Below, in pieces: positions 1 through 64,000 of a stretch of 64,000 nt of DNA. How positions within the stretch are numbered: position 1 is the stretch's first letter; the number at the start of each line of letters is the position of its first letter. Source of the DNA: Wenzhouxiangellaceae bacterium. Its GTDB lineage: Bacteria; Pseudomonadota; Gammaproteobacteria; Xanthomonadales; Wenzhouxiangellaceae. Under the pieces are notes generated by a model. That model was given only the letters and a program-made list of their open reading frames with translations, searched no databases and had not been told where the DNA came from. The stretch spans positions 101-64,100 of the forward strand of contig JBBDSL010000004.1 in assembly GCA_040904965.1 (NCBI GenBank), written 5' to 3'. A program made the position numbers and the translations under genes.

Positions 1-155
1 CCAAACCACCCGGCCAATCTACCCGCACCGCCAGTCTCTGCCGCCTGTAAGAAGCGCTTTTGCCTACTTTTCAGGCGCTTGTGAAAAGTAGGTCGCCTGC
101 AAGCGCGCAGCGCGAGGCGAAACCGCCATTGATGTTGCATTCGAAAGGCGCCCGC
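1..155. repeat. dispersed ~150-nt intergenic element (second copy at 58783-58935)
   Basis: ccaaaccacc.ggcc.atc.acccgcaccgcca..ctctgccgcctgtaa, then an A/T hairpin (tacttttc..gaaaagta) and ggcgaaaccgc..ttga.gttg.att.gaaa; these align by eye with 58783-58935. Confidence 0.6.
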
Positions 156-169
156 CACCGCCAAGGGCG

Positions 170-1438
170 TCAACTTCCACCGGAGCGGGAACCGGCGATG
201 GCCACGGCAATTGCCTGGAGTCTGGCCTGCTCCAGCGCCTCGCCCAGTTCCCGGCCTTCCAGCCCCTGTTGTTTCAGCGGCCCGGCCGAGACCGCTGCCG
301 CCGCGCCCAGGGCGGTGCGCAGCAGGTCCGCGGCCGGGTAGGGCCGGTCGGCGCGGCCCTTTCGTCCGCGCTTGTCGGCTTCGCAGGCCATCAGAAATCG
401 CTCGAAGCGCTCGGGCCGGCGAAATGCATCGGCACGCTTGAACACCCGCATGACGGTGCCGGGTTTCAATTCGCCGGCCCGGTGACAGACCAGGTGGAAT
501 TCGCATACCAGCAGCGCCAGGGCGCGGGTTTCGTTGGGCACGCGCAGGCGACGGCAGACCTCGGCCACCGGGGCCAGGCCGCGTTGTTCGTGGCCGTGGT
601 GCTTCGGCAACTGCTCGGCCGGGGTCAGCGCCTTGCCCAGATCATGCACCAGGCAGGCGAAGCGGACGTCCAGCGGCGCCTGCATGCGGGCGGCTGCCTC
701 AAGCACCAGCATCACGTGCTCGCCGGTATCGACTTCCGGGTGGAATTCCGGCACCTGCGGAATGCCCCAAAGTGCGTCGAGTTCGGGCAACACGCGTGCC
801 AGCGCGCCGGTCTCGCGCAGGACGAGAAAGAAACGCGATGGCCGGTCGTGCATCAACGCGCGCGACATTTCCTGCCAGACCCGCTCGGGCACCAGGTGGT
901 CGACTTCGCCGGATTCGACAAGTTGCCGGCACAGCGCCAGGGTATCGGGTGCAATCGAGAATTCGTCAAAGCGGGTCGCGAAGCGCGCCAGCCGGATCAG
1001 CCGCACCGGGTCCTCGACGAAGGCGTCCGATACGTGGCGCAGGATTTGACGATCGAGATCGGCGCGCCCGCCGAACGGGTCGATCAGGTTGCCGTCGCGG
1101 TCTTCGGCAATCGCATTTACGGTCAGATCGCGACGCTCAAGGTCGTCTACCAGCGATACTTCGGGGCCGGTATGGAACACGAAGCCGCGGTAGCCGGGCC
1201 CGGACTTGCGTTCGGTTCGCGCCAGCGCGAATTCGGCCTGGGTGTCGGGATGCAGAAATACCGGGAAATCGCGCCCGACCGGGCGGAAGCCGCGTTCCTG
1301 CATCTGTTCGGGTGTGGTGCCGACGACCACGAAATCATGCTCGGTCGGTTCAAGGCCCAGCAGTTCGTCGCGAACCGCGCCACCCACCCGGTAGACCTCC
1401 AGGCCTTCGAGCCGGGAATCGCTGGTCCAGTCCGGCAT
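170..1438 (-). CDS. cca: multifunctional CCA-adding tRNA nucleotidyltransferase
   Basis: 422-aa ORF with the GGAVRDELLG nucleotidyltransferase motif and the HD motif LVHDLGK. Its start overlaps the upstream stop (TGATG). Confidence 0.9.
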   Translation of the reverse strand: MPDWTSDSRLEGLEVYRVGGAVRDELLGLEPTEHDFVVVGTTPEQMQERGFRPVGRDFPVFLHPDTQAEFALARTERKSGPGYRGFVFHTGPEVSLVDDLERRDLTVNAIAEDRDGNLIDPFGGRADLDRQILRHVSDAFVEDPVRLIRLARFATRFDEFSIAPDTLALCRQLVESGEVDHLVPERVWQEMSRALMHDRPSRFFLVLRETGALARVLPELDALWGIPQVPEFHPEVDTGEHVMLVLEAAARMQAPLDVRFACLVHDLGKALTPAEQLPKHHGHEQRGLAPVAEVCRRLRVPNETRALALLVCEFHLVCHRAGELKPGTVMRVFKRADAFRRPERFERFLMACEADKRGRKGRADRPYPAADLLRTALGAAAAVSAGPLKQQGLEGRELGEALEQARLQAIAVAIAGSRSGGS

Positions 1439-2388
1439 CAGCCTTCACGCCGGCCCGAGCGCTCGCGGAAGTGCTGGTAGCGGACTTGGCGACCCGGACC
1501 TTGCGGGCCGAGAAATTCAACAGCCTTTTCGCGCATGCCCCAGGGTTGTATGCCAAGTCGCCTGAAGCCATCCTCGGCGCACACGCTGTCGAGCAGCAAC
1601 GACTTGAAATTATCCGAGGAGAAGGGTTTTCCCGGCACGAAGTCGAACACCCGGCCCTGCAGCCGGCCCAGCGCATCGGGGAGTCCGATGACCCAGCGGC
1701 GCATGCCGCGCTGGTGCGCGATCCAGTCGACGATCTCGCGCAGGGTCAGGGTTTCGGCGCCGCACAGCTCGTAGATTTCGCCGATGGACTCACGACTGTC
1801 CAGCGCGCGGATAAAAGCCTCGACCACGTCGCCGACGTAGACCGGCGCAAACATCGCCTGCGGGCGGGCCAGCGGCAGCACCGGCGAAATCTTCAGCAGA
1901 CCGGCGAACCGGTTGAGGAAACTGTCGTCGGGGCCGAAAATGGTCGAGGGTCGGAAAATCGTCCAGTGCAGATCCGATTCACGCACCCGTTGCTCGCCCT
2001 GGCCGCGGGTTTTCAGGTAATGGCTCTCGCCCTGGCCGGCGTTGAGCGCGCTCATCTGGATCATGCGGCCAACGCCGGCGCCGGCGCAGGCCTGTATCGC
2101 GGTCTCCACCAGTTCCACGTGCGCCTTGCGGAATCCGGAGCCGTCACGGCCCGATTCGTTGAGAATGCCGACCAGATTGATCAGCACGTCGTGGCCGTCC
2201 AGTTCATCGCCCAGGCGATTGATGTCATAGGGGTCGAAGTGCCGAATGCTCACGCGCGGAACAATGCCCAGGTGCTTTGCGCCATTAGGGTAGCGGGTCG
2301 CCACGCTGATCGAATGGCCGTCCCGGCTCAACCGCCGAACCAGATGACGGCCTACAAACCCCGAACCTCCAAGAATCATAATCTTCAT
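1438..2388 (-). CDS. NAD(P)-dependent epimerase/dehydratase family protein (NDUFA9-like)
   Basis: Start trimmed to MKIMILGGSGFVGRHL (Rossmann GxxGxxG) at 2388. The remainder of the 359-aa track ORF is an Arg-rich N-terminal extension. Confidence 0.8.
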   Translation of the reverse strand: MKIMILGGSGFVGRHLVRRLSRDGHSISVATRYPNGAKHLGIVPRVSIRHFDPYDINRLGDELDGHDVLINLVGILNESGRDGSGFRKAHVELVETAIQACAGAGVGRMIQMSALNAGQGESHYLKTRGQGEQRVRESDLHWTIFRPSTIFGPDDSFLNRFAGLLKISPVLPLARPQAMFAPVYVGDVVEAFIRALDSRESIGEIYELCGAETLTLREIVDWIAHQRGMRRWVIGLPDALGRLQGRVFDFVPGKPFSSDNFKSLLLDSVCAEDGFRRLGIQPWGMREKAVEFLGPQGPGRQVRYQHFRERSGRREG

Positions 2389-2477
2389 TGCGGCATCTCC
2401 CTCGTGCGGTCTGCGAGCGTTCGGTCTGCGTGTCCCCCTATTGTGCCCAATCCGCCGCGGATGCGGGCCCCGACAGC

Positions 2478-2572
2478 GCCCTGGCAGTGCTCTACAGCGC
2501 CGACCTCGAGAGCACACTCGAGACGGTTCAGCGACGCGGCGCGCAAATCGTCAAGCCGATTTTCTCCGACGT
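2478..2572 (+). pseudogene. C-terminal remnant of a VOC/glyoxalase-family gene
   Basis: The translation ALAVLYSADLESTLETVQRRGAQIVKPIFS resembles the last beta-alpha-beta unit of VOC proteins. There is no room for a full gene, and the fragment runs into the repeat block. Confidence 0.3.
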
Positions 2573-2727
2573 CATTTCCGCCTCTCCCCCGTCATTCCCG
2601 CTCCTCCATCCGTCATTCCCGCTCCCCCACCCGTCATTCCCGCGAAGGCGGGAATCTCGAGAATTCCCCACCGATGCTCGAAACAGGCGCATGAACAATC
2701 GCCGACTTGCAAGAAGAGGCGTTCCGG
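2570..2727. repeat. three tandem 20-21-nt units (cgtcattcccgc+pyrimidine run) followed by copy A of a ~96-nt hairpin element
   Basis: Units start at 2570, 2590 and 2611. Copy A (2632-2727) begins cgtcATTCCCgcgaaggcGGGAATctcgagaat, which has the form ATTCCC-N8-GGGAAT. Confidence 0.8.
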
Positions 2728-2781
2728 GACCGGACCCCAACATTGCATAAATTTTCGGGCCGGAATCGCTACGCTGCCCAG

Positions 2782-2913
2782 CACTCCCGCTTCCCCCATC
2801 ACTCCCGCCTCTCCCCCCGTCATTCCCGCGAAGGCGGGAATCTCGAGAATCCCCCACCGATGCTCGAAACAGGCGCATGACCAACCGCCGACTTGCAAGA
2901 AGAGGCATTCCGG
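2782..2913. repeat. copy B of the ~96-nt hairpin element with its pyrimidine-rich leader
   Basis: 2818-2913 is near-identical to 2632-2727 (cgtcattcccgcgaaggcgggaatctcgagaat.ccccaccgatgctcgaaacaggcgcatga.caa.cgccgacttgcaagaagaggc.ttccgg). Confidence 0.85.
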
Positions 2914-2981
2914 CACTAGAATCAATCGAAGGGCAGCATTCCAAAAGGGGGTGTCACCAAATGCGCAACCAACGCCAGCCG

Positions 2982-3176
2982 TCAAACCAGGCCGTCCAGC
3001 GGACTTCTCGCACCAAGCGCGCCGCGTCGAACGACATGCGTGTAAATCATGGTCGTGCGCACATCGGAATGCCCCGCCTCATTCTGGATCGAAGGCGCAC
3101 AATGCCGCTCGGCAGCCAGATAGCTCAAGAATGTCGTCACCGGAAAAAATCTGACCTGGCATCGAAAATCAAAGGA
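2982..3176 (-). pseudogene. intI: integron integrase remnant (internal deletion; no start codon)
   Basis: The minus-strand frame reads [63 protein letters not shown]. The tail matches the IntI C-terminus (IntI1: [31 protein letters not shown]). The [9 protein letters not shown]..S.QNEA part looks like the N-terminal core-binding region fused directly to it. Confidence 0.8.
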
Positions 3177-3264
3177 TTAGGCGGTAAAGAAATGTCGACA
3201 GGCGTGATAAAAGAGCAGATCGGTCGTTTATTCGAGAAAAACTCTTTTCGCCACATATTTTTTA

Positions 3265-3271
3265 GTTAGGC
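3265..3271 (+). other. attI-like crossover core GTTAGGC
   Basis: A GTTRRRY core lies 8 nt upstream of the first cassette ORF, between the intI remnant and cassette 1. Confidence 0.5.
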
Positions 3272-3278
3272 AAAAATC

Positions 3279-3818
3279 GTGATGAGTGCCTTTATACAGA
3301 TAGTCGAAATTCTTGTATGGCCCGCTACCGTCATAATTGTAGTGATACTGCTTCGTTCTCCGTTGTCGGAGTTGGTCCCTACATTGAATAAGCTTAAATA
3401 TAAAGATCTTGAGCTAGAGTTTGAAAAGGAAGCAAGGGGCATTCTAGCTGATGCCGAGCGGGATCTGCCGGATCCGCCGAAGCCTGAGCCGTCAGAGGTT
3501 GAGGATCACGGAATAAGGTTTAGCCTTGCTCGCCTAGAGCCTTCGACTGAGATACTGGAGTCGTGGCGTCACTTGGAGTTAAAGCTACGCGAGCTGTCTG
3601 GTGGGAATGAGAGAAAGCGCAGCACGGGATATTTGGTTCGCGAACTTGCCAATGAGGGCAGAATATCTAAGGAGACAGAGAGCGTAGTGCTTTCGCTGTC
3701 ATCCCTTAGGAATAAAGTGGCACATACTGATGAAGAGGTAATATCTCGCGCAGCTTCATCATCGTTCAAAGATTCTGTTGCTCGTGTTATTTCAGCTCTG
3801 GAGTCCGAGAGTGCCTAA
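3279..3818 (+). CDS. cassette 1: N-terminal TM helix plus HEPN/DUF4145-like C-terminal domain
   Basis: 179 aa. It has a hydrophobic N-terminus (IVEILVWPATVIIVVILL) and a C-terminal LSSLRNKVAHTD, which fits the HEPN Rx4-6H motif. The TAA stop lies inside the attC core gcctaac. Confidence 0.6.
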   Translation: MMSAFIQIVEILVWPATVIIVVILLRSPLSELVPTLNKLKYKDLELEFEKEARGILADAERDLPDPPKPEPSEVEDHGIRFSLARLEPSTEILESWRHLELKLRELSGGNERKRSTGYLVRELANEGRISKETESVVLSLSSLRNKVAHTDEEVISRAASSSFKDSVARVISALESESA

Positions 3819-3890
3819 CAAAGCCATGAAATCCGCTCCCTACGGTCGCCGGACCTCGTTTCACTCGGCCGTTTATGGCAGGCGTTGGGC
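3813..3890 (+). other. attC site 1
   Basis: gcctaac-aaagccat...atggcaggc-gttgggc. The two ends are inverted complements with RYYYAAC and GTTRRRY cores. Confidence 0.75.
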
Positions 3891-3928
3891 GATTCATAAG
3901 AGCCGGTTAGAGTCAGAGGCGACCTATT

Positions 3929-4840
3929 GTGGACAATGGTAGGTATTCAGACCAACACACGCTTCAGTTTACTGAACATCGATGGTGGGAAAAGGTATTC
4001 GATTACCTTCGTTTCTTGATCCGTCAAGCCCCACTTTTTTTGGCTGTCGCAGCCTCGTTCTGGGCAGCTAGTGAAATCGCGATGGAAGCAACTGGGAACC
4101 GTATTCCCCTTTCGTATCTTGCAACATTTGTTTTGCTAGCTGCCGCTGCTATATCCGCTAGCCAGGCCTTTTTTCAATATAGGTCTTACACTCCGGAGAC
4201 GTTGATCGGCGAAAGCCGGCGCGTAAAAGCCATATTCCGAGAACGGAAGTGCGGCTGGCAGTGTTCTTTAGCCCGTGCGATGCTAAAAGACCGCATTGAA
4301 AAGACAGAGGAACGTCTTGAACGTATGAACCGGGGAGTTGCTTTTGTACCCCCGAAACATCTCAGTTTGTCCGAATATACAAAATGGATGCATCAAAGAA
4401 ACGAAGCAATCGTCCGGATCCTACGAGCCGTTGCGAGTTCCTGCACAAGTACACTCCCGGAAGCTTTAGCTAGAACGATTGATGAACAAAGCATTGGGGT
4501 TTTAAAGTTCGAAGTAGAAGAGCTCTCGAGTCTATATGATCATGCTGAGCGAATCGAACGTGAGTGCATAGAAATAGTCCCATCTGAAGGGATGGAGGAA
4601 CTTCATGCGTTGACTCGTGGGTGGACCAAGCCAATCAGAGATGGCGTCCTTGAATTGACAAAAATTCTGAAGCAGCTGAGCGAAATCAAAAGGAAAGACA
4701 TAAAGACTGGCGGAGTAGAATTACCAGAATTTAATATTCAGTTCGAGTCCCCAAAATGCATCTCGGAATTTACTGAGAGGCTACAAAGTTTAGATGCATC
4801 CGAAATCGCCCAACAAAATGCTCAAGCGGACGCGGGTTAA
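3929..4840 (+). CDS. cassette 2: hypothetical protein with two N-terminal TM helices and a helical C-terminal region
   Basis: 303 aa with a GTG start. The TM segments are APLFLAVAASFWAASEIAM and LSYLATFVLLAAAAISASQAFF. I recognised no family. Confidence 0.55.
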   Translation: MDNGRYSDQHTLQFTEHRWWEKVFDYLRFLIRQAPLFLAVAASFWAASEIAMEATGNRIPLSYLATFVLLAAAAISASQAFFQYRSYTPETLIGESRRVKAIFRERKCGWQCSLARAMLKDRIEKTEERLERMNRGVAFVPPKHLSLSEYTKWMHQRNEAIVRILRAVASSCTSTLPEALARTIDEQSIGVLKFEVEELSSLYDHAERIERECIEIVPSEGMEELHALTRGWTKPIRDGVLELTKILKQLSEIKRKDIKTGGVELPEFNIQFESPKCISEFTERLQSLDASEIAQQNAQADAG

Positions 4841-4901
4841 CTCTTGGGCCGGCGAGGCCGGGCACGCTTCGTGGCCACGCCGCTTAGCATAAACGTTATG
4901 C
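4835..4901 (+). other. attC site 2 (degenerate cores)
   Basis: ggttaac...cataaac-gttatgc. Inner arms gggccggcgaggcc and ggccacgccgc pair. The stop TAA is inside the first core. Confidence 0.55.
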
Positions 4902-4987
4902 GCCAATTTCAACGCACCGATCTGTTTTTGGAGGGTGATTTCGTCCACTGAATCGTTCTTAGGAAAACCCACAAATGGAGAACGAGT

Positions 4988-5269
4988 ATGGAGATTAAGA
5001 AGGACAACAAGGGGCAGCCCTTCATCGAATGGGAGCAGGCGCCCGGAGGCTACAAACGAGCTTGGATACAACACAAGGATCCCTCATCAGACAAGAATTG
5101 GGCGGATGTTCCAAGCGGGCGCTATTTAAACGTGGTTCGTATTGAGGAGCTAGGCGGCGGACCGGCGGGGAACGCTACCGACTTTCCGATATTCTCTGCA
5201 CTTGATGATGATCAGATTCTAACCGCATTTGTCGTATCCGTTTCAGCAATAACAGGTTGCAAGTTATGA
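4988..5269 (+). CDS. cassette 3: small hypothetical protein
   Basis: 93-aa ORF in a cassette bounded by attC2 and attC3. No family recognised. Confidence 0.45.
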   Translation: MEIKKDNKGQPFIEWEQAPGGYKRAWIQHKDPSSDKNWADVPSGRYLNVVRIEELGGGPAGNATDFPIFSALDDDQILTAFVVSVSAITGCKL

Positions 5270-5279
5270 AGAGGGGTGC

Positions 5280-5378
5280 GCTTAACATGAAGTTGAAGCT
5301 GCCCAAGGAACCTGTCACGCGGCTTGCTTACGCAACCCGCGAGCCAGAACCGCTTGGCAGCTTAACTTTGTGTTAAGG
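5280..5378 (+). other. attC site 3
   Basis: gcttaacatgaagttgaagctgcccaagg ... ccgcttggcagcttaactttgtgttaagg. The long arms are inverted complements. Confidence 0.75.
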
Positions 5379-5388
5379 CTACAAGTGT

Positions 5389-6066
5389 ATGGAAGATACA
5401 TTGTATAAAAAGTTGAGATACACAAAGCGCTGGTTCTCCTATTTCGATCTTCTAGGATTCGCGCAGCTTGTTAGAACTAGCGAAATAAACAGTGTTCTCC
5501 CTATTTATGAAAAGGTCCTAGAGACGATTGAGGAAAAGGCTGGGCAAAAAAAACCAAGAGGTCTTAGCTATTCGTGGTTCTCTGACACATTTATTATTTT
5601 CACCAGAGGAAGCTCCCTCGAAGAGTTCGGGCTAATAGAGCAAGCGGCACGACTCTTCTTTCAGAGGCTAATTTTGCACAAAATTCCAGTCCGAGGGGCA
5701 ATATCTTACGGCGACCTATATACCCAGCAAGAGAAAAATATCTTTCTTGGTGAGGCTTTGATGGATGCTTACGAATACGGAGAAGAGCAAAATTGGTTAA
5801 ATTTTGTAATTTCTCCCTCGGCAGCAAAGGCATTAGATACATTGGGCTTTCCAATGAGCGAGAGGGTTCACTATCGAATGGTAGAAAAGAAGGGGGTAAT
5901 TACTCATCCGGGCAACAAAGAGGTTTATGCATATGCTTTCAATAATGGTACGGTAAACGGAATTAACCCTCTGCTTAAATCACTTCACGCCATGAAAGAA
6001 TCATCGCCTAAGATCCAGAAAATAAAGTATGAAAATACAATTGAATTTATTGAGCGGCATGCGTAG
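5389..6066 (+). CDS. cassette 4: minimal nucleotidyl-cyclase-like (class III cyclase/GGDEF/mCpol-type palm) protein
   Basis: 225 aa. The three palm-fold motifs appear in order: YFDLLGFAQL (metal Asp), YSWFSDTFIIFT (second acidic hairpin) and IPVRGAISYGDLY (RxGxxxG strand). Confidence 0.5.
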   Translation: MEDTLYKKLRYTKRWFSYFDLLGFAQLVRTSEINSVLPIYEKVLETIEEKAGQKKPRGLSYSWFSDTFIIFTRGSSLEEFGLIEQAARLFFQRLILHKIPVRGAISYGDLYTQQEKNIFLGEALMDAYEYGEEQNWLNFVISPSAAKALDTLGFPMSERVHYRMVEKKGVITHPGNKEVYAYAFNNGTVNGINPLLKSLHAMKESSPKIQKIKYENTIEFIERHA

Positions 6067-6071
6067 GAAAG

Positions 6072-6131
6072 CCTTGACAAGTCAAAGCACACGGCCGCAG
6101 CAAAGCTGCGCCGGTGTTTGAGGCGTTAGGT
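6072..6131 (+). other. attC site 4 (short)
   Basis: ccttgac-aagtcaaagcacac ... gtgtttgaggc-gttaggt. 60 nt; the second core is consensus. Confidence 0.6.
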
Positions 6132-6138
6132 AACTGCA

Positions 6139-6609
6139 ATGGGTCGAGAATACTGCATTTGCCCGCCAAAGCTCACTACTCTTGAATCTGGTGACACTCC
6201 GACAATTGTCACAAAAGCCTCTCCCTGGACACACCGCAAAGCAGTCGAAAAACTGGCTAGATACTTTCGTCGAGAGTTCAAATATGATTTCGTGCCATTT
6301 CGTGCTGAATACGGGCAATCAGCCGATGATCCACACTATGAAGCCTATCTATTCCACGAGACTCGGTACAATCTTTTATACGAAGACCGCGATACAGAAG
6401 TTGTTTGCGGCGGGGCAGCCTGCTTTTTCCGCACTGTGGAAACCTGGTCTTTAAACTGGGTATGGTTCCATCCATACTTTCGTGGCCGAGGGTTGTTGTG
6501 GAAGTCCTGGGGGAGTTTTCGGTCCAGATATGGAGACTTTCAGATTGAAGAACCCCTGTCGCCGGCAATGAAAAGCTTTCTTAGCAAAATTGAAGGGCCA
6601 ATTAGCTAA
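6139..6609 (+). CDS. cassette 5: GNAT-like acetyltransferase
   Basis: 156 aa. WVWFHPYFRGRGLLWKSW resembles the GNAT motif A (R/Q-x-x-G-x-G/A). Confidence 0.5.
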   Translation: MGREYCICPPKLTTLESGDTPTIVTKASPWTHRKAVEKLARYFRREFKYDFVPFRAEYGQSADDPHYEAYLFHETRYNLLYEDRDTEVVCGGAACFFRTVETWSLNWVWFHPYFRGRGLLWKSWGSFRSRYGDFQIEEPLSPAMKSFLSKIEGPIS

Positions 6610-6666
6610 CGAGTTAGGATAGGTCGTGCGAGCGCAGCGAGCCACGACCTGATCCGGTTGTTGAAC
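6604..6666 (+). other. attC site 5 (homologous to the site at 16536-16594)
   Basis: agctaac...ggtcgtg-cgagcgcagcgagc-cacgacc...gttgaac. The stop TAA is inside the first core. Confidence 0.5.
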
Positions 6667-6878
6667 AAGCCCGGTCGTGATGCTGAGGGGTTCTTTATTT
6701 GCAAACAATTCCGTTTGCTTTTTGGCGGGTAACCGCGTAGCGCGACACGATGTCTTTTTTTAGGGCAAGCGCGGCTGTTGGCTTGTTTCCAAGCCAGTGC
6801 AATCAGGCGGTTTTGTCCATGGATACTTACCTGTCCTCCATGTCAAGCGGGCCGAGGTCTACGCCGTGCCGCTGTGTT

Positions 6879-7067
6879 CTATCCGGGTTGCCAGTGACCG
6901 CGGATGATTGATGCGACTCGCATGGGTTCGCCACAGCCGGGACAGGCGGGCGTGGACCGTTTCGGTCCGACCGGGAACGCAAGTGTGACATGCAGGATCA
7001 ACTGCACCAGCCCAAGCAGCTTTTTGGCGTTGCCATGCAGGAAGCCATAGCCCCGCACCCGCCGGAA
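6879..7067 (-). pseudogene. IS91-family (Y2 rolling-circle) transposase C-terminal fragment
   Basis: FRRVRGYGFLHGNAKKLLG....CPGCGEPMRVASIIRG matches the conserved tail of IS91 transposases (R.YG.LAN.. then the CxxCG zinc motif). Confidence 0.55.
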
Positions 7068-7274
7068 GCTTTGGCCACCTGATTTACTGCCGCGTCGTAG
7101 CGAGGGGCAGTCAGGTGCCGTGGATGGGGTGTTTCGCGACCGAGTGGACCGGAGGCGTAGCCGTAGCTTCGGTGAGGATCCGCGACCGAGCGAAAGGGCG
7201 CAGACGCGGTGACTGGCGGGGCCGTAGCAGACGTGGCGGTGAATTGGGTGGCCCAGGCAATACATGTTGAAGGA

Positions 7275-7379
7275 TCAGACACAGGAAGCCGAGGCCCGAC
7301 CGCGCGTGCCCTGCAGTTTCAGGACCCGAAGGTGTTTACCGTACAGCTCGTCGAAGCGTTTTTGCTCGGATTTGTTCAT
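7275..7379 (-). pseudogene. N-terminal fragment of an IS91-associated tyrosine recombinase
   Basis: MNKSEQKRFDELYGKHLRVLKLQG then a stop. A second, similar fragment (FDELYRKHVRAL) lies at about 16117-16190. The two share the junction aatacatgttgaag. Confidence 0.4.
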
Positions 7380-7578
7380 GGTAGACTTCTTGAAAACGCG
7401 CCCCGATTGGGCGCTCATCAAGGGTTACACAGGATGAATGGGGTTTTCTGCCGCGCAGCGGCTTCGTTCAACAAATCGTCGAGTCACTCAATTACAAACT
7501 GAAAACCGGAAGACGGCGGATGATTGCCAAAACACTGGGTCCCGGCAAGTGATCGCGTATTTCGAGCATGACCAATAC

Positions 7579-8460
7579 TTACTTTACTTTCGTGCAGGTC
7601 AGGGTGAGCGTGTTTCCGGAGCCCGAAACGTGACAGTCCAATCCAGAGCCTGTGCCGCCAATCCTGTCGGCCAAAGCCTCAAGAGCAAGCGCGTTTCCAG
7701 GACCTTGTCCAAAGCCCAAGCGAATACCATTAAACTCAGTAGTCGCTATGGGAACGCTGCCGTTATCCTGTTGACCTTGCACCGGAATCAAATTGCCATC
7801 CGCGTCGAGGACTTCAATCTCGACAAGCGTCCCATCGGGCAATCTGACTAACGACACGCGGCTACCATCATCATAGGAAACTATGATAATCAAACTACGC
7901 TTTCTTATGGTATTTCCTACACCTCCGCTTAGTCCTCCAATCGGAGTGTCGACTCCAAGATCGCGGCTCACAGATTCAAAATCCGGCAGATAGCCATTAT
8001 CTTCCAGATGCAATCGGATCTGCGAAAAATACGATGCACGCAGTCTACCATCGCTTATATCTCGGACTACGGACGAAGGTACATCCGTCCCCAGCAAAAC
8101 CCCCGAAAGGTCCGACCTGGAAATTGGCGCAACAAGCCGACTTGCGTCCTGTACGGCTTGCTGAAATACACTCTTCTCGGTAACCGGGAAATCGGCGGTA
8201 ACTACCTCGGTCCATTGTACGACGCCGGTATCAAAATCCTCCAAAAATGTCCAACGGTTGTATTTCCGCGTCTCGTTGGTTTCACGATTGGTCACATAGA
8301 TCGGCGTATAACTTCCCGGCGCATTAAGCGCCTGGTGTCTGAACGCGGTATCGGTTGTGCACGAATCGCACAATACCCACCACGCTGAGGATGCAAATAC
8401 ACTTCCTGGAATCGAAAGCCAGATTCCAAGCCACACAATAGCCGTTAGAGTTCTTCTCAT
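7579..8460 (-). CDS. secreted hypothetical protein (signal peptide), in opposite orientation to the array
   Basis: 293 aa with the leader MRRTLTAIVWLGIWLSIPGSVFASS. No family recognised. Confidence 0.55.
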   Translation of the reverse strand: MRRTLTAIVWLGIWLSIPGSVFASSAWWVLCDSCTTDTAFRHQALNAPGSYTPIYVTNRETNETRKYNRWTFLEDFDTGVVQWTEVVTADFPVTEKSVFQQAVQDASRLVAPISRSDLSGVLLGTDVPSSVVRDISDGRLRASYFSQIRLHLEDNGYLPDFESVSRDLGVDTPIGGLSGGVGNTIRKRSLIIIVSYDDGSRVSLVRLPDGTLVEIEVLDADGNLIPVQGQQDNGSVPIATTEFNGIRLGFGQGPGNALALEALADRIGGTGSGLDCHVSGSGNTLTLTCTKVK

Positions 8461-8964
8461 TGATATTCAATTTCGCCAAAATTCGAACCGCGCACCCCTA
8501 TACCCGGATGGGTACGGCATATATTGCCACCCTCTCAATGTGTTGTCAACATCAAATCGGAAATGAGAGTGACGGCACACAAACCGGCGCCGACCGCAGC
8601 CACGAACAGACCGAACGGCGCACTAAGTGAAAATGCGCCAAATGATCAATTAGACAGTCACGTCTTAGAGGAGACTGTACCAGTCGGATTTGGGTCAACG
8701 CGGTAGTCGAATCTTTGAAGTTTCAGATGCCAGGCCGTTTTTTCGCGCCCTTGGCGGATACAACCAGGAAATCCTCCGATCCAATGCACACGAAATCTGG
8801 CATCAAGGCCATTTGCTTGTCCAAAGTTGGTGAAATGGGTTATCGGCCAGGCGAGAACAGCATTGCCGCGGCGGTCTGACCTTTGAGGAAGGCTTTCTCA
8901 AAGTGTTCGGCGCACGCTTTGAGCTTGTCCAGAGCGCCGAGTGCATTGGCAAATCCGGATTTGG

Positions 8965-8980
8965 GTAGGAAAATTCCTAC
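8965..8980. repeat. 16-nt motif GTAGGAAAATTCCTAC (also 58370-58385 and, inverted, 58391-58406)
   Basis: Exact string match at three places. The half-sites GTAGGAA/TTCCTAC are inverted. Confidence 0.7.
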
Positions 8981-9160
8981 GAAGTGGGTGTCTAGACTGC
9001 CGCTAGACTCCCGGGTGAGACTCCCGGGTGCTTGAAGCCCTGAATGCAATCCATATTACTGGCGGATGAATACCCGCTGGATCAAGGCTATTGCCACCGT
9101 ACAATTTTTGAGGCATGATGCTCAGGAGACAAGGGTCTTTACTAGAAGGGGAGTCAGGCA

Positions 9161-9481
9161 ATGGATCGGCGTTCATTTGTAAAAACAGTAAGCATTTCCT
9201 CGTTTATGGTGACCCTGAGTCCCCTTCTCGCCGGCTCGCTTCCTCACGTTTTAGTCAAACAACAACGCTCCCCGAAATCACTGGCGACCACCATCATGGC
9301 GGAATTCGGGCCGGGATTTAAAGTCTTCGAGTATCGAAAGATCGACGGTATGCATCATGCAACCATCGGTCATCTGGGTAACGAGTACCGCGTCTGTTCC
9401 GCCGATTTACGTGCATGGACGATTCTGTCTTACGATGTTCCGGAGGCTGGGGCCGGCAGTAACCGGAAGCGGCTGGTCTAA
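9161..9481 (+). CDS. small protein with twin-arginine (Tat) leader
   Basis: 106 aa. MDRRSFVKTVSISSFMVTLSPLLAG fits S/T-R-R-x-F-x-K followed by an h-region. A GGGGAG RBS lies upstream, and the gene sits directly upstream of the lodA-like gene. Confidence 0.55.
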   Translation: MDRRSFVKTVSISSFMVTLSPLLAGSLPHVLVKQQRSPKSLATTIMAEFGPGFKVFEYRKIDGMHHATIGHLGNEYRVCSADLRAWTILSYDVPEAGAGSNRKRLV

Positions 9482-9560
9482 TGGCCCATTAACAAAAAAG
9501 AGGCCCAGTTTCAGTTACACGTGGGCGCTTGTCCGACAGGGGCGATTAAAGGGAAGAGAC

Positions 9561-11555
9561 ATGGCATCAAAAATTTCGCGCATTCGTATCCATCCGGGTA
9601 TCGGGCTGGCACGCCTGGGTAACAGTGACGAGCACTTTATCGGCCCCGAAGCGCCGGGATGCATATCGGATCCCGGCGGAGAGAACGGACCGGGACCGGA
9701 CGGCGGATCCTACCGTGACGAACAGATGCGGCTGAAGCGCCAGGCGCAGCGTTATCGCATTTATGGATACGATGCCGATGACAATCTGGTTGGCGAAGTG
9801 AATGCGACAATGGCCGGGGTCGAGAAAATTCGATGGCGTGTTCACGTTCGCAATATGAAGGCAGCCAATTACGCTTTTCAGGGCGCCTACCTTTTCGATC
9901 CGTCCAAATACCGGAATCCCGGAATCCAGGGCGATGCAAAAAACCCTATCGATCGGGACCAGCTCATCATAGACCCCGGCCCGGTCACCGTCGATGCCGA
10001 TGTCATGCAGCCGGTAGTCATGACGGGCGACTGCTTTACCGGTATAGACGAAGGCGAGCTGCCGGGCTATCTGCGCTACTGCAATCATGACGTGCCCGAC
10101 CCCAGGCAACCGGTTCGGGTCACATACACGCCGGCGATGGATATCGAGTTGGGCCAACTGCGCCTGGACGACGAGCAACGACTTGTGTTTATTCCGGCAC
10201 CCGGCAAGGCCGAGTGCGTGACCACGCCTCAGGTGCAACTGTCCAATCCGAGCGAGTTTTTCGATCCGCCCAACGGCCCCGATCTGGACGATCCTCTGGT
10301 CAATCAGTTTGCGTATTTCAATGTGCCCGGCTGGTGGGACGACACCTGCGGCGGCGAGATTGATGCCACGGTACTGCTGGATGACGGCACGGTCCTCAGC
10401 ACCCGGGATAACGTGACTTCGCTCGACACAGAGGGGGTGCGCAACGCGACCAACGGCGCCTGGGTTGTGACGGCACCGCCCAAATACGCGCCTTACATGG
10501 TGCACGTGGTCTCGCTTCTGGATCGGGTCTACGAGGCGTTCCCGGAGTCGGATCCGAATCGCGGTTTGACGACCAATTTCTATCGGGATATCTACCCTAT
10601 TTTCGAGCGAGCGGTCAACTATGGCTGGGTAAGCGCCGAGGCGGCCGGCGTGGATCCTACTACCCGAAATCTGGCCCATGGACCCAAGCAGGCCGGTAAC
10701 TTGCTAAGCGCAACGAATCTTGCCGCTTTTGCCGATCCCGGCGAGGCATCGCTCCCGGCCAGAAAGCAGATCTATGGAATCATGCGGCATGCCGACAAGG
10801 GACGGTTGAGCGCGACGCTGCCGCCAGCGCCACCGGAACCCGCAGGCGATCCGGTCGAAGGCGGGGTATCGCGCGGCAATCTGATGCCCAAGTTATGGGG
10901 AACAGGGGGCAAGCCGCTGCAGAACGATCAGCTAGGACACAATTTGCCCAACCAGTATCTGAGTCTCACCGATTGGCAGCTCGCCAGGCTGGACGACTGG
11001 GCGAAAGGGGATTTTGAGCCCGGACAACTTGCCAAGCCTGTCCCGCTTGATGAGCTGCCACTGAAGAGTCGGCCACACGCGCTCGATGCCGCTGCGCTTG
11101 AGCCGACGATCGGCGGCGGCTTTCACCCCGGGATCGAATTTCCGTACTTGATCTGTTATCCGGAATTGTTTGCCGAGGCCTTTCGCGTGAAGGAAGGAAC
11201 AGAGCCGGGCTCGGTCGCAGCCTATATGTCGAGCCCCTGGCACGGAGACTACTGGTCATGCAATGTCGCGTGGTGGCCGGTCCAGCGTCCCGATATTGTT
11301 TTCGACTACGATCAAGCAACCGGCATGCGAACCTATCGGGAATGGTTTCGCGGATACGGGCCGCAGGGCGAGCCGCTATCGGCTACCGACGGTTACAACC
11401 AGATGGTGTATGCATGGCCGAAGCTCGGCATGGTGTTGCCGCACAAAGATCCCGACACCGGCGAGTTTGTAAACGACAACGGGTCCGTTGTATATCAGGA
11501 ATATCAGCGGGATCCAGAGCTGAACGAGCCGCCGAAGAAAAAAGACTGCTACTAG
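9561..11555 (+). CDS. LodA/GoxA-family quinoprotein (CTQ-type amino-acid oxidase family)-like protein
   Basis: Start trimmed to MASKISRIRIHPGIGLARLGNSDEHFIGPE (family N-terminal signature) with the RBS aagggaag. The C-terminal part has GGGFHPGIEFPY and SPWHGDYWSCNVAWWPVQRPD. No signal peptide. Confidence 0.7.
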   Translation: MASKISRIRIHPGIGLARLGNSDEHFIGPEAPGCISDPGGENGPGPDGGSYRDEQMRLKRQAQRYRIYGYDADDNLVGEVNATMAGVEKIRWRVHVRNMKAANYAFQGAYLFDPSKYRNPGIQGDAKNPIDRDQLIIDPGPVTVDADVMQPVVMTGDCFTGIDEGELPGYLRYCNHDVPDPRQPVRVTYTPAMDIELGQLRLDDEQRLVFIPAPGKAECVTTPQVQLSNPSEFFDPPNGPDLDDPLVNQFAYFNVPGWWDDTCGGEIDATVLLDDGTVLSTRDNVTSLDTEGVRNATNGAWVVTAPPKYAPYMVHVVSLLDRVYEAFPESDPNRGLTTNFYRDIYPIFERAVNYGWVSAEAAGVDPTTRNLAHGPKQAGNLLSATNLAAFADPGEASLPARKQIYGIMRHADKGRLSATLPPAPPEPAGDPVEGGVSRGNLMPKLWGTGGKPLQNDQLGHNLPNQYLSLTDWQLARLDDWAKGDFEPGQLAKPVPLDELPLKSRPHALDAAALEPTIGGGFHPGIEFPYLICYPELFAEAFRVKEGTEPGSVAAYMSSPWHGDYWSCNVAWWPVQRPDIVFDYDQATGMRTYREWFRGYGPQGEPLSATDGYNQMVYAWPKLGMVLPHKDPDTGEFVNDNGSVVYQEYQRDPELNEPPKKKDCY

Positions 11556-11580
11556 TGGGCGACTGGTAGCCGCTGCCTTC

Positions 11581-12762
11581 ATGATGAAGAAACTGCATGC
11601 TGCTTGGGACGTGTTGGTCATTGGCGCAGGACCCGCCGGCGCAGCAACAGCATTCGAAGTGGCGCGGGCTGGTTATTCGGTGCTGGTCATCGAACAGCGG
11701 ACAAGCCCGGGCAACAAATTTGGCGAATCTTTGCCGCCGGCGGCTGTGCCGGTGGTTGAGCGGCTGTCAGGCCCGCTCACCGCGGAGACCATGCATCAGT
11801 GGGGAATTGCCAGAACCCGCGGGAACATTGCCGCCTGGCAGTCGCCCGCCCCCGAACAATCCGATTTTTTCTTCACCCCCGAACGGCATGGCTTATCGAT
11901 CAATCGCACGCTGTTTGACCGTGCAATCATCAATTCCGCCTGTGCCGAGGGCGCCGTTTTTCAATTTGGAACCCGGGTCGACCAAGTGCATCGCGCACAG
12001 GTCGGCAACTGGCGCCTGAGGCTCAACGGTGGTAACGGTGGTGGCGAGACCTATGCGCGATTTGTGGTCGATGCGTCCGGGCGTGCGTCGATGCTGGGCC
12101 GCAGGCTGGGTGTCGAACGTTATTGCCTCGATCATCTTTTCGCCTTCGGCCAGACCTGGCTCGCCGCAGAAGAAGACAATGACCCTTATACCCGGATCGA
12201 AGCGGTGGACGATGGCTGGTGGTACAGCCAGAAGATTCCGGTCGACCGCGACCATACCAGCGCCCGCCGGGTCGTTTTCCATACCGATCGTGACCTACCC
12301 GTGGCGTTGCAGGCCGGCAATCATGCTGGATTTTCCAGGCTTCTGGAACGAACAGAAATCGTCCGCTCCTTGTTGCACGCCCAAGGCTACCGCCCGCAGG
12401 AAGATGTTCGCGGCGCTGATGCCGCCAGCTCCCGAATGAGCCAGTTTGCGGGAGACGGCTGGCTGGCGGTGGGAGACGCCTCGCAGGCCTTCGACCCGCT
12501 CTCCTCACAGGGCATCTTCAAAGCGCTAATCGACGGCGCTGACGCCGGGCGACAATTGTGCAACGCGCTGCGCGATCCAAGCCGGGCGCGAACGCTGTTT
12601 CGTGATTATGCGCAACGCCAGGCGCGCAAGTGGCTGGATTATTTACGCCAACTCCAATACGTTTATTTTTCCCAGAAGCGCTGGTCCGAACGGCCTTTCT
12701 GGAATCGTCGCGGGCACGAAGATCCCGGCGTCAACCGATACCAGATGAGAGAAGTATCATGA
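11581..12762 (+). CDS. LodB/GoxB-like FAD-dependent flavoprotein
   Basis: 393 aa with the dinucleotide fold WDVLVIGAGPAGAATA. It sits immediately after the lodA-like gene, as in known lodAB pairs. Confidence 0.7.
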   Translation: MMKKLHAAWDVLVIGAGPAGAATAFEVARAGYSVLVIEQRTSPGNKFGESLPPAAVPVVERLSGPLTAETMHQWGIARTRGNIAAWQSPAPEQSDFFFTPERHGLSINRTLFDRAIINSACAEGAVFQFGTRVDQVHRAQVGNWRLRLNGGNGGGETYARFVVDASGRASMLGRRLGVERYCLDHLFAFGQTWLAAEEDNDPYTRIEAVDDGWWYSQKIPVDRDHTSARRVVFHTDRDLPVALQAGNHAGFSRLLERTEIVRSLLHAQGYRPQEDVRGADAASSRMSQFAGDGWLAVGDASQAFDPLSSQGIFKALIDGADAGRQLCNALRDPSRARTLFRDYAQRQARKWLDYLRQLQYVYFSQKRWSERPFWNRRGHEDPGVNRYQMREVS

Positions 12763-15491
12763 GAAAGTTGCTACCTGTGGTTGTAATCACGGTACTCGCT
12801 TTGTGCGGTTCCGGTAACGCAAATGCGTCTCCAGCGCACGATAATCCCAGCCCTGCCCCCGAGTCCTCGGCCTCGATGCAGACCCCTCAGAATGACGGCC
12901 AGACGATTCCCCGGCCCGTTTTCCAACTTGGGGACACGCCCAGCACGCCGTTTCCGGATGAATCTGAACGTGCCAAAGCGTTCGTGGATTTTTTCAATCA
13001 GACCTACTTTGCTGATAGTCAGATTACGCTGCCGTTGTTGACCAAGTCGCAGGTCGTCTGGTTCCCTCCGCAAACTGAAGGAGACACCTCGCTGGAGCTG
13101 GTTGTCCGAACTACCGCCGGAGAAACGGCCAATTGCGAAGATCCGCAGGGGTATCCGATCGTTTGCGACGATGATTTCTCCACCGGCGAGTTCTGCAAAG
13201 CGTGTCATGACAGCGTCCTGTTTGTCGAAGGTGGCGGATTGCCGCAGATGGCATACTTTTCCGAACCTGATTTTACTGAGCAGCACGAGACCTGGCTTGC
13301 CAACTGGTCGCAGTACGGAGACTGGAACGCGAATATCATGCGCCTGGCAACGCGAGACCCGATCTGGCAGGCACAGATCGAAACCGAAACCAACAAGCAT
13401 CCGTATGCCGATCCGGCGGTCATTCAGGACGTGTGCTTCAGCTGCCATGGCGAGATGGGTGAGCGCCAGCTCAAATTTGACCATGGCGCCGAACAGGTTT
13501 TTTGCACGGATATTTTCTACGCCACCATACCCGGCCTCGAAGGAGACTTCGCCCGCGGCAAGCCTTACGTGCCCACCGGCGACTGTGAGCCCATTCCCGA
13601 CAAGCCGATCGCCGACCACCCGAATCTGTATGCCAAATACGGCGCGCTCGCGCGAGACGGCGTTTCCTGCGAAACCTGCCATCGTATCGGCCCTGAAAAC
13701 GGCCGCGGGCGCTGGGACGGGACCGACTTCAGCATATTCTACGGCATGAAAAATCCGGGCCCGGACGCACCGATTCCTAACGTGTCAAGGCGCCAGACGG
13801 CGAACCCGAACCCATTGGAATATGAGTTTACCGCCACCTTCGACTACGATATGCAAACCATCATGGCACCGGACACGACCGAAAGCCTTGATACTGAAGT
13901 CATGTTGCGCGACGACAACTTGCACATGGCTCAGGCACTCAACGAGGCCACCGGTGATACCTATCTGGGGCAGGCGGTGATCTGCGGCACCTGTCATGTG
14001 TTGATCGTTCCCCAGATTCCAACAGCCTTCAAGCCTGAAGCGCCGGTACCTGCCAGCAATGACCCTGACGGCAAGTATCCTTTTTACAAAAGACCGGATG
14101 CGTGTGACAAGGAAACCTTTGATAAGGCGACCAATGGTATCTACGGCAATCCGTTAACCGACAACTGCGTCGCGCTCGGTTACGAGCAGGCGACCTATCT
14201 GGAGTGGATCAACAGCGACTTCGCGTCTGAAGAAGACAACGAAAACACCTGCCAGGGTTGTCATATGCCGCTGGTGACCAACCCAAATGATCCTACCGAT
14301 CACACCGCGATCATGGCGCAGTCCACGCAGGGCCTGACGCCCAAGGATTACCGGCGTCATCGGCTCATGGGCATCAATCTGCCGGTCTTCGAGATGTTCG
14401 TGCAATTTCCGGAAGTGCTCGGCATCGCGACGTTCGACGATCTGGTGCCGCCATTGGGTATATCCATCACCGGCGAAGAAGCGAAGTTTGTCCAGCACGC
14501 CTTGTTGAACGGCCAGATGGCGATAGTCGAGCAAGCCACCAGCCAGGCCAACGGCAATGGGTTGCAGCCGGATTCCGGCCAGAAGGCGCCGCAGGCGGCG
14601 ACCGAGATCGTCATTGACGATTTAACGCTGAACTCCAATTCGTTGACGGCGGACATCACGGTCATCAACAATGCCGGCCACAAGTTCCCCTCCGGCGCCG
14701 GATTTCGACGCGGTTTCCTGCGCTTTGAGGTCTTTAACGAGGCCGGCGCGTTGCTCTGGGTCTCGGGCGCCACCAACCCCTTTGGTGCCATCTGCAACGG
14801 ACCCTGCAAGCAGGATGCCAGCGGCAAATACAATCTGCTCGATAGCGAGGTTACCGGTGGCGATCCGGCGAAGCTGCAGCCCCACCATTCGATAATCACC
14901 CGGCAGAGCCAGGTGCAGATCTATGAGGTGCAGGCGGTCGATGACACCGGAACCCTCACTTCCCGAACTCTGTCGCTGTTCTACGATGCCAAGGATAATC
15001 GACTGCTGCCGCGCGGTTTCAAACAGCCGGGAGAGCTTGGCTGCGAGGAAAATTCCCGCGCTGGCACTGAAATTTTTGGAATCGCCCAGTGCTCCGCAGC
15101 CTACGCCACGGAATCGCAAATCGAAATGCCACTTACGATCGGCAGCAGCATAGCCGCTGATCCCCATTACACGGATTCTACGCTTGCAGGCTCCGATCAG
15201 ATTAGTTATCACATCCCGCTGGCAGACATGAACGGAACCCCAAATTCGATCCGCGTGACGATGGAGTATCAGACAATCCCGCCCTCCTTCCTTGCATCAA
15301 GGTTTGAAGACGGATTCGACAAAGAAAAAAATGCGTTCCTGCAGGCAACCGAGCGAAGCATTTATCTGACAAGCCATCTGAACACTGACCTAGCGCTCAA
15401 AAGCGAACATCCCGAGAATCCAGATCTGACCTTTTCCCGAAACTGGACAACCAGTATTTACCAAACAGCGTCCAACATCGATCGGGATTGA
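12759..15491 (+). CDS. secreted pentahaem c-type cytochrome
   Basis: Start trimmed to MRKLLPVVVITVLALCGSGNANA (Sec leader), overlapping the lodB-like stop (ATGA). It has five CXXCH motifs (CKACH, CFSCH, CETCH, CGTCH, CQGCH) and a NNAGHKFPSG motif typical of multihaem families. Confidence 0.8.
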   Translation: MRKLLPVVVITVLALCGSGNANASPAHDNPSPAPESSASMQTPQNDGQTIPRPVFQLGDTPSTPFPDESERAKAFVDFFNQTYFADSQITLPLLTKSQVVWFPPQTEGDTSLELVVRTTAGETANCEDPQGYPIVCDDDFSTGEFCKACHDSVLFVEGGGLPQMAYFSEPDFTEQHETWLANWSQYGDWNANIMRLATRDPIWQAQIETETNKHPYADPAVIQDVCFSCHGEMGERQLKFDHGAEQVFCTDIFYATIPGLEGDFARGKPYVPTGDCEPIPDKPIADHPNLYAKYGALARDGVSCETCHRIGPENGRGRWDGTDFSIFYGMKNPGPDAPIPNVSRRQTANPNPLEYEFTATFDYDMQTIMAPDTTESLDTEVMLRDDNLHMAQALNEATGDTYLGQAVICGTCHVLIVPQIPTAFKPEAPVPASNDPDGKYPFYKRPDACDKETFDKATNGIYGNPLTDNCVALGYEQATYLEWINSDFASEEDNENTCQGCHMPLVTNPNDPTDHTAIMAQSTQGLTPKDYRRHRLMGINLPVFEMFVQFPEVLGIATFDDLVPPLGISITGEEAKFVQHALLNGQMAIVEQATSQANGNGLQPDSGQKAPQAATEIVIDDLTLNSNSLTADITVINNAGHKFPSGAGFRRGFLRFEVFNEAGALLWVSGATNPFGAICNGPCKQDASGKYNLLDSEVTGGDPAKLQPHHSIITRQSQVQIYEVQAVDDTGTLTSRTLSLFYDAKDNRLLPRGFKQPGELGCEENSRAGTEIFGIAQCSAAYATESQIEMPLTIGSSIAADPHYTDSTLAGSDQISYHIPLADMNGTPNSIRVTMEYQTIPPSFLASRFEDGFDKEKNAFLQATERSIYLTSHLNTDLALKSEHPENPDLTFSRNWTTSIYQTASNIDRD

Positions 15492-15812
15492 GCGCTACGC
15501 ACATGGCGGGCTGATTCGTTTGACGTGGGCACCCACCTCCCAAGATGCTCGCGGGCATAGCGCGACAGCAGCGGTTCAATCCGTGGAATCTTCGGGTTTG
15601 TGAAGAAGGAAGCTGTACGTTTGGCCAATTTCTGCTCAGTTGTGCGAACTGCGGACACGACAACCCTGACCGGGTGGTCATGAGAGGTTGGTTCGAACGA
15701 TTGGTAGGGTTCAGCCCGGGCTGAACAGCGCTGCGGCGCAGTTTGCCCTTTCAGGAAGGCGCGGCCAAATTGATGGGCGAGGGGTTGTAAAGAAGCGTTT
15801 CCTGAAACACGT

Positions 15813-15819
15813 ACATAAC
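15813..15819 (+). other. orphan attC first core (ACATAAC) abutting an IS remnant
   Basis: acataac-gaa-ttagattctatgttggacgtcaagc. The same junction architecture occurs at 20543 (gtctaac-gaa-gcagattctatgttggaagtcaagc). Confidence 0.5.
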
Positions 15820-15841
15820 GAATTAGATTCTATGTTGGACG

Positions 15842-16105
15842 TCAAGCGACTTTTCGCTGACTTGGATCGAACTGCTCGCCGTTTTTCATCAGAGCGAACG
15901 CAATCCGGATCAGTTTGCGTCCCAGAACAATATAGGCTTGGGTGGACTTCATTCCGCGATCCGCGAACCGCTCCAGGTAAGGCTTGAAACCGAAGCGTTC
16001 CGCGGCGGCTCTGGCCGCATTGAAAATGAGTCGCTGATACTTGCGGTGGCCCTTTTTTTGTCCAGTTTGCGCCGGCCAGCGAGTCGGGAGACCCAAGTAA
16101 TACAT
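15842..16105 (-). pseudogene. IS110/IS1111-family transposase C-terminal remnant
   Basis: KKGHRKYQRLIFNAARAAAERFGFKPYLERFADRGMKSTQAYIVLGRKLIRIAFALMKNGEQFD resembles the Transposase_20 tail. About 270 nt are near-identical to 20556-20830. Confidence 0.6.
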
Positions 16106-16193
16106 GTTGAAGAATCAGCCACCGGAAACCCGCCCGCCCGGGCGTCCTTTCAATTCAGGGCCCGCACGTGCTTGCGGTACAGCTCGTCGAAGC

Positions 16194-16313
16194 ATTATTG
16201 AGCTAGCTAAGAATTTCGGTTACAGTCGGAAGCAGCTGAGGGAAATTGAGGCCCTTATTGAGGAACATTACGATGAGCTCATTGGTGCATGGCAAGAGCA
16301 CTTCGGCAGTTGA
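16194..16313 (+). pseudogene. DUF4160-like gene, 5'-truncated
   Basis: Only the C-terminal IIELAKNFGYSRKQLREIEALIEEHYDELIGAWQEHFGS remains. The upstream part is replaced by IS/recombinase debris. Confidence 0.4.
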
Positions 16314-16581
16314 AGTGACTAATATCTCGACTTTTGGGATCTGGCTCTTGGTCCGAGAAAAAGAGCTGTTTTTGGCGTACGAAGATTTTCCCTGGTTCAA
16401 GGACCGGCCAGTCAGAGAAATTCTAAATGTAGAGGAGCCGCAACCCGAACATTTCTACTGGCCTGAGTTGGATGTGGACCTCACACAAGAGACCATCGAA
16501 CATCCCGAGCGGTTTCCAAATCGGGCGAAGCACATAGCGAATAAGGGTAGATCGCGCGAGAGCAGCGAGCCGCGATCTTAA
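16273..16581 (+). CDS. DUF2442 domain protein
   Basis: Start trimmed to MSSLVHG. The sequence FGIWLLVREKELFLAYEDFPWFKDRPVREILNVEEPQPEHFYWPELDVDL matches the DUF2442 pattern (fPWl...W..lDvDl). This protein is the usual partner of DUF4160. Confidence 0.65.
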   Translation: MSSLVHGKSTSAVEVTNISTFGIWLLVREKELFLAYEDFPWFKDRPVREILNVEEPQPEHFYWPELDVDLTQETIEHPERFPNRAKHIANKGRSRESSEPRS

Positions 16582-16594
16582 CCGGTGGTTGAAC
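16536..16594 (+). other. attC-like site homologous to attC5
   Basis: gatcgcg-cgagagcagcgagc-cgcgatc...gttgaac. The stem differs from attC5 (ggtcgtg/cacgacc) but still pairs, and the same loop and 3' flank follow. Confidence 0.45.
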
Positions 16595-16657
16595 AAGCCC
16601 GGTCGTGATGGTTAGACGTTATGTTTTCTCACGGTGAATTTGAGGTAAAATCGCGGT

Positions 16658-16900
16658 ATGGCTAATATCACCCAAATTGAACGAGAGTTGCTAGGTCTCC
16701 CTGCCGCCGAACGAGAACGACTTGCTCTTAGAGCATGGGAGAGCCTGGTTGAAAGTGAAGAGGCGGCGTCTGATCCCAATATTGATCCGGACGGCCTCGA
16801 ACTAGCCAACGAGCGCGACAAGGAGCTGGAGCGTGGAGAAGTGGATGCAGTAGAAGAGAAAGAATTCCGCCGTTGGACGGGCGGAATGAATGAAGGTTGA
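16658..16900 (+). CDS. addiction-module antitoxin (TIGR02574-like)
   Basis: 80 aa. ELLGLPAAERERLALRAWESL followed by an acidic tail. It overlaps the toxin gene start. Confidence 0.6.
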   Translation: MANITQIERELLGLPAAERERLALRAWESLVESEEAASDPNIDPDGLELANERDKELERGEVDAVEEKEFRRWTGGMNEG

Positions 16901-17183
16901 GTATCATCCAAGTACCATCACCGATTTAAACCGCGCACTCGACTTCTACGAACAGAAACGGATTGGACTCGGTGGCGAGCTCCGGGAGGAAATCTATCAG
17001 ACAATTTCACGTATCGCCGCAAACCCCCTTATCTATCGCCCCATTGCAGGGCAGATGAGACGTTGTTTTGTGCATCGCTTTCCCTTCTCCATCCTGTACC
17101 GGGTTGTAGACGCCGATTTGCTTCGAGTGTTGGTCATCCGACATCATCGTCAGCATTCGCAGTTTGGTATGGAGCGGAGATGA
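16890..17183 (+). CDS. parE: RelE/ParE-family type II toxin
   Basis: 97 aa with ...NPLIYRPIAG..RRCFVHRFPFSILYRVVDADLLRVLVIRHHRQH, the typical ParE/RelE layout. Confidence 0.7.
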   Translation: MKVEYHPSTITDLNRALDFYEQKRIGLGGELREEIYQTISRIAANPLIYRPIAGQMRRCFVHRFPFSILYRVVDADLLRVLVIRHHRQHSQFGMERR

Positions 17184-17231
17184 GAGTGTGGAGAGTCGGG
17201 TCTTGTTTCATGCACCAAGCCGGCCGCAGAC

Positions 17232-17440
17232 ATGAAGCAAGACACCGAACTATCCGCGTGGCCCACTGGAGCGCGCCAGTACGGATTTCTGGCCAACCGT
17301 TGCCGCAGGCGAAAACGGGCGTGCGGGCTGCGCTGGCGCGGGATGAAGCACCCAGGGCAAGGAAAGACACGGACCGGCCACCGACACCGGTGGAACTGCC
17401 TTGCCGGGTCTGTGGCAAAGGACGCCTGATTGCAGAGCCC
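17232..17440 (+). pseudogene. frameshifted IS91-family transposase C-terminal fragment
   Basis: One frame gives ARQYGFLANRCRRRK; the next gives PPTPVELPCRVCGKGRLI (the CxxCG zinc motif). Confidence 0.45.
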
Positions 17441-17469
17441 CCGGACACCCACGGCCGCAGTTTCGAGGT

Positions 17470-17496
17470 AAAAGCGTTCCCGCGGGAACGCTTTTT
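17470..17496 (+). terminator. perfect 13+13 palindrome followed by a T-run (terminator or IS91 end hairpin)
   Basis: aaaagcgttcccg|cgggaacgctttt then t. Confidence 0.5.
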
Positions 17497-18007
17497 GAAT
17501 CGAAATCATTCTCATCGGTACAGCCAATGCAGGGCGCCAGACGATACGCAAGCACTTTTCCGCGATCCGGCCCTGGCGGGGTAGACCTCCCGGGTAGCTG
17601 CCTGGACCGGCCAGACGAGTGCCAACGAAGACGGGCCTGGCACCGGCCCCGGCCGAGCTCGGCTCGGTGCTGGAATCCTGAGTCAGGATCGGGTACATTG
17701 AGCTTAGGAGCCTGTCGGGCTTAAAACTGATCTACTGCGGCAAAGCCGGATTGGGCCAGATTCTCCGCTCTGTTTCGCTAAATAGGCCCACTATTGGCCT
17801 CAAAGGACCGAAAAATCTGACTCCAACCGGCTTTCCCTCGCTACGATCGGTTAACTCAGACAGGCTCCTGGACAAGCCATTCGAGGCATGGGGAAATGCG
17901 AAAATGAACGCGAACGCCAAACCGTCGGCCCGGATGTCTCCCGACACCGGCACCGCTGCGACCGGCGCAGAATTGCTTGTAAGTTATAAGCCAGGGAGAG
18001 AAGTAAT

Positions 18008-18646
18008 TTGCACCACGTGATGTTTGATGTTGATGGCACATTAGTAATGTCAGACGAGTTTGACGGCAGTTGTTATCTTGAAGCCGTGTATGAAGTTCTA
18101 GGCCATAGCCTGGATACCAATTGGAAGAAGTACACTTATGTAAGTGACGCGGGCATCCTTGATCAGCATATACGCGAAAGTGGGCTTGACGATAGAAAAG
18201 AGGAGATCCTCGCAGATGTCAAAGGAGCGTTTATCGAAAAAATTTCTAACTACCTGAAAGATAACCCAGTGCAGCAGGTTTCCGGCGCCTCCAAATTCCT
18301 GATCGAGCTACAGCAAGTAGCGAATCTAACTCTATCAATTGCTACTGGGGGGTGGCGCGAGACAGCCCTGATGAAACTAGAGGCGGCTGATATTGACGTC
18401 AGAGATATCCCTATCGCATCATCGAACAATCACTATGCGCGAACCGAAATAATGAAAATTGCTAGAGAAAAAGCCGTTGGCAACAATGAAGTTCCTTGCA
18501 CATATTTCGGAGACGGGGAATGGGACAAGATAGCTTGCCAAGAACTGGGCTTCAATTTCGTGTCAATTGGTGAAAGAACATACCATTACCAGAATATCAA
18601 GGACTTCAGTAATGCAAGGCAGGCAATGGCGTTCATCGGCTTATAG
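18008..18646 (+). CDS. HAD-superfamily hydrolase cassette
   Basis: 212 aa with MFDVDGTL (DxDGT motif I), SIATGG (motif II-like) and YFGDGEWD (motif IV). The true start may be the ATG at 18020. Confidence 0.7.
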   Translation: MHHVMFDVDGTLVMSDEFDGSCYLEAVYEVLGHSLDTNWKKYTYVSDAGILDQHIRESGLDDRKEEILADVKGAFIEKISNYLKDNPVQQVSGASKFLIELQQVANLTLSIATGGWRETALMKLEAADIDVRDIPIASSNNHYARTEIMKIAREKAVGNNEVPCTYFGDGEWDKIACQELGFNFVSIGERTYHYQNIKDFSNARQAMAFIGL

Positions 18647-18712
18647 CAAGCGCATGCAGTCGGACAAAGTGCCCGCTACGCGCACCTTGCGGCTGATGCG
18701 ATGCGTTTGCAC
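18643..18712 (+). other. attC-like imperfect palindrome (non-consensus cores)
   Basis: gcaagcgcatgcagtc pairs with ctgatgcgatgcgtttgc. Confidence 0.35.
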
Positions 18713-18722
18713 TTGAGAGATT

Positions 18723-19076
18723 ATGGGACCTTCAGCATCCTGGATAAATGACTGGAAGATCGGAATATCCTCCGTCAGGGAGCGCGAGGCCGGCCGAGAA
18801 TTGCTGGATATTTTTCGGCGATTCTGGCATTGGACTGAACTTGATCGAAAGTCGAAAAGCACTCAGCAAAGATATAGTAGCGCGCTACATGCCCTCGGTG
18901 GCTGGGCTGTCGAGAAAGCAATAGAAAGTGATAAACCGATTGATGCTCGTCAGCAACTCATTGAAGCAACCGCTGCCGGCGATGGACCCCTGATCTATTT
19001 GGATAGAGAAGAATGGCAAAAAGAATTGGATATGGTTTGCCGAAAGCTCCACAAATTTCTGGCATCGTGGTGTTAA
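18723..19076 (+). CDS. cassette hypothetical protein
   Basis: 117-aa ORF. No family recognised. Confidence 0.4.
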   Translation: MGPSASWINDWKIGISSVREREAGRELLDIFRRFWHWTELDRKSKSTQQRYSSALHALGGWAVEKAIESDKPIDARQQLIEATAAGDGPLIYLDREEWQKELDMVCRKLHKFLASWC

Positions 19077-19084
19077 TTTCAAGT

Positions 19085-19131
19085 GGGGGGGCTTAACCGA
19101 GCTCTGCTGTTGTTGTAAGTCGCCAAGCCCC
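19085..19131 (+). other. short attC-like hairpin (first core GCTTAAC; second core mutated to CCAAGCC)
   Basis: ggggggcttaaccgagc...gtcgccaagcccc. Confidence 0.4.
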
Positions 19132-19139
19132 GGATCAGA

Positions 19140-19285
19140 CCACGGAGGAAACAGCATGCGGTATTCGCCTGAAGCTCACGCTCGCGCGAAAGCGAGTACA
19201 ACCGAGGAACCGGATGCGGGAAAACCGCACGTCCGGGTCTGTGCGGGGGCGCCGGGTAACCGGCGTTCCTGCCGCGAGATGTGTA
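19140..19285 (+). pseudogene. possible 3' remnant of a group II intron (domain V-like hairpin at 19207-19239)
   Basis: GAACCGGAUGCGG-GAAAA-CCGCA[CG]UCCGGGUC gives two 5-bp helices separated by a 2-nt CG bulge on the 3' strand, as in domain V. The AGC triad position reads AAC. A GC-rich hairpin with a GTAA loop follows. Confidence 0.35.
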
Positions 19286-19368
19286 AAAAGAAGCCATGAA
19301 TCGAAAACAGTTTATACAAAGCCTTGGCGCAACTTGTTCCAATTGGAATTGGAGTTGGTCATTTATCA

Positions 19369-20028
19369 ATGAAAAAAAAAGAAATTATCTTTGGTGTTTG
19401 GGACGACCGAGCAATTGGGGATAACTGGCTAATATTTACCTATGATTGGGAGCGAAATGAAAAAGGAGAAGAAAATAAAGGCTTTCAGCAATCTAGAGAT
19501 CATTTAACGTTCATAGAAAATGAAGGGTATGAGCTGTTTGTTTTCAGAATGTTCGCCGTTGAGGGTAGCGCACCCGTAAAGATAAAAGGCTTTGAAAGAA
19601 AGCTTCTCCCCAAAAAACTATTGCGGTGTGGCAATAGTTGGTATGCCACAGATACAGAAACAAATCTCCTACCCGAAGAAGTACAAGACTTAGAAAATGA
19701 ATATCTTGAAGGCGCCAAAAGCACAATTACAGTGAATAGCTATGAGCGAAACATGGTAGCTAGAGAGAGATGTATCAATCATTTTGGATGTCATTGTTCT
19801 GTATGTGGGTTTGATTTTGAAAAATATTACGGCGTACTAGGCGCTAACTATATTCATATCCATCATTTAATTCCCCTAAATCAAATAAAAAAAGAATATT
19901 CAGTAGATCCAATCCAAGACTTGGTTCCAGTATGTCCCAACTGTCATGCAATGATCCATAAGGGCAGAAAGACAATCTCGATTGAAGAGTTCAGAAATCA
20001 TATTACCAATGCAAGAAAAAACACATAA
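19369..20028 (+). CDS. HNH endonuclease-domain cassette protein
   Basis: Start trimmed to MKKKEIIF. The C-terminus is NSYERNMVARERCINHFGCHCSVCGFDF..YIHIHHLIPL..DLVPVCPNCHAMIH. Confidence 0.7.
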   Translation: MKKKEIIFGVWDDRAIGDNWLIFTYDWERNEKGEENKGFQQSRDHLTFIENEGYELFVFRMFAVEGSAPVKIKGFERKLLPKKLLRCGNSWYATDTETNLLPEEVQDLENEYLEGAKSTITVNSYERNMVARERCINHFGCHCSVCGFDFEKYYGVLGANYIHIHHLIPLNQIKKEYSVDPIQDLVPVCPNCHAMIHKGRKTISIEEFRNHITNARKNT

Positions 20029-20092
20029 CAATTACAGTCAGCAGGACAAACCTACGCTACGCTCCGGTTTGCCTCTGCTGTAGGCGTTAGAC
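20023..20092 (+). other. attC site
   Basis: acataac-aattacagtcagcagg ... cctctgctgtaggc-gttagac. The stop TAA is inside the first core. Confidence 0.75.
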
Positions 20093-20107
20093 CTCACTGG
20101 AGAAGAA

Positions 20108-20536
20108 ATGCGTAATTCAATTATGTTCGTCACAATGGCCTTATTCTGTGCTCCTTTCGTTCATTCACAGGAGCCAGTGTCACCCAATGTCCGCACGGTT
20201 GAGCGGTTTGTCGCAGCATTCAATGCGCACGACAGTGGAGCCATGGCAGAATTCGTTGCAGACGATGTCGCCTGGTTGAGTATCACTGGCAAAGATGTGG
20301 CTGTGGAGGTTATGGGCAAGAGTGAGCTAGTTGCAAGCATGAACGCTTATTTAGAATCATGTCCAACGTGCCAATCAGAATTATCCGGAACCATATCTAC
20401 TCCTGGCAGGGTTAGCGCCATTGAGGTCGCAAGTTGGCAGGGCAAGAGTGGGTCAAGGTCCCAGAGGAGTATCTCCGTGTATGAGTTTTCAGAGGGCGTG
20501 ATTCAACGTGTCTATTACTTCCCCTCGGAAAATTAG
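20108..20536 (+). CDS. SnoaL/NTF2-like cassette protein with signal peptide
   Basis: 142 aa with the leader MFVTMALFCAPFVHSQ and VERFVAAFNAHDSGAMAEFVADDVAW. Confidence 0.6.
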   Translation: MRNSIMFVTMALFCAPFVHSQEPVSPNVRTVERFVAAFNAHDSGAMAEFVADDVAWLSITGKDVAVEVMGKSELVASMNAYLESCPTCQSELSGTISTPGRVSAIEVASWQGKSGSRSQRSISVYEFSEGVIQRVYYFPSEN

Positions 20537-20542
20537 GGTGAC

Positions 20543-20549
20543 GTCTAAC
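20543..20549 (+). other. attC first core (GTCTAAC) interrupted by an IS remnant
   Basis: Lies 7 nt after the cassette stop and is followed directly by the IS110-like terminal sequence. Confidence 0.5.
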
Positions 20550-20571
20550 GAAGCAGATTCTATGTTGGAAG

Positions 20572-20976
20572 TCAAGCTGTTTTGAGCCGATTTGGATCGA
20601 ACTGCTCGCCGTTTTTCATCAGAGAGAACGCAATCCGGATCAGTTTGCGTCCCAGAGCAATATAGGCTTCGGCGGACTTCACTCCGCGATCTTTGAACCG
20701 CTCCAGGTATGGCTTGAAACGGAAGCGCCCGGCGGCTCTGGACGCATTGAAAATCAGTCGCCGATACTCGGCGTTGCCCTTTTTGGTTGGCTTGCGCTGG
20801 AGGAGCGCGTGCCCCGACCAGGATCGACTGCGATGCGAAGGCTTTGATTCAATATCGCGCGTGGTCCCGGCTGGAATACGGCCGGGACCTGTGCGGTTCG
20901 TTCCCCCATGACTTACGGACGGAGTTTGCTGGGAAGTTCGACTGGTTGCGTGGCGGAGATGGCATTGCAGAAGCAC
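20572..20976 (-). pseudogene. IS110/IS1111-family transposase remnant (longer copy)
   Basis: ...WSGHALLQRKPTKKGNAEYRRLIFNASRAAGRFRFKPYLERFKDRGVKSAEAYIALGRKLIRIAFSLMKNGEQFD. No intact N-terminal DEDD domain. Confidence 0.6.
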
Positions 20977-21000
20977 TTTTCGACCTTGAACTGGATCCCG

Positions 21001-21336
21001 TCATCCAAGGTCCCAGCTCCCGGTGCCTCCGGACATGTAATTTGCGGGACCGGTTGCGATTGGCCTGGTTGTCATCAAGTCCGGAAATGTCCCTTTGCAA
21101 AACCGCCCCGGATTCCCGCCCGCCAATGTGCTGGAGAAATAGCTCATGGCGCTGAACACTTTACAACGGTCCAGATCAGAAACTCCGTTGCAGTTCCAGG
21201 CGCTGAAGTTGAAATACTGAGAAATTTCGGCACTGCCCCAGCTTTGGGTATTTATCACCGAGATTTTCCCACTGTGACACCAAGGTAGTGCTTGGGCTGG
21301 CGAAGCCACTATCAGCAGTGCAAAATAACACAACAA
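21001..21336 (-). CDS. possible small secreted protein (3' part may be fused to IS debris)
   Basis: 111 aa with the leader MLCYFALLIVASPAQA. The AT-rich 5' half runs into GC-rich sequence. Confidence 0.3.
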   Translation of the reverse strand: MLCYFALLIVASPAQALPWCHSGKISVINTQSWGSAEISQYFNFSAWNCNGVSDLDRCKVFSAMSYFSSTLAGGNPGRFCKGTFPDLMTTRPIATGPANYMSGGTGSWDLG

Positions 21337-21511
21337 GGTACTAAAGAAACGGATATTTATTATTGATCTCCAATTGGAAGAAAACCGCCCTGTGGGCGGG
21401 CCAGCACATTAACTGACTATTTTTAGTAACGTTGGAGTCCCGGATTTACCTCACCGGGGGGCGGAGAACCGGCGTTCCTGCCGCGAGAGGTATCAGAATC
21501 GAGTTCGCCAT

Positions 21512-21907
21512 ATGGCAAAACCATTCCACCTTTCTTTTGTTGTTCCCGACTTGGAGGCCGCTACATCCTTTTACATTAGCGTTCTTGGTTGCGGTATTGG
21601 CCGAGATGCTGGCGCCTGGGTAGATATCCTTCTATTCGGCCATCAACTTACAATTCACCAAGAGCAAGATAATTTAGTTGCAGTCGCAATTGATCACTTC
21701 GGTCCGGTGCTTTCTAAATCTGAATGGCTTGCTCTTTCAGAGCGTGTAACGTCTCATCAAGTTAATTTTCAAGTGCCACCTCAAGTCAAGAACGAGGGCG
21801 CCGAGGGAGAAACTGGAAAGTTCATCCTTAGTGACCCTGCAGGTAATAATCTTGAGTTTAAATACTATAAAAATTTCAAAGGTACCGTCGGTGAAGCTGA
21901 TGTGTGA
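21512..21907 (+). CDS. VOC (glyoxalase/bleomycin-resistance/dioxygenase) family cassette protein
   Basis: 131 aa. MAKPFHLSFVVPDLEAATSFYISVLG ... NNLEFKYY. Confidence 0.65.
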   Translation: MAKPFHLSFVVPDLEAATSFYISVLGCGIGRDAGAWVDILLFGHQLTIHQEQDNLVAVAIDHFGPVLSKSEWLALSERVTSHQVNFQVPPQVKNEGAEGETGKFILSDPAGNNLEFKYYKNFKGTVGEADV

Positions 21908-21961
21908 ATCCCGTGCGTAATCAGGTCGGCATTTCGGACTGAAACCGGTCGCCGTTATGGT

Positions 21962-23026
21962 TCAGCGCGACTCCAGCAGTTCGAAGTGGCCGGTGGGTTC
22001 GAATTTCCCGACGCCGGATTCGTGCATGACAGCCTTCAGGTCGGCCAGTGCGTCCTGGTCCAGGGGATAGAACACCGTCTGCCTGCCGGCAATGACCGTC
22101 GCGTAGGCGACCAGCCCGATATCGGGATGTTCGACCCTCCAACCATGATTGATGGCGTCGGCCGGGCCGAGGTCGCAGCGCGCCCAGCGGTTGTGCTCGT
22201 CGATCTCCACGCCCGGGTGCGGGCCGAGCGCGCGCCAGCGAACGAGATGTGACTCCAGCAATGCAATGGTCTGGCGCAGTGCGCGCAGCCACAGGGCATA
22301 GCCGTCGCTGTCGCCGGGCCCGGCGTGAAACGGCTGGAATTCGAGTTCCCATCCGCCGGCGCTGACATTCCAGTCCGCCATCAGGCCGCCGGGCAGCTCC
22401 AGGCGGGCCGGTTCCTGGCGTGCCAGCAGCGCGTGTTCCACCGGCGGCCAGAACGGGTCCAGTCCGGCGCCGGCCAGTTGAACCTTGGTCAACGCCATCA
22501 GGTCGGCACAGGTCATCAACTGGCCGTGGACCGGATCCAGCCCGCTGATCTCGGCCAGCGTGCCCATCGCCGGCGGGCGCAGTGCGCCGGTCTCGAACAG
22601 AACCTGCTCCAGCCGTGCGCTCAACGGCCCGAGTTCCGTCGCCTCGCCTGCGAGCACGATGGGCAGGCAGACGAACAGGCCTTGCGGTGGTGTCCAGTAA
22701 GGCATCAGCGATGCGTGGGCCAGTCGGCCCTGGTGCGCGCCGATGGAGGTGATGCTCGGTTCCGGGTCGGGGCCCGGTCCGGCCACGCGAAGCATGGCAT
22801 CCCACGGTGCGTGCTCCGGGCTGAGAATCTGGCCGGGTTCGAGCAGCGTCGGGCCGGTGACCAGGTGCCCGCGGGTCACTTCCGCAACGCAGTGCGCCAG
22901 ATCGTCGGCAATCAGCCCGGCCAGCCGTTCGCTTTCGGCGCGTTCGAGTACAAAGCGGCTGGCACCGGCAGGCGGGCGAATCTCAAAACCGGCCACAAGC
23001 CGGATATGATTGGAATCATGGTTCAT
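21962..23026 (-). CDS. conserved hypothetical protein (core genome resumes)
   Basis: 354-aa high-GC ORF. No family recognised. Confidence 0.55.
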   Translation of the reverse strand: MNHDSNHIRLVAGFEIRPPAGASRFVLERAESERLAGLIADDLAHCVAEVTRGHLVTGPTLLEPGQILSPEHAPWDAMLRVAGPGPDPEPSITSIGAHQGRLAHASLMPYWTPPQGLFVCLPIVLAGEATELGPLSARLEQVLFETGALRPPAMGTLAEISGLDPVHGQLMTCADLMALTKVQLAGAGLDPFWPPVEHALLARQEPARLELPGGLMADWNVSAGGWELEFQPFHAGPGDSDGYALWLRALRQTIALLESHLVRWRALGPHPGVEIDEHNRWARCDLGPADAINHGWRVEHPDIGLVAYATVIAGRQTVFYPLDQDALADLKAVMHESGVGKFEPTGHFELLESR

Positions 23027-23044
23027 ACGGAATCCGGATCGGAA

Positions 23045-23566
23045 ATGAGTGCCCAGTCCACAGGATCGACATTATCGCAACCAGGCGCCGCGGCTCCGGT
23101 GTCGCCGGAATGGCAGCTGTACACGTTCGGCGAGTTCGGTCGGGCGCAATTGTATGCAGTGCTGGCCGCGCGCGTGGCGGTGTTCGTGGTCGAGCAGGAC
23201 TGTCCGTACCAGGATCTCGACGGCCTCGACGAGATCGGGTTGCACCTGGTGGCCTGGGGGCCGGACAGTGCGGTTGTGGCCTATGCGCGAATCCTGCCGC
23301 CGGGCACGCGCTTCGAGCAGCCGTCCATCGGGCGCGTGTTGACCAGTCTGTCGGTACGGCGCACCGGGGTCGGTCGCGAATTGATGCGGCGCGCAATAGC
23401 GGCGGTCGCCGAGCGATACCCCGGCCAGGCGATCAGGCTGTCCGCGCAATGCTACCTGGAAAGATTCTACGGAGCGCTGGGCTTCTCGGTCGTCTCGGCG
23501 CCGTACGAGGAAGACGGCATCCCGCACGTGGAAATGGAACTGCCGGCAGGGGCCGCCGGCAGATGA
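23045..23566 (+). CDS. elaA: ElaA-like GNAT N-acetyltransferase
   Basis: Start trimmed to MSAQSTG. LYAVLAARVAVFVVEQDCPYQDLDGLD ... IGRV..RRTGVGRELM ... YEEDGIPHVEM. Confidence 0.7.
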   Translation: MSAQSTGSTLSQPGAAAPVSPEWQLYTFGEFGRAQLYAVLAARVAVFVVEQDCPYQDLDGLDEIGLHLVAWGPDSAVVAYARILPPGTRFEQPSIGRVLTSLSVRRTGVGRELMRRAIAAVAERYPGQAIRLSAQCYLERFYGALGFSVVSAPYEEDGIPHVEMELPAGAAGR

Positions 23567-23583
23567 ACCGGTCTTGAGGCTGG

Positions 23584-24150
23584 TCAGTACAGCGAGAACG
23601 GCGATTTGACTCCGCTGCCACCGCCGCGGCCGCCGCGCCGCCGCCGACGCATGCGCGACAGCAGCGCTTTTTCGCGGGCTTCGAGGAAATCGCTGCGGTT
23701 GAGTTCGGATGGTTTCTTGCCCAGCCGCTTCGCCTCGGTTTCGCGATATTGGACGAAATCCCGATAGGCCTCGATTTCCGGTTTGAGCTCGCGGCTCATG
23801 AGTTCGACCATGATCGCGTCGTCGAGATAGCCGATTCCGGGCAGGTGGTCGGGGATGAGGTCTTCGGGCTGGTTAAAGTAGGCCAGCGCCGTGAGCACGC
23901 GCTTGCGGCCCACCTCCTGCATGCCCCAGCCTTCGTCGGCGAGCATGTCGGTCAGCACCTTGATCTGGTTCAGGCGCTCGCGGATGAAGTCCGACGCGTC
24001 GCTGTCCTCGACTTCCTTGAGCAGCTTCCTGGCACCGGCGACGATTTGGTCGGGCGACGCCTTCTGCGAGACATCCATGGCCCGTTGGGCCAGCTTGCGG
24101 AAATGTTCCAGATCGTTTTCGGACAGGTCCAGTACGATTCGCATGGTCAT
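23584..24150 (-). CDS. DUF1232 (YkvA-like) domain protein
   Basis: 188 aa. DLIPDHLPGIGYLDDAIMVEL is the DUF1232 signature. Confidence 0.6.
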   Translation of the reverse strand: MTMRIVLDLSENDLEHFRKLAQRAMDVSQKASPDQIVAGARKLLKEVEDSDASDFIRERLNQIKVLTDMLADEGWGMQEVGRKRVLTALAYFNQPEDLIPDHLPGIGYLDDAIMVELMSRELKPEIEAYRDFVQYRETEAKRLGKKPSELNRSDFLEAREKALLSRMRRRRRGGRGGGSGVKSPFSLY

Positions 24151-24310
24151 AAATCAGGCTCCCGGGAGCGGTTGCAAGGCTGAATCTCGCCGGGCCGTGT
24201 TCCGCGTGCGCGCCGGTTGATTCAGAATCAAGATCGATAGCATAAACAAATTGCCCTGCCGGTGCATGCAATTACCGGTTCAGGCATGAATCTCAAGAAT
24301 ATCTGTGCCT

Positions 24311-24781
24311 TCAGCGGAAATGACCCGGCTGCCCAGGCACCGGGTAAAGAAAGCCTTCCTGGCCGATCTTGGCGTCGCGCTGTCCTTCGATGCTGATCTC
24401 GCTGGACAACTCGAATCGTACGTTTGCGCCGCGAGACTGCGCCAGGGTCAGGAGGATTTCAGCGGCGATGGGCATCGCCGGGGCATCCAGGCTGACCAGC
24501 TCGCGCCCGCGCGGACTGATTTTAAGATCCAGCTCCCAGGCCGCGTTGAACAGCTCGGTATCGTCGACGCGCATGGCCATGGCCGCCGATTCCAGGTACA
24601 GGTCGTGGTCGTTGCGGTTGTGCACCAGAAGCCTGAAATGAACCAGGTCGTCGTCGACACGCAAGCTTTCGACCAGAAGCGTCGGCGGTTCCAGGCGGAT
24701 CTGGCGCGGTCCCGCGCTGCAGCCGGCAAGTGCGCCCAGGACGGCCAGAAAGAGAGCGCGTTTGAGGAAGTTGTTCGTCAC
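24311..24781 (-). CDS. lipoprotein, LEA_2/WHy-like
   Basis: GTG start overlapping the upstream stop (GTGA). Lipobox LAVLGALAGC. Confidence 0.55.
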   Translation of the reverse strand: MTNNFLKRALFLAVLGALAGCSAGPRQIRLEPPTLLVESLRVDDDLVHFRLLVHNRNDHDLYLESAAMAMRVDDTELFNAAWELDLKISPRGRELVSLDAPAMPIAAEILLTLAQSRGANVRFELSSEISIEGQRDAKIGQEGFLYPVPGQPGHFR

Positions 24782-25770
24782 TGGTCGATTTCCGGATCGT
24801 GCAGGTGACAGGCGACCCGGTGTGGCTGCCCATCTTGTCCCAGGTCGATTGTACGCGGGATGCGGCGCGCGCATACGGGCATGGCTTCAGGGCAGCGGGG
24901 ATGGAACGGACAGCCGGCGGGTGGGCGCAGCGGAGACGGCACGTCGCCTTGCAGAACCAGCCGCTTGCCTCGGTCGCCGGGGGTTGCCACCGGCACGGCG
25001 TCGAGCAGCGCCCGGGTGTACGGGTGTGCCGGCAGCGAGTAGATCCGATCGACCGGCGCGGTTTCGACAAGCTTGCCCAGGTACATGACGCCTACGAAGT
25101 GACTGACGTGCTGGACTACGGCCAGATCGTGCGAGATGAACACGAAGCTCAGGCCCAATCCGGCCTGCAGATCGGCCAGCAGGTTCAGCACCTGGGACTG
25201 GACTGAAACATCCAGCGCCGAGACCGCCTCGTCGGCGATGATCAGCTTCGGTTCGACCGCAAGTGCGCGGGCGATGCCGATGCGCTGCCTCTGGCCGCCG
25301 GAAAATTCGTGCGGGTAGCGATGGCGCGCTGTCGCGCCCAGTCCGACGATGTCGAGCAATTCCAGCACCCGGCGCTTGCGTTCGGTCGCATCGCCCGGAT
25401 GGTGCAGTGCGAGCGGTTCGTCCAGCGTCTGGCCCACGGTGCGGCGCGGCGAGAGCGATGCGTATGGATCCTGGAAGATCATCTGCATGTGCTTGCGCTG
25501 GCGCTTGAGTGCGGTCGCATCCAGCCCGGTGATCTCGGTGTTGTCGAGGATCACGCGCCCCGAGGTCGGCTCGATCAGGCGCAGGATGGACCGCCCCAGG
25601 GTCGATTTGCCGCAGCCGGATTCACCGACCAGTCCGAAGGTTTTTGCCCGTCCGACTTCGAACGAGACCCCGTCGACCGCGCGCAGCACTTCATTCGAAC
25701 GACGCAACAGCCCGCCTCGCACCGGGAAGTGCTTGCGCAGGTCGTGGACTTCCAGCATCGCAGCGGTCAT
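24778..25770 (-). CDS. peptide/nickel ABC transporter ATP-binding protein (OppF/DppF-like)
   Basis: Start trimmed to MTAAMLEVHDL (ATGA overlap with the upstream gene). Walker A GESGCGKST, signature FSGGQRQR. Confidence 0.85.
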   Translation of the reverse strand: MTAAMLEVHDLRKHFPVRGGLLRRSNEVLRAVDGVSFEVGRAKTFGLVGESGCGKSTLGRSILRLIEPTSGRVILDNTEITGLDATALKRQRKHMQMIFQDPYASLSPRRTVGQTLDEPLALHHPGDATERKRRVLELLDIVGLGATARHRYPHEFSGGQRQRIGIARALAVEPKLIIADEAVSALDVSVQSQVLNLLADLQAGLGLSFVFISHDLAVVQHVSHFVGVMYLGKLVETAPVDRIYSLPAHPYTRALLDAVPVATPGDRGKRLVLQGDVPSPLRPPAGCPFHPRCPEAMPVCARRIPRTIDLGQDGQPHRVACHLHDPEIDQ

Positions 25771-26756
25771 GACGGTTCCCGTTGGTTGCCGGCCGGGTGG
25801 AAGCAGGCCGCGTGCGATCGGCCCATTTGTTCCAGTGCCGGTTGACGTTGTCGGCACAGATCGTCGGCGTGGGCGCAGCGTGGCGCGAACCGGCACCCTT
25901 GGGGTAGCTCGGCCAGGTCGGGCACGGTGCCGGGGATGACCGGCAGGCGATCGGGCCGTTGCGGCCGTATTCGCGGGATGGCTTCGATCAGGGCCTGGGT
26001 GTATCGATGGCGGGGCGAATCAAAAAGCGCCGCTACCGGCGCCTGTTCGACCACCTGGCCGCAGTACATCACCAGTGCGCTGTCGCAGGTCTCGGCGACC
26101 ACGCCCAGGTCGTGCGTGATCAGGATCACCGCGGTGCCGAGTTCCTGCTGCAACGCCACGATCTGTTCGAGGACCTGGGCCTGGGTGGTCACATCCAGAG
26201 CCGTGGTCGGTTCGTCGGCGATCAGCAGCTTGGGTCGGCACGATAGCGCCATGGCAATCATGGCGCGCTGGCGCATGCCGCCGGAAAGCTCGTGCGGGTA
26301 TTCGTCGATTCGTTTTTCCGGCAGCGGGATGCCGACGCGCCGCAACATGTCGACGGCCCGGTCGCGCGCGGCGCGCCGCGACAATTGTTCGTGCCGCCGC
26401 AGTACCGCGATCATCTGTGCACCTATGGTGTAGACCGGGTTCAGGGCGGTCAGCGGTTCCTGGAAGATCATCGACAGTTCGGCCCCGCGAATGTGCCGCA
26501 GCCGTTTCTCGGGCAGGCGGGTCAACTCGGTGCCGGCCAGGCGCACCGAGCCCGATACAACCCGCCCGGCCGGCTGCGGCAGCAGTCCCATCAGCGCCAG
26601 GCTGGTGACCGATTTCCCGCAGCCGGATTCGCCGACGATGCCCAGCGTCTGGCCCGGCCGAATCTGAAACGAAACGCGGTCGACCGCACGCACTGATCCC
26701 TGGTCGTCGCTGAACTCGACGCACAGGTTCTCGACTTCGAGTAGCGGGCTCGTCAT
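25767..26756 (-). CDS. peptide/nickel ABC transporter ATP-binding protein (OppD/DppD-like)
   Basis: 329 aa. GESGCGKSVT, LSGGMRQR. Confidence 0.85.
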   Translation of the reverse strand: MTSPLLEVENLCVEFSDDQGSVRAVDRVSFQIRPGQTLGIVGESGCGKSVTSLALMGLLPQPAGRVVSGSVRLAGTELTRLPEKRLRHIRGAELSMIFQEPLTALNPVYTIGAQMIAVLRRHEQLSRRAARDRAVDMLRRVGIPLPEKRIDEYPHELSGGMRQRAMIAMALSCRPKLLIADEPTTALDVTTQAQVLEQIVALQQELGTAVILITHDLGVVAETCDSALVMYCGQVVEQAPVAALFDSPRHRYTQALIEAIPRIRPQRPDRLPVIPGTVPDLAELPQGCRFAPRCAHADDLCRQRQPALEQMGRSHAACFHPAGNQREPS

Positions 26757-26810
26757 GTCAGTGACAGCCGCGCGGGAAGGTGTGGGGGAAAGATTCGATA
26801 GGCGATTCGA

Positions 26811-26988
26811 CCGCAGATGAACGCAGATGAACGCAGATGATTATGCACAGAAGACAAAAAACCGTATGGGGTCCCCAGATACTGCCGATGAATTCCAACC
26901 GGGCAAGGCGCCATAACCTTCCGCAACGCTGATCTGCGAGTATGAAGGTCCTGTTTTTTAATCTGCGTTCATCTGCGTTCATCTGCGG
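26811..26988. repeat. hairpin element with tandem 10-mer arms (GATGAACGCA x3 / inverse)
   Basis: ccgcagatgaacgcagatgaacgcagatga at 26811-26840 and tctgcgttcatctgcgttcatctgcgg at 26962-26988, inside the ABC operon. Confidence 0.85.
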
Positions 26989-27039
26989 TTCCTTACGCCT
27001 TTGCTTTTGCGAACTTCGGTTTTAGTGAACGCGAGCGCA

Positions 27040-27957
27040 TCATCGCCCCGAGCGTTTCGGGTCCAGAGCGTCCTGGAGGCCGTCGGCGAACAGGTTGAAG
27101 CCCATGACCAGCGCGAACAAGAAGCTGGAGGCGACGATGAAGTTCATGTAGCGTCCCGCGGTCACTTCGGTGGTCGATTCGGCAATCATCAGACCCCAGC
27201 TCACGCTGTCCTGCACGCCCAGGCCGAGAAAGCTCAGGATCACCTCGGATTTGATCGCCGCGACGAACACGATGGTGGCCTGTACCAGCAGGATATGGAA
27301 GGTGTTGGGCACGATGTGGCGGCCGATGATGGTCAGCGGATGCAGTCCGATGGCGCGTGCGGCTTCGATGAATTCGAGGTTCTTGAGCTTGATCACCTCG
27401 CCGCGCACCAGTCGCGCGGTGGTGGTCCAGAACGTGGCGATCATCGCGATGTGCATGGCCCAGGGGTTGCCCTCCAGCGCAAAGGCAATCGCGGCGACGA
27501 ACAGGTAGAACGGAATCGAGTCCAGCACGCCTTTCAGCCACAGGATGACGCCGTCGACGATCGTGTGTGCGAAGTAACCGGAGAGTGCACCGAACAACGC
27601 ACCCAGAACGGTGGAGACCAGCGCCACGATCATGCCGATTTCGAATGCGGTGCGGGTGGAGAACAGCGCCCGGGCGAAGATGTCCTGGCCCAGGATGGTG
27701 GTGCCGAACCAGTGTTCGGCCGAAGGCGGCTGCCATTGCCCGCTGCCGGTTTCGGCCCAGTTGTCGCCCCACCAGCCCAGCCACGCGCCCAACGCGATGA
27801 CGAAGAACCCGGCCACCATCGCCAGCCCGGCGATGGCTGCACGGTCGGCGGCAAACCGGTCGATGGCGCGCCCCCACAATGAGTGGCGCGGCGGCTTTCG
27901 AACCGGCCCCAGGCGGGCGTCGGCGCCGGTATTCAGGTCCTGGACCGGAAGGCTCAT
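27040..27957 (-). CDS. ABC transporter permease (DppC/OppC-like)
   Basis: 305-aa multi-TM protein, stop/start coupled to the neighbouring permease gene. Confidence 0.8.
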   Translation of the reverse strand: MSLPVQDLNTGADARLGPVRKPPRHSLWGRAIDRFAADRAAIAGLAMVAGFFVIALGAWLGWWGDNWAETGSGQWQPPSAEHWFGTTILGQDIFARALFSTRTAFEIGMIVALVSTVLGALFGALSGYFAHTIVDGVILWLKGVLDSIPFYLFVAAIAFALEGNPWAMHIAMIATFWTTTARLVRGEVIKLKNLEFIEAARAIGLHPLTIIGRHIVPNTFHILLVQATIVFVAAIKSEVILSFLGLGVQDSVSWGLMIAESTTEVTAGRYMNFIVASSFLFALVMGFNLFADGLQDALDPKRSGR

Positions 27958-28916
27958 TTCAGCGACACCCTGCCCAGCGATACCCTGGGATCGAAGACCT
28001 TGTAGAGAATGTCGTTGACGATCAGGATCAGTACGAACAGCACCGCGGTCAGTCCGACCACGGCTTTCAGAATGGGTTGGTCGCCGGAAGTGATTGCGTC
28101 ATAGGTCACCTTGCCCACGCCCGGGATGCCGAAGTAGCTCTCGATCAGCAGGCTGCCGGATATCACGACCAGCGGGATGGAGAACATGACACGTGTGACG
28201 ATCGGGATCATGGCGTTCATCAGTACGTTCTTCCACAGGATCTCGACCGCGCCTGCGCCGAACGCGCGCGCCGTGCGCACATGGTCGCGGCCCATCTCCT
28301 CGACCAGCACCGCGCGGAAAAAGCGCGTGTTGTAGCCCAGCGTTACGAATACTGAGGCCAGCGTGGGAACGGTGACGTAATGCAGGTAGCTGGCCGGGCC
28401 GTAGACATTCCAGCCCCGGACCGGGAACCAGCCGAGGACCACGCCGAACAGAATCTGAAACGCGATGATCACGACCAGGAAACTGATCGACATGCCGACC
28501 ACGGCAAAGCTCATGATGGTCTTGTCGATCCAGCCGCCGCGGTGCCAGGCTGCGACCAGTCCGAGTACGATGCCGAGCAGGTTGCCGAGCACGAATCCGG
28601 GTGCGAGCAGCAAAAGCGAAACCGGCACGGTGCGCCCGAGAATGGAGCTGACCCGCTCGCCGGTCGAATCCGAATAACCGAACTCCAGCGTTGCCAGTTC
28701 CTTCAGATACTCACCGTAGCGGACCCAGAAGGGCTGGTCGTAGCCCAGTTGGGTGCGTACCTGTTCGATCTCCGCGGCGGTCGGGTTCTTGCTCAGCAGT
28801 TCATAGGTTTTGTCCGGACCGAAATAGACCATCAGCACGAAGCTGATCAGCGTCACGCCGATAATCAGCGGGATGCCGCCGACGAGTTTGCGCACGGTGT
28901 ACTGGAGGAATTCCAT
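27954..28916 (-). CDS. ABC transporter permease (DppB/OppB-like)
   Basis: 320 aa. MEFLQYTVRKLVGGIPLIIGVTLISF is the typical N-terminus. Confidence 0.8.
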   Translation of the reverse strand: MEFLQYTVRKLVGGIPLIIGVTLISFVLMVYFGPDKTYELLSKNPTAAEIEQVRTQLGYDQPFWVRYGEYLKELATLEFGYSDSTGERVSSILGRTVPVSLLLLAPGFVLGNLLGIVLGLVAAWHRGGWIDKTIMSFAVVGMSISFLVVIIAFQILFGVVLGWFPVRGWNVYGPASYLHYVTVPTLASVFVTLGYNTRFFRAVLVEEMGRDHVRTARAFGAGAVEILWKNVLMNAMIPIVTRVMFSIPLVVISGSLLIESYFGIPGVGKVTYDAITSGDQPILKAVVGLTAVLFVLILIVNDILYKVFDPRVSLGRVSLK

Positions 28917-28973
28917 CGTGCACGGAGATTAGCAGTCTTTTGCGCCGGGCACGAACCGGGCCCGGTCGGAATG

Positions 28974-30770
28974 TCACTCCCCGGACGCGCGATCGACGTC
29001 GACGAAGCGCATGAAGAATCCGCCCAGGATTTCCTGGTCGGGCAGCATGTGGACGTTTCTGTTCCAAAGATGGATGCGGGTGCGCGAAAGGCCGGATATG
29101 GCGACGCAGTCGTCGATGACCATGTCGTTCATCCGGCGGTACAGTTCGGTGCGTTCCGGACCCGGCTGCATGGTGGCGGCCTGATCGTAGAGGGCATCGA
29201 ACTCGGGGTTGCGGTAGTTGAAATTGTTCGAGCCGGGTGTTTCATACGGGCCGTAGAATAGCTGGAGGGTATTCTGCGCGTCTGGGTAGTCCAGCGTCCA
29301 GCCGAGAAAGAGTATGTCCAGCCTTCGGTTCTTCATTGCACGCGAGAAATCGCCGAAGGTGGCGAAGGTGTCGGCGTTGATCTTCTCCATCGGGAAGCCG
29401 AGCTCGACCAGCTGGGCGCGCAACTGCGCGTACATCTGGCGCTGCTGGACGCCCGATATCAGGCCGTAGTCAAGTTCGGGCAGGGTGTCGGCGGACCAGC
29501 CGTGCTCGGCCAGCAGCGCGCGCGCCCGATCCAGATCCCGCGTGACCGATTCACGCGATTTGTCCGGGTTGTATTCGGGCACCACCGGCGGGATCACGCC
29601 GGGAAAGATTTTGCCGATGCCGTAATAAAAGGTGTTGTTGCGGGCGTTCCAGTCGAAAGCACTGCGAATGGCGCAGCGCAGTGCGCGGTTGGCCTCGTCG
29701 CGGACCGGGTCTGGATGATGACCGAAACGCTCGTCGGCCATGTTGAATCCGGTGTAGACGAAACCGGCCTCGAGTCCGGCGTAACCGTGGTAGCGCTCGC
29801 GGATTCGCGGCTTGAACTCGACTGGATCGCGGCTGGCGAGTGCTGAATCGACCTGCTCGTTGGGCACGATGACGTTGTCGACTTCGCCGCTGGAAAACGC
29901 GCTCCAGCGCGCCGCGTTTTCCTGAATGAAGTGAATCTCCAGGCGGTCCGTGAACGGATAGGATTGACCGTCCAGATGTTGCAGGCCGAACTCGCCGTGC
30001 TGGTCGGCGTCGAAGCCTTCGGCAGCCAGGTCCAGCGGCTCGCGCCGGAAGTTCGGATTGCGCGCCAGGCGCGCAAGCGAGCTGTCGAACGACACCAGCC
30101 GGTACGGGCCCGAGCCAACGGGCTTGACCCCGAATTCGCGGCCGTAGTGCGCGACCGCCTCGCGCGGAACCAGTGCCGAGAAGCCGGTCGCCAGGGTGTA
30201 GACCAGCTGCGGATAGGGTTCGGTCAGCGTGATCTGCAAGGTGTGGTCGTCGATCACTTCCAGCCCCTCGACCGGCTCGTCATAGTCGGCTCCGTTCTCG
30301 CCCCAGGCATCCAGACCCCGGATGCGTCCGGCCCACAACCAGGCCCCCTGCGAGCGCTGCTCGGGATCGAAATGGCGCTTGAGCGAATACACCAGGTCGT
30401 GCATCGTGACGCCCCGGCCGTTGCCGTCGGGAAATGCGGGATCGTCGGCAAAGCGCGCGTCCGGGCGAATCCGGAACGTGTAGGTCAGACCGTCCCCGGA
30501 GACCTCGGGAAAGCCGGTTGCCAGGTTGGGCGCCAGTTCGTACGGACGGGCCAGGTACTTGTAGCGGTACAGCGTGTCGAACACGTTGACCACGACGACA
30601 CTGGAATAGACCGTGGCCGCCCGGGCCGGATCCAGCGTGCTGGGAGCGCCGTCGATCGAGTGCCGGTAGACGTTGCCGGCTTCGGCCGGCCCGGTGCCCG
30701 GATCGTTGCACGCGGCCAGGACCAGGGCGATAAGCACGGCTGCCGCTGAACGCATTGCGAAATCTCTCAT
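28974..30770 (-). CDS. ABC transporter substrate-binding lipoprotein (family 5, peptide/nickel)
   Basis: Start trimmed to MRDFAMRSAAAVLIALVLAAC (lipobox), with an upstream GGGAGGG. Confidence 0.75.
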   Translation of the reverse strand: MRDFAMRSAAAVLIALVLAACNDPGTGPAEAGNVYRHSIDGAPSTLDPARAATVYSSVVVVNVFDTLYRYKYLARPYELAPNLATGFPEVSGDGLTYTFRIRPDARFADDPAFPDGNGRGVTMHDLVYSLKRHFDPEQRSQGAWLWAGRIRGLDAWGENGADYDEPVEGLEVIDDHTLQITLTEPYPQLVYTLATGFSALVPREAVAHYGREFGVKPVGSGPYRLVSFDSSLARLARNPNFRREPLDLAAEGFDADQHGEFGLQHLDGQSYPFTDRLEIHFIQENAARWSAFSSGEVDNVIVPNEQVDSALASRDPVEFKPRIRERYHGYAGLEAGFVYTGFNMADERFGHHPDPVRDEANRALRCAIRSAFDWNARNNTFYYGIGKIFPGVIPPVVPEYNPDKSRESVTRDLDRARALLAEHGWSADTLPELDYGLISGVQQRQMYAQLRAQLVELGFPMEKINADTFATFGDFSRAMKNRRLDILFLGWTLDYPDAQNTLQLFYGPYETPGSNNFNYRNPEFDALYDQAATMQPGPERTELYRRMNDMVIDDCVAISGLSRTRIHLWNRNVHMLPDQEILGGFFMRFVDVDRASGE

Positions 30771-30939
30771 GATCTTGATGAAACCCTCCCTTCTTGAGTA
30801 TTCAGGGTAGCCGAAATCCCCGTTCCGATCGCGGCAGAGTCCGATCATATCACCTGAATTTCCGCAGGATTTCCGGTGCGCGCCCGCACGGAATTTATTG
30901 TCTTCCTGATCAGATGTGAACGCAGCTTTCAAAAGCGTA

Positions 30940-31034
30940 ACCGCAGATTACGCAGATGTACGCAGATTTATGAATGTATTAGTAAATATTCTGATAATCA
31001 GTAATCTGCGAGAATCCGTGTAATCTGCGGTTTC
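30940..31034. repeat. hairpin element of the cgcagat family
   Basis: aaccgcagattacgcagatgtacgcagat ... atctgcgagaatccgtgtaatctgcggtt. Confidence 0.7.
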
Positions 31035-31132
31035 ATGCGTTTCCGTCCGCATCATGGCTGAAATACATGGGTAACCAGGATAAAAAAACGCGGCCGTCGG
31101 GCCGCGTTTCTTGGTTTCGCTTGATGTCGCGG

Positions 31133-33157
<2,025 letters not shown>

Positions 33158-33492
33158 GCTTACTCCCTGCGATTATGTATTGGAATCGGGTTTTGGAATC
33201 GGGTTTTAGAATCGGTTTGGAAACGATCGACCTGCAATTATTGATCTGTAATTGAGCCAAAAGGCGCCGGCTGTCGCGCCGGGCGAGCCGATCCCGTCTG
33301 TGCGGCGATTGTCCGCTGCTCGTTGGTACGGTCGAAATTGTTTCGCGCATCGCGGCCCGACACGACGAAGAAAAAATAATCGCGCTATTTTAGCCGAACC
33401 GCGCACTGGGGATGCATTCGATTGCCGCCAGCTTGCCATCGGGCCGGACGATGCCGGATGATAGATGCATTCCATTTCCGGTTCGAGTCGAT

Positions 33493-34839
33493 ATGACAGC
33501 ACAAGCTGACCGTACCGCCGTCACATTGCCGCTGGCCGGTGGTTTCCGATTCGGCGACTGGACCGTGGTGCCGGGCGAGAACCTGATCCGGCAGGGCAGC
33601 CGCAAGGTGCGTCTGGAGCCCAAGGTCATGCGGTTGCTGCTTTCGCTGGTCGCGCGCCACAACCAGGTATGTACCCGCGACGAACTGCTCGACGAGCTCT
33701 GGCCGTCGCCGGAGACCACCGAAACCTCGCTGACCCGGGCGCTGAGCGAACTGCGTCGGGCGTTGGGCGATTCGCGCGGATCGGCACGCTATATCGAAAC
33801 CATCCAGCGTGTCGGTTACAAGGCGAGTGCCCCGCTGGCTCCACTGGCACCGAAGCCGCCGGGCACGCCGACCGACCCGTTCGGGCAAGCGCTGGACAGC
33901 GCCCGCGAGGTGGTGATTCTGGCCGATTACCTGATTGCCCGCCGGAACGCGCGCGATTTCGCCCATGCGATCGAACTGTTGAGCGAATTCGCCGAGCACG
34001 AGCCGCATCATGCCCAGGTGTTTGCGCTGCTGGCGTATGCCGAACGCATTCTGCCGTTGTACCGCGAGGAGCCGGCCGGATTGCGCACCGCCCAGGCCCG
34101 GGCGCACGCCGCCCAGGCACTGCGGCTCGACGGCGCCAACGGCCTGGCCTGGGCGGTGCTGGGCGGATTGGCCCACGACCAGTGGAACTGGAGCGAAGCG
34201 CGGCGGCAGTTCGAGCGCGCCGTATCTTATGCGCCGTTCGATGCCAACGTGCTGCACGACTACGCCGAGCTTCTGCTGCATCTCGGCGCGATCGGCCCGG
34301 CCCGTGAGTATCTCGAACGCGCTTGCCGGATCAAGCCGGTCTCGGCTGCCGAGCGCATGGTGCTGGCCTGGGTGTTGCTGCATTCCGATGTCGGCCAGGC
34401 CGGGCGGGAATTGCGCACCGCACGCAATCTGGGCGCCGATACGGTGTTCGTCGACAACCTGGACTGCTTGCTGTCGCGGCGCACGGGCTGGAACGAAACA
34501 GCGCTCCGGCACTGGGCCGAGCTCGATGCCCGGCGCTCCGGTGACCCGCTGTGGATGTGGCCGCGCGAGCTGATTGATGTGCTGAACAACGACGCGCCGC
34601 TCAACCGGCTGGAACCGCATGTTCGCGACCGGGTCGGGCGCGGTGCCCTGGACCCGGGCGTGGCGATGTTCATTCTTGCCGTCGCTGGCGCGCTTGATGC
34701 GGCCTTCGAGGTTGCCGCCAGCGCCATCGACGAGCGCCGGTTCTTCGTCGTCGATCCGTGGCTGGAAGAGACCCGCGCGTTTCGAGCCGATGCCCGCTTC
34801 GGGCAACTCGCGGCCCGCCTGGAGTTGCCGGCTACGTAA
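33493..34839 (+). CDS. winged-helix (CadC/OmpR-type) transcriptional regulator with TPR-like C-terminal region
   Basis: FRFGDWTVVPGENLIRQGSRKVRLEPKVMRLLLSLV..VCTRDELLDELW ... IETIQRVGYK. The start choice (MTAQADR) is uncertain. Confidence 0.65.
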   Translation: MTAQADRTAVTLPLAGGFRFGDWTVVPGENLIRQGSRKVRLEPKVMRLLLSLVARHNQVCTRDELLDELWPSPETTETSLTRALSELRRALGDSRGSARYIETIQRVGYKASAPLAPLAPKPPGTPTDPFGQALDSAREVVILADYLIARRNARDFAHAIELLSEFAEHEPHHAQVFALLAYAERILPLYREEPAGLRTAQARAHAAQALRLDGANGLAWAVLGGLAHDQWNWSEARRQFERAVSYAPFDANVLHDYAELLLHLGAIGPAREYLERACRIKPVSAAERMVLAWVLLHSDVGQAGRELRTARNLGADTVFVDNLDCLLSRRTGWNETALRHWAELDARRSGDPLWMWPRELIDVLNNDAPLNRLEPHVRDRVGRGALDPGVAMFILAVAGALDAAFEVAASAIDERRFFVVDPWLEETRAFRADARFGQLAARLELPAT

Positions 34840-34842
34840 TCG

Positions 34843-34917
34843 ACTCAGCCATGCCGAGACGGGGAAATGCGGGAACCGCAGATTACGCAGATTCTTGTTT
34901 TACCTGGAATGATTTTC
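34843..34917. repeat. ~75-nt dispersed element (second copy at 58159-58233)
   Basis: actc.gcca.gc.gagac.gg.aaa..cgggaaccgcagattacgcagatt.ttgttttacctggaatgatt.tc. Confidence 0.75.
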
Positions 34918-35015
34918 TTTGCGGCGATCCGCGACGCAGGGGTTTATTCACCCCGTCGTGGGTCCCGCCTCGCCGAAGACCACAATTTTTTCACGCCCGT
35001 GTAGTAATGTGCTAT

Positions 35016-35035
35016 TGTATTAACGTATTAATACA
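35016..35035 (+). promoter_or_regulatory. candidate operator: inverted repeat TGTATTAA-cgta-TTAATACA
   Basis: 8-nt arms, 20 nt upstream of the yerC-like start, in the only AT-rich patch of this intergenic region. Confidence 0.35.
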
Positions 35036-35055
35036 TCAACAACCATGAAGCCCCG

Positions 35056-35397
35056 ATGAAACAGCTCGACGAGCAGCACCTGAAGGCCAACCGGGCCGGC
35101 CGCAACAGCCTGGCCGAGGCATTCACGGCGATGAAAACCGCCGACGAGTGCCGTGCGCTGTTGCGCGATCTGACCACGCCAGCCGAGCTCGAGGCGCTGG
35201 TCGACCGTTGGCGCGTGGTCCAGTTGCTGGAGGCCGGATTGCCGTATCGCGAGATCCACGATCGAACCGGGGTCAGCGTGACCACCGTGGGGCGTGTCGC
35301 CCGGTTCCTGGAAATGGGCCACGGCGGCTACCGGCTGGCGCTGCACCGGCTTCAGGGCCGGGCGGTTGCCGATGAACCGGTTCAAGGAGAGCACTAA
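35056..35397 (+). CDS. YerC/YecD (TrpR-related) family protein
   Basis: 113 aa. ECRALLRDLTTPAELEALVDRWRVVQLLEAGLPYREIHDRTGVSVTTVGRVARFL. Confidence 0.75.
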   Translation: MKQLDEQHLKANRAGRNSLAEAFTAMKTADECRALLRDLTTPAELEALVDRWRVVQLLEAGLPYREIHDRTGVSVTTVGRVARFLEMGHGGYRLALHRLQGRAVADEPVQGEH

Positions 35398-35399
35398 GC

Positions 35400-36302
35400 A
35401 TGTCTGCCGAACAACCCCGAATCAAGATCGCCATCCAGAAATCCGGTCGGTTGTCCGATACCTCGTTGAAGCTGCTGGAGAAATCCGGCCTGCAGTTCGC
35501 GCGTAGCAAGGACAAGCTGTTCTGGTACGGTCGCAACCTGCCGGTGGATCTGTTGCTGGTGCGCGACGACGATATTCCGCGGCTGCTGCTCGAAGGCGTG
35601 TGCGAGCTGGGCATCGTCGGCGAAAACGTGGCCGTCGAAAAGCTGCTGGAAGCACGCAAGCGCCGCCCGGATGCGGATCTGGAAATGCTCGCACCGCTGG
35701 AGTTCGGCCACTGCAAGCTGATGCTGGCGCTGCCCGAGCGCGACGAATACACCGGCCCCGACCAGCTCGCCGGCAAGCGAATTGCAACAAATTACCCGCG
35801 CCTGACCCGGCGCTGGCTGCACGAAAACGGCGTGGAAGCCGATATCGTCGTGCTCAACGGTGCGGTCGAAATCGCGCCCAGTCTGGGCACTGCCGATGCC
35901 ATCGTCGACCTGGTCTCCACCGGCACCACGCTGCGCGCCAACCACCTGCGCGCAGTGACCACCGTGCTCGAAAGCCAGGCGGTCTTGTATCGCGGCAACT
36001 CGAAGCTGCCGCCGGAGCGCGAGGCGCTGCTCGACAAGCTGGTCCAGCGCGTCATGGGCGTGCAGCGTGCGGCTGAGACCAAGTACGTGATGCTGCACGC
36101 GCCCAGAGAAGCGCTGGCACGTATCAGTGCCATCCTGCCCGGCGCCGAAACCCCAACCGTGCTGCCGCTGGAAAGCCAGACCGACCGGGTCGCGGTGCAC
36201 GCCCTGTGCACCGAGCAGGTGTTCTGGGAGCACCTGGAAGAACTCAAGGCCGCCGGCGCCTCGGCCATTCTGGTGCTGCCGGTCGAGAAGATGCTGGCGT
36301 GA
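35400..36302 (+). CDS. hisG: ATP phosphoribosyltransferase (long form)
   Basis: 300 aa. IKIAIQKSGRLSD...LVSTGTTLRAN. Confidence 0.9.
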   Translation: MSAEQPRIKIAIQKSGRLSDTSLKLLEKSGLQFARSKDKLFWYGRNLPVDLLLVRDDDIPRLLLEGVCELGIVGENVAVEKLLEARKRRPDADLEMLAPLEFGHCKLMLALPERDEYTGPDQLAGKRIATNYPRLTRRWLHENGVEADIVVLNGAVEIAPSLGTADAIVDLVSTGTTLRANHLRAVTTVLESQAVLYRGNSKLPPEREALLDKLVQRVMGVQRAAETKYVMLHAPREALARISAILPGAETPTVLPLESQTDRVAVHALCTEQVFWEHLEELKAAGASAILVLPVEKMLA

Positions 36303-36329
36303 GGGGTTAGCGATGCGGAGCGAGAAACA

Positions 36330-37616
36330 ATGAAGACCGTCGAGTGGAACCGCCTGGACGAGGCCGCCAGGGGCCAGCTGCTGGCGCGGCCGGAAATGGA
36401 AACGGGCGGCGAACTTCAGCGCATCGTCGCCGAAATTACCACTAACGTGCGCGAACGTGGCGACGAAGCAGTTGCTGAATACAGCGCACGCTTCGACGGC
36501 GTCACGCCGCCGGCGCCATGGCAGTCCAGCGCCGATCATGCGCCGCTGGATCCGTCGCTGGATGCGGCCATTGACCGCTCCATCGTCGCCGTGCGCGCCT
36601 TCCACGAGGCCGGCCGGCCGCAAGATTATGCAGTCGAGACCGCGCCCGGCGTCGAATGCCGCATGCGCTATCTGGCGCTGGATCCGGTCGGTCTTTACGT
36701 GCCGGCCGGCAGCGCGCCGTTGCCGTCGACCGCGATCATGCTGCTGGTGCCGGCGCTGCTGGCCGGCTGCAGCAACATCGTGCTGGCCACGCCGCCCGAC
36801 GAAAACGGCCGGGCCGACGACGCGGTGCTGGCCGTGGCGCGCAAGCTGGGCCTGGACCAGGTGCTGATCGCCGGCGGCGCGCAGGCGATCGCGGCGATGG
36901 CCTACGGTACCGAAACCGTGCCAGCCTGCGCCAAGCTTTTTGGTCCGGGCAATCGTTTCGTCGCCGAAGCCAAGCGCCAGGCCGCCACCGACGTCAACGG
37001 CGCGGCCCAGGACCTGCCGGCTGGCCCCTCGGAAGTGCTGGTCATTGCCGACGACTCGGCCAACCCGGAATGGGTGGCCATCGACCTGCTCAGCCAGGCC
37101 GAGCACGGCCCGGACTCTCAAGTGCTCCTGGCGACTGCGTCGGCGCAGTTGGCCGAGGCGGTGAAAGGCCAGATCGAAAAGCTGCTTGCGCGCCTATCGC
37201 GCTCAGAAACTACAGCGAACGCACTTGAACATGCCGCCATCGTGCTGGTAAAAGGCATTGATGATGCGATCGAGGTCAGCGAGCGCTACGCTCCGGAGCA
37301 TCTCATCATCCAGACCCGCGATGCCGAAGGCGTGGCCGCACGCATCACCACCGCGGGTTCGGTGTTCGTCGGCCACTACACGCCCGAATCGTTGGGCGAC
37401 TATGTCTCGGGCACCAACCATACGCTGCCCACCGGCGGCTGGGCGCGCACCGCCAGCGGGCTGGCCGTGGTCGACTTCATGCGCCGGATGACGGTACAGA
37501 CCGCAAGTGCCGCCGGCCTGCGAGAGCTCGGCCCGGCCGCTGCGCGACTGGCCGCGCACGAGGGGCTGGATGCCCATCGTCTGGCCATTGAGCTGCGGCT
37601 GGGAGGTGGGGCATGA
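36330..37616 (+). CDS. hisD: histidinol dehydrogenase
   Basis: 428 aa. SQAEHGPDSQ, YAPEHL and GDY..G.NHTLPT motifs. Confidence 0.9.
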   Translation: MKTVEWNRLDEAARGQLLARPEMETGGELQRIVAEITTNVRERGDEAVAEYSARFDGVTPPAPWQSSADHAPLDPSLDAAIDRSIVAVRAFHEAGRPQDYAVETAPGVECRMRYLALDPVGLYVPAGSAPLPSTAIMLLVPALLAGCSNIVLATPPDENGRADDAVLAVARKLGLDQVLIAGGAQAIAAMAYGTETVPACAKLFGPGNRFVAEAKRQAATDVNGAAQDLPAGPSEVLVIADDSANPEWVAIDLLSQAEHGPDSQVLLATASAQLAEAVKGQIEKLLARLSRSETTANALEHAAIVLVKGIDDAIEVSERYAPEHLIIQTRDAEGVAARITTAGSVFVGHYTPESLGDYVSGTNHTLPTGGWARTASGLAVVDFMRRMTVQTASAAGLRELGPAAARLAAHEGLDAHRLAIELRLGGGA

Positions 37617-37666
37617 GCCGGTTGGTCGCCAATCGGAACTCGCTCCTGCAGGCGCCACCCTGCACC

Positions 37667-37739
37667 GTGGGAGCTTGCTTGCAAGCGAACGGTATGGGTG
37701 CCCGGGCTGCCAATTCTTCGCCTGCAAGCAGGCTCCTAC
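37667..37739. repeat. inverted pair of REP-like elements
   Basis: gtgggagcttgcttgcaagcgaa (37667-37689) and ttcgcctgcaagcaggctcctac (37717-37739), between hisD and hisC. Confidence 0.7.
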
Positions 37740-37800
37740 GAGCGAAGATACCTGTGGGCGCGGTATCCGACCGCGACTGGTCATTGCCGGGTGATCTGAG

Positions 37801-38904
37801 ATGAACGACGCCACCGACTTCACCCGACTGGCCCGGCCCGAGATTCGCGCGCTGCAACCTTACGCCTCGGCGCGCGCGCTGGCCGATGCTGCCGGCATTC
37901 TGCTCAACGCCAACGAGAGTCCGTGGCCGCCGGCCGGCGACGACGGGTTGGCGCTCAACCGCTACCCCGATCCGCAGCCGGCCGGGCTCAAGCAGCGCCT
38001 GGCACAACTGTATGGAACGGTACCGGAGCACCTGTTGGTCACGCGCGGCAGCGACGAGGGCATCGATCTGCTGCTGCGGGTATTCTGCCGGCCCGGAGTC
38101 GACCGCGTGCTGACCTGCCCGCCGTGCTTCGGCATGTACGCATTGTCGGCCCGTGTGCAGGGCGCCGAGGTGATCGAGGCGCCATTGATCGATTGTGGAT
38201 TCGATGGCGGCTGCACCTTCGACTTGCCGCCAGACCTGGAAGAAAAGGCCAACGGTTGCCGGATCGTCTTCCTGTGCTCGCCGAACAACCCCACCGGCAA
38301 CATCATTGATGCCGATCGGGTTGCGGCGCTGGCCGACGCGCAGGCTGGCAGGGGCCTGGTCGTGGTCGACGAGGCTTACGTGGAGTTCGCGCCCGAGACC
38401 TCGATGCTGCCGCTTCTGGAACGGCACCCCAACCTGGTGCTGCTGCGCACGCTGTCGAAAGCCCACGCGCTGGCCGGCTGCCGGCTGGGCAGCGTGATCG
38501 CGCATTCCGAAATCATCGGATTGTTGCGGCGCATCATCGCGCCGTATCCGCTGCCCACGCCGACCGTGGCGATCGCACTGCGGGCGCTGGCCGACGCGGC
38601 ACTGGCCGCCCAGCGCGAGCACCTGGCAACGCTGGCCGACGAACGCGCGCGCCTGGTCGAAGCGCTTGAGGCCGCCCCGGGAATTACCAAGGTCTGGAAC
38701 AGTGCGGCCAACTTCGTGCTGGTGCGCGCCGTCGACGGCAAGCGGCTGGTCGCCGATGCGGCGCGGGCTGGTATACGGCTGCGCGATCAGTCGGCGCAGC
38801 CGGGCCTGGCCGACTGCGTCCGGATCACGCTGGGCACGCCGGGAGAAAACGCCGCGCTGATTGATTTCCTGAACGAATGGATCCCGGGGGCGTCGCAGCC
38901 ATGA
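37801..38904 (+). CDS. hisC: histidinol-phosphate aminotransferase
   Basis: 367 aa. NANESPW, YPDP, TLSKAHALAGCRLG (PLP lysine). Confidence 0.9.
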   Translation: MNDATDFTRLARPEIRALQPYASARALADAAGILLNANESPWPPAGDDGLALNRYPDPQPAGLKQRLAQLYGTVPEHLLVTRGSDEGIDLLLRVFCRPGVDRVLTCPPCFGMYALSARVQGAEVIEAPLIDCGFDGGCTFDLPPDLEEKANGCRIVFLCSPNNPTGNIIDADRVAALADAQAGRGLVVVDEAYVEFAPETSMLPLLERHPNLVLLRTLSKAHALAGCRLGSVIAHSEIIGLLRRIIAPYPLPTPTVAIALRALADAALAAQREHLATLADERARLVEALEAAPGITKVWNSAANFVLVRAVDGKRLVADAARAGIRLRDQSAQPGLADCVRITLGTPGENAALIDFLNEWIPGASQP

Positions 38905-39968
38905 GTTACCGCAAGATCCTGTTCATCGACCGCGACGGTTGCCTGATCGAGGAACCCGGGGACGAACAGGTCGATTCGCTGGAAAAATTCCGGCTGATGC
39001 CCGGCGTCATCCCGGCGCTGCTCCGGGTCAAGCAAGCCGGGTACCGCTTTGTCATGGTCAGCAACCAGGACGGCCTGGGCACCGATTCCTTCCCCGAAGA
39101 GCAGTTCCGCGGCCCGCACGAGTTGCTGCTGCAGATTCTCGGCTCGCAGGGCATCGCATTCGACGCCGAGCACATCGACCCCAGCCTGCCCGAAGACAAC
39201 AGCCCGAACCGCAAGCCGGGCGTGGGCATGCTGCTGGAATACCTGCGCGATCCCGATCTGGACCGCGAACGTTCGGCAGTGATCGGCGACCGTGAAACCG
39301 ACATGCAACTGGCCCGGAACATGGGCCTGCAGGGCTTGCGCGTCGGGGCCGATTACATGGATTGGCCGGAAGTCGCCGCCAGGCTGATTGACCAGCCGCG
39401 CACGGCCAGGGTGGAACGCACGACCAACGAGACCGCCATAGAGGTCGCGGTCAACCTGGACGCCAACACGCCCATCGCCAACAGCACCGGCATCGGCTTC
39501 TTCGACCACATGCTCGACCAACTCGCCGCCCACGGCGGGTTCGCGCTGGGGTTGAGCTGCAAGGGCGACCTGCACATCGATGAGCACCACACGGTCGAGG
39601 ACTGCGCGCTGGCGCTGGGCGAAGCGCTGGACCGCGCGCTGGGCGACCGGCGCGGCATCGGGCGTTATGGGTTTACCTTGCCCATGGACGAATCCCTGGC
39701 CCAGGTGGCCGTGGACCTGTCGGGTCGCCCGGTGTTCGTGCTCGACGGCGAATTCCCGCGCGAGTCAGTCGGTGGCCTGCACACCGAAATGGTCAGCCAT
39801 TTCTTTGCCTCGCTGGCGCAGAAGCTGCGCTGCGCCATCCACATCAAGCTTGCCGGCGACAACACCCACCACCTGGTCGAAGCCTGCTTCAAGGGCGTCG
39901 GTCGCGCGCTGCGCCCGGCGCTGGCCAAAGGCGAAGGCGGCACCCCGTCGACCAAGGGGATGCTGTAA
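38901..39968 (+). CDS. hisB: bifunctional histidinol-phosphatase/imidazoleglycerol-phosphate dehydratase
   Basis: Start trimmed to MSYRKILFIDRDGCLIEEP (ATGA overlap with hisC). The IGPD half has FFDHMLDQL and HHTVEDCALALG. Confidence 0.9.
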   Translation: MSYRKILFIDRDGCLIEEPGDEQVDSLEKFRLMPGVIPALLRVKQAGYRFVMVSNQDGLGTDSFPEEQFRGPHELLLQILGSQGIAFDAEHIDPSLPEDNSPNRKPGVGMLLEYLRDPDLDRERSAVIGDRETDMQLARNMGLQGLRVGADYMDWPEVAARLIDQPRTARVERTTNETAIEVAVNLDANTPIANSTGIGFFDHMLDQLAAHGGFALGLSCKGDLHIDEHHTVEDCALALGEALDRALGDRRGIGRYGFTLPMDESLAQVAVDLSGRPVFVLDGEFPRESVGGLHTEMVSHFFASLAQKLRCAIHIKLAGDNTHHLVEACFKGVGRALRPALAKGEGGTPSTKGML

Positions 39969-39977
39969 TGAGTGTTC

Positions 39978-40217
39978 GGGACTCGGGACTCGGGACTCGG
40001 GACTCGAGGGGCGGTCGAGGATCCGGGCATGTGGTCGAATCGTCGCCTGCTCGGCGATTTCGGCTTTTGCCGGACCGGGACTCGGGACTCGAAGTCATCG
40101 GACCCGCGTTGCTTGTTTTTTATCAATGGCAGATATGTCAGATGCTCGGACAAATCCTGTATCCGCGGCACCGCGCGCGATCGACCTGCGAGTCCCGAGT
40201 CCCGAGTCCCGAGTCCC
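39978..40217. repeat. hairpin element with heptamer arms (GGGACTC x4 / GAGTCCC x4)
   Basis: Left arm 39978-40005, internal partial copy about 40078-40095, right arm 40190-40217. It fills the hisB-hisH gap. Confidence 0.85.
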
Positions 40218-40296
40218 GAATCCATGGCCCTCGTCAAATTCCGATCAATGCCCTTGATCTTGATGGGGCGCCCGTGTTCAGCACAGGCGTCTTGCC

Positions 40297-40890
40297 GTGA
40301 CCATCGCGGTGATCAACTCCGGCGGGGCCAACCTGGGGTCCGTGGCGCAGGCGCTGAACCGGCTTGGCGCCGAGAGCGTGCTGACGCGCGATGCCGATGT
40401 TATCCGGAATGCCTCGCGCGTGATCCTGCCGGGCGTGGGCGCGGCGGCCTGGGCCATGAACGCATTGCGTGAGCACGGACTGGTCGAGGTGATCCGCGGA
40501 CTGACCCAGCCGGTGCTGGGAGTATGTCTCGGGTTGCAACTGCTGTTTGAATCCTCCGAGGAAGGCGATACGTCGTGCCTCGGGCTGATCCCGGGCCGCG
40601 TCACGCGGCTGCCGGCGAGACCCGGCCTGCGCCTGCCGCACATGGGCTGGAATCAACTGAAGTGGACAACCGGTGATCGACTGGCGCGCGGCCTGACGGG
40701 CGACGAGTGGTTCTACTTCGTCCACAGCTATGCCGCGCCGGCCGGGGCCGCCGTGGCTACCAGCGAACACGGCCGCAAATTCGCCGCGGTCGTGCGCCAT
40801 GAAAACTTCGCCGCCTGCCAGTTTCACCCGGAAAAATCGGCTGGCGCCGGCGCCCGGCTGTTGCGGAATTTCCTGGAGGGTGGGGCGTGA
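40297..40890 (+). CDS. hisH: imidazole glycerol phosphate synthase, glutaminase subunit
   Basis: 197 aa with a GTG start. ILPGVGA, GVCLGLQLL, PHMGWN, QFHPEKS. Confidence 0.9.
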   Translation: MTIAVINSGGANLGSVAQALNRLGAESVLTRDADVIRNASRVILPGVGAAAWAMNALREHGLVEVIRGLTQPVLGVCLGLQLLFESSEEGDTSCLGLIPGRVTRLPARPGLRLPHMGWNQLKWTTGDRLARGLTGDEWFYFVHSYAAPAGAAVATSEHGRKFAAVVRHENFAACQFHPEKSAGAGARLLRNFLEGGA

Positions 40891-40895
40891 ATCCT

Positions 40896-41097
40896 GAAAA
40901 GCGGTTAACCACGAAGGGCACGAAGGACACGAAGAAAGCGAACAAACCTTTTTTACCGCAGATGAACGCGGATGAACGCAGATGAAAAACCTGAAAAGCT
41001 GTAACACGAAGGCCACGAAGAAATTATGAATCAGAAAAATCATCCAATCGCTTTTCCTTCGTGTTCTTCGTGCTCTTCGTGGTTCAATGCTTTTTTG
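40896..41097. repeat. composite hairpin element: 9-mer arms (CACGAAGRR) enclosing a GATGAACGC. tandem block
   Basis: cacgaagggcacgaaggacacgaagaa (40910-40936), ccgcagatgaacgcggatgaacgcagatga (40956-40985), cacgaaggccacgaagaa (41005-41022), and the inverse ccttcgtgttcttcgtgctcttcgtgg (41056-41082). Confidence 0.85.
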
Positions 41098-41123
41098 CTC
41101 CTGTCTGCAAGCGAGGAATTCGT

Positions 41124-41870
41124 ATGATTCTGATCCCCGCCATAGATCTCCGCCACGGTCGCGTCGTGCGGTTGCAGCAGGGCGATTACGCGCGCGAGAC
41201 GCGCTATGCCGAAACCGCGCTGGCCCAGGCCCGGCTGTACGAGAAGGCCGGTGCGAAGGTATTGCATGTCGTCGATCTCGACGCCGCGCTGGACGGCGGC
41301 GACGGCAACCTGGCGTTGGTCGCCGAACTCTGCGGCGCGCTGGACATCCCGGTCCAGACCGGCGGTGGCGTGCGCGACGAGGCCGACGTCAAGGCGCGCC
41401 TGGATGCGGGTGCGGCCCGCGTGGTCACCGGCAGCGTGTGCGTGCGCGATCCGCAAACCGTGTGCGAATGGATCGAATCATTCGGCGCCGAGCGGATCGT
41501 CGCCGGCCTGGACGTCAAGCGCGATGCCGGTGGGCGATGGATGCCACAGGCGGCCGGATGGACCGAGTCCGGCGAGGAGGATCTGTTCGAGTTGCTGGAG
41601 CAACTCACCGGTGCCGGCCTGGACCACCTGCTGTGCACCGACATCGAGCGCGACGGCATGCTGACCGGAGCCGGCGTCGAGTTGTACGAGGAGTTGCGGG
41701 AGCGCTTTCCGACGCTGAGTATCCAGGCCTCCGGCGGCATTGGCTCGGAAGCCGATATCGAGGCGGTGGCCGCGACCGGCGCGCACGGCTGCATCGTCGG
41801 CCGCGCGTTGCTCGAAGGCCGCGTGCCCATAGGCGCAATCGGTCGGTACCAACAAGAGCGTGCCCGGTAA
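41124..41870 (+). CDS. hisA: ProFAR isomerase
   Basis: Start trimmed to [22 protein letters not shown]. Confidence 0.9.
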
Positions 41871-42637
41871 TGGTCGCGGTGCGCATCATTCCATGCCTGG
41901 ACGTGCGCGCGGGCCGCGTGGTCAAGGGCGTGAAGTTTCGCGACCACGCCGACATGGGCGACATCATCGAGCGCGCGCAGGCCTACCGTGACCAGGGCGC
42001 CGACGAGCTGGTGTTCTACGACATCACCGCCAGCCCGGAGGCCCGGAGCGTGGACGTCGAGTGGGTAGCGCGCGTGGCCGCCGAAATCGACATCCCGTTC
42101 GCCGTCGCCGGCGGCATTCGCGACGTCGAACGCGCCCGCGCCGTGTTGCACGCCGGCGCCGACAAGATTTCGGTCAACAGCCCAGCGCTGAAACGGCCCG
42201 AACTGGTGCGCGAACTGGCCGACGCCTTCGGCAGCCAGTGCGTGGTCATCGGCATCGATTCGATTCGTGAAGGTGGCCAATACCGCCTGCGCGCCAACAC
42301 CGGCGACCCGGACAACATGGTAGACCCGAAGCTCGATACCCGCGCCTGGATCGAGCAGGTGCAGCAACTTGGCGCCGGCGAGATCGTGCTCAACTGCATG
42401 GATGCCGACGGCGTGCGAGCCGGCTACGACATCGAGCAGCTCAGCGAGATGCGCGCGATCTGCGACGTACCCCTGATCGCCTCGGGCGGCGCCGGAAAAC
42501 GTGAGCACTTCCTCGAAGTATTCGAACAAGCCGACGTCGACGGCGCCCTGGCCGCAACCGTGTTTCATTCCAGTCAGATCCTCATCCCCGAGCTGAAGGA
42601 ATGGCTTCGACAACACGGTATCGAGACAAGAACGTGA
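41870..42637 (+). CDS. hisF: imidazole glycerol phosphate synthase, cyclase subunit
   Basis: Start [23 protein letters not shown], overlapping the hisA stop (TAATG). The 516-aa track ORF is an upstream frame extension. Confidence 0.9.
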
Positions 42638-42657
42638 AAAATCTTTAAAAAAAGCAG

Positions 42658-42838
42658 GACACGAAGAGCGCGAAGAAGGCACGAAGGACACGAAGGAAAA
42701 GCCAATGCGCGCCAACTGAACTGTCAACGACATGGGGCGAACGGTTTTGCCTTTTATTCTGACTGGTTATTCTTCGTGCCCATCTTCGTGCTCTTCGTGT
42801 AACGCTTTTGATCATCATCCGCGTTCATCTGCGGTTAC
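42658..42838. repeat. hairpin element with CACGAAGRR-type arms plus a terminal gcgttcatctgcgg unit
   Basis: gacacgaagagcgcgaagaaggcacgaaggacacgaagg ... ttcttcgtgcccatcttcgtgctcttcgtg ... catccgcgttcatctgcggttac. Confidence 0.8.
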
Positions 42839-42857
42839 ACAATCAAGGATCTCCGCC

Positions 42858-43469
42858 ATGACCAACGAACTCGATCAAGCCGACTGGCAGAAAGCTGACG
42901 GGCTGCTGCCAGCCGTTGTCCAGGACACCGGCACCGGACGGGTGCTGATGCTGGGCTATATGAACCGCGAGGCGCTGGAGAAGACGCAGGCGACCGGCCA
43001 CGTGACGTTCTTCTCCCGTAGCAAGCAGCGCCTGTGGACCAAGGGCGAGACTTCGGGCAACACGCTGGAGCTTGTCGGCATGCAGCTCGACTGCGACCGC
43101 GACACGCTGCTCGTCCAGGCCATACCGCACGGCCCGACCTGCCACCTGGGCACCGAAACCTGCTGGGGCGATGCAGTCAATCCGTCGGTCGGTTTTCTGG
43201 CCGAGCTTGAACGCATCATCGAATCCCGCAAGGGCGCCGATCCCGATTCCAGCTACACCGCCAGGCTGCTGGAAGCGGGCATCAAGCGTTGTGCGCAAAA
43301 GGTCGGTGAAGAAGGTGTGGAGGTCGCCCTGGCCGCCAGCGCCGGCGACCGCGAGGAACTGGTCAGCGAATCGGCCGATCTGCTGTATCACCTGCTGGTC
43401 GTGCTCGCCGCCGGCGACGTATCGCTGGAAGAGATCTGCCGGCAACTGGAATCGCGGCATCGGAAATGA
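42858..43469 (+). CDS. hisIE: bifunctional phosphoribosyl-AMP cyclohydrolase/phosphoribosyl-ATP pyrophosphatase
   Basis: Start trimmed to [37 protein letters not shown] and the C-terminal [11 protein letters not shown]. Confidence 0.9.
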
Positions 43470-43610
43470 CAAAGAGGCACTTTGCATACACTCATTTGCC
43501 GGGCCGTTCATTCCGGCATGCCGACAGGCTGTTTATACTGCAACCGTGACCATTCACTACTTGGTTCGGCGGGCGGCTTTTAGGCTCGGTGCCGGGCCGG
43601 CCGGAGGGCG

Positions 43611-46600
43611 GTGTTGATCCAGGCTTTGAAATTTCCGTTTGCTGGGCGGCTGTTGCTGCTTGGCTCATTGCTGTTGTATGCCGGTACCGTTACTGTGGCC
43701 GGCACGGATACGGTGCTGGCGCCGGTGTGGAAAACGGCGTTCGAGCGTATCGGTCTGGAGCAGGGTCTGTCGCAGAGCGTGGTGACGTCGATTCACCGCG
43801 ACGAGCTGGGCTTTCTCTGGTTTGGTACGCAGGAAGGGCTGAATCGCTATGACGGCCACGGCTTCAAGGTGTTCCGGCACGACCCAACCGACCCGGATTC
43901 GCTGAGCAGCAGTTCGATCGAGGCGATCACCGGCGACCGCCGGGGCCGGCTCTGGCTGGGTACCGATGACGGCGGCGTCAATATCCTGGATCCCCGGACC
44001 GGCGAGATTGTTGTGTTGCGCGGCGACTCGCCGGAACCCGGTGACGATGCTTCGGATGCTGACGATTCTGTCGAACAACGCAGCCTCAGTCATGACCGGG
44101 TGCTGGACATCGCCATGGCGCCGGACGGGGCCATGTGGCTGGGTACCGAGCGCGGGCTGGACCGGGTGGACCCGGATACGTTCGCGGTCCAGCGCCAGGC
44201 CGCCCCGGTTACGGGCACGGGGCTGGCCGGCACGGCGGTTACGCGCGTGCTGGTCGACGATGACGGGCGCATCTGGGCGGGCACGCGCGAAGAAGGTTTA
44301 TACCTGATCGACGACGGCCGGGTCGAAAGCTATGGAACTGACGCGCCGAATACCCGCCGGTTGGCCGGGGATAGGATCACCGACCTGGCGGTTGGGGCCA
44401 ATGGCGGCGTCTGGGTGGCGACACGCGACGGCGGGCTGGACCGGATCGACCGCCAAGGCGTGTCGTTGTCGTCCCGTGGTGCTATGGCCGAAGCATCGAT
44501 CGCCGAGCGTGATCGGTTACCGTCAAGTGGCCTGACCGCGCTGCACGCCGACGACGACCGCAGCCTGCTGGTCGGCAGCGCGGCCGGTGTGCTCTACCGG
44601 ATCGACCGGGACATGCGCATTCTTTCCCGCCACCGGCATATGGCCGGCGATCCGGACAGCATTGCCCCCGGCGAGATTCTGGTGATCCACGTGGACCCGC
44701 AAGGCGTGATCTGGACCAGCAGCTACGCCGGCGGTGTCAGCAAAACCAAGTCGTTGAGCGGTAAGCTGGCCCACGATGTGGTCGGCTTCCCGGCAGAATT
44801 CAGCCGGGTGGTGCGGGCATTCTGGATCGACGAAGACCTGCGCGAGGTCTGGATCGGCACCAGCGACGGACTGGCACAGCTACGGCCGGATCCCGAAGGG
44901 CCGCGAATCTTCCGCCACGCAGGAGACCGTCAGGGTTCCCTCAGCGACGATGTGGTGTACGCGGTGCGGCGCCTGCACAACGGGCAGTTGTGGGTGGGCA
45001 CCCGGACAGGGCTGAATCGTCTGCACCCCGAGACGGGCGATTTCGAGCGTTATCTGAAAGGCGATGGCCGTGGATTGCCCGACAACCGGGTCCGGGATCT
45101 GGCCGAGGACGCGCGGGGCCGACTGTGGATCGCCACCCAGGGCGGTCTGGCGCGCTATGACGACGAGACGGATCGTTTCACGGTGTTCCGTTCGCGTCCC
45201 GGCAGTTCGAACGACGATTCGAACAGCCTGTCGAGCAATGAGTTGACCGCGCTGCACGTCGACGAAGAAGGGTTCATCTGGATCGGCACCAATGTCGCCG
45301 GCCTCAATCGGCTGGATCCGGAGACCGGCGACTTCACCTGGTTCGAAGCCGGACCCGACGGCCTGAGTCACCGTTCGGTGTGGGACGCCGTGCGGATCGG
45401 CGACACGGTCTGGGCAGCCACGTTTTCCGGCGGCCTGAACCGGATCGACCTGTCGTCGGGCAGCGTCACGCATTTTCTCGAGCGCGACGGCCTGGCCAAC
45501 AACGTCGTCTATCGCATCGTTCCCGACGACCGCGGGCGTTTGTGGCTCAGCACCAACGCCAGTATTTCGGTGTTCGATACCGAAGCCGGGCGTTTTCTGA
45601 ATTACAACCCGAGGGACGGATTGCAGAACTACGAGTACAACTCCAACGCCGCGTTTCGTGATGCTGCCGGACGAATCTGGTTCGGGGGCGTTGACGGCAT
45701 CGACATCATCAATGCCTCGGTGGTTGAAACCGACGCATCCGACGCGAGTGCGGTGTTGACCGATTTCAGACTGTTCAATCGCCCGGTGGTTCCCGAAGAC
45801 GACGACCGGGTGGAACTGGACGCGCGCATCGAGTATGCCAATCGCCTCGCGCTTGGCCATCAGGCTCGTGTTTTCTCGATCGGGCTGAGCGCGCTGCATT
45901 TCGCCAATCCCGATACCAATCGTTTGCGCTACCGGCTCGACGGGCTGCACGACGAATGGCTGGAGTCCGACGCCGGCGCGCACGAGGTCACGTTCAATTC
46001 GCTGGACCCCGGTGACTACCGGTTCAGGGTGCAGGCGGCCGCACGCGGCGCGCAATGGGGTCCGGAGCGGACGCTCGAAATCCGGATTCACCCGCCGCCG
46101 TGGCAAAGCCCGTGGGCGTATACCGGGTACGCAGCGGCATTGCTGATTCTGATGCTGCTGGTGGTCCGAAACTACCGGCAACGGATCGCGCGCGAACGCC
46201 GGCGCGTGGAGCAGCTCAACGCCATGGTGATTGATCGAACAGCCGAGCTGCAACGGGTCAACAAAAAGCTGCAGGAGTCGAACCGGCGCCTGGAAGATGC
46301 TGTTCGGCAGGATCCGTTGACCGGGCTGGGCAACCGGCGTGAACTCCTCGAGTTCCTGCCGCGCGAGCAGCCGTTGTCGCTGCGCGCCTACAGCGACTGG
46401 ATACGCGATGGGTGCACCGGCCCGGAGCCCCAACATGCGCGGATGTGTCTGCTGGCCGTCGACATCGACGATTTCAAGCTCATCAACGACACCTGGGGGC
46501 ACCTGGGCGGTGACCAGGTGCTCGGCGGATTTGCCACGCAGCTTCACGATCACTGCCGTGCTTCGGACCTGGTCGTGCGCTGGGGCGGCGAAGAGTTCCT

Positions 46601-46967
46601 GATCGTGATGCGAGCCGCGACGCCGGAGCTCGCGCAGGCGCAGGCCGAAAGGATTCGCAAATCCGTGCAGGCCCAGCCGATCAGGCTGGATGACGACAAG
46701 CGGGTCTCGCTGACCTGTTCGATCGGCTTTGCCTGCTATCCGTTCAGCATCGATCACCCCGAAGTCGGGGACTGGGAAGACATCGTCGGACTTGCCGATG
46801 CCGCAATGTATGCAGCCAAGAACGCCGGCAAGAACACCTGGACGGGCATTGGTTGTCCCCGCGGGTTGCCGGCTGACGAGGTCGAAGCCCTGATCCGCGA
46901 TCCCGAGGTGCGACGGTGCGAAGGGACCCGGGCCGTGTTCTGGAGCCCCGGCGATGATGTTTACTAA
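43611..46967 (+). CDS. sensor diguanylate cyclase (Reg_prop beta-propeller repeats, Y_Y_Y, TM, GGDEF)
   Basis: 1118 aa. Repeated ..D..G.LW.GT..GL.R.D motifs, a TM segment YTGYAAALLILMLLVV, and a C-terminal DPLTGLGNRR ... RWGGEEF. Confidence 0.85.
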   Translation: MLIQALKFPFAGRLLLLGSLLLYAGTVTVAGTDTVLAPVWKTAFERIGLEQGLSQSVVTSIHRDELGFLWFGTQEGLNRYDGHGFKVFRHDPTDPDSLSSSSIEAITGDRRGRLWLGTDDGGVNILDPRTGEIVVLRGDSPEPGDDASDADDSVEQRSLSHDRVLDIAMAPDGAMWLGTERGLDRVDPDTFAVQRQAAPVTGTGLAGTAVTRVLVDDDGRIWAGTREEGLYLIDDGRVESYGTDAPNTRRLAGDRITDLAVGANGGVWVATRDGGLDRIDRQGVSLSSRGAMAEASIAERDRLPSSGLTALHADDDRSLLVGSAAGVLYRIDRDMRILSRHRHMAGDPDSIAPGEILVIHVDPQGVIWTSSYAGGVSKTKSLSGKLAHDVVGFPAEFSRVVRAFWIDEDLREVWIGTSDGLAQLRPDPEGPRIFRHAGDRQGSLSDDVVYAVRRLHNGQLWVGTRTGLNRLHPETGDFERYLKGDGRGLPDNRVRDLAEDARGRLWIATQGGLARYDDETDRFTVFRSRPGSSNDDSNSLSSNELTALHVDEEGFIWIGTNVAGLNRLDPETGDFTWFEAGPDGLSHRSVWDAVRIGDTVWAATFSGGLNRIDLSSGSVTHFLERDGLANNVVYRIVPDDRGRLWLSTNASISVFDTEAGRFLNYNPRDGLQNYEYNSNAAFRDAAGRIWFGGVDGIDIINASVVETDASDASAVLTDFRLFNRPVVPEDDDRVELDARIEYANRLALGHQARVFSIGLSALHFANPDTNRLRYRLDGLHDEWLESDAGAHEVTFNSLDPGDYRFRVQAAARGAQWGPERTLEIRIHPPPWQSPWAYTGYAAALLILMLLVVRNYRQRIARERRRVEQLNAMVIDRTAELQRVNKKLQESNRRLEDAVRQDPLTGLGNRRELLEFLPREQPLSLRAYSDWIRDGCTGPEPQHARMCLLAVDIDDFKLINDTWGHLGGDQVLGGFATQLHDHCRASDLVVRWGGEEFLIVMRAATPELAQAQAERIRKSVQAQPIRLDDDKRVSLTCSIGFACYPFSIDHPEVGDWEDIVGLADAAMYAAKNAGKNTWTGIGCPRGLPADEVEALIRDPEVRRCEGTRAVFWSPGDDVY

Positions 46968-47084
46968 TCACCCGATCGATCTGGCCCTGCTACCCTGATT
47001 GTTCACAGATGCGCTGCATACAGACAATTGCCGGATTACCCGATGCACCGCCGATCACTGTTTCAATCTGCCAGGGAGATCTTG

Positions 47085-48566
47085 ATGAATCCTGTTCGTA
47101 TCGCATGGGTGCTGATACTGACGATTGCTGTTTCCGCCTGCGGCGACAGGCCGGCTGAACCCGCGCCGGATCAAGCCGTGCGTGATGGATCGAGCGCGGC
47201 GCCAGAATCACGCATTGAAAGTTCCGTGGCCGTGACCAATCAAGCCGGGGGTGATCTGTCGGCCATGATCGAGCGGCGCACCATCCGGGCGCTTGTCCCC
47301 TACAGCCGAACGTTTTATTTCCTTGACCGCGAGGGTAATCAGCGGGGTTTGAGCCACGCCTTCATGCAGGCCTTTGAGGAACAGATCAATGACAAGCTCG
47401 ACAGCGGTCTGCTGAAGGTCTCGGTGGTGCTGGTTCCGGTTACCCGCGATCGCCTGATCCCTTGGCTGCTGGCCGGCCGCGGCGACCTGATCGCGGCGGA
47501 CCTGACGACGACGCCGGAACGCGCCGAATCGGTGCTGTTCACCGAGCCGCTGGCGCGCAACGTTCGCGAATTGCTGGTTTCCGGCCCCGGGGCCGCGCCG
47601 GTGGACTCGCTGGCTGACATGGCCGGCCGCGACGTGCTGGTGCGGCGCGGCTCCAGCTACTTCGACAGCCTGCAACAGGCCAACCGGAGGCTGGCCGACC
47701 AGGGTCTGGCCGCGATGCGGCTGGAAATTGCGCCGGGCCATTTCGAGGTCGGCGACGTGCTGGAAATGGTCAGTGCAGGGGTGGCCGATCACGCGGTTGC
47801 CGACGAATACCTGGCCGGCTTCTGGGCCCAGGTGCTGCCAAATTTGACCGTCCACGACGACATCGTGCTCAGGAGCGAAGCCGAAATCGCGTTCGCAGTT
47901 CGCCCGGAAAGCACGGCGCTGAAAGCCGAGCTGGATGAATTTCTCGAAACCCACCGGGCCGGAACGCTGTTCGGCAACATCCAGTTCCAGCGGTTTCTCG
48001 AGAACACGCGCTGGGTCAGCAACCCGGCAAGCGAACGCGAAATGGCGCGCTTCCGCCAGTTGGCCGACCTGTTTCGCAAGTATGCCGGCCGCTATGATCT
48101 GGACTGGCTGCTGATGACCGCCCAGGGCTACCAGGAATCCGGGCTCGATCACGCGGCGCGCTCGTCTGCCGGCGCCGTGGGTGTGATGCAACTGCTGCCG
48201 GCCACCGGGGCCGAAATGGAAGTCGGCGACGTCACCGAGCTGGAAAACAACATCCATGCCGCGGCCAAGTACGTGCGCTTCATGATTGATCGCTATTACG
48301 ACGACCCGGAGATCGCCGAGGAGGACCGCGTGCTGCTTGCGCTGGCCTCCTACAACGCCGGTCCGCGCCGGGTGCGCGAGCTTCGCGCCGAGGCCCGCAC
48401 CGAGGGGCTGGACCCGAATCGCTGGTTCGACCACGTCGAGGTCATCGCCGCGCGCCGCATCGGCCGCGAGACGGTCGACTACGTGCGCAATATCTACAAG
48501 TACTACGTCGCCTACAAGCTCATCCTGGCCCGCAACCGGCAGGTGGAGCAGCGCGACGGGCTTTGA
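47085..48566 (+). CDS. mltF: membrane-bound lytic murein transglycosylase F-like
   Basis: Start trimmed to MNPVRIAWVLILTIAVSAC (lipobox, AGGGAG RBS). An SBP_bac_3-like half is followed by the SLT motif GYQESGLD...GVMQL. Confidence 0.8.
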   Translation: MNPVRIAWVLILTIAVSACGDRPAEPAPDQAVRDGSSAAPESRIESSVAVTNQAGGDLSAMIERRTIRALVPYSRTFYFLDREGNQRGLSHAFMQAFEEQINDKLDSGLLKVSVVLVPVTRDRLIPWLLAGRGDLIAADLTTTPERAESVLFTEPLARNVRELLVSGPGAAPVDSLADMAGRDVLVRRGSSYFDSLQQANRRLADQGLAAMRLEIAPGHFEVGDVLEMVSAGVADHAVADEYLAGFWAQVLPNLTVHDDIVLRSEAEIAFAVRPESTALKAELDEFLETHRAGTLFGNIQFQRFLENTRWVSNPASEREMARFRQLADLFRKYAGRYDLDWLLMTAQGYQESGLDHAARSSAGAVGVMQLLPATGAEMEVGDVTELENNIHAAAKYVRFMIDRYYDDPEIAEEDRVLLALASYNAGPRRVRELRAEARTEGLDPNRWFDHVEVIAARRIGRETVDYVRNIYKYYVAYKLILARNRQVEQRDGL

Positions 48567-48581
48567 TTGCAGCTGCTTGCA

Positions 48582-50390
48582 CTAAAGGGCGAAGAACAGC
48601 GGCACGACGACTATCGTTGCGATAAGAATCAGTAGCTGAAGCGGAATGCCGACCCGGGCGAAGTCGGCGAACCGGTAATCGCCGGGGTTGTAGACCAGCG
48701 TGTTGACCGGCGAGGCCACCGGCGTGGCGAACGCGGTGGATGCCGCGATCGCGACCGTGATCAGCACGGCATCGGGGTTGATGCCCATTGCGGTAGCGGC
48801 ACTCAGCGCGATCGGCGCGGCCAGGACGGTGGTGGCGGTGTTGGACACCAATTGGCTCAGGCCGGAGGTGAGTACGAATACCGCGATCAGCAACGCGTGC
48901 GGTCCGTAGCCCTGCGCCAGCTCGAACAGCGCGTTGGCCGCCAGGGCCATGCCGCCGGTGCTTTCCAGCGCGGTGGCCATCGGCAGGATCGCGGCGATCA
49001 GGATGACGCTTTCCCAGTTGATGCCGCCGAAGGCTTCTTCCACGGTCAGGCAGCGGCTGAACAGCATGGCTACGGTTGCCGCCAGTACCGCGATCACGTT
49101 GGGCACCAGGTTGAGGGTCATGGCAACCAGCATCAACAGCATGATGGCGATCGCGATGGGCGCTTTGGCGGTGCGCCGGGTGCGCAGCGAGAGATCGCCG
49201 CCCAGCAGCACCAGGTCGCGCGCATTCTCGGCCACTCTTTGCAGCGCGGGCACGCGTCCGGTGATCAGCAGCGCATCGCCTGTTTCCAGCGGCCGGTCGA
49301 GGTCGGGCAGTGCGATCGGCTCGTGGCGTATTGGTCGGTGCGACAGCACGGTGACGCCGGCGCCGGAGTGCAGCCGCAATTCACGCAGGGTCTTGCCCGA
49401 GAAACGCGAGCGCGGTGGAATGACCGCTTCGAGCAGATGTACCGACGTCGGCAGTTCGGGCTGTTCGTCGACACGCTGGAGGCCAAATGCTGTGCACAAC
49501 CCGTCGATCGCCTCGCCTTCGCCGGCCACCACGAGCTGGTCGCCGGACCGGACGATGCTGCCGGATTCGGCCCGCCGCGTCTGGCGGCCGCGCGCGGTCT
49601 GGCTGCTGATGGCCAGCGCAGTCACCCCGTACCGGGTGCGCATGGCCGAGTCGATCAAGCTGAGCCCGCGCAACGGCGAGTCGTCGGGGACCGATACGCG
49701 CACCAGGTGGCCGGCCAGCCGGTATTCATCGGCAAGTTCGCGTTCGTCCATGCCCCCGGCCGGGCGATTGCGCTCGCCGCGATCAGGGACAAGGCGATGG
49801 CCGACCAGGCTGAAGAACGCGATGCCGATGGCCAGCATGAAAAGCCCCGGCAGGGTGAAGTCGAAGAAGCCGAACGGTCCGGCGCCGGTCTCGGCCCGGG
49901 CGGCGCTGACGATCAGGTTCGGTGGGGTGCCGATCAGCGTCAGCATGCCGCCGAACAGGCTTCCGAAGGCCAGCGGAATCATCAGTTTCGACGGGTTGAC
50001 CTTGCGCGCATGGGCCAGCGCGATGACTACCGGGATCAGTACGGCAACCGTGCCGGTGGAACTGATGAACGCCGACAGGGTTGCCGCGACCAGCATCACC
50101 GAGATCATCATCGAGCGGATGCCGCTGCCGGCGGTACGCTCCAGCCAGCGGCCCATGGCGTCGGCCACGCCGGTGCGAAAAAGCCCGCCGCCGACGACGA
50201 ACAGACCGGCAATCATGATGACCAGCGGGTGCGAGAACCCGACCAGCGCCTCGTCGGTGTCCACCAGGCCTGCCGCGAACAACGCCAGCAGCGCGGCCAC
50301 GGCCACCAGGTCCAGCCGGAAGCGGCCGCTGACGAACAGCGCGAAGGTTGCGCCCAGGATGACGAGCAGTACGAGCAGGTCGGTGGTCAT
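48582..50390 (-). CDS. SLC13/DASS-type anion permease with central TrkA-C domains
   Basis: 602-aa polytopic protein with a soluble central insert. Confidence 0.7.
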   Translation of the reverse strand: MTTDLLVLLVILGATFALFVSGRFRLDLVAVAALLALFAAGLVDTDEALVGFSHPLVIMIAGLFVVGGGLFRTGVADAMGRWLERTAGSGIRSMMISVMLVAATLSAFISSTGTVAVLIPVVIALAHARKVNPSKLMIPLAFGSLFGGMLTLIGTPPNLIVSAARAETGAGPFGFFDFTLPGLFMLAIGIAFFSLVGHRLVPDRGERNRPAGGMDERELADEYRLAGHLVRVSVPDDSPLRGLSLIDSAMRTRYGVTALAISSQTARGRQTRRAESGSIVRSGDQLVVAGEGEAIDGLCTAFGLQRVDEQPELPTSVHLLEAVIPPRSRFSGKTLRELRLHSGAGVTVLSHRPIRHEPIALPDLDRPLETGDALLITGRVPALQRVAENARDLVLLGGDLSLRTRRTAKAPIAIAIMLLMLVAMTLNLVPNVIAVLAATVAMLFSRCLTVEEAFGGINWESVILIAAILPMATALESTGGMALAANALFELAQGYGPHALLIAVFVLTSGLSQLVSNTATTVLAAPIALSAATAMGINPDAVLITVAIAASTAFATPVASPVNTLVYNPGDYRFADFARVGIPLQLLILIATIVVVPLFFAL

Positions 50391-50529
50391 TCGCGCAATC
50401 CGGGTCAGGTTCCAGGGCGGATGGGGTCGATAATACGCAAATCCGCAAATCGGACAGGCATGACGCCAGCGGCGACAAAATGTTACTAGTTTCAGCGGCG
50501 TGTTGCAGGGGCGGCACGATGGCTCGCCG

Positions 50530-51843
50530 TTATAGCCCGATCGCGAACAACCCCAGGCACAGCAGCAGCCCGGCCACCGGCACCAGCACGGTCAACGCGC
50601 CCATGGCCGGGTAGGCCGCGGCGTGCGATTCGCCGCAAATGGCACGAATGGTGGTCACTACGTATCCATTGTGAGGCAGCGAGTCCAGCGCGCCGGAGGA
50701 AATGGCGACCACGCGGTGCAACTGGTCCGGGTCCACGCCCTGGTCGATATAGTGCGGCCCGAGAATGGGCAGCGCGATCGCCTGGCCGCCGGAGGCCGAA
50801 CCGGTCATCGCGGCAATCGCCGAGACCGCGATCGCGGCGGATACAAGTCCGTTGCCCGGCAGGCCGGTGACCCATACGACGGCCGCGTCGAACGCCGGTG
50901 CGGCCTTGGCCACGGTGCCGAAGCCGACCACAGCGGCGGTGTTGCCGATCGCGATCAGTGCACCGGTGCCGCCTTCGGTCAGCGCCTGTCCGGGTGAATG
51001 CAGGTGGTTGATGTTGATGGCCGCCGCGGCGATGCAGCCGGCCAGCAGCGCGATGATCAGTGCCGATGTGCCCAGCATGTCGTGGGTGGTGAACGAGACC
51101 GCGAGTACCACCAGCAACGGCAGTGCCGACAGCGCCGGATGCGGCAGGTCGCCGCGCCCGCTCGTGGGGTCGAAGTCACGTTCGTCGAAGGATTCCCCGC
51201 GCGCCACGGCCCGGTCCAGCATCCATTTGAGCCAGATATAGCCGGTGATGGCCATGAAGATCGCCACGATCAGGCTGGCCTGCCACGCGGCCAGCGGACT
51301 GGAGCCCAGGAATTCCACCGGAATCCAGTTCTGGATTTCCGGCGAGCCGGCCGAGGTCATCGTAAACGTAACCGAGCCGAACGCCATGGTCGCCGGAATG
51401 AAGCGGCGCGGCAGATCGGCGTCGCGAAACAGCGCCAGCGCCATCGGGTAGACCGAAAACGCAACCACGAACAGGCTGACCCCGCCGTAGGTGAGCACCG
51501 CGCAGGCGATGACCACGGCAAGCGCGGCCTTTGCGTTGCCCAGGCGATTGATGATCCAGTGCGCCACGCTTTCGGCGCCGCCGGAAGACTCCATCATCTT
51601 GCCGAACAGCGAGCCGAGCAGGAAGATGAAAAACCACGACGCGATGAAGCCGGTGAAGCCGTTCATGTACTGGGTGATCAGGTTGACCTGTTCGCCCTGG
51701 GCCAGCGGTGGCAGCAGCGCGATGTCGCTGGTCAGGGCCACCAGCAGGGCGCACAACGGGGTCGCCACGAACAGGCTCATGCCGCGCATGGTCAGGACGA
51801 TCAACAGTGCAAGGCCGCCCAGCAGCCCGATCAGGCTCAACAT
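50530..51843 (-). CDS. GntP-family permease
   Basis: 437 aa. MLSLIGLLGGLALLIVLTMRG... has the typical GntP layout. Confidence 0.7.
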   Translation of the reverse strand: MLSLIGLLGGLALLIVLTMRGMSLFVATPLCALLVALTSDIALLPPLAQGEQVNLITQYMNGFTGFIASWFFIFLLGSLFGKMMESSGGAESVAHWIINRLGNAKAALAVVIACAVLTYGGVSLFVVAFSVYPMALALFRDADLPRRFIPATMAFGSVTFTMTSAGSPEIQNWIPVEFLGSSPLAAWQASLIVAIFMAITGYIWLKWMLDRAVARGESFDERDFDPTSGRGDLPHPALSALPLLVVLAVSFTTHDMLGTSALIIALLAGCIAAAAININHLHSPGQALTEGGTGALIAIGNTAAVVGFGTVAKAAPAFDAAVVWVTGLPGNGLVSAAIAVSAIAAMTGSASGGQAIALPILGPHYIDQGVDPDQLHRVVAISSGALDSLPHNGYVVTTIRAICGESHAAAYPAMGALTVLVPVAGLLLCLGLFAIGL

Positions 51844-51927
51844 TCTTCAACCACCCATGATTTGAATTGCATCGCCGGTACGCAACCCCGGCCGATGCCA
51901 TGGTGCGTTGGCTGACGGCGGCATGGA

Positions 51928-52010
51928 ACTGTACCAAGGTACAAGCGCGGGGCCGAGCAGGGGGGTCCACGGTTTTCCCAGCGTGCCGGCGGCTTGTACC
52001 TTGGTACAGT
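51928..52010. promoter_or_regulatory. two copies of the palindrome TGTACC-WW-GGTACA (candidate operators)
   Basis: actgtaccaaggtacaagc (51928-51946) and its exact reverse complement gcttgtaccttggtacagt (51992-52010), in the divergent gntP-like / TonB-receptor intergenic region. Confidence 0.5.
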
Positions 52011-52142
52011 ATTTCTGCCGCCGCATTCGCCTATAGACTTGCCCTTGACTGCCCGGGGCCCGCCGGGAGCGACGTATGCAAATCAAGATGTATTTACATC
52101 AAGCAGGACTCATTCAATTCAAGCAGCAGGCGAGGTTGCAGC

Positions 52143-54554
52143 ATGATCGATTCGACAAAAAAAATTCACAAGCGTACGCGGCTGGGACGCGCGATTCGAA
52201 TGGCGCTGATCTCCGGCCTGTGCATCGGATTCGGAGCCGTGCAGGCGCAGGATGCCGACCAGGACGAGGATACACAAAGCGAGGAAGCCGCCGATCTGGG
52301 CGCGGTCCAGGTCACGGCGCGCCGGCGCGAGGAAAGCCTGCGCGACGTTCCGATATCGGTGACCGCGCTTTCGGGCGAGCAGTTGCAGGACCGCGGCGCC
52401 GTGGACATCACTTACCTGAATCAGGTCGTGCCCAATACCACCATTGAAGTCTCGCGCGGCACCAATTCGACCCTGACCGCTTTTATTCGCGGGGTCGGCC
52501 AGCAGGATCCGGTGGCGGGCTTCGAGCAGGGCGTGGGCATATATCTTGACGACGTCTACCTCAACCGCCCCCAGGCCGCGGTGCTCGAAATTTACGATAT
52601 CGAGCGTGTCGAAGTGCTGCGCGGTCCGCAGGGAACACTGTACGGACGCAATACCATCGGCGGTGCGGTCAAGTACGTGACCAAGCGTCTCGGACGCGAA
52701 GCAACGGCGAGTATCGAGGGTTCGATCGGCAACTTCTCGCAGCGCGACCTGATTGTCAAGGGCGAGATGCCGATCGGCGATACCTTCGCCGTGGGTGCGG
52801 CATTTGCAACATTCAACCGCGACGGCTTCGGCCGCAATCTGTTCCTGGACGAGGAAAACTACAACAAGGATATCCAGGCCTTTCGCGCCAGCGCCGAGTG
52901 GACGCCGACCTACAACCTGTTTGCGCGGCTTTCCGGCGACTATCTCAACGATACTTCCAATCCCAGGGGCGGTCACCGCCTGATTCCGGGGCTGTTCGGC
53001 GGCGCGCCCGTGCTGGACGATGTTTTCGACAGCCGCAGCGGTATCCAGGGCTCGAATAACGAGCAGGACTATGGACTGCAGCTACTGATCGAGTACGACA
53101 TCTCGCCCGAGTGGCAATTCAAGAACATCACCGCCTACCGTGAAACCAATTCGACCCAGCGAATCGACTTCGAGGCCTTGCCGGTCGAGGATGTCGATGT
53201 GCCTGTGCGTTACGAGAACGAGCAGTTCACGCAGGAATTCCAGTTGTCCTATACCAACCCGGTGGTGGCCGGTGTGGCCGGTTTCTACTACATTGATGCC
53301 ACCGCGTTCAACGTGTTCGATGTGCTGCTGGCACAAACCGGAGACCTGATCGGACTGCCGGGACTGAATGCGCTGACCCTGGGTGATGTGGAAACCGAAT
53401 CGTGGTCGGTGTTTGCCGATGTCAGCTTCGACCTGGCCGAGATGTTCGGCCTGAGTACCGGGTTGGAGCTCTCGCTCGGCGGCCGCTATACTGACGACGA
53501 GCGCAGCTCGCGCGTGCTGCGCCAGACGCTCATTGGCGGCAACTCCGAATTCTTCGGCGGTCCCGGGATACCGATCCAGACCACCTCGGATTTCCGTGGT
53601 TCGGAGGCGTTCACCGACTTCTCTCCCAAGATCAGCCTGGCCTGGCAGCCGAGCGAAAACCACAACCTTTACGGTTCGTTCAGTCAGGGCTTCAAGGGCG
53701 GCAGTTTCGACCCGCGCGGCCTGACCACGGCGGCACCGGACTTCAACGGCGACGGCACCGTGAGCGAAGACGAGGTGTTCGAGTTCATGAAGTTCGAGCC
53801 CGAAGAAGTCGATACTTGGGAGGTGGGTTTGAAATCAAGCCTGTTCGAGCGTCGTGTAAGCACCTCGGTGGCGTTGTTCTACAGCGACTACACCGATATC
53901 CAGGTACCGGGTTCGATCGGTGTGGATACCGACGGCGACGGAATCTCCGATACCTTCGCCGGGGTGACCACCAACGCAGGCGAAGCAACGGTGAAAGGTG
54001 TTGAATTCGAAGGTACGGCGCTGTTGGGGCGCAACCTGTTGAACGAAGGCGACACGCTTAATGCGCTGGCCACCGTCGGCTACATCGACGCCGAGTACGA
54101 CGAGTTCATCGCGCTGGTGGCGGACCCGGCGACCGGCGCCAATGCGCTGGAAGACGTCTCCGACCAGCGGGTGTTCCAGAATACGCCGGAATGGACCGCG
54201 CACGTCGACCTGAGTTATGACTTCCCGGTGACGCTGTTCGACCAGCCCGGATCGATGACACTGATCGGCGGCTGGTCGTATCGCGGCGATACCAACCAGT
54301 TCGAGATTCCTTCCGAGTTCCTGGATCAGGACGCTTACTCGCTGTTCGATGCAAGCCTGGTGTGGAAGCCGCACAGCGGCAAGTACGAGATCGGCCTGTT
54401 CGCACGCAATCTGACCGACCAGCAGTACCAGACTTCCGGATACGTCTTCGCCACGCCGGACGGTTCCGCCCCGACGCTGGGGCTCGAAGGGGTAATGAAC
54501 GCGTTCTTCGGGCCGCCGCGCACCTACGAGCTGACCGCAAGAGTCAATTTCTAG
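52143..54554 (+). CDS. TonB-dependent receptor
   Basis: Start trimmed to MIDSTKKIHKRTRLGRAIRMALISGLCIGFGAVQAQ. Plug region VQVTARRREESLRDVPISVTAL. Terminal ...TARVNF. Confidence 0.85.
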   Translation: MIDSTKKIHKRTRLGRAIRMALISGLCIGFGAVQAQDADQDEDTQSEEAADLGAVQVTARRREESLRDVPISVTALSGEQLQDRGAVDITYLNQVVPNTTIEVSRGTNSTLTAFIRGVGQQDPVAGFEQGVGIYLDDVYLNRPQAAVLEIYDIERVEVLRGPQGTLYGRNTIGGAVKYVTKRLGREATASIEGSIGNFSQRDLIVKGEMPIGDTFAVGAAFATFNRDGFGRNLFLDEENYNKDIQAFRASAEWTPTYNLFARLSGDYLNDTSNPRGGHRLIPGLFGGAPVLDDVFDSRSGIQGSNNEQDYGLQLLIEYDISPEWQFKNITAYRETNSTQRIDFEALPVEDVDVPVRYENEQFTQEFQLSYTNPVVAGVAGFYYIDATAFNVFDVLLAQTGDLIGLPGLNALTLGDVETESWSVFADVSFDLAEMFGLSTGLELSLGGRYTDDERSSRVLRQTLIGGNSEFFGGPGIPIQTTSDFRGSEAFTDFSPKISLAWQPSENHNLYGSFSQGFKGGSFDPRGLTTAAPDFNGDGTVSEDEVFEFMKFEPEEVDTWEVGLKSSLFERRVSTSVALFYSDYTDIQVPGSIGVDTDGDGISDTFAGVTTNAGEATVKGVEFEGTALLGRNLLNEGDTLNALATVGYIDAEYDEFIALVADPATGANALEDVSDQRVFQNTPEWTAHVDLSYDFPVTLFDQPGSMTLIGGWSYRGDTNQFEIPSEFLDQDAYSLFDASLVWKPHSGKYEIGLFARNLTDQQYQTSGYVFATPDGSAPTLGLEGVMNAFFGPPRTYELTARVNF

Positions 54555-54725
54555 TGGATACATGAATCTCCTGTTGTTTTCGGGCCGGCGCCTTGCCGGC
54601 CCTTTTTCTTTCCTTCGGCTGCGATAAGCTCTGACGATGAGCAAGACCCATCGGGTAACCAACAGGCTTCTCAAGGATGCCCGCAATCGCGCTACGCGCA
54701 GGGTCATTCAGCGGTTTCTTGATCA

Positions 54726-57700
54726 ATGAGCCAGCTCCCGGGCAGTGTTCTGGCGTTCGCCGGCCTGATCTGGCTGGGCCTGTTGTTCGCCGCCGCGCTG
54801 GCCGGCGAACGCGCGCCGGAAAGATTCCGACGCTACTGGCCTGTGGTCTACTCGCTGTCGCTGGCGGTCTACTGCACCGCCTGGACGTTCTACGGCACCA
54901 CCACCCAGGCGGTGCGTTCGGGCTGGCCGGTGCCGCCGACCTTTGTCGGGACCATTCTGATTTTCGTGTTCGGCTGGCCATTCCTGATGCGTCTGGTGGC
55001 GTTGAGCAAGCAGCACAATTCCACCAGCATCGCCGATTTCATCGCCAGCCGGTTCGGCAAGTCGTCGATGCTGGCCGCGGTGGTCACGACGGTGGCGGTG
55101 CTGGGCGTCGTCCCGTACATCTCGCTGCAGCTCAAGGCCGTGGCCATGAGCTTCGGCGCCCTGGCCGGGGTTTCCAGCGAGAGCGCCGGGCTGGCCGCGT
55201 GGCAGGATCTGGCGTTCTTCATCGCGGTGTTCATGGCATTGTTCGCGGTGCTGTTCGGCACCCGGCGCGCGTCCGCGGTCGAGCACAACCGCGGCCTGGT
55301 GCTGGCGATGGGTTTCGAATCGCTGTTCAAGCTTGCCGCCATGCTGGCGCTGGGGTTTTTCGTGTTGTTCGTGCTCTACGACGGGCCGGGCGACTGGGCC
55401 GCCTCCACGCCCAGCCAGCCGTTCAGCTCGGTGGGCACATTCATCACGTTGATGCTGCTGGGTGCGCTGGCGATGTTCACGCTGCCGCACCAGTTCCATA
55501 TCGGCGTGGTCGAGTGTCGCGACGGCGACCACATCAAGACCGCGCGCTGGCTGTTTCCGCTGTTTCTGCTGCTGATCGGGTTGCCGGCGCTGCCGCTGGC
55601 GCGCGCCGGTGAGGCATTGCTGGGCGGGCAGGCGGTGCCGCCGGACCTGTATGTATTGATGCTGCCGTTGTCAGACGGGAATTCGGCCCTGGCGCTGTTC
55701 GCGTTCCTGGGCGGCCTGAGCGCGGCCACCGGCATGGTGATCCTGGCCAGCCTGACGTTGTCGATCATGATCGGCAATCACTGGCTGACACCGATTCTGC
55801 TCAATCGCCGTGAATTCGCGGCCGGCGAACTGGGCATCCCGGTGCGCATACAGCGGCGTCTCGGCATCGTACTGGTGGTGCTGCTGGCCTATGCCTACAG
55901 CCGGCTTGCCGGCACCGCCGAGGCGTTGGCCGATATCGGTGTGGTTTCGTTTTCCGGTCTGGCGCAACTGGCGCCGGCGGTCATTCTGGCGGTTTATCGT
56001 CCGGGCCTGCGACCGCGCGCGTTGCTGGCAGGCCTGCTCGGCGGCGTGGTGGTCTGGGCCTACGTGCTGCTGCTGCCGCTGCTGATTGCGCACGACCCAC
56101 AAACCCATTGGATCGGACAGGGGCCGTTCGACGTCGAATGGCTGGCCCCGACCGACTTGCTCGGTCTGGGGGCGCTGGAAAGCCTGCCCAGGGCCGTGCT
56201 TGTCAGCCTGCTGGTCAACCTGGTGTTGATCGGACTGGGGCAGCGAACCGGTCTCAGGCCGGGCGCCAGGGCGACCGAAACGCAGCGCCTGGAGCCGGAA
56301 GTCCTGCGCGGGCTGGCAACCCGATTTCTGCCGGACGACCGCAGCGCGCTGTTGTTCGATTCAGGGCTGGACGAACATGAGCTTGAGGCCGGCGTCGAAC
56401 ACGAGCTGGCCGCGGTGGTCGGTGCGGCCTCGGCGCGTCTGCTGCTCGACGCAGCACGGCGTCGCGCCCCGGCGCCGCTGGAGACCGTGGCCGACCTGGT
56501 CGGTCAGGCATCCGAACAGGCCCGCTTCAGTCGTGAAGTCCTGTCCGGCGCGTTGGAAAACATGAGCCAGGGCATCTGCGTGGTCGACGCCGAGATGCGC
56601 CTGGTCGCCTGGAACCAGACCTACCTGGACCTGTTCGACTACCCCGGCGAGCTGATCCGGGTCGGCCGGCCGGTCGCCGATCTGCTGCGCCACAACGCCG
56701 ACAAGGGCCTGATGGCTGCCGGCGACACCGAGACCAAGATCCAGCGGCGCCTGGCGCACAAACGCGCCGGCACCCGCCATCGGGTTGAGCGACCGTGGCC
56801 CGACGGACGGATTATCGAAATTCGCGGCAATCCCATGCCCGGCGGGGGGTTTGTTGCCACCTTTACCGACGTCACCGCATTCCGCAAAACCGAGGCCGAA
56901 CTCAAGCAGATCAACGAAACGCTGGAGCAGCGTGTTACCGACCGCACTGCCGAACTGCAACAGGCCAAGGTGCAGGCCGAGCGGGCCAACAACGCCAAGA
57001 GCCGCTTCCTGGCCGCGGTCAGCCACGACCTGGTCCAGCCGCTGAATGCCGCGCAACTGATGACCCATTCGCTGGCCCGGCGCGTCGACGATGACGAGCA
57101 GCGCCGTGCCGTGGCCCGCATCTCCGGCGCGCTTGGTGCGACCGAGGATCTGCTCGAAGGCCTGCTGGATATCTCGCGCCTGGATGCCGGCGGCCTGGAG
57201 CCGCGCGTCATCGAGTTTCCGCTGGGCGAGTTGTTCGAGCAACTCTCCGGCGAGTTCAGCGTACTGGCGCGCGAGCGGGGCCTCGCGCTGCACTGCATGC
57301 CGACTGCGGTCAGCGTTCGCAGCGATCCGCAACTGCTGCGCCGCATCCTGCAGAATTTCCTCTCCAACGCCGTTCGCTATACCCGCAGCGGCAGGATTGT
57401 GCTCGGCCTGCGGCGGCGCGGCGATGCTGTGCTGGCCGGCGTATGGGATACCGGTCCCGGCATTCCGCAGGCCTCCAGGCGGCTGATCTTCGAGGAATTC
57501 CGGCGCCTCGATGCCGACGCCGCCTCGCCGGGTCTCGGGCTCGGCCTGGCGATCGCCGAGCGCATGGCGCGGCTGCTGGACCATGCGCTGGTACTCGAAA
57601 GCAGCGAGGGCCGCGGCACCCTTTTCGGCGTGCTCGTACCGCGCACCGAAGCCGTGCGTCATGCACCGAAAACATCCGCGACCGCCGAAGCACCCGGCGG

Positions 57701-58058
57701 CGGACGGGTGCTGGTGGTCGATAACGACCCGCAGATGCTGGCCTCGCTGGAACAACTGCTCGGCGACTGGGGCTTCACCGTTGCCATGGCCACAGGCGGT
57801 GACCAGGCGCTGGCGCTATCGGCGGCGAAGAGATTCGACATGGTCATCCTCGACTACCATCTCGACGGCGGCGAAACCGGTCTCGATCTGCTGAATAGAC
57901 TGCGCGCGCAGCCAACCGATTGCCCGGCGCTGCTGATCAGCGCCGACCACGCCGCCGAACTGAAGAATGCGGCGCGCGAAGCCGGCTGCGGGCTGCTGCA
58001 CAAACCGATCCGGCCGCTGGCATTGCGCTCGGTCATGCGGCGCATTCTGGCGCAGTAA
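54726..58058 (+). CDS. hybrid sensor histidine kinase with N-terminal sodium:solute-symporter-like domain (CrbS/CbrA-like)
   Basis: 1110 aa: a polytopic N-terminus, a PAS region, the H-box FLAAVSHDLVQPLN, an HATPase region (GLGLAIAE) and a receiver domain (VLVVDND...DMVILDYHL). Confidence 0.8.
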   Translation: MSQLPGSVLAFAGLIWLGLLFAAALAGERAPERFRRYWPVVYSLSLAVYCTAWTFYGTTTQAVRSGWPVPPTFVGTILIFVFGWPFLMRLVALSKQHNSTSIADFIASRFGKSSMLAAVVTTVAVLGVVPYISLQLKAVAMSFGALAGVSSESAGLAAWQDLAFFIAVFMALFAVLFGTRRASAVEHNRGLVLAMGFESLFKLAAMLALGFFVLFVLYDGPGDWAASTPSQPFSSVGTFITLMLLGALAMFTLPHQFHIGVVECRDGDHIKTARWLFPLFLLLIGLPALPLARAGEALLGGQAVPPDLYVLMLPLSDGNSALALFAFLGGLSAATGMVILASLTLSIMIGNHWLTPILLNRREFAAGELGIPVRIQRRLGIVLVVLLAYAYSRLAGTAEALADIGVVSFSGLAQLAPAVILAVYRPGLRPRALLAGLLGGVVVWAYVLLLPLLIAHDPQTHWIGQGPFDVEWLAPTDLLGLGALESLPRAVLVSLLVNLVLIGLGQRTGLRPGARATETQRLEPEVLRGLATRFLPDDRSALLFDSGLDEHELEAGVEHELAAVVGAASARLLLDAARRRAPAPLETVADLVGQASEQARFSREVLSGALENMSQGICVVDAEMRLVAWNQTYLDLFDYPGELIRVGRPVADLLRHNADKGLMAAGDTETKIQRRLAHKRAGTRHRVERPWPDGRIIEIRGNPMPGGGFVATFTDVTAFRKTEAELKQINETLEQRVTDRTAELQQAKVQAERANNAKSRFLAAVSHDLVQPLNAAQLMTHSLARRVDDDEQRRAVARISGALGATEDLLEGLLDISRLDAGGLEPRVIEFPLGELFEQLSGEFSVLARERGLALHCMPTAVSVRSDPQLLRRILQNFLSNAVRYTRSGRIVLGLRRRGDAVLAGVWDTGPGIPQASRRLIFEEFRRLDADAASPGLGLGLAIAERMARLLDHALVLESSEGRGTLFGVLVPRTEAVRHAPKTSATAEAPGGGRVLVVDNDPQMLASLEQLLGDWGFTVAMATGGDQALALSAAKRFDMVILDYHLDGGETGLDLLNRLRAQPTDCPALLISADHAAELKNAAREAGCGLLHKPIRPLALRSVMRRILAQ

Positions 58059-58158
58059 ACCCGCTGTTACGACTTGGCCCGTGCGGCAGCACCGCCATGG
58101 ACCGGCGGAGGGCACTGTAAACGCCAACGTTGTATAAAATCTACTGATTACGTGGTTG

Positions 58159-58233
58159 ACTCTGCCACGCTGAGACAGGAAAACCCGGGAACCGCAGATT
58201 ACGCAGATTGTTGTTTTACCTGGAATGATTCTC
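58159..58233. repeat. second copy of the ~75-nt dispersed element
   Basis: Aligns with 34843-34917. Confidence 0.75.
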
Positions 58234-58369
58234 GTTACAGCGATATCAGAATTTCGTAAGAAAAAACCAATGAAAACCGGAATATTTGCCGCCACTGAGG
58301 CTCTGATTGCTATTGCATTTTCAACGGCTTCTTTCACAGCCGGGACGAAAGTCGCGTGACGGGGGTCGG

Positions 58370-58406
58370 GTAGGAAAATTCCTACGGCGGGTAGGAATTT
58401 TCCTAC
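58370..58406. repeat. GTAGGAAAATTCCTAC and its reverse complement, 5 nt apart
   Basis: gtaggaaaattcctac-ggcgg-gtaggaattttcctac, with a further partial aaatcctac downstream. Confidence 0.75.
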
Positions 58407-58782
58407 GAAATTTCCGAAGAAATCCTACAAGAATTCGAGCAAGGGATTACGAGTTATGGCCCAATAAAGAGAATTGGAAGTACTTATTCCGTGGGTTATC
58501 AGCGCGCAAAAATCGTTTGGCAATGAGAGTGTGAATTTGCTGAGTGATCTTCGACTCTGTTTCTTTATCGGGCACCTGCGCGCGCCGTCCGCGACCAGGC
58601 CACGGCGGCGGCCACGCCCACCGCGCTGGAACCCGCTTCAGCAAACGGAAACCGCGATTGACCACGATCGAATCGACCCACCTCCGATAACGATCGAAGC
58701 CGGAATCGCGAGGCTGCCACTGAGCCAAAGAGGAACAGGGCGATCGTACAGAAAGATCCCGGATCAGCGCCACGATCTAATA

Positions 58783-58935
58783 CCAAACCACCTGGCCGAT
58801 CAACCCGCACCGCCACTCTCTGCCGCCTGTAAAGCGCATTTTTGGTTACTTTTTTTGCAACCGAAAAAAGTCACTCGCATCAGCCAGCGCAGCTGGCGGC
58901 GAAACCGCTTTTGACGTTGAATTTGAAAAGCTGCC
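58783..58935. repeat. second copy of the ~150-nt dispersed element
   Basis: Aligns with window positions 1-155. Confidence 0.6.
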
Positions 58936-59093
58936 CGCACCCAGTCTGGGTGCAAAACTCCAGCGCGAGGCGAAACGGTTTTAGAAGTTGACGTTGAAGT
59001 TAGAAGTCAACGTTGAAATTGAAAGCCGCCCACCGCGTTAGAATATCCGCTATCCAAACCAACCGCGTCGCCAGGCGGCCGGGAGCAAACGCA

Positions 59094-60227
59094 ATGATCC
59101 AGATCAGCAGTCAATTCGATGCCGGCAACATCGAAGTCGTCAAGGCCGAAGATGCATCCGACATTCGCCTGAAGATCCGCCGTGATGCCGGTGACGAGCA
59201 TGCGCAGTGGTTTTATTTCCAGTTGTCCAATGCCGCCGGACAGCGCTGCACGATGACGATCGAAAATGCCGGCGAGATGTCCTATCCGGACGGTTTCCAC
59301 GACTATCACGCGGTGTCTTCCACCGATGGCGAGCAGTGGTTCCGGGTGCCGACCGCGTTCGATGGCAATCATCTGGTGATTTCGCACGAGCCGTCCGCCG
59401 ACCAGATCTTCTACGCGTACTTCGCCCCTTACAGCTACGAGCGCCATCAGTGGCTGATTGCCGACGCGGCGGTATCGGACCGGGTGCGCACCGAAGTGCT
59501 GTGCCCGACGCCGGACGGGCGCGCCTTGACGTTGCTGAGGATCGGCGACGAGACCGCCGGCCACAAGCGAATCTGGATTACCGCACGCCAGCATCCCGGC
59601 GAGAGCATGGCCGAGTGGTGGGTGGAAGGCTTTCTCGAACGCTTGCTGGACCCTGAAGACGGCGTCTCCCGCGCATTGCTGGATCACTCCGTAATTTACA
59701 TCGTGCCCAACATGAACCCGGACGGGAGCGTGCGCGGCCACCTGCGCGTCAATGCCCACGGCGTCAACCTCAACCGTGCCTGGCGCGATCCGGATCCGGA
59801 GACCTCGCCCGAGGTCTACCATGTGCGCGAGCGCATGCACGCCACCGGTGTCGACATTGCGCTGGACGTGCACGGCGACGAGGCCCTGCCGTACAACTTC
59901 ATCGCCGGCGGCGAGGGCGTTGAGCGCTGGAACGACGCGATGGAAAACGATCTGCAGGCGTTCAAGGAACTGCTTGCCCGGATCTGTCCGGATTTCCAGA
60001 CCGAATTCGGTTACGAGCGCGATGCGCCGAAGTCGGCCGACCTGCGCAAGTGCACCGACTATGTCGCCGAAACGTTCGGCTGCCTGGCGATGACGCTGGA
60101 AATGCCGTTCAAGGATGCCGCCAACCACCCCATGCCGGAGATCGGCTGGTCGCGGGGCCGTTGCCGCAAGCTGGGCGCTGTGTGCGTGGATGCGTTCTGG
60201 CAGACGATTTCCGGCGGTGGTGCCTGA
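59094..60227 (+). CDS. M14-family zinc carboxypeptidase-like protein
   Basis: Start trimmed to MIQISSQFDAGNIEV. ARQHPGESMAEWW (HxxE zinc motif), NMNPDG, NLNRAW. Confidence 0.75.
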   Translation: MIQISSQFDAGNIEVVKAEDASDIRLKIRRDAGDEHAQWFYFQLSNAAGQRCTMTIENAGEMSYPDGFHDYHAVSSTDGEQWFRVPTAFDGNHLVISHEPSADQIFYAYFAPYSYERHQWLIADAAVSDRVRTEVLCPTPDGRALTLLRIGDETAGHKRIWITARQHPGESMAEWWVEGFLERLLDPEDGVSRALLDHSVIYIVPNMNPDGSVRGHLRVNAHGVNLNRAWRDPDPETSPEVYHVRERMHATGVDIALDVHGDEALPYNFIAGGEGVERWNDAMENDLQAFKELLARICPDFQTEFGYERDAPKSADLRKCTDYVAETFGCLAMTLEMPFKDAANHPMPEIGWSRGRCRKLGAVCVDAFWQTISGGGA

Positions 60228-60249
60228 TTCCAGATTTTGCAATGCCGCA

Positions 60250-60540
60250 AAAAAGTCAACGGCGGAAAACAGCTCTCGCGAAGGCGCCAAGGCGCTAAGA
60301 AGGGCGAAAAGGGAAAAAGCTGCATTTCCCGCGGAGATGCAGAAGCGCAGAGAAAGCCGTTTGAAAGATGATTGCAGAATGAATCGGGAATTTATCGGGT
60401 TACTTCGATTTTTGCAGTAGTTCTCTCTGCGCCTCTGCGTCTTTGCGAGAAAAAGCCTTTGACTGGCTTTTCCTTCGCGCCTTTGCGCCTTTGCGAGAGC
60501 TGTTTTCCGCCTTTTTTAACGGGAGGACATCGAAGGATAT
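60250..60540. repeat. nested hairpin element with GC-rich tandem arms (gcgccaaggcgc / gcgcctttgcgcctttgcg)
   Basis: cggcggaaaacagctctcgcgaaggcgccaaggcgc ... ccttcgcgcctttgcgcctttgcgagagctgttttccgcc, with inner arms gcagaagcgcagagaaagcc / ctctctgcgcctctgcgtctttgc. Confidence 0.75.
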
Positions 60541-60544
60541 CCGG

Positions 60545-61318
60545 TCAGTCGACCGGGCCTGTTTCCCGGGCTTGGTCCTCGTCGGTCCGCTGTCGATGCA
60601 CCATGCGCGCGAATACGATGCCGATCTCGTACAGGGCCCAGACCGGCAGCGCCAGCAGGGTCTGTGAGACCATGTCCGGCGGGGTGATGAGCATGGCGAT
60701 GAAGAACACGCCGACGACCACATAACCTCGTATCTTGGCCAGCCCGGCCGGGGTGACCACGCCGATGGCGACCAGCACGACGGTGACCACAGGGACCTCG
60801 AACGAAAAACCGAAGGCCAGGAACATCACCAGGATGAAATCGAGGTAGCGGTTGATGTCGGTCATCACTGCCACGCCTTCGGGCGCGATCTTGGTGATGA
60901 AAGTGAAGATGACCGGCAATACGATGAAATAGGCGAACAGACAGCCGAGGTAAAACAGCACCGTGGCCGCGGCCAGCAAAGGCTTGGCGATCCGCTTTTC
61001 ATGTTGATAAAGGCCCGGCGCGACGAATGACCAGGCCTGGTAGATCACATAGGGCATGGCCACCAGGATCGCCAGGATGAGCACCAGCTTGAATGGTGCG
61101 AAGATCGGCGAGGCGACATCGATGGCGATCATGCTGGTGCCTTCCGGCAGTCGGGAGACCAGCGGCTCGGAGACGATGCTGTAGAGCTTGCGCGCGAACG
61201 GCGCCATGGCCAGCATGCAGACCGCGATCACCACCACCGACCGGATCAGCCGATTCCTCAGCTCCAGCAGATGGTCGATCAGGGACAGTTCCTGGTCAGT
61301 TTCGACTGGCTGGCTCAT
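60545..61318 (-). CDS. tatC: twin-arginine translocase subunit TatC
   Basis: 257 aa. LIDHLLELRNRLI, six TM segments. Confidence 0.9.
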   Translation of the reverse strand: MSQPVETDQELSLIDHLLELRNRLIRSVVVIAVCMLAMAPFARKLYSIVSEPLVSRLPEGTSMIAIDVASPIFAPFKLVLILAILVAMPYVIYQAWSFVAPGLYQHEKRIAKPLLAAATVLFYLGCLFAYFIVLPVIFTFITKIAPEGVAVMTDINRYLDFILVMFLAFGFSFEVPVVTVVLVAIGVVTPAGLAKIRGYVVVGVFFIAMLITPPDMVSQTLLALPVWALYEIGIVFARMVHRQRTDEDQARETGPVD

Positions 61319-61628
61319 CGCGCTCGCCGGTGTTGCCGGGTTCAGTGCAACCGGTGTTGCCGGGTTCAGTGGTAGATTCCGGGGCCGACGGCTCGCTGCC
61401 GTTGGCTGCGTCGAGCTTTCCGCCGGTCTTGTCGGCTTCCATGATCTTGCGGTTGTGTTCGGCGTCCATTTCCGCCTGGAGCTCGGATTGCAGGCCCTGC
61501 CAAGCGTTACGCGCCTGGCGTGTCAGTCTTCCGGCGGTGCGGGCAATCCTGGGAAGTTTCTGCGGACCAACGACGATCAGCGCGATCACTGCCAACAGCA
61601 GTATCTCGGTAAAACCGGCGCCGCCCAT
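61296..61628 (-). CDS. tatB: twin-arginine translocase subunit TatB
   Basis: 110 aa. GFTEILLLAVIALIVVGPQKLP. Confidence 0.8.
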   Translation of the reverse strand: MGGAGFTEILLLAVIALIVVGPQKLPRIARTAGRLTRQARNAWQGLQSELQAEMDAEHNRKIMEADKTGGKLDAANGSEPSAPESTTEPGNTGCTEPGNTGERDEPASRN

Positions 61629-61631
61629 CGA

Positions 61632-61865
61632 TCAGGATTTCGGTTTTTCGGAACCGGATTCGGGCGGTTCTGCCGACGTCGATTCCCCGGTGGTCGCGTC
61701 CTCCTTGTCTTCCTCGCGCTCTTCCTCGTTGCTCATGCCCTTGCGAAAGTCGCGGATTGCAGAGCCGAGATCACCGCCCACGTTGCGCAGCTTCTTGGTG
61801 CCGAAGATCAGCAGTACGATCAGAAAAATGATCAATAGCTGCATAGGGCCGATATTGCCAAGCAT
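61632..61865 (-). CDS. tatA: twin-arginine translocase subunit TatA
   Basis: 77 aa. [25 protein letters not shown]. Confidence 0.85.
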
Positions 61866-61906
61866 GACTTTAGTCTCCGATGGTGCCTTGGATGAGGTCC
61901 GTCATT

Positions 61907-62869
61907 CTACCGCTGCTGGCGGCTAAGCGTCCACCATGATGCGATCAGCAGCAGAAACGCAAGAATTGCCAGCCCGCCCGGGTTGTTGGCGGGAATGATG
62001 ACCGCTTCCGGATCGTCCCCGTCGCTGCCGCGCCCGCCGCAACCGCCGGGCGGGGCAATGGCCAGCGATTCGAACCCGATCAGCTCGGCATCCGCCGACT
62101 TCTGCGCGGCGCCGGTTTCCAGGTCGATTCTCAGGATTTCGGAGCGGATATCCGGTATGCCGTTGGCCCGCCGGTCGGTAATCGCCCACAGATTGCCCTG
62201 GGTGTCGAAGGCCAAGCCCGCGTTGGCGTACGGCAGTACCGCCTGGCCCAGCGATCCGATAAATTCCGCAGTTGCCGTGTCACGGTCGATGCGGTAGAGA
62301 TTGGGGGCATCCGTGGAAAATTCGCCATCGACGCCGCTCAGGCCCTGGCCGATGCCGTATAGCGCGTCGCCCCAGCTTGCCAGGTCGGTGATCGGTGCGC
62401 CCAGGCTGCCGGGCTGGCCGATGCGCTCCAGACGCCCGGTCTCCAGCGATGCATGGAACAGGCTTCGTTCGGTATCGGAACTGACCAGCAATTCGCCGCT
62501 GCAGGTAAACGTCATGCCGAAATCCATCGGCTCGGCGAGCGGAATGCCCATATTGCTGCGCAGGCCGCCGACCGGGCTGGAAAATCCGCTGTTGATGTTG
62601 ACGGTGACCAGCGTCTTGGTCGAGTCGTCGGCGCCGTATAGCGTGCCGTCCGGTGCCAGTGCCAAGCCTTCCATATCGGTGAAACCGGTCTGGCCAATCC
62701 GTACGATCTGACCGGTCGACAGGTTGACCTGCCACAGGTTATGGATGTCTTCGGTTGCGCCGAATCCGCGCGAATTCACCGCCAGTCCGCTGGGCTGTGC
62801 CCACGCCACGCCGTGCGCAATCAGCAGCGCAAGTACGGCGACGGTTTTTGTCAGGCACACGGATTTCAT
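61907..62869 (-). CDS. secreted beta-propeller-like repeat protein with a C-terminal TM/basic tail
   Basis: Start trimmed to MKSVCLTKTVAVLALLIAHGVAWA. Repeated ..LY..D......v....G....iG motifs. Tail IIPANNPGGLAILAFLLLIASWWTLSRQQR. Confidence 0.6.
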   Translation of the reverse strand: MKSVCLTKTVAVLALLIAHGVAWAQPSGLAVNSRGFGATEDIHNLWQVNLSTGQIVRIGQTGFTDMEGLALAPDGTLYGADDSTKTLVTVNINSGFSSPVGGLRSNMGIPLAEPMDFGMTFTCSGELLVSSDTERSLFHASLETGRLERIGQPGSLGAPITDLASWGDALYGIGQGLSGVDGEFSTDAPNLYRIDRDTATAEFIGSLGQAVLPYANAGLAFDTQGNLWAITDRRANGIPDIRSEILRIDLETGAAQKSADAELIGFESLAIAPPGGCGGRGSDGDDPEAVIIPANNPGGLAILAFLLLIASWWTLSRQQR

Positions 62870-62987
62870 GATATTGGTTTTTATATGTACTCTTCTCCGA
62901 CGATCCCGATAGTAGCAGATTCGTGGCTTCGAGCACAATCCACGCCGGTGCCGGTACACTCTGCAAACGTTCAGTCGGGATTCGAGA

Positions 62988-64000
62988 ATGGCCGATTCAG
63001 TCAAGACTCTGCGCGCGGTACGCGAGCTGCCGGCGCATACCGAGCCGCCCAGGGCCGGCGTGCTGCTGGCGAACCTGGGTACGCCGGACCGGCCGGATGC
63101 GGCGGCAGTGCGCAAGTATTTGCGCGAATTCCTGTGGGACCGGCGCGTGGTCGAGGTGCCGCGAGCGATCTGGTGGGCGATCCTGAACCTGGTCATCGTT
63201 CCGTTCCGTTCGCCGCGTTCGGCCGAGGCCTACCGCCGGATCTGGACCGAACGCGGCTCGCCGTTGCTGTTTCATACCCGCGACCTGGCCCGGACCATGG
63301 AGCATGAATTCCAGCGCAGCCAGCCGCAGGTACGGGTATACCCGGCCATGCGTTACGGCACACCGGGCATCGCCGAGGCGCTGGAACAGGCCCGCCGCGA
63401 CAATGTGCAGCGGCTGATCGTGCTGCCCATGTACCCGCAGTACTCGGCCACCACCACGGCCAGCGTGTTCGATGGATTGGCCAATGCGTTCAAGAACACA
63501 CGCTGGCTGCCGGAATTGCGTTTCATTACCCACTACCACTACGACGAGGCCTGGGTGGAGGCGGTCGCCGATCGGATCCAGGCCTATCAGGAGACCCACG
63601 GCCAGCCCGGGCGGTTGCTGTTTTCGTTCCACGGGATTCCGAAGAAATATCTGCTCCGGGGCGATCCGTACTACTGCGAGTGCCGGTCCTCGGCGCGACG
63701 CATTGCCGCGCGGCTCAAGTTGGAACCGGACGCCTGGCAGGTCACGTTCCAGTCGCGGCTGGGGCGCGAGGAATGGCTCAGGCCGTATACCGACGAAACC
63801 CTGCTGGACCTTGCAAGGAAAGGCGTCGGGCATGTCCAGGTGATCTGCCCGGGGTTCGCGGTCGATTGCCTGGAGACCCTGGACGAAATCGGCGTGGAGA
63901 ACCGCGAGGCCTTCGAGCGGGCAGGCGGCGAAAAGCTCGAATACATTCCGGCGCTCAACGCCGAGCCGGACCACGCACGGGTGCTCACGGAGCTGTGCTG
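62988..64000 (+). CDS. hemH: ferrochelatase (3' end outside the window)
   Basis: Not in the ORF track because no stop occurs before the window end. ATG at 62988; GVLLANLGTPD...VRKYLREFLWDRRVVEVPR...SPL...VLPMYPQYS...FSFHGIP...LEYIPALN. Confidence 0.85.
   Translation, partial: MADSVKTLRAVRELPAHTEPPRAGVLLANLGTPDRPDAAAVRKYLREFLWDRRVVEVPRAIWWAILNLVIVPFRSPRSAEAYRRIWTERGSPLLFHTRDLARTMEHEFQRSQPQVRVYPAMRYGTPGIAEALEQARRDNVQRLIVLPMYPQYSATTTASVFDGLANAFKNTRWLPELRFITHYHYDEAWVEAVADRIQAYQETHGQPGRLLFSFHGIPKKYLLRGDPYYCECRSSARRIAARLKLEPDAWQVTFQSRLGREEWLRPYTDETLLDLARKGVGHVQVICPGFAVDCLETLDEIGVENREAFERAGGEKLEYIPALNAEPDHARVLTELC

Follow-up and report, generated by a model that had tools for sequence, protein, structure and literature searches.

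Probable remains of a chromosomal integron with a deleted integrase gene in a genomic island of a salt-lake Wenzhouxiangellaceae bacterium

Introduction

Complex class 1 integrons carry ISCR1, an element of the IS91 family, with adjacent non-cassette genes. Chromosomal integrons of the Xanthomonas type with an inactivated intI gene were reportedly described by Gillings et al. in 2005. Clusters of attC sites without an integrase (CALIN), intI pseudogenes and neighbouring insertion sequences (IS) have been described with IntegronFinder (Cury et al. 2016, PMC4889954). Antisense IS have been found near the 5' end of attC sites (PMC3001079) and, as far as Tetu & Holmes 2008 is cited in PMC3001079 and PMC11187229, the IS1111-attC group includes ISPa21, ISPst6, and ISKpn4.

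Here we analyzed a 64-kb contig stretch (the window) of a metagenome-assembled genome from an uncultured salt-lake gammaproteobacterium of the Wenzhouxiangellaceae, which contains a foreign island of ~19.5 kb (~2460-21961). This island was very probably acquired horizontally and is the wreck of a chromosomal integron with a dead integrase and about 12 cassettes, its array split by non-cassette DNA. The kind of element is already known, and the locus is a clear example of a degenerate integron made up of an attC cluster and an intI pseudogene. With the Xanthomonas-type integrons it is said to share a fixed locus, an integrase decayed by deletion or frameshift, and a lineage-specific cassette array, but its attC sites vary (60-99 nt, with likeness to several class 1 attC types) rather than forming one homogeneous species-specific repeat, and neither of the two available relatives has anything inserted at this locus. 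As in CALIN (PMC4889954), attC sites cluster on one strand without a functional intI, a recognizable intI pseudogene lies within 10 kb, IS occur in and beside the array, and the cassettes are mostly without assigned function, with none for antibiotic resistance. Unlike in CALIN, the 4-kb clustering rule would split the island into 3813-6131 (four sites, 4/4 on the plus strand) and 18641-20092 (two sites), the short pseudogene does not reach the required profile coverage of >50%, and attI is still identifiable through intact relatives.

Extent and boundaries of the island

Sequence comparison supports the boundaries of the island. In two related genomes (L003 and L004), in which the flanking gene shares only 79% amino-acid identity, the flanking genes are adjacent with ~110 bp (107-115 bp intergenic) between them, and we therefore regard ~2460-21961 as the island; the difference could be a gain here or a loss in the two relatives. 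This comparison had been proposed in the earlier note, as had a sharp drop in GC content at ~3.18 kb with recovery at ~21.96 kb. Measured GC is indeed 0.62-0.67 before ~3.0-3.5 kb, where it drops to 0.45-0.50, and it is back at 0.68 by ~22.0 kb. Synteny to L003 and L004 stops past the conserved CTATTGTGCCCAATCCGC at 2438-2455, and at the right junction, compared with the same genomes, GTTATGG (21954-21960) adjoins the stop codon of a conserved 354-aa gene. The left junction is reproduced at 100% in the independent per-run assemblies L001 and L002, and a further independent assembly (L112) is 100% identical across 2820-3891, which covers the deleted intI. The two ends contain the following features.

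2460-2981, no strand: island left end, no homology to the relatives' 107-115 bp intergenic region
20801-21961, no strand: island right end, unassigned DNA with a reversed ORF, a DVI-like repeat, and a glyoxalase/VOC gene
21001-21336, minus: reversed ORF, 111 aa
21512-21907, plus: glyoxalase/VOC family gene, the last cassette-like gene (Pfam Glyoxalase 4.5e-6)

Two ~143-bp direct repeats with REP-like palindromes (GTCATTCCCGCGAAGGCGGGAATC) occupy 2588-2730 and 2777-2916 of the left end. By eye, an apparent short gene fragment lies at ~2470-2560 on the plus strand; the ORF bearing it had no Pfam match. The right end has no recognizable attC by covariance models R1 and R2, and the glyoxalase gene and the reversed ORF could be non-cassette DNA.

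Integrase remnant and attI

2982-3140, minus: intI pseudogene, 52 codons (TIGR02249 E=3.7e-12; PDB 2a3v E=4e-8)
3141-3271, plus: remaining attI region, motif TTCGCCACATATTTTTTAGTTAGGC at 3247-3271, crossover core GTTAGGC at 3265-3271

The destroyed minus-strand integrase and the GTTAGGC core postulated in the earlier note are both present. The remnant matches positions 281-315 of 315 in the TIGR02249 integron integrase profile, as well as VchIntIA (PDB 2a3v). It has only 52 codons and scores far below the family cutoffs; the reference L031 IntI passes TIGR02249 with 439 bits (cutoff 265). In tblastn with the intact L031 IntI, residues 50-71 aligned to 3140-3075 (73%, E=6e-6) and the C-terminus to 3074-2988. 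The remnant is thus an in-frame fusion of IntI residues 50-71 with residues ~291-320, the last ~30 of intact metagenomic IntI, and ~219 codons have therefore been deleted internally; codons 1-49 are also missing. No second intI was found by tblastn within the window. The core at 3265-3271 lies inside a motif that recurs (as TTCGCCACATATTTnnTAGTTA) in L031 and L032, both with an intact related intI, where it immediately precedes the first cassette. By BLASTN 3195-3282 matches L031 1289-1206; compared by eye with L031, the intergenic region has lost its intI-proximal ~120 bp.

Recombination sites

The attC covariance model R1, a small home-made stand-in for IntegronFinder's attC model, was trained on nothing but eight class 1 attC sites taken from clinical plasmids, and the E-values it gives are approximate. 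Over the 64-kb window (128 kb searched) it supports six sites at E<=0.014, all on the plus strand and all inside the island, with nothing outside the island below E=0.1. In control searches, 15/15 matches in six metagenomic loci were on the correct strand and side of an intact intI, plasmid attC sites absent from training were recovered, and the relatives' syntenic loci gave no matches. The L helix of the six sites is kept through two-sided changes in 6/9 pairs, with 83% of cells paired versus 29-46% when the partner is slid, and the bottom strands fold into an R-box / spacer / L-box hairpin whose bulged bases lie on the arm where they are expected. A loose scan for RYYYAAC...GTTRRRY plus a stem did not separate the island from its GC-rich flanks, so that the core pattern alone is no better than chance; the full structural model, not the pattern, is what discriminates attC.

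Covariance model and folds, the kinds of check suggested in the earlier note, sustain most of the sites it had listed. R1 gives identical coordinates for 3813-3890, 5280-5378, 6072-6131, and 20023-20092, while the site listed as 4835-4901 is genuine but begins at 4808. The palindrome at 6604-6666, also listed as attC, has no plus-strand match, only a minus-strand one (E=0.14 with R1, 0.016 with R2), and when folded it has its bulged base on the opposite arm. The island has one more canonical site, which had not been listed (18641-18711), and no other. A TAA stop inside the first core was claimed for five cassettes and is really found in two to four: two have it in a model-supported core (3813, 20023), the ambiguous site at 6604 adds one, site 18641 has a TAG instead, and GGTTAAC at 4835 is not the core.

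Gene cassettes

3272-3890, plus: cassette 1, ORF 3279-3818 (179 aa, no family match), attC 3813-3890 (78 nt)
3891-4901, plus: cassette 2, ORF 3929-4840 (303 aa, no assigned family), attC 4808-4901 (94 nt)
4902-5378, plus: cassette 3, ORF 4988-5269 (93 aa, no assigned family), attC 5280-5378 (99 nt)
5379-6131, plus: cassette 4, ORF 5389-6066 (225 aa), attC 6072-6131 (60 nt)
6132-6682, plus: cassette 5, ORF 6139-6609 (156 aa, weak GNAT match), palindrome 6604-6666, tail 6667-6682
16201-16617, plus: cassette 6, DUF2442 ORF 16246-16581 (Pfam 1e-12), palindrome copy 16532-16594, 16-nt tail, GTTAGAC 16611-16617
16618-17990, plus: cassette 7, toxin-antitoxin pair and ~800 bp of GC-richer non-coding DNA
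16658-16900, plus: antitoxin (Pfam Unstab_antitox 6e-5)
16890-17183, plus: ParE-family toxin (Pfam ParE_toxin 2e-9)
17991-18711, plus: cassette 8, HAD-family hydrolase 18008-18646 (Pfam HAD_2 1e-9), attC 18641-18711 (71 nt)
18712-19290, plus: cassette 9, ORF 18723-19076 (117 aa, no assigned family)
19291-20092, plus: cassette 10, HNH endonuclease ORF 19324-20028 (234 aa; Pfam HNH 6e-9), attC 20023-20092 (70 nt)
20093-20800, plus: cassette 11, SnoaL-like ORF 20108-20536 (Pfam SnoaL_2 1e-9), attC cut
20555-20800, antisense to the cassettes: IS110-family transposase remnant (NF033542 E=4.5e-7; tblastn 80% identity, E=3e-37)

The predicted cassette products include a toxin-antitoxin pair, an HNH nuclease, cyclase-like, GNAT-like, HAD, SnoaL, and glyoxalase proteins, and several without assigned family; no cassette promoter was found. 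In cassette 1, whose ORF had no Pfam or PADLOC match, the stop TAA lies within the GCCTAAC core, and the L boxes of the attC (R1 32.8 bits, E=4e-7) resemble those of the arr-3 attC. The first core of cassette 2, GCCCAAC, lies inside the 3' end of the ORF, and the bottom-strand bulges of its attC (31.4 bits, E=1.2e-6) are on the expected arm. The attC of cassette 3 (30.8 bits, E=1.8e-6; fold z-score -6.8) resembles that of blaVIM-2. The site of cassette 4 scores 18 bits (E=0.014), and comparison with another array shows its cassette nature: 5374-6131 and Methylophaga muralis L024 9987-10739 are 74% identical, boundary to boundary and attC included, the M. muralis unit having an attC of 26.7 bits at its end. 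The attC arrays L025 and L026 contain homologues, and another adjoins a divergent integrase in L027. The 225-aa ORF, the one cassette ORF checked for length, is as long as its homologues and belongs to a widespread family with the UniRef name guanylate cyclase domain-containing. The best site of all is that of cassette 10 (37.8 bits, E=1.2e-8), whose HNH ORF has a weak PADLOC match to restriction-enzyme HNH domains; cassette 8 ends in the previously unlisted site (20.2 bits, E=0.003).

Six of the ~12 proposed cassettes have lost, or never possessed, a canonical, model-supported attC, so their cassette status is drawn from position, size, strand, and composition only. Debris of IS110-type, IS91-type, and group-II-intron-like elements lies at the places of loss. 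Cassette 5 ends in a 63-nt attC-like palindrome of reversed polarity, with a bulge on the 3' arm of the plus strand, followed by a conserved 16-nt tail. A second copy stands at 16532-16594 in cassette 6, which has no canonical attC match by R1 or R2; the palindrome region of cassette 5 is 77% identical to 16523-16627, with further copies in L036, L087, and L023. No attC was found in cassette 7, in which the ORFs of the ~800 bp downstream of the toxin-antitoxin pair had no Pfam match; this non-coding DNA contains a 26-nt perfect palindrome (17470-17495), and its stretch 17330-17966 matches both L036 and, with 78-87% identity, L023 10941-11316. The 3' part of the cassette 9 attC is replaced by an element like group-II-intron domain V/VI (19205-19278), which scores 32.2 bits (E=0.0055) against Rfam RF00029, below the gathering score of 40; a partial copy lies at 21456-21498, and L090 497-571 scores 31.2 bits. 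In cassette 11 the IS110-family remnant cuts the attC 5 nt past the first core GTCTAAC (20543-49), a position and antisense orientation that fit the attC-targeting IS of PMC3001079.

The middle segment

6683-7480, minus: IS91-family remnant, Y2-transposase C-terminus 7067-6882 (in ORF 7265-6879) and tyrosine-recombinase N-terminal fragment ~7364-7290
7579-8460, minus: orphan non-cassette ORF, 293 aa, no family match, apparent signal peptide
9161-15491, plus: four-gene LodA/LodB-type operon, ~6 kb, GC 0.58, non-cassette
9161-9481, plus: small ORF, twin-arginine-like signal by eye
9558-11555, plus: LodA/GoxA-family CTQ oxidase (Pfam LodA_N 4e-42, LodA_C 7e-26)
11581-12762, plus: LodB/GoxB-type flavin maturase (NCBIfam GoxB/LodB about 200 bits)
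12759-15491, plus: 910-aa protein with five CxxCH haem motifs
15813-16200, minus: attC first core ACATAAC (15813-19) and 5 nt, then IS110-family/IS91-type remnant
15825-16099, minus: IS110-family transposase C-terminal remnant (NF033542 IS110 E=3.5e-6; tblastn of P0002 65% identity, E=5e-31)
16100-16200, minus: another IS91-type recombinase N-terminal fragment (77% identity between 16081-16200 and 7241-7364)

The island had been described as ~19 kb of cassettes, which holds for ~3.27-6.69 and ~16.2-21.96 kb, about half of it, and fails for the ~9.5 kb between them. Neither R1 nor R2 found a plus-strand attC in 6.7-16.2 kb or any attC near the orphan ORF. All four operon genes occur at 72-74% nucleotide identity among ordinary chromosomal genes in L111, and because of this chromosomal context the middle segment shows what the earlier note itself had set down as counting against cassettes.

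The 3' end of the IS91-family remnant adjoins the GTTC of the palindrome core at 6604-6666, and the IS91-family target is 5'-GTTC beside the oriIS end (PMC13181058). The remnant has BLASTN matches to L087 and L036, and tblastn of the L087 ORF (PF04986 Y2_Tnp, E=6e-9) gave 54% identity (E=1e-13). As in complex class 1 integrons with ISCR1, an IS91-family element lies within an integron beside a block of non-cassette genes, but here it is antisense, has a tyrosine-recombinase gene, is a deletion remnant, and has as its neighbour not the 3'-conserved segment but an attC-like core. One may conjecture a causal link between this element and the oxidase operon.

The IS110-family remnant within 15813-16200 is 88% identical to 20546-20784. 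In both places DEDD-type (IS110/IS1111) remnants lie antisense a few nt past an attC 5' core, as in the IS1111-attC group, but only the last 75-90 codons remain. Since only 17 nt separate the transposase stop from the end of the element, its long non-coding region would be expected upstream, as in IS110 rather than IS1111. No close relatives of these remnants were found in the plasmid collection.

Alternative explanations

It is very improbable that the island is one continuous ~19-kb array in which every ORF from 3.2 to 21.96 kb, including the LodA/LodB/cytochrome genes, is a cassette with a variably degraded attC. With the half core ACATAAC downstream of the operon and the attC-like 6604-6666 upstream, 6.7-15.8 kb could on paper be one giant cassette. 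Yet both models are silent on the plus strand of this segment, which at ~9 kb compares with ~2 kb for the largest known cassettes (PMC4889954), includes a minus-strand gene, has IS91 and IS110 debris at both ends, has a GC of 0.58 versus 0.48-0.50 in the cassettes, and contains an operon that is a chromosomal unit in L111. We see next to no chance that there is no integron at all, only a generic genomic island with transcription terminators or REP elements as palindromes beside an unrelated tyrosine-recombinase fragment. The loose scan does find equal "sites" per kb in flanks and island, and the intI remnant is short and far under the family cutoffs; we rejected this reading on the high specificity of an independent covariance model, the best match of the remnant to integron integrase (two distinct segments that each align with genuine IntI proteins, at 73-86%), the attI motif common to intact integrons, and the cassette unit common to the M. 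muralis array.

Given a degenerate integron, the array may still be mobile, with an intact IntI from another genomic locus or from a plasmid excising and reshuffling the six cassettes with canonical attC sites. The six sites are structurally intact with correctly placed bulges and the cassette ORFs are open, the one checked at full homologue length. About half of integrase-less attC clusters sit in genomes with IntI at another place, and among genomes with integrons 20% have two or more integrases (PMC4889954). Against continued mobility, the window has no second intI, attI is without its intI-proximal part, and the decay of half of the attC sites points to a relaxation of selection for recombination; we consider it unlikely, although a real chance remains. 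That the array is frozen, as the earlier note expected, is something we infer rather than observe, and it holds only if the genome encodes no other IntI.

Proposed history and biological meaning

The sequence comparisons show what the intI remnant, attI, and the six attC sites are, that one unit is a cassette, and where the island begins and ends. How events followed one another, that mobility was lost, and how the genes are expressed we infer. IntI would once have captured circular cassettes at attI, recombining with folded attC bottom strands. Two deletions have wrecked this platform, one internal and in-frame in intI and another removing its 5' end and part of the intergenic region. After integrase loss, IS insertion and IS-adjacent deletion probably eroded the recombination sites, those without canonical form having been cut or replaced by the antisense IS110-type remnants, the IS91-type remnant, and the group-II-intron-like fragment, while ~9.5 kb of non-cassette DNA including the LodA/LodB-type operon would have come to split the array. 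By their predicted structure, the six intact attC sites could still serve an integrase acting in trans. Without a cis-encoded integrase, the promoterless-looking plus-strand cassettes would be ordinary chromosomal genes of this bacterium, unless an integrase comes from elsewhere.

Genomic setting

The 64,183-bp contig, of which the window is nearly all, belongs to a metagenome-assembled Wenzhouxiangellaceae genome (locus tags WD397_). The flanks have a GC content of 64-67%, and values between about 3.0 and 22.0 kb are 0.43-0.61. To the left of this segment lies the following gene:

1438-2388, minus strand: NAD-dependent epimerase gene, left neighbour of the island

Homologues of the epimerase in two related genomes with syntenic flanks (L003 and L004) share 79% amino-acid identity with it. 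In both relatives 107-115 bp separate this gene and the homologue of the window ORF at 21962-23026 (minus strand), with no GC dip and no inserted DNA between the two; therefore about 2460-21961 (19.5 kb) is an island relative to them. Homology stops on the left just past 2438-2455 and on the right 1-2 nt after the stop codon (21962-21964). The island represents either a gain in the window lineage or a loss in L003 and L004. No tRNA genes were found in 1-26 kb, and comparison with L003 and L004 revealed no direct repeats at the island junctions. Positions 98-2655 and 2820-3891 are reproduced at 100% identity in independent per-run assemblies, so neither the left junction nor the integrase deletion is an artefact of genome assembly.

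The right junction (21954-21965) reads GTTATGG/TTCAG and abuts the stop codon of a 354-aa gene. At the equivalent spot in L003 (about 9890-9900) the relatives have GACGTTCAGG, so that the empty site has a GTT, which is compatible with, and does not demonstrate, integrase-mediated recombination at a secondary site. With a view to this junction, the protein of the glyoxalase cassette was looked up by exact match, and no record was found. Near the left edge, two direct repeats of about 143 bp (2588-2730 and 2777-2916, 87% identical) lie between the epimerase gene and the integrase remnant and contain a REP-like palindrome, GTCATTCCCGCGAAGGCGGGAATCTCGAG. A short plus-strand reading frame at about 2470-2560 (…ALAVLYSADLESTLETVQRRGAQIVKPIFS) resembles by eye a C-terminus of the glyoxalase/VOC type and is probably the remains of a gene at the island edge; a Pfam search with the ORF containing it gave no match.

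Integrase remnant and attI

The start of the array retains two integron features:

2982-3140, minus strand: intI pseudogene, 52 residues
3247-3271, plus strand: attI motif, 25 nt, TTCGCCACATATTTTTTAGTTAGGC

An intI remnant on the minus strand, destroyed by deletion, had been proposed in the earlier note, and both its family match and its alignment to an intact integrase bear this out. The best family match is the integron integrase TIGR02249, at E=3.7e-12 and 46 bits (cutoff 265) over positions 281-315 of the 315-position profile, and the best solved structure is VchIntIA (2a3v, E=4e-8). A metagenome scan gave integrons in which a closely related intI is intact, and the IntI of one such locus, L031, has 320 residues and scores 439 bits against the same cutoff. 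When this protein was compared with the window by tblastn, the stretch 3140-3075 aligned with residues 50-71 (73% identity, E=6e-6) and 3074-2988 with 30 or so residues at the C-terminus. By this two-segment mapping the remnant is an in-frame fusion from which about 219 codons, and with them the larger part of the catalytic domain, are missing, as are codons 1-49. Both the catalytic R-K-H-R set and the ALERKYP patch, as placed in the L031 IntI, fall within the deleted residues 72-290. A complete integron has a functional IntI with the IntI-specific extra domain, and the window locus, with 52 codons only, is not one. A contiguous, non-deleted remnant was also considered, many tyrosine recombinases aligning contiguously to residues 3-51 at about 50% identity; it was overruled by tblastn with the closest intact IntI (residues 50-71, 73%).

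The attI motif is common to L031 and to a second metagenomic locus with an intact related intI (L032), where it stands directly ahead of the first cassettes; therefore GTTAGGC at 3265-3271 is the attI crossover core, as the earlier note had it, matching in both motif and position. The motif adjoins intI and ends in the GTT crossover core, and its intI-proximal part is deleted, with about 130 bp retained by eye on the 5' side of the core. A second deletion, also judged by eye, appears to have taken the 5' end of intI together with that half of the intergenic region which lies next to it. A search for a cassette promoter Pc gave no sigma-70-like plus-strand match in 2900-7000, a consensus scan that is weak evidence either way. 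The usual Pc region is deleted.

attC sites

An attC covariance model (R1) was trained on eight class 1 sites, those of aac(6')-29a, blaVIM-2, arr-3, aacA4, dfrA5, aadB, aadA2 and aadA5, taken from clinical plasmids located via tblastn with IntI1, and was run on both strands of the whole window with filters off. Six matches were obtained at E<=0.014 (E 1e-8 to 0.014), all on the plus strand and all inside the island:

3813-3890, plus strand: attC site
4808-4901, plus strand: attC site
5280-5378, plus strand: attC site
6072-6131, plus strand: attC site
18641-18711, plus strand: attC site
20023-20092, plus strand: attC site

There was no R1 match at E<0.1 in the window outside the island. As controls, R1 detected plasmid attC sites absent from its training set and found 15 sites in six related metagenomic loci, all upstream of intI on the opposite strand, and zero sites in the empty loci of relatives. 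A second-round model trained on 24 sites added no attC in the window, and a search of the window with Rfam gave no attC family match and no gathering-level match anywhere. The R1 sites cluster on the plus strand, four in 3813-6131 and two in 18641-20092, and so include at least two same-strand sites less than 4 kb apart, as in an attC array or CALIN, by a home-made model and not that of IntegronFinder. An earlier home-made scan (AAC...GTT, R-box complementarity and anchored stem alignment) could not tell the island apart from its GC-rich flanks, whatever the threshold, and was dropped for the covariance model.

Judged by model alignment, DNA folds of both strands and pair counts, all six sites have R''/R' cores of the form RYYYAAC / GTTRRRY, an unpaired central spacer, an L''/L' helix, and extrahelical base(s) on the '' arm of the bottom strand. 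They have little common sequence, yet the L helix is kept via two-sided changes in six of nine pairs; the share of paired cells is 83% and falls to 29-46% once partners are shifted by 1-3 columns, and the covariation score was reached by none of 500 shuffles, in a test that is biased towards structure by an alignment fitted to the model. The bottom-strand folds, proposed as a check in the earlier note, have an R box, an unpaired spacer, an L stem and single-base bulges on the expected arm. The site at 3813 looks like the arr-3 type and that at 5280 like the blaVIM-2 type. The list of sites made from the sequence alone thus holds in large part: 3813-3890, 5280-5378, 6072-6131 and 20023-20092 were recovered, as was a site ending at 4901 (5' end at 4808 by R1), and 6604-6666 drops out, scoring on the minus strand only. 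Neither 6604-6666 nor 16532-16594 has the attC architecture in plus orientation.

Gene cassettes

The cassette content is represented by one ORF of the first array half and by the second half:

5389-6066, plus strand: cassette 4 ORF, 225 aa, member of a large family across many phyla
16.2-21.96 kb, plus strand: second array half, with DUF2442, ParE-type toxin-antitoxin pair, HAD, unknown ORF, HNH, SnoaL and glyoxalase genes

At E<=0.001 the database contains 174 homologues of the 225-aa protein, from distant phyla (Methylophaga, Desulfatitalea, Sulfuriferula, Nitrospirae), some of which UniRef names guanylate cyclase domain-containing; Pfam and PADLOC gave no match. The span 5374-6131, which opens at the crossover point of the preceding attC and closes with the cassette's own attC, is 74% identical at the nucleotide level to 9987-10739 of a Methylophaga muralis locus (L024), where the copy likewise ends in an attC. 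It also matches L025 and L026, in which attC sites are present as a long same-strand array, and one homologue lies beside a divergent integrase (L027). Judged by this homology, cassette 4 (5374-6131), the only cassette put to cross-array comparison, is demonstrably a mobile gene cassette.

Only two canonical attC sites are left in 16.2-21.96 kb. ORFs in 6.7-9.3 kb, 17.2-18.0 kb and 20.8-21.5 kb had no Pfam, NCBIfam or PADLOC match. Between the toxin-antitoxin and HAD cassettes lies about 600 bp of GC-richer non-coding DNA (17330-17966) with a 26-nt perfect palindrome (17470-17495), and this region is 78-87% identical to parts of two other decayed integron arrays (L023 10941-11316 and L036 1695-1964).

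Non-cassette DNA within the array

The middle of the island carries genes of another kind:

6683-7480, minus strand: IS91-family remnant right of cassette 5, with Y2-transposase C-terminus and associated tyrosine recombinase fragment
7579-8460, minus strand: orphan gene adjoining the IS91 remnant region
9161-15491, plus strand: four-gene operon of a LodA/GoxA-family oxidase and a LodB/GoxB-type maturase, preceded by a small ORF with a signal peptide and followed by a 910-aa protein in which CxxCH occurs five times

The oxidase has the Pfam domains LodA_N and LodA_C, with a LodB/GoxB flavoprotein maturase gene downstream, and NCBI names an identical protein LodA/GoxA family CTQ-dependent oxidase; the maturase scores about 200 bits against GoxB/LodB models, under the equivalog cutoff of 400. 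The earlier note had run its cassette array through this segment and had named the same genes in a non-cassette context as evidence against it. All four operon genes are kept together in another locus (L111) at 72-74% nucleotide identity, amid ordinary chromosomal genes, and the segment therefore does not stand as cassettes. The linkage of a haem protein with five CxxCH motifs to a LodA-family oxidase may merit separate attention.

Insertion sequence and intron-like debris

Several attC sites are interrupted or replaced by fragments of mobile elements:

15813-16200, minus strand: attC first core, then last ~90 codons of an IS110-family transposase starting 5 nt past the core, antisense to the cassettes, then a second recombinase fragment
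20543-20800 (cut at 20555), minus strand: sister IS110 remnant, likewise interrupting the attC of the SnoaL cassette
19205-19278, plus strand: group II intron domain V/VI-like element, 74 nt, 32 bits, below the gathering score of 40
21456-21498, plus strand: second domain V/VI-like copy, partial

The IS110 remnants at 15813-16099 and 20543-20800 are 88% identical, and each begins 5 nt past an attC first core (ACATAAC GAATT/ and GTCTAAC GAAGC/). Database homologues of the fragment (P0003-P0007) are equally short; a plasmid search found no useful relative, and the protein database yielded similarly truncated fragments only. The antisense position by the 5' end of attC is that described for attC-targeting insertion sequences (PMC3001079), and DEDD family, orientation and position agree with the IS1111-attC group, of which the remnants may be members. 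The downstream non-coding (seekRNA) region typical of IS1111 (PMC11187229) is absent in the window remnant, which has 17 nt after the stop codon.

The first intron-like element stands in place of the attC of the 117-aa cassette, and its domain V catalytic triad, AAC, is mutated by eye. Group IIC-attC introns insert in the bottom strand (antisense) and have full domains and a reverse-transcriptase ORF, whereas the window element lies on the sense strand, comprises domains V/VI only, has no domains I-IV or reverse-transcriptase ORF, and does not qualify as one; it is treated as debris. Both copies sit just upstream of cassette ORFs, and a homologue occurs in a metagenomic contig (L090 497-571, 31 bits against 40).

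A palindrome of reversed polarity

The 63-nt palindrome at 6604-6666 and its 77%-identical copy at 16532-16594 score with the covariance model on the minus strand only, and their bulged base is on the arm opposite to that in the six attC sites. Copies are also found in three unrelated metagenomic arrays, listed here together with the window:

6604-7480 and 16532-16617 of the window: palindrome copies, the first followed by the IS91-like remnant
1021-1240 and 2054-2302 of L036: palindrome/IS91-like occurrences
5371-6575 of L087: palindrome/IS91-like occurrence
5869-5945 of L023: palindrome copy

An IS91-like element with a tyrosine-recombinase gene follows the palindrome in the window (6683-7480), L036 and L087, and its 3' end abuts 5'-GTTC (GTCC in L087) within the attC core. 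It is conceivable, and in our judgement unlikely, that the pair is a kind of attC-associated mobile element not described so far, the third after IS1111-attC insertion sequences and group IIC-attC introns, either as a rolling-circle insertion sequence targeting the GTTC of the attC core or as one packaged in an inverted cassette. In the former case an IS91-type element may have landed on GTTC inside an attC core, 5'-GTTC/CTTG beside the oriIS end being the mark of that family; this mark is ambiguous, as the GTTC at the 3' end also belongs to the conserved palindrome, and only the C-terminal 60 or so Y2 (HUH) residues are recognisable, via L087. The other possibility is that a unit of int, tnp and attC is itself a cassette, inverted. 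If such an element exists, one-ended transposition could explain the entry of the oxidase operon into the array.

Decay of the locus and its significance

Clusters of attC sites without integrases, adjoining intI pseudogenes, and insertion sequences as agents of disruption are known from the IntegronFinder survey (PMC4889954), and the window locus is a well-preserved case of the same decay process. Two deletions destroyed intI and spared the attI core, attC-targeting elements cut recombination sites, and ordinary DNA was inserted into the array, which we infer to be frozen. Two of the metagenomic contigs, L036 and L023, are syntenic, with flanking genes of 72-82% nucleotide identity; their integron locus is decayed in L036 (6985-7394, intI truncated to 129 codons) and in L023 (10000-11430, insertion sequence debris only). 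Decay seems to be recurrent in the integron lineage of L036, L023 and the window.

The general understanding of integrons is unchanged by this locus, which offers a base-by-base record of the decay of a chromosomal integron into attC clusters without integrase, with intact sister integrons in metagenomes available for comparison. It also contributes a few cassettes whose function is not known, among them the demonstrably mobile cassette 4 of a widespread cyclase-like family. No study of integrons in Wenzhouxiangella came up in a literature search, and Wenzhouxiangellaceae, a halophilic gammaproteobacterial family, now appears to join the integron-carrying lineages.

Follow-up and report, generated by a model that had tools for sequence, protein, structure and literature searches.

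An integron cassette encodes a compact protein with a predicted class III cyclase fold from a large, unnamed family

Structural modelling shows that the 225-aa product of a single-gene integron cassette carries a class III cyclase (CHD) palm fold that is extended by two extra C-terminal helices. The gene lies in a 64-kb window (the whole stretch of DNA that was analysed) and belongs to a very large, unnamed protein family that has no studied member and no model in Pfam, NCBIfam or PADLOC. We place about equal belief and doubt in the reading that the protein acts on its own as a palm enzyme that uses NTPs, depends on Mg and plays a part in conflict. Below, we draw on the cassette array, the predicted fold, the conservation of the motifs and the genomic surroundings of the relatives to weigh this reading against the alternatives.

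The cyclase-fold gene is the fourth of five cassettes in an array that starts beside a divergent integrase remnant lying upstream. The elements of the array are as follows:

2982..3140, minus strand: integron integrase remnant of ~52 codons, in which an internal deletion has joined an N-terminal segment to the catalytic C-terminus
3265..3271, plus strand: putative GTTAGGC core site at the array start (attI/first-cassette junction), as read from the sequence
3279..6609, plus strand: five cassettes of low GC content (42-50%, flanks 62-70%)
3279-3818, plus strand: HEPN-like cassette gene with a weak HEPN_Swt1 match (E = 0.016) and an RNKVAH motif
3929-4840, plus strand: 2TM cassette gene, no Pfam or PADLOC match at E<=1
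3813-3890 and ~4835-4901, plus strand: further attC sites of the array
4988-5269, plus strand: 93-aa cassette ORF
5280..5378, plus strand: attC of the preceding cassette, R'' GCTTAAC and R' GTTAAGG, with the G/TT crossover at 5372-5374 as the start of the cyclase-fold cassette
5389..6066, plus strand: cyclase-fold gene, ATG start, 225 aa, stop TAG at 6064-6066
~6071..6131, plus strand: own attC of the cyclase-fold cassette, degenerate R'' GCCTTGAC, stem 6082-6121, R' GTTAGGT at 6125-6131
6139-6609, plus strand: GNAT-like cassette gene with a weak Acetyltransf_1 match

The cassette is bounded by an attC on both sides and contains one ORF, which agrees with its description as a single-gene cassette in the first-pass annotation. 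The attC at 5280-5378 folds on the bottom strand at -33.3 kcal/mol (z = -6.65), with 0 of 200 shuffled sequences folding as well, and the cassette's own attC reaches -16.8 kcal/mol (z = -2.57) and fails a strict R'' test. The cassette ends at G6125 and a second gene would not fit. In the integrase remnant, residues 16-49 align with positions 285-318 of IntI4 from V. cholerae (PDB 2A3V; E = 5e-8) and residues 3-22 resemble IntI4 residues 52-71, with in-frame stop codons upstream; because intI is internally deleted, the local integron platform is non-functional. A search of the plus strand from 2900 to 6800 found no sigma-70-like promoter, and the gene is a promoterless single-gene cassette beside the deleted intI. 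With the integrase lost and no promoter detected, the copy of the gene carried here may be silent. The segment at 6700-7520 gave no BLAST match to plasmids. Cassettes of this kind recur in the family, about 14 of the 38 genomic relatives being attC-flanked single-gene cassettes.

Judged from its sequence, the 225-aa frame is a real, selected gene: measured against 80%-identical homologues, pN is 0.116 and pS is 0.82 (saturated), values that indicate strong purifying selection. The protein is 100% identical to a hypothetical protein from a Wenzhouxiangellaceae MAG and, as the first-pass annotation had stated, has neither a sensor nor an effector domain. The same annotation's label of "orphan" does not stand, as a profile search recovered 5,880 clusters (50% identity) at E<=1e-3, nearly all of them stand-alone proteins of ~230 aa. 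UniRef automatically names two family members "Guanylate cyclase domain-containing protein", the only sequence-level hint of a cyclase. The family is spread patchily over Proteobacteria, Nitrospirota, Acidobacteriota, Chlorobiota and Firmicutes, on attC cassettes, plasmids and islands, and is almost absent from phage collections: a scan of IMG/VR gave no confirmed match and tblastn against phage genomes returned a single metagenomic contig. The N-terminal extensions of three longer homologues (P0188, P0070 and P0016) are apparent upstream-start artefacts and not domains.

Pfam includes both an mCpol model and a Panoptes-type S-2TMβ model. The window protein has no usable match in Pfam (E<=1), in NCBIfam or in PADLOC-DB v2, the last a check that the first-pass annotation had proposed and that returned 0 families at E<=1; an NCBIfam SIR2 match at E = 0.12 was set aside as noise. 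Scanning 108 relatives against Pfam produced scattered chance matches only, with no PF00211 at E<=1, and sequence and profile searches of the PDB likewise produced chance matches only (a Fab chain, SplA protease). When the family was compared by hhalign with a CHD alignment of 7 sequences, reassembled from PDB matches, the probability was 2% and the β1 motif alone was aligned. Since no Pfam, NCBIfam or PADLOC model matches, the protein falls outside PF00211, Pycsar PycC, mCpol and GGDEF at the level of sequence, and literature text searches found no named system specific to the cyclase-fold family.

The assignment to class III cyclases comes from predicted structure. The AF2 model of the window protein has a pLDDT of 88.7 and a pTM of 0.86, and a Foldseek search with it against the PDB returned class III adenylyl or guanylyl cyclases (AC/GC) for all of the top 50 matches (best E = 2e-6, TM ~0.5). 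A second, independent AlphaFold model, of a relative that is 25% identical to the window protein (pLDDT 90.5), again retrieved class III cyclases for all of its top 50 (E = 3e-7, TM 0.58/0.66). Neither top 50 contains a Cas10, mCpol, GGDEF or polymerase structure, and the best GGDEF-like structural match in BFVD has a TM of 0.29. By DSSP, both models run through the elements in the canonical order, β1-α1-α2-β2-β3-α3-β4-β5-α4-β6-α5-β7-β8. The model of the window protein has strands at 59-64 and 67-72 (the hairpin) and at 101-113 (β4) and a helix at 122-132 (α4); the extra C-terminal helices, at 194-205 and 208-224, are not part of the canonical domain. The cyclase/palm fold that had been proposed from motifs is in this way recovered by two independent models, each matching class III cyclases only among its top 50.

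Five segments of the protein carry the conserved residues discussed below:

5443..5460, plus strand: FDLLGF (residues 19-24), with D20, the Asp predicted to bind metal, closing β1 ahead of the G23-F24 turn
5575..5601, plus strand: WFSDTFIIF (residues 63-71), with S65-D66 in the β2-β3 hairpin and D66 as the predicted second metal-binding Asp
5689..5721, plus strand: VRGAISYGDLY (residues 101-111), with R102-G103 at the start of β4 and R102 as the predicted triphosphate-binding Arg
5749..5784, plus strand: GEALMDAYEYGE (residues 121-132), helix α4, at the position of the cyclase GxxVNxAxR motif
6025..6030, plus strand: K213-Y214 in a family-specific C-terminal helix pair (KYxNT motif), placed by conservation and the model helices

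In an alignment of 53 sequences that reaches down to 21% identity, D20, G23, S65, D66, G103, G121 and K213 are invariant and P100, R102, G108, A123, E132, W136, Y214 and T217 are at least 90% conserved, with the same residue conservation in both subfamilies and in a fusion protein. In a short hhalign alignment without significance, the FDLLGF segment falls on the adenylyl cyclase motif FADIxGF; the WFSDTFIIF hairpin is the counterpart of the xIGDxY hairpin in real cyclases and VRGAISYGDLY that of RxGxHxG, these equivalences being drawn from motif order and predicted secondary structure and not from structural superposition. The metal Asp pair and the β4 Arg of class III cyclases thus find counterparts in the invariant D20 and D66 and in R102 (at least 90% conserved), each at the expected secondary-structure position. 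The ORF and the three motifs named in the first-pass annotation lie where it had placed them and their residues are conserved among the homologues; its reading of them as catalytic-type Asp/Asp/Arg-Gly motifs gains support from this conservation and from the predicted secondary structure.

The second half of the canonical active site is different. In the family alignment the transition-state Asn/Arg pair of α4 was not found, the position G121+4 being Met or Ile and G121+8 being Glu or variable (in the window protein, M125 at the Asn (G+4) place and E129 at the Arg (G+8) place of GxxVNxAxR), whereas the canonical WGxTVNxASR motif is visible in the real cyclases used for comparison. The pair that specifies the substrate (Lys/Asp for ATP, Glu/Cys-type for GTP) is likewise absent from the window protein, which has Ser62 at D66-4 and Ile118 at G121-3, with Asn117 one residue before; other residues might replace the cyclase specificity pair. 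Because the canonical Asn/Arg and Lys/Asp residues are missing, synthesis of a 3',5'-cNMP cannot be taken for granted; the protein could catalyse something else or nothing at all. Set beside the class III CHDs (PF00211; CyaC, Cya2, Rv1900c, Ma1120, sGC, tmAC C1/C2), the window family shares the predicted fold and element order, the Asp that closes β1, the hairpin Asp between β2 and β3 and the Arg-Gly that opens β4, and minimal single-domain CHDs are of about the same size. Unlike them, it has no detectable similarity to the CHD sequence profile, lacks the α4 Asn/Arg and the specificity pair, reads FSD and not GD in the hairpin, carries two more C-terminal helices with the KYxNT motif, is free of regulatory domains and is integron-borne.

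The reading that we hold at even weight is the following. The protein would be an active enzyme that binds NTPs and two metal ions, probably pairing head to tail with a second copy of itself as other CHDs do; it would consume or convert nucleoside triphosphates, and its second half-site differs from that of the canonical cyclases. Its product could be a cyclic mononucleotide or another cyclic or linear nucleotide, or its effect could be plain NTP depletion. It would act alone in conflict (phage defence or abortive infection) and would not signal to an adjacent dedicated effector. It counts against this reading that an enzyme which generates a signal, yet has no receptor, makes an awkward mechanism. 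If active, such an enzyme would extend class III-type cyclase chemistry beyond the canonical Asn/Arg mechanism, and it could bring to nucleotide-based immunity a module with neither sensor nor effector, or reveal that such enzymes work by depleting nucleotides. The subject gains weight from the numbers, as this conserved, mobile protein of ~225 aa is found in thousands of clusters and the metal-triphosphate site on its cyclase fold looks intact.

For the branch to which the window protein belongs, the genomic context favours the view that the protein works alone. All-against-all BLASTP of the ORFs from 38 genomic loci found no conserved neighbour, and three further loci likewise have none; across 133 neighbours no Pfam family occurs in more than two members, and 20 immediate neighbours are heterogeneous and contain no cNMP-binding, CARF, SAVED or TIR domain. 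The first-pass annotation had raised the alternative that partner genes are distributed over the neighbouring cassettes and had asked whether homologues elsewhere adjoin a 2TM or HEPN gene: neither of these two cassette proteins, nor the 93-aa or GNAT-like one, has a relative in the 47 family-carrying loci (jackhmmer, E<=0.01). Family members often lie among mobile and anti-phage genes, and the neighbours include components of Lamassu, TIR, RT-protease, PD-T7-5, GASH/DO-GTPase and ABC-3C; the link to defence is guilt by association, and PADLOC 2023 has no model for the family itself. Further pointers to a conflict role are the defence or restriction genes beside four of eight loci in a Firmicutes branch and the fusion of the domain to GmrSD_N/DUF262 in B. 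wiedmannii, both described below. Integron cassettes are presented as a documented store of anti-phage genes in a paper that cites Darracq 2025 and Kieffer 2025 (PMC13434031). The window gene resembles the anti-phage cassettes described there (Darracq et al. 2025; Kieffer et al. 2025, via PMC13434031) in being a small single-gene cassette in a chromosomal array, a type of element in which many compact defence genes have been demonstrated, and differs in that no member of its family is reported in that material, as far as text searches could find.

A different arrangement is found in a distant Firmicutes branch, whose palm protein is homologous to the window family (hhalign probability 99.3%, E = 5e-20). 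All eight loci (L040, L041, L043, L045, L047 and L051-L053) pair the family gene with an upstream gene of 173-221 aa that bears a PF21648 domain and abuts or overlaps the palm gene; this partner is M1E1E6/Vch_cass3-like, and the model for PF21648 derives from Vch_cass3, which is encoded by an integron cassette of V. cholerae and has no assigned function (PMC3548836). The Firmicutes module and the window protein have in common the homologous palm protein, its invariant residues, its length and the cyclase fold, and they differ in that sequence identity is only 20-26% and in that the module always has a translationally coupled upstream partner, whereas the window branch has none. The window protein might therefore need a partner, with an M1E1E6/Vch_cass3-like protein as the candidate, that is encoded elsewhere in the genome, the two components being split over cassettes or loci. 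The pairing in eight of eight loci speaks for this, as does the equal conservation of the motifs in both branches, and stand-alone M1E1E6/Vch_cass3-like homologues are themselves integron cassettes. On the other hand, an HMM made from five partners and 3FY6 found no M1E1E6-like ORF at E<=20 in a six-frame translation of the 64-kb window or within 6 kb or less of the 38 relatives (L001-L038). Solitary and paired members are also equal in length, so nothing obvious makes up for a missing partner in the solitary ones. We consider a dependence on a distant partner unlikely.

It is similarly improbable that the protein is a dead or non-cyclase palm protein, that is, one that only binds nucleotides or nucleic acids, as a sponge or sensor would, or one that works like a polymerase or as a template-independent nucleotidyltransferase. 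The palm fold is common to GGDEF proteins, Cas10 and polymerases, and the loss of the Asn/Arg pair would fit a protein that has left cyclase chemistry. The fusion protein points the same way: in L039 (B. wiedmannii) the family domain is fused C-terminal to GmrSD_N/DUF262, and canonical GmrSD proteins have their nuclease domain (DUF1524) at that position. Against this, the metal Asp pair, the Ser that precedes D66, the Arg-Gly and the C-terminal Lys are invariant or nearly so over thousands of clusters, which argues for chemistry and not for mere binding, and the structural neighbours of the models are cyclases only, with no polymerases or GGDEF proteins among the top 50.

An ordinary regulatory cyclase, which would make cAMP, cGMP or a similar product for host cNMP receptors (CRP/Fnr-type and others) and have no role in conflict, is also a quite unlikely account. 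The class III fold of both models and the lack of a dedicated effector nearby are what it would predict, and minimal single-domain class III cyclases do exist, Ma1120 being among the structural matches. However, the canonical substrate and transition-state residues are missing, none of the 108 members scanned matches PF00211, there is no regulatory domain, and the repeated mobility and patchy taxonomy are unusual for housekeeping signalling.

Very improbable, and largely refuted, is a Panoptes- or Pycsar-like system split across the neighbouring cassettes, with the cyclase-fold protein as signal generator and the 2TM (3929-4840) and/or TM-HEPN-like (3279-3818) proteins as effectors: the cassettes are physically close in one array, the HEPN-like protein has its RNKVAH motif and weak HEPN_Swt1 match, and Panoptes does couple a 2TM effector to a palm enzyme of minimal size (PMC12657218), but each array gene has its own attC and is thus an independent mobile unit, none of the four other cassette proteins is related to any ORF in the 47 family loci, the 2TM protein matches nothing in Pfam or PADLOC at E<=1, and with its FSD hairpin and no match in Pfam at that threshold, the palm protein is unlike mCpol.

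Pycsar (PycC with a cNMP-binding TIR or TM effector) and its cGMP offshoot Pucsar resemble the window protein in their small class III-type fold and mobile or defence context; unlike PycC, the window protein has no PADLOC PycC match at E<=1 and does not conserve the canonical catalytic residues, and no adjacent cNMP-binding effector occurs in the 38+ family loci. The mCpol/Panoptes systems (OptS palm with an S-2TMβ or CARF-TM effector; PMC12657218, PMC12657230, PMC13577387) likewise rest on a minimal, sensor-less palm nucleotide enzyme, and by analogy a constitutively active enzyme within a guard system is a conceivable logic for an enzyme without a sensor. They differ in the hairpin, which reads WFSDTF in the window protein and not GGDD/GGDEF, in the absence of a Pfam match at E<=1, in the structural neighbours, which are class III cyclases and not Cas10 or GGDEF, and in the lack of a co-conserved 2TM or CARF partner. 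The kinship with Pycsar and mCpol suggested in the first-pass annotation is accordingly not upheld by the PADLOC and Pfam searches (E<=1), the FSD hairpin or the structural top 50, which contains no Cas10 or mCpol. Neither the motif nor a Pfam profile match of GGDEF diguanylate cyclases (PF00990) was found. A Thg1-like 3'-5' polymerase was considered for the SDE hairpin and rejected, with no Pfam match and no Thg1 structure in either top 50.

The preferred reading, of an autonomous NTP-using enzyme, can be carried further into a bolder form that is possible but doubtful. The family would then be a new, widespread cyclase-fold class with a re-tooled second half-site that makes an undescribed nucleotide product or drains NTPs; a single 225-aa protein would give phage resistance, and the M1E1E6-like partner and the DUF262 fusion of the Firmicutes would be regulated elaborations of the same core. 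If true, the gene would be among the smallest autonomous nucleotide-based defence genes, and the Vch_cass3 fold would receive its first function. The Firmicutes pairing provides a testable handle on this Vch_cass3-like structural-genomics fold, which has been without a function since 2013. Integron cassettes and Gram-positive defence islands appear to draw on one gene pool. Whereas the window gene is an integron cassette, the Firmicutes modules sit on plasmids and chromosomal islands, and four of the eight lie beside defence or restriction genes: Septu with an OLD nuclease, a Dodola-type gene pair, a type I R-M system and AlwI/Vsr.

The open reading frame proposed by the first-pass annotation at 5389-6066 (+) is real: it starts with ATG, stops with TAG and encodes 225 amino acids, and three motifs lie exactly where that annotation had placed them in the window protein sequence:

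residues 19-24, FDLLGF
residues 63-71, WFSDTFIIF
residues 101-111, VRGAISYGDLY

A Wenzhouxiangellaceae MAG encodes an identical protein, annotated as hypothetical. The gene is under selection: compared with 80%-identical homologues it differs by 0.116 at non-synonymous sites, whereas synonymous change has reached saturation (0.82).

Neither Pfam, NCBIfam nor PADLOC matched the window protein at E<=1, Pfam likewise returned nothing at E<=1 for 108 diverse relatives, and PDB sequence and profile searches gave no usable match. An AlphaFold2 model of the window protein, built from an alignment of 42 homologues, is confident (pLDDT 88.7, pTM 0.86), and its best 50 Foldseek matches in the PDB are all class III adenylyl/guanylyl cyclase catalytic domains (best E 2e-6, TM about 0.5, about 200 aligned columns); the top match in BFVD is also a class III cyclase. 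A second, independent model, of the family member P0298 (25% identical; alignment from a branch that shares 20-26% identity with the window protein), has pLDDT 90.5 and matches class III cyclases only (E = 3e-7, TM 0.58/0.66). In the model, β1, α1, α2, the β2-β3 hairpin, α3, the β4-β5 arm, α4, β6, α5, β7 and β8 follow one another as in the cyclase homology domain, after which come two further C-terminal helices. Given these structure matches and this element order, the earlier call of a cyclase/GGDEF/Cas10-palm fold was correct, with GGDEF/Cas10 a more distant match than class III cyclases.

In class III cyclases (mammalian numbering), the C1 half of the active site comprises D396, D440 and R484, and the C2 half K938, D1018, N1025, R1029 and K1065; the corresponding motifs (FADIxGF, KxxGD, RxGxHxG, WGxxVNxAxR) were recovered in real cyclase sequences. 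In the model of the window protein, D20 sits at the end of β1, S65-D66 in the hairpin and R102-G103 at the start of β4. Across 53 sequences (covering both subfamilies and a fusion protein), D20, G23, S65, D66, G103, G121 and K213 are invariant, and R102, G108, E132, W136, Y162 and Y214 are at least 90% conserved. As D20, S65-D66 and R102-G103 are kept, the predicted metal-triphosphate half-site looks intact. The second cyclase half-site does not look intact in the family. The cyclase Asn at G121+4 is replaced by Met/Ile, the Arg at G121+8 by Glu or a variable residue and the Lys at D66-4 by Ser, and G121-3 is Ile; near these lost positions the family has conserved residues of its own (S62, N117, D/E126, Y128, Y130, R163, K213). 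When the family profile was aligned to that of a small set of cyclases, FDLLGF paired with FADIxGF, but the match was not significant (P = 2%). We conclude that this is an enzyme of cyclase fold in which a two-metal NTP site is probable. It falls outside PF00211 as that family is defined by sequence, and a 3',5'-cNMP cannot be taken for granted as its product.

The protein had also been described as an orphan, a description that fails. A word-indexed search found 174 relatives, and an HMM search, exhaustive over 1.84 billion cluster representatives, found 5,880 at E<=1e-3 and 1,655 at E<=1e-10. Members from the latter search are nearly all 215-255 aa and matched end to end; longer entries look like mis-called starts. 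UniRef automatically labels two members "Guanylate cyclase domain-containing protein", and 95 of 108 members match PHROG 23933 (phrog_23933, unknown function) over their N-terminal half. The family is near-absent from phage genomes, where one human-gut metagenomic contig (MT835554.1:8979-9425) carries a relative with 26% identity to the window protein, and IMG/VR gave no confirmed match. Literature text searches found no report on this family.

The window gene lies in an integron array with the following features:

2982-3140 (-), integron integrase remnant, a 52-codon ORF matching V. cholerae IntI4
3265-3271, GTTAGGC core at the start of the array, read from the sequence
5280-5378, attC just upstream of the window gene, GCTTAAC...GTTAAGG (-33.3 kcal/mol, z = -6.65)
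about 6071-6131, the window gene's own attC, with a good R' (GTTAGGT), a 40-nt stem (z = -2.6) and a degenerate R''

The GC content is 42-50% across 3270-6700 and 62-70% in the flanks. Five ORFs with attC-like sites between them make up the array, which is closed by a terminator-like hairpin at 6701-6718 after the last cassette, and the cassette at 5373-6125 contains the window gene alone, bearing out the single-gene cassette. The integrase ORF matches residues 285-318 of 2A3V, in the C-terminal catalytic end of IntI4 (E = 5e-8); its initial 20 residues are similar to positions 52-71 of IntI4, and it is preceded by stop codons. The integrase gene is therefore a remnant in which an internal deletion joined an N-terminal segment to the catalytic C-terminus. 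With its integrase gene cut to about 52 codons, the five-cassette array is stranded without a working recombinase. The window copy may be poorly expressed, given the dead integrase, its fourth position in the array and the lack of any detected + strand sigma-70-like promoter in 2900-6800.

The first cassette (3279-3818, +) encodes 179 aa with a hydrophobic N-terminal segment and a C-terminal RNKVAH (Rx4H) motif; its HEPN_Swt1 match is weak (E = 0.016, below the Pfam cut-off), and it is plausibly a membrane-anchored HEPN RNase, independent of the cyclase-fold finding. The last cassette (6139-6609, +; 156 aa) has a weak GNAT acetyltransferase match (E = 0.009) and a poorly defined attC.

Window-type relatives occur in 38 loci from GTDB species representatives, spanning Proteobacteria, Nitrospirota, Acidobacteriota, Chlorobiota, Desulfobacterota, Planctomycetota and others. 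All-against-all BLASTP of the ORFs in these loci revealed no neighbour common to more than 2-3 of them, and no Pfam family occurred more than twice among 133 flanking proteins. The 20 immediate neighbours are mutually unrelated (including metallo-β-lactamase fold, ADP-ribosylglycohydrolase, GASH, ABC-3C CTD8, PD-(D/E)XK, polyketide cyclase and TPR proteins) and, as had been noted for the window cassette itself, include no cNMP-binding, CARF, SAVED or TIR partner; three further loci with precomputed Pfam labels give the same picture of no conserved neighbour. The first-pass annotation had also considered partners distributed over neighbouring cassettes. None of 47 family loci contains a relative of the window's four other cassette proteins, and the 2TM (3929-4840) and HEPN-like proteins are therefore rejected as partners. 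Canonical attC sites, typically GCCTAAC...GTTAGGC, abut the family gene in 14 of the 38 loci, often with R'' overlapping its stop codon; under a strict test, an attC follows the stop codon of 10/37 family genes vs 22/401 other ORFs in the same loci. Some neighbours match defence models (Lamassu, TIR effector, bSEFIR, RT-protease, PD-T7-5, Aga REase and several PDC candidates), which is no more than suggestive of a defence association.

Distant members in the Bacillus cereus group, reached via tblastn against plasmids, do belong to the family (hhalign 99.3%, E = 5e-20). The paired branch is large (488 matches), and in 8/8 of its independent loci (Bacillus, Clostridium perfringens, C. botulinum, Paenibacillus and two metagenome assemblies) an upstream gene of 173-221 aa is translationally coupled to the palm gene, abutting it or overlapping it by 4 nt:

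L040:4310-5621, two-gene module
L041:3125-4468, two-gene module
L043:4347-5663, two-gene module
L045:4479-5705, two-gene module
L047:4348-5693, two-gene module
L051-L053, further two-gene modules

The N-terminal half of the upstream protein is His-rich and conserved (HELHMSL, KHHxYMIxNRG, FYxHIHPVEDLL). Its C-terminus matches Pfam PF21648, "M1E1E6-like integron cassette protein", a family founded on Vch_cass3 (PDB 3FY6), a protein of novel fold and no known function from an integron cassette of V. cholerae (PMC3548836). Half of the modules (4/8) adjoin known defence or restriction genes, the other four having no recognisable defence neighbour:

Septu PtuAB and an OLD nuclease
a Dodola-type DUF6414 and AAA pair
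type I restriction HsdR
an AlwI-type endonuclease with Vsr

The M1E1E6-like and palm genes are a candidate two-gene system in Firmicutes; no M1E1E6-like ORF was detected in the 64-kb window or the 38 loci. On B. wiedmannii plasmid p536 (L039:4452-5768), a 438-aa fusion joins an N-terminal GmrSD_N/DUF262 domain (residues 37-183) to a palm domain in the C-terminal half (cyclase-fold residues 191-428; hhalign 99.2%). Canonical GmrSD enzymes have a nuclease domain in place of this cyclase-fold domain.

By the tests run, the window protein is none of Pycsar, mCpol/Panoptes or GGDEF. Class III cyclases are closest to it in working, although the family fails their sequence and residue tests. Best supported is a palm enzyme that acts autonomously, depends on metal, uses NTPs, is probably homodimeric and is carried as a single-gene mobile unit, most likely with a conflict-related role. 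The analysis establishes its fold, cassette, family size and conserved site, as well as the partner's absence in the window-type branch; catalysis, dimerisation, product and defence function would be the steps we infer from there. Compact anti-phage genes in integron cassettes are an established concept (PMC13434031). In our view the family is less a surprise than a solid lead, one that would gain considerably from proof of its chemistry or of a defence phenotype conferred by the single gene.

Around the array, the interval from an epimerase gene to the intI remnant contains two direct copies of a 121-nt GC-rich element (2610-2730 and 2796-2916; 91% identical, 186 nt apart), and 21-nt sub-repeats (CCGTCATTCCCGC...) come before them. 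The region 6880-7420 (-) has high GC and broken reading frames (including MNKSEQKRFDELYGKHLRVLKLQG... and ...CPGCGEPMRVASII) and resembles the frameshifted remains of a mobile-element gene, with no Pfam or plasmid BLAST match. Just downstream of the array lies a quinoprotein amino-acid oxidase pair, consisting of a LodA-like L-lysine ε-oxidase with LodA_N and LodA_C domains (9357-11555, +) followed by a FAD-dependent, LodB-type flavoprotein (11581-12762, +).

What the first reader, a model, noticed from the sequence alone, without database searches (positions are those of the whole stretch)
9161..15491. LodA-like quinoprotein and LodB-like flavoprotein wired to a Tat-leader small subunit and a secreted pentahaem cytochrome
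Four co-oriented, tightly spaced genes.

- A 106-aa protein has a twin-arginine leader (MDRRSFVKT...).
- A 664-aa protein has the LodA/GoxA N-terminal signature (RIHPGIGLARLGNS) and C-terminal SPWHGDYWSC..AWWPVQRP, but no signal peptide.
- A 393-aa FAD protein is in the position of LodB/GoxB, the flavoprotein that matures the cysteine tryptophylquinone cofactor in the cytoplasm.
- A 910-aa Sec-exported protein, ATGA-coupled to the flavoprotein gene, has five CXXCH motifs.

Characterised LodA/GoxA systems are two-gene oxidases that pass electrons to O2 and release H2O2. A periplasmic multihaem partner instead suggests a quinoprotein dehydrogenase feeding a haem chain, functionally analogous to quinohaemoprotein amine dehydrogenases. 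The leaderless, cofactor-containing catalytic subunit could reach the periplasm by Tat hitch-hiking on the small subunit. The PGIE motif here is preceded by His (FHPGIE); whether that column is the CTQ cysteine must be checked by alignment. The module sits inside an integron cassette array, so it is probably horizontally acquired.
Basis: partly seen in the sequence, partly recalled or inferred. Interest (0 to 1): 0.9.

Follow-up and report, generated by a model that had tools for sequence, protein, structure and literature searches.

The report
LodA-like quinoprotein with Tat escort and pentahaem partner
Four conserved genes encode an uncharacterised relative of the bacterial amino-acid oxidases LodA and GoxA, its cofactor-maturing flavoprotein, a small protein with an export signal and a five-haem cytochrome, and the gene neighbourhoods suggest a periplasmic enzyme that passes electrons to haem rather than to oxygen.

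Summary
In detail: four co-oriented genes lie at 9161-15491.

- **Small protein (106 aa):** carries a twin-arginine (Tat) export signal.
- **LodA/GoxA-family protein (664 aa):** has no signal peptide. The cofactor residues Asp563, Cys567 and Trp572 are intact.
- **LodB/GoxB-like flavoprotein (393 aa):** the expected maturase.
- **Cytochrome (910 aa):** signal peptide, five CXXCH motifs, and a start codon that overlaps the flavoprotein stop (ATGA).

The His in FHPGIE is not the cofactor cysteine. It aligns with GoxA's FHPGVE and with LodA Cys448.

In 72 of 80 related genome loci the small Tat protein sits directly upstream of the LodA-like gene; five of the eight misses are contig-edge cuts. 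The cytochrome is restricted to deep-branching marine lineages: 12 of the 80 loci plus the window, and 7 of 7 assessable metagenome loci. The ATGA overlap is kept in 11 of those 12 loci.

A second, very divergent LodA/LodB pair in soil metagenomes is linked to the same cytochrome family. Stand-alone relatives of the cytochrome carry a sixth haem in an N-terminal cytochrome P460 domain. Both LodA-linked clades lack it.

The best reading is a periplasmic cysteine tryptophylquinone (CTQ) dehydrogenase-like module. That is inferred, not shown. The integron claim is only weakly supported. I class it as a new variant of a known kind.

The parts
9161..9481 (+). Small subunit candidate, 106 aa: twin-arginine signal peptide followed by a mature domain of about 60 residues (one helix and four strands) with no cofactor motif
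   Evidence: ORF. No Pfam or NCBIfam family. An ORF with the same features lies directly upstream of the LodA-like gene in 72 of 80 loci: RR in 73/73 sequences, F at +2 in 71/73, and conserved FGGGF and IEHxGNxYxVxSxDLxDW motifs. 34 representative clusters in the exhaustive search, almost all small proteins of about 76-110 aa. AlphaFold pLDDT about 95 for residues 41-90. No significant PDB fold match.
9167..9184 (+). Twin-arginine motif RRSFVK
   Evidence: Translation; column conservation.
9561..11555 (+). LodA/GoxA-family protein, 664 aa, predicted to carry cysteine tryptophylquinone; no signal peptide
   Evidence: Pfam LodA_N 3e-42 and LodA_C 5e-26. NCBIfam GoxA 194 bits and LodA 117 bits, far below the equivalog cut-offs of 750 and 600. 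PDB sequence hits to LodA (3weu, 2ymw) and GoxA (6byw and others). 374 homologues at E<=1e-10; the 120 listed are 62-83% identical and start at the same conserved N-terminus.
11121..11138 (+). FHPGIE motif: His522 is the counterpart of the GoxA active-site His and of LodA Cys448; it is not the CTQ cysteine
   Evidence: Alignments to LodA (mCPGIE) and GoxA (FHPGVE). Invariant in alignment A1. Coordinates.
11232..11291 (+). Cofactor motif SPWHGDYWSCNVAWWPVQRP: Asp563 (11247-11249), CTQ Cys567 (11259-11261), CTQ Trp572 (11274-11276)
   Evidence: Aligns with LodA PWQADFFNC (Asp512/Cys516) and YWWPPQSP (Trp581). The LodA residue numbers are given in PMC4417212. Invariant in 15 subfamily members. 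Coordinates.
11581..12762 (+). LodB/GoxB-like FAD monooxygenase, 393 aa, the cytoplasmic maturase candidate; no signal peptide, GxGxxG at residues 14-19
   Evidence: NCBIfam GoxB 212 bits, LodB 198 bits, QhpG 163 bits. Pfam Trp_halogenase and FAD_binding_3. Found directly downstream of the LodA-like gene in every locus with enough sequence.
12759..15491 (+). Pentahaem c-type cytochrome, 910 aa, with a signal peptide: an N-terminal non-haem domain, five haem sites and a C-terminal beta-sandwich region carrying the GHKFPSG motif (14676-14696)
   Evidence: CXXCH at 13194-13208, 13434-13448, 13668-13682, 13983-13997 and 14250-14264. All five are invariant even in homologues only 30% identical. AlphaFold model pTM 0.85. 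The only significant PDB fold match is the T. tepidum pentahaem cytochrome c552, 5ze8 (E 5e-8, TM 0.68 on the target). A weak sequence hit to the same entry. The ATGA overlap with the flavoprotein gene is conserved in 11 of 12 other loci.

Best explanation
The four genes form one module for a periplasmic quinoprotein oxidoreductase of the LodA/GoxA family. The proposed mechanism has three steps.

1. **Maturation (inferred from LodA/LodB and GoxA/GoxB).** The 664-aa protein folds in the cytoplasm. The FAD protein helps to convert Trp572 and Cys567 into cysteine tryptophylquinone (CTQ).
2. **Export (inferred).** The folded, signal-less enzyme binds the small protein. It is carried across the membrane by the Tat system on that protein's twin-arginine signal (hitch-hiking).
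3. **Catalysis (inferred).** In the periplasm the enzyme oxidises an amine or amino acid; the substrate is unknown. In the marine lineages that carry the fourth gene, it hands the two electrons to the Sec-exported pentahaem cytochrome instead of, or in competition with, O2.

The cytochrome is a derivative of a P460-pentahaem fusion family that has lost its own catalytic P460 head. I propose that the CTQ enzyme supplies electrons in its place.

What is shown here: family membership, the cofactor residues, the signal sequences, and the gene linkage and its conservation. Complex formation, export route, substrate and direction of electron flow are inferred.
For: **Family and cofactor.** LodA_N and LodA_C domains, with Asp563, Cys567 and Trp572 invariant. 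The LodB-like gene is always adjacent.

**Export.**
- The LodA-like protein starts inside the conserved domain and has no signal.
- A small ORF with an invariant RRxF motif lies directly upstream in 72 of 80 loci, across Alpha-, Beta- and Gammaproteobacteria.
- Its mature domain has no conserved Cys and only one nearly invariant His. It is therefore unlikely to need Tat for a cofactor of its own.

**Cytochrome linkage.**
- Close homologues lie next to lodAB in 12 genome loci, in Poseidonocella, in the closest relative, and in 7 of 7 assessable metagenome loci.
- Only these four gene families are conserved among the cytochrome-bearing loci.
- The ATGA stop/start overlap is kept in 11 of 12 loci.
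- A second LodA clade, only 25-27% identical, is again followed by LodB and a member of the same cytochrome family, with a 4-nt overlap in L109.

**Electron-wire argument.** Stand-alone relatives have six CXXCH motifs, and those tested by Pfam carry an N-terminal Cytochrome_P460 domain. Both LodAB-linked clades have five haems and no P460. A six-haem stand-alone clade nests between them (NJ bootstrap 98-100%).

**Haem ligands.** The alignment holds at least six invariant His or Met residues outside the CXXCH motifs. That is enough for five six-coordinate, electron-transfer-type haems.

**Precedent.** CTQ passing electrons to haem occurs in quinohaemoprotein amine dehydrogenase (established knowledge; PMC11951088).
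Against: - Nothing here measures activity, localisation or complex formation.
- Most of the subfamily (the crown clade, 59 loci) lacks the cytochrome and has no conserved c-type cytochrome nearby. Those enzymes must use O2 or an unlinked acceptor, so the enzyme may be an oxidase throughout.
- The second cytochrome-linked clade and Gilvimarinus algae lack the Tat small ORF in cis. Export of the LodA-like protein does not obviously require it there.
- Canonical LodA is secreted without any known signal, so the lack of a signal peptide proves little.
- The small protein has no significant structural relative among known Tat escort subunits.
- The one solved relative of the cytochrome (5ze8) is described as low-potential and of unknown function (title cited). 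That may not suit an acceptor for CTQ.
- The mirror-tree analysis did not single out a small-protein/LodA pairing.
Confidence: 0.55

Rival explanations
1. The enzyme is an ordinary H2O2-producing oxidase like LodA and GoxA. The pentahaem cytochrome deals with the peroxide (as a peroxidase or by reductive detoxification) or uses it as an oxidant, rather than accepting electrons from CTQ.
For: All characterised LodA-family enzymes are oxidases (PMC4417212; PMC11951088). Another branch of the family is fused to a catalase-like haem domain, which has been suggested to remove H2O2 at source (bioRxiv 10.64898/2026.03.27.714854). The cytochrome is dispensable in most of the subfamily.
Against: There is no sequence or fold similarity to di-haem peroxidases, MauG or catalases. 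The only structural relative is a pentahaem c552. Enough invariant His and Met residues exist for all five haems to be six-coordinate. The repeated link between LodAB adjacency and loss of the P460 catalytic head fits a swap of electron source better than a detoxifier.
Confidence: 0.2
2. The cytochrome is a periplasmic maturation factor for the tryptophylquinone cofactor, playing the role that the di-haem enzyme MauG plays for methylamine dehydrogenase.
For: The gene is translationally coupled to the maturase gene lodB. Haem enzymes do mature tryptophylquinones in other systems (PMC7876137).
Against: The crown clade keeps the identical cofactor motif and LodB without any cytochrome. There is no similarity to MauG. 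LodB or GoxB alone suffices for LodA and GoxA (PMC11951088).
Confidence: 0.07
3. The small Tat protein is not an export escort. It is an independent periplasmic partner, for example an inhibitor or immunity protein, or a regulator of the enzyme. The LodA-like protein would leave the cell by the unknown route used by LodA.
For: The best, non-significant, fold resemblances are to BLIP/PepSY-like and DsbG N-terminal protein-binding domains. Cytochrome-linked modules without the small ORF exist. Canonical LodA and GoxA lack both a signal peptide and such a partner (PMC4417212).
Against: A cofactor-less domain of about 60 residues has no evident reason to use Tat rather than Sec unless it travels with a folded partner (inference). 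It is co-inherited with the LodA-like gene in 72 of 80 loci and lies immediately upstream of it in each.
Confidence: 0.25
4. The cytochrome gene is an unrelated neighbour, and the four-gene appearance is coincidental.
For: The window module lies in a variable, low-GC island full of unrelated small genes.
Against: The linkage recurs in at least 20 independent loci of different classes, with a conserved 4-nt overlap, and in a second divergent clade.
Confidence: 0.02

Closest known systems
LodA (L-lysine epsilon-oxidase) and GoxA (glycine oxidase) with their flavoprotein maturases LodB and GoxB
   Same: The same two Pfam domains. The same Asp-x3-Cys and WWP cofactor residues. An adjacent FAD monooxygenase gene. 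No signal peptide on the catalytic protein. An active-site His as in GoxA (FHPG[IV]E).
   Different: - Only about 25-30% identical; scores are far below the NCBIfam equivalog cut-offs (194 against 750; 117 against 600).
- The Cys-to-Trp spacing is 5 residues, against 65 in LodA.
- A Tat-signal small protein gene lies upstream, and in this lineage a pentahaem cytochrome gene is coupled downstream.
- Members of this subfamily were left ungrouped ('None') in the 2015 survey, which mentions neither feature.
Quinohaemoprotein amine dehydrogenase (QHNDH; QhpA/B/C with QhpD, QhpG and others)
   Same: A CTQ cofactor whose electrons go to c-type haems in the periplasm. A flavoprotein monooxygenase homologous to LodB (QhpG, 163 bits) takes part in cofactor formation. 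The Cys-Trp spacing is short (from my own knowledge, 6 residues in the QHNDH gamma subunit).
   Different: In QHNDH the CTQ sits on a small cross-linked gamma subunit made with a radical-SAM enzyme. The haems are on a di-haem alpha subunit unrelated to this cytochrome. None of those genes is present here.
Membrane-associated flavoprotein dehydrogenases with a small Tat subunit and a multihaem cytochrome c subunit (FAD-glucose dehydrogenase gamma-alpha-beta of Burkholderia cepacia; gluconate 2-dehydrogenase). Recalled from my own knowledge, not tested.
   Same: The same operon logic: a small Tat-signal subunit that escorts a signal-less, cofactor-loaded catalytic subunit, plus a separately exported multihaem cytochrome c that takes the electrons.
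   Different: No sequence or fold similarity was detected for any of the three components (no Pfam hit; no PDB fold hit for the small protein). The catalytic cofactor is CTQ, not FAD.
Pentahaem cytochrome c552 of Thermochromatium tepidum (PDB 5ze8)
   Same: The only significant fold match (E 5e-8, TM 0.68 on the target). Five haem sites. A beta-sandwich carrying the H-x-[FM]-P-[ST]-G motif.
   Different: 5ze8 has 385-435 residues against 910 here, about 11% identity in the structural alignment. Its function is unknown, and it has no known link to a quinoprotein.
Cytochrome P460-pentahaem fusion proteins (uncharacterised; e.g. Owenweeksia 'cytochrome P460 family protein')
   Same: Homologous over about 80% of the length (27-33% identity). 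All five CXXCH motifs and the C-terminal motifs are invariant.
   Different: They carry an extra N-terminal P460 domain with a sixth haem and stand alone in the genome. The window protein lacks that domain and is coupled to lodAB.
Tat hitch-hiking pairs such as the [NiFe]-hydrogenase small and large subunits (own knowledge)
   Same: One subunit carries the RR signal. The cofactor-loaded partner has none and is made in the cytoplasm.
   Different: Here the signal-bearing partner is a tiny protein without a cofactor, and complex formation is untested.

Membership tests
LodA/GoxA family of CTQ quinoproteins | LodA_N and LodA_C domains | tested here: met
   Pfam 3e-42 and 5e-26, both above the gathering cut-offs.
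LodA/GoxA family of CTQ quinoproteins | Cys and Trp aligning with LodA Cys516 and Trp581, and the Asp four residues before the Cys | tested here: met
   Cys567, Trp572 and Asp563 in the HMMER alignments to 3weu. Invariant in alignment A1. The Cys-Trp spacing is only 5 residues.
LodA/GoxA family of CTQ quinoproteins | Adjacent lodB/goxB-type flavoprotein gene | tested here: met
   NCBIfam GoxB 212 bits and LodB 198 bits. The gene starts 25 nt downstream and is conserved in all complete loci.
LodA/GoxA family of CTQ quinoproteins | Orthology to LodA or GoxA (NCBIfam equivalog score) | tested here: not met
   194 bits against a cut-off of 750 (GoxA); 117 against 600 (LodA). It is a family member but not an orthologue, so substrate specificity cannot be transferred.
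LodA/GoxA family of CTQ quinoproteins | CTQ actually formed; amine or amino-acid oxidation with O2 as acceptor and H2O2 as product | not testable with these tools
   Needs protein chemistry.
Tat hitch-hiking enzyme complexes | One subunit has a twin-arginine signal and the catalytic subunit has none | tested here: met
   RRSFVK in the small protein, with RR invariant in 73/73 sequences. The LodA-like N-terminus aligns from residue 8 with residue 3 of LodA and has no hydrophobic leader.
Tat hitch-hiking enzyme complexes | The two proteins form a complex before export, and export depends on Tat | not testable with these tools
   No multimer prediction was available. The mirror-tree test did not discriminate.
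Quinohaemoprotein amine dehydrogenase (QHNDH) | CTQ on a small cross-linked gamma subunit, a radical-SAM QhpD, and a di-haem alpha subunit | tested here: not met
   No such genes in the module. Only the QhpG-like flavoprotein similarity, 163 bits against a cut-off of 240.
T. tepidum c552-type pentahaem cytochromes | [quoted passage not shown] | tested here: met
   Five motifs. Foldseek E 5e-8, probability 1.00, TM 0.68 on 5ze8. Sequence E 0.0017 over residues 618-710.
Cytochrome P460 family | P460 domain (PF16694) with its own haem | tested here: not met
   No hit in the window protein or in the close homologue P0128. Present in distant relatives P0191, P0198, P0231 and P0182. CXXCH counts are five against six.
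Integron gene cassette | Cassette bounded by attC sites in an array next to an intI integrase | tested here: inconclusive
   attC-like hairpins at 5275-5383 (z -5) and 3813-3890. None flanks 9161-15491. No tyrosine-recombinase motif in the window. Only a regex and hairpin search was possible, not a calibrated attC model.

The most novel reading that the evidence does not exclude
This subfamily would be the first LodA-type CTQ enzymes that work as periplasmic dehydrogenases. They would be matured by a flavoprotein in the cytoplasm and exported folded by piggy-backing on a dedicated mini-protein with a Tat signal. In two independently evolved lineages they would plug into a pentahaem wire that has discarded its own P460 catalytic head. 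That would be a modular swap of the catalytic unit on a conserved haem chain, and a third architecture for tryptophylquinone dehydrogenases alongside methylamine dehydrogenase and QHNDH.
Probability: 0.4. Interest if true: 0.8.

Novelty: new variant of a known kind. Interest (0 to 1): 0.68.

Why it matters
CTQ is currently known in three enzymes: QHNDH, LodA and GoxA (2025 review). The LodA family is treated as H2O2-producing oxidases with antimicrobial roles.

A widespread, strongly conserved subfamily (62-83% identity among the 120 closest homologues, from several proteobacterial classes) turns out to carry a dedicated Tat-signal partner. In marine lineages it also carries a dedicated pentahaem cytochrome. 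That would redirect expectations for these enzymes, from secreted peroxide generators to periplasmic, respiration-linked amine or amino-acid oxidation.

It also gives a first functional handle on two families with no known function: the small Tat protein and the c552/P460-pentahaem cytochromes. Cultured strains that carry each version of the module are named under the next steps.

Tried and rejected
- **Word-index homologue search with the small protein.** It found only itself. The exhaustive search was needed.
- **Fold search of the small-protein model.** No significant PDB match (best E 0.14), so no link to known Tat escort subunits could be made.
- **Mirror-tree correlation.** Small/LodA 0.89, small/LodB 0.93, LodA/LodB 0.95. 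This shows co-inheritance only and gives no specific evidence of contact.
- **Flanking repeats as IS110-type transposase fragments.** This was my guess; Pfam found nothing, so I dropped it.
- **Integrase search.** The tyrosine-recombinase motif scan gave no credible hit, and Pfam runs on the larger neighbouring ORFs found no integrase.
- **attC search.** Terminal 7-mer complementarity plus DNA folding gave two candidates upstream and none bounding the module.
- **Replacement cytochrome in the cytochrome-less loci.** A few class I cytochrome c genes lie nearby (L023, L021, L076, L014/L049). By my rough estimate that is about the number expected by chance.
- **LodA-like genes on plasmids.** All are below 32% identity, from other subfamilies. 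The three loci examined had no cytochrome and no Tat small ORF.
- **Literature.** I found no paper linking LodA-like proteins to a Tat partner or a multihaem cytochrome. The library lacks most subscription journals.
- **Not compared.** I could not compare the small protein with the 138-aa 'small gene' that the 2015 survey reports between lodA and lodB in its group ID, because no sequence was in hand.

Full report
**1. The observation**

The four ORFs are present exactly as described, all on the + strand.

| Gene | Coordinates | Length |
|---|---|---|
| Small protein | 9161-9481 | 106 aa |
| LodA-like protein | 9561-11555 | 664 aa |
| Flavoprotein | 11581-12762 | 393 aa |
| Cytochrome | 12759-15491 | 910 aa |

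The gaps between genes are 79 nt and 25 nt. The last two genes overlap by 4 nt (ATGA).

- The 664-aa protein hits Pfam LodA_N (3e-42) and LodA_C (5e-26).
- The 393-aa protein scores 212 bits on NCBIfam GoxB, 198 on LodB and 163 on QhpG.
- The small protein and the cytochrome have no family above cut-off in Pfam or NCBIfam.
- The cytochrome has exactly five CXXCH motifs, at residues 146, 226, 304, 409 and 498.

**2. Cofactor residues**

FHPGIE aligns with LodA 'mCPGIE' and GoxA 'GGGFHPGVE'. That column is an active-site residue, which I recognise from memory as Cys448 in LodA and the corresponding His in GoxA. It is not the cofactor cysteine.

The cofactor cysteine is Cys567 in SPWHGDYWSC, which aligns with LodA PWQADFFNC. 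The Asp four residues earlier corresponds to LodA Asp512. The cofactor tryptophan is Trp572, the second W of AWWPVQRP, which aligns with LodA YWWPPQSP (Trp581). The LodA residue numbers are those in PMC4417212.

All of these residues are invariant in an alignment of 15 subfamily members. The Cys-to-Trp spacing is only five residues, against 65 in LodA.

The NCBIfam scores are far below the equivalog cut-offs: 194 against 750 for GoxA, and 117 against 600 for LodA. The protein is a family member but not an orthologue of either enzyme, so its substrate is unknown.

**3. The subfamily and what was known**

The homologue search returned 374 proteins at E <= 1e-10. The best 120 are 62-83% identical and mostly about 666 aa long. 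They come from Alcaligenaceae, Rhizobiales including Nitrobacter, Rhodobacteraceae, marine Gammaproteobacteria, Nitrotoga and others.

The 2015 genome survey of the family lists four members: Nitrobacter sp. Nb-311A NB311A_15287, Nham_2642, Salipiger mucosus salmuc_02447 and Pusillimonas PT7_3642. It assigns them to phylogenetic group 'None'. It does not mention cytochromes, twin-arginine signals or signal peptides.

A 2025 review still lists CTQ only in QHNDH, LodA and GoxA. I found no paper on a Tat partner or a multihaem partner of LodA-like proteins. The searchable library is incomplete.

**4. Conservation of the small Tat protein**

I scanned one genome per species with the LodA-like alignment. 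This gave 80 loci.

- A small ORF with an N-terminal RRx[FLIVM] motif lies directly upstream of the LodA-like gene in 72 of them.
- Five of the eight misses are contig-edge truncations, and one has a damaged LodA gene.
- Gilvimarinus algae (L001) and Chenggangzhangella (L043) lacked it in the automated scan; I confirmed the absence by eye only for L001.
- RR is present in 73/73 sequences, Phe at +2 in 71/73 and Lys at +4 in 58/73.
- The mature domain of about 60 residues has conserved FGGGF and IEHxGNxYxVxSxDLxDW motifs, no conserved Cys and only one nearly invariant His.
- The exhaustive HMMER search found 34 representative clusters, almost all small proteins of about 76-110 aa.
- AlphaFold predicts one helix and a four-stranded sheet with pLDDT about 95. 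Foldseek finds nothing significant in the PDB. The best resemblances (E 0.14-1.2) are to small protein-binding domains: DUF2874, BLIP-like and the DsbG N-terminal domain.

A protein with no cofactor of its own, a Tat signal, and a fixed position in front of a signal-less enzyme that must acquire its cofactor in the cytoplasm is the pattern expected for an export escort. That is inference. I could not test complex formation. Distance-matrix correlations show only that the three genes are inherited together.

**5. Conservation of the cytochrome**

- *From the LodA side.* A full-length homologue (58-69% identical) follows lodB in 12 of the 80 loci. These are Gilvimarinus algae, two Primorskyibacter, Tropicibacter, Salipiger mucosus, other Rhodobacteraceae and several marine gammaproteobacterial MAGs.
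- *In the LodA tree.* These are the deep-branching lineages. The three 'negative' loci among them are truncated contigs. The large crown clade of 59 loci has only the three-gene module and no conserved c-type cytochrome nearby.
- *Module content.* Clustering all ORFs from the cytochrome-bearing loci leaves just these four families as conserved.
- *Translational coupling.* The ATGA overlap of the lodB stop with the cytochrome start is kept in 11 of the 12 loci. It is also present in Poseidonocella and in the closest relative, which is 83% identical.
- *From the cytochrome side.* A metagenome scan gave eight loci with homologues at least 50% identical. Seven have lodB or lodA immediately upstream, and the eighth is cut at the contig edge.

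**6. What the cytochrome is**

All full-length close homologues have an N-terminal signal peptide. By eye, roughly a third have a lipobox-like motif; the strict pattern matched 10 of 58. The window's 'LALC' is ambiguous.

The AlphaFold model (pTM 0.85) has a single significant PDB match. It is the pentahaem cytochrome c552 of Thermochromatium tepidum, 5ze8 (E 5e-8, TM 0.68 on the target). Sequence search found the same entry weakly, through the GHKFPSG beta-sandwich motif. A later preprint describes that protein as being of unknown function.

More distant relatives are 27-33% identical over about 80% of the length. They keep all five CXXCH motifs and add an N-terminal Cytochrome_P460 domain with a sixth haem. 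The one examined in its genomic context (Owenweeksia) stands alone, and 68 of the 72 distant metagenome loci have no lodA or lodB nearby.

**7. A second, independent link**

Three soil-metagenome loci (L109, L112, L130) carry a quite different LodA-like protein. It is 25-27% identical to the window's, with clear LodA_N and LodA_C domains and the motif PWQADFNEC...WWWPAQRP. Each locus also has a LodB-like gene and a cytochrome of about 1030 aa from the same family. That cytochrome has five CXXCH motifs, no P460 domain and is 33-34% identical to the window's. In L109 it overlaps lodB by 4 nt.

In an NJ tree of the cytochromes with 200 bootstrap replicates:

| Grouping | Bootstrap support |
|---|---|
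| Window clade (A) | 100% |
| Soil clade (B) | 100% |
| A + six-haem stand-alone clade (P0177, P0178) | 98% |
| A + stand-alone clade + B | 100% |
| A + B alone | 0% |

In this sample every LodAB-linked cytochrome has lost the P460 head and every unlinked relative keeps it. The loss and the linkage seem to have happened twice.

The simplest reading is that the pentahaem body is an electron wire whose catalytic electron source can be exchanged. The source is a P460 haem domain in cis, or a CTQ enzyme in trans. This is the strongest argument I have for the dehydrogenase reading over the peroxide-handling reading.

These soil loci have no Tat small ORF, so cytochrome coupling does not strictly require it.

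**8. Mechanism proposed**

- The LodB-like flavoprotein and the LodA-like protein have no signal sequences. By analogy with LodA/LodB and GoxA/GoxB, CTQ is made in the cytoplasm (PMC7876137; PMC11951088).
- The folded enzyme then needs a route that accepts folded proteins. The conserved Tat-signal mini-protein offers one.
- The cytochrome is exported separately by Sec and receives its haems in the periplasm, which is general knowledge of cytochrome c maturation.
- Substrate oxidation at CTQ would reduce the haem chain. The next acceptor is unknown.
- In the crown clade without the cytochrome, the enzyme may use O2 or an unlinked carrier.

Only the parts list and its conservation are shown. Each mechanistic step is inferred.

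**9. Rivals**

- *Peroxide handling by the cytochrome.* This remains plausible. Another LodA branch is fused to a catalase-like domain. However, no peroxidase-like feature was found.
- *A MauG-like maturation role.* This is unlikely, because the crown clade keeps the same cofactor motif without the cytochrome.
- *The small protein as an inhibitor or immunity protein rather than an escort.* This cannot be excluded.
- *Chance neighbourhood.* This is excluded.

**10. Setting in the window**

| Region | GC content |
|---|---|
| Module (9161-15491) | 57.9% |
| Surrounding stretch, about 2.6-22 kb | 50.8% |
| Rest of the contig | 64-66% |

The surrounding stretch holds co-oriented small ORFs, mostly without family matches. 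It also holds two toxin-antitoxin-like pairs, HNH, SnoaL, glyoxalase and HAD genes, and several repeated segments.

Two attC-like inverted repeats lie upstream, but none flanks the module, and no integrase motif was found by the regex scan of the window. In the closest relative the same four genes sit in an ordinary chromosomal neighbourhood.

Horizontal acquisition into a variable island is likely. 'Integron cassette' is not established.

**11. Verdict**

The finding is real and goes beyond what is described for the LodA family. It is a new architectural variant of a known enzyme kind, supported by unusually consistent comparative evidence. Its function is untested.

Noticed in passing
L109:477-6670, L112:2656-8919, L130:2753-10114 (soil metagenome contigs): A second, very divergent LodA-like/LodB-like pair (25-33% identical to the window's) sits next to a P460-less five-haem member of the same cytochrome family. 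L109 has a 4-nt overlap between lodB and the cytochrome. L130 has the order LodA-cytochrome-ORF-LodB. None has a Tat small ORF.
   Followed up: partly
window 11250-11252 (Tyr564) and LodA-like residues 331, 348, 386, 428, 431, 466: Seven positions are fixed differently in cytochrome-linked and cytochrome-less LodA-like proteins. Tyr564 lies next to Asp563 and three residues before the CTQ Cys. It is Tyr in 12/13 linked proteins and Phe in 58/59 unlinked ones. Position 466 shows the same Tyr/Phe switch. This could mark an electron or proton path, or it could simply reflect lineage.
   Followed up: partly
L022:2069-5092 (Primorskyibacter sp. 2E107): A six-haem P460-type paralogue of the cytochrome (28% identical) lies about 3 kb upstream of the four-gene module in the same genome.
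   Followed up: partly
P0024, P0031 (Vibrio maritimus), P0043: Some LodA-like proteins of this subfamily are about 805 aa long. They have a C-terminal extension of about 140 residues of unknown nature, not an N-terminal fusion to the small protein.
   Followed up: no
P0125, P0127, P0128 (Gilvimarinus algae), P0143, P0155 and others: Several cytochrome homologues are 1050-1095 aa long. In the two that were aligned (P0128, P0155) the extra length is a C-terminal extension, Cys-rich and internally repeated in P0128.
   Followed up: no
L001:7000-8001 (Gilvimarinus algae): This isolate has LodA-like, LodB-like and cytochrome genes but no Tat small ORF upstream. An unrelated 167-aa ORF lies there instead. 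The small gene may be elsewhere in the genome or dispensable.
   Followed up: partly
L023:11586-12446; L021:11347-11685: In two genomes with only the three-gene module, a class I cytochrome c gene lies just downstream of lodB. In L023 it is di-haem and on the same strand. In L021 it is mono-haem and on the opposite strand. Across 68 loci I judge this to be about chance level.
   Followed up: partly
window 5275-5383 and 3813-3890: attC-like imperfect inverted repeats with AAC...GTT ends. The first folds strongly as single-stranded DNA (z -5). They lie among co-oriented small ORFs with no family match.
   Followed up: partly
window 15816-16057 vs 20546-20784; 6595-6699 vs 16523-16627; 7241-7364 vs 16081-16200: Direct repeats 77-88% identical are scattered on both sides of the module. 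ORF fragments within them have no Pfam match, and the element is unidentified.
   Followed up: partly
window 16104-16581 and 16658-17183: Two toxin-antitoxin-like pairs lie just downstream of the module: DUF4160/DUF2442, and an Unstab_antitox/ParE pair with overlapping genes.
   Followed up: partly
window 2565-2920: Short tandem-like repeats built on the unit CCGTCATTCCCGC, in two blocks 186 nt apart, at the boundary between the high-GC core genes and the low-GC island.
   Followed up: no
window 7579-8460 (- strand): A 293-aa ORF with a signal-peptide-like N-terminus and no family match lies about 700 nt upstream of the module on the opposite strand.
   Followed up: no
L169:2041-8461: In the closest relative the module directly follows a cluster of TonB-dependent receptor, SapC, Cupin_8 and Trp_halogenase-like genes on the same strand. 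This could hint at the uptake or processing of the substrate.
   Followed up: no
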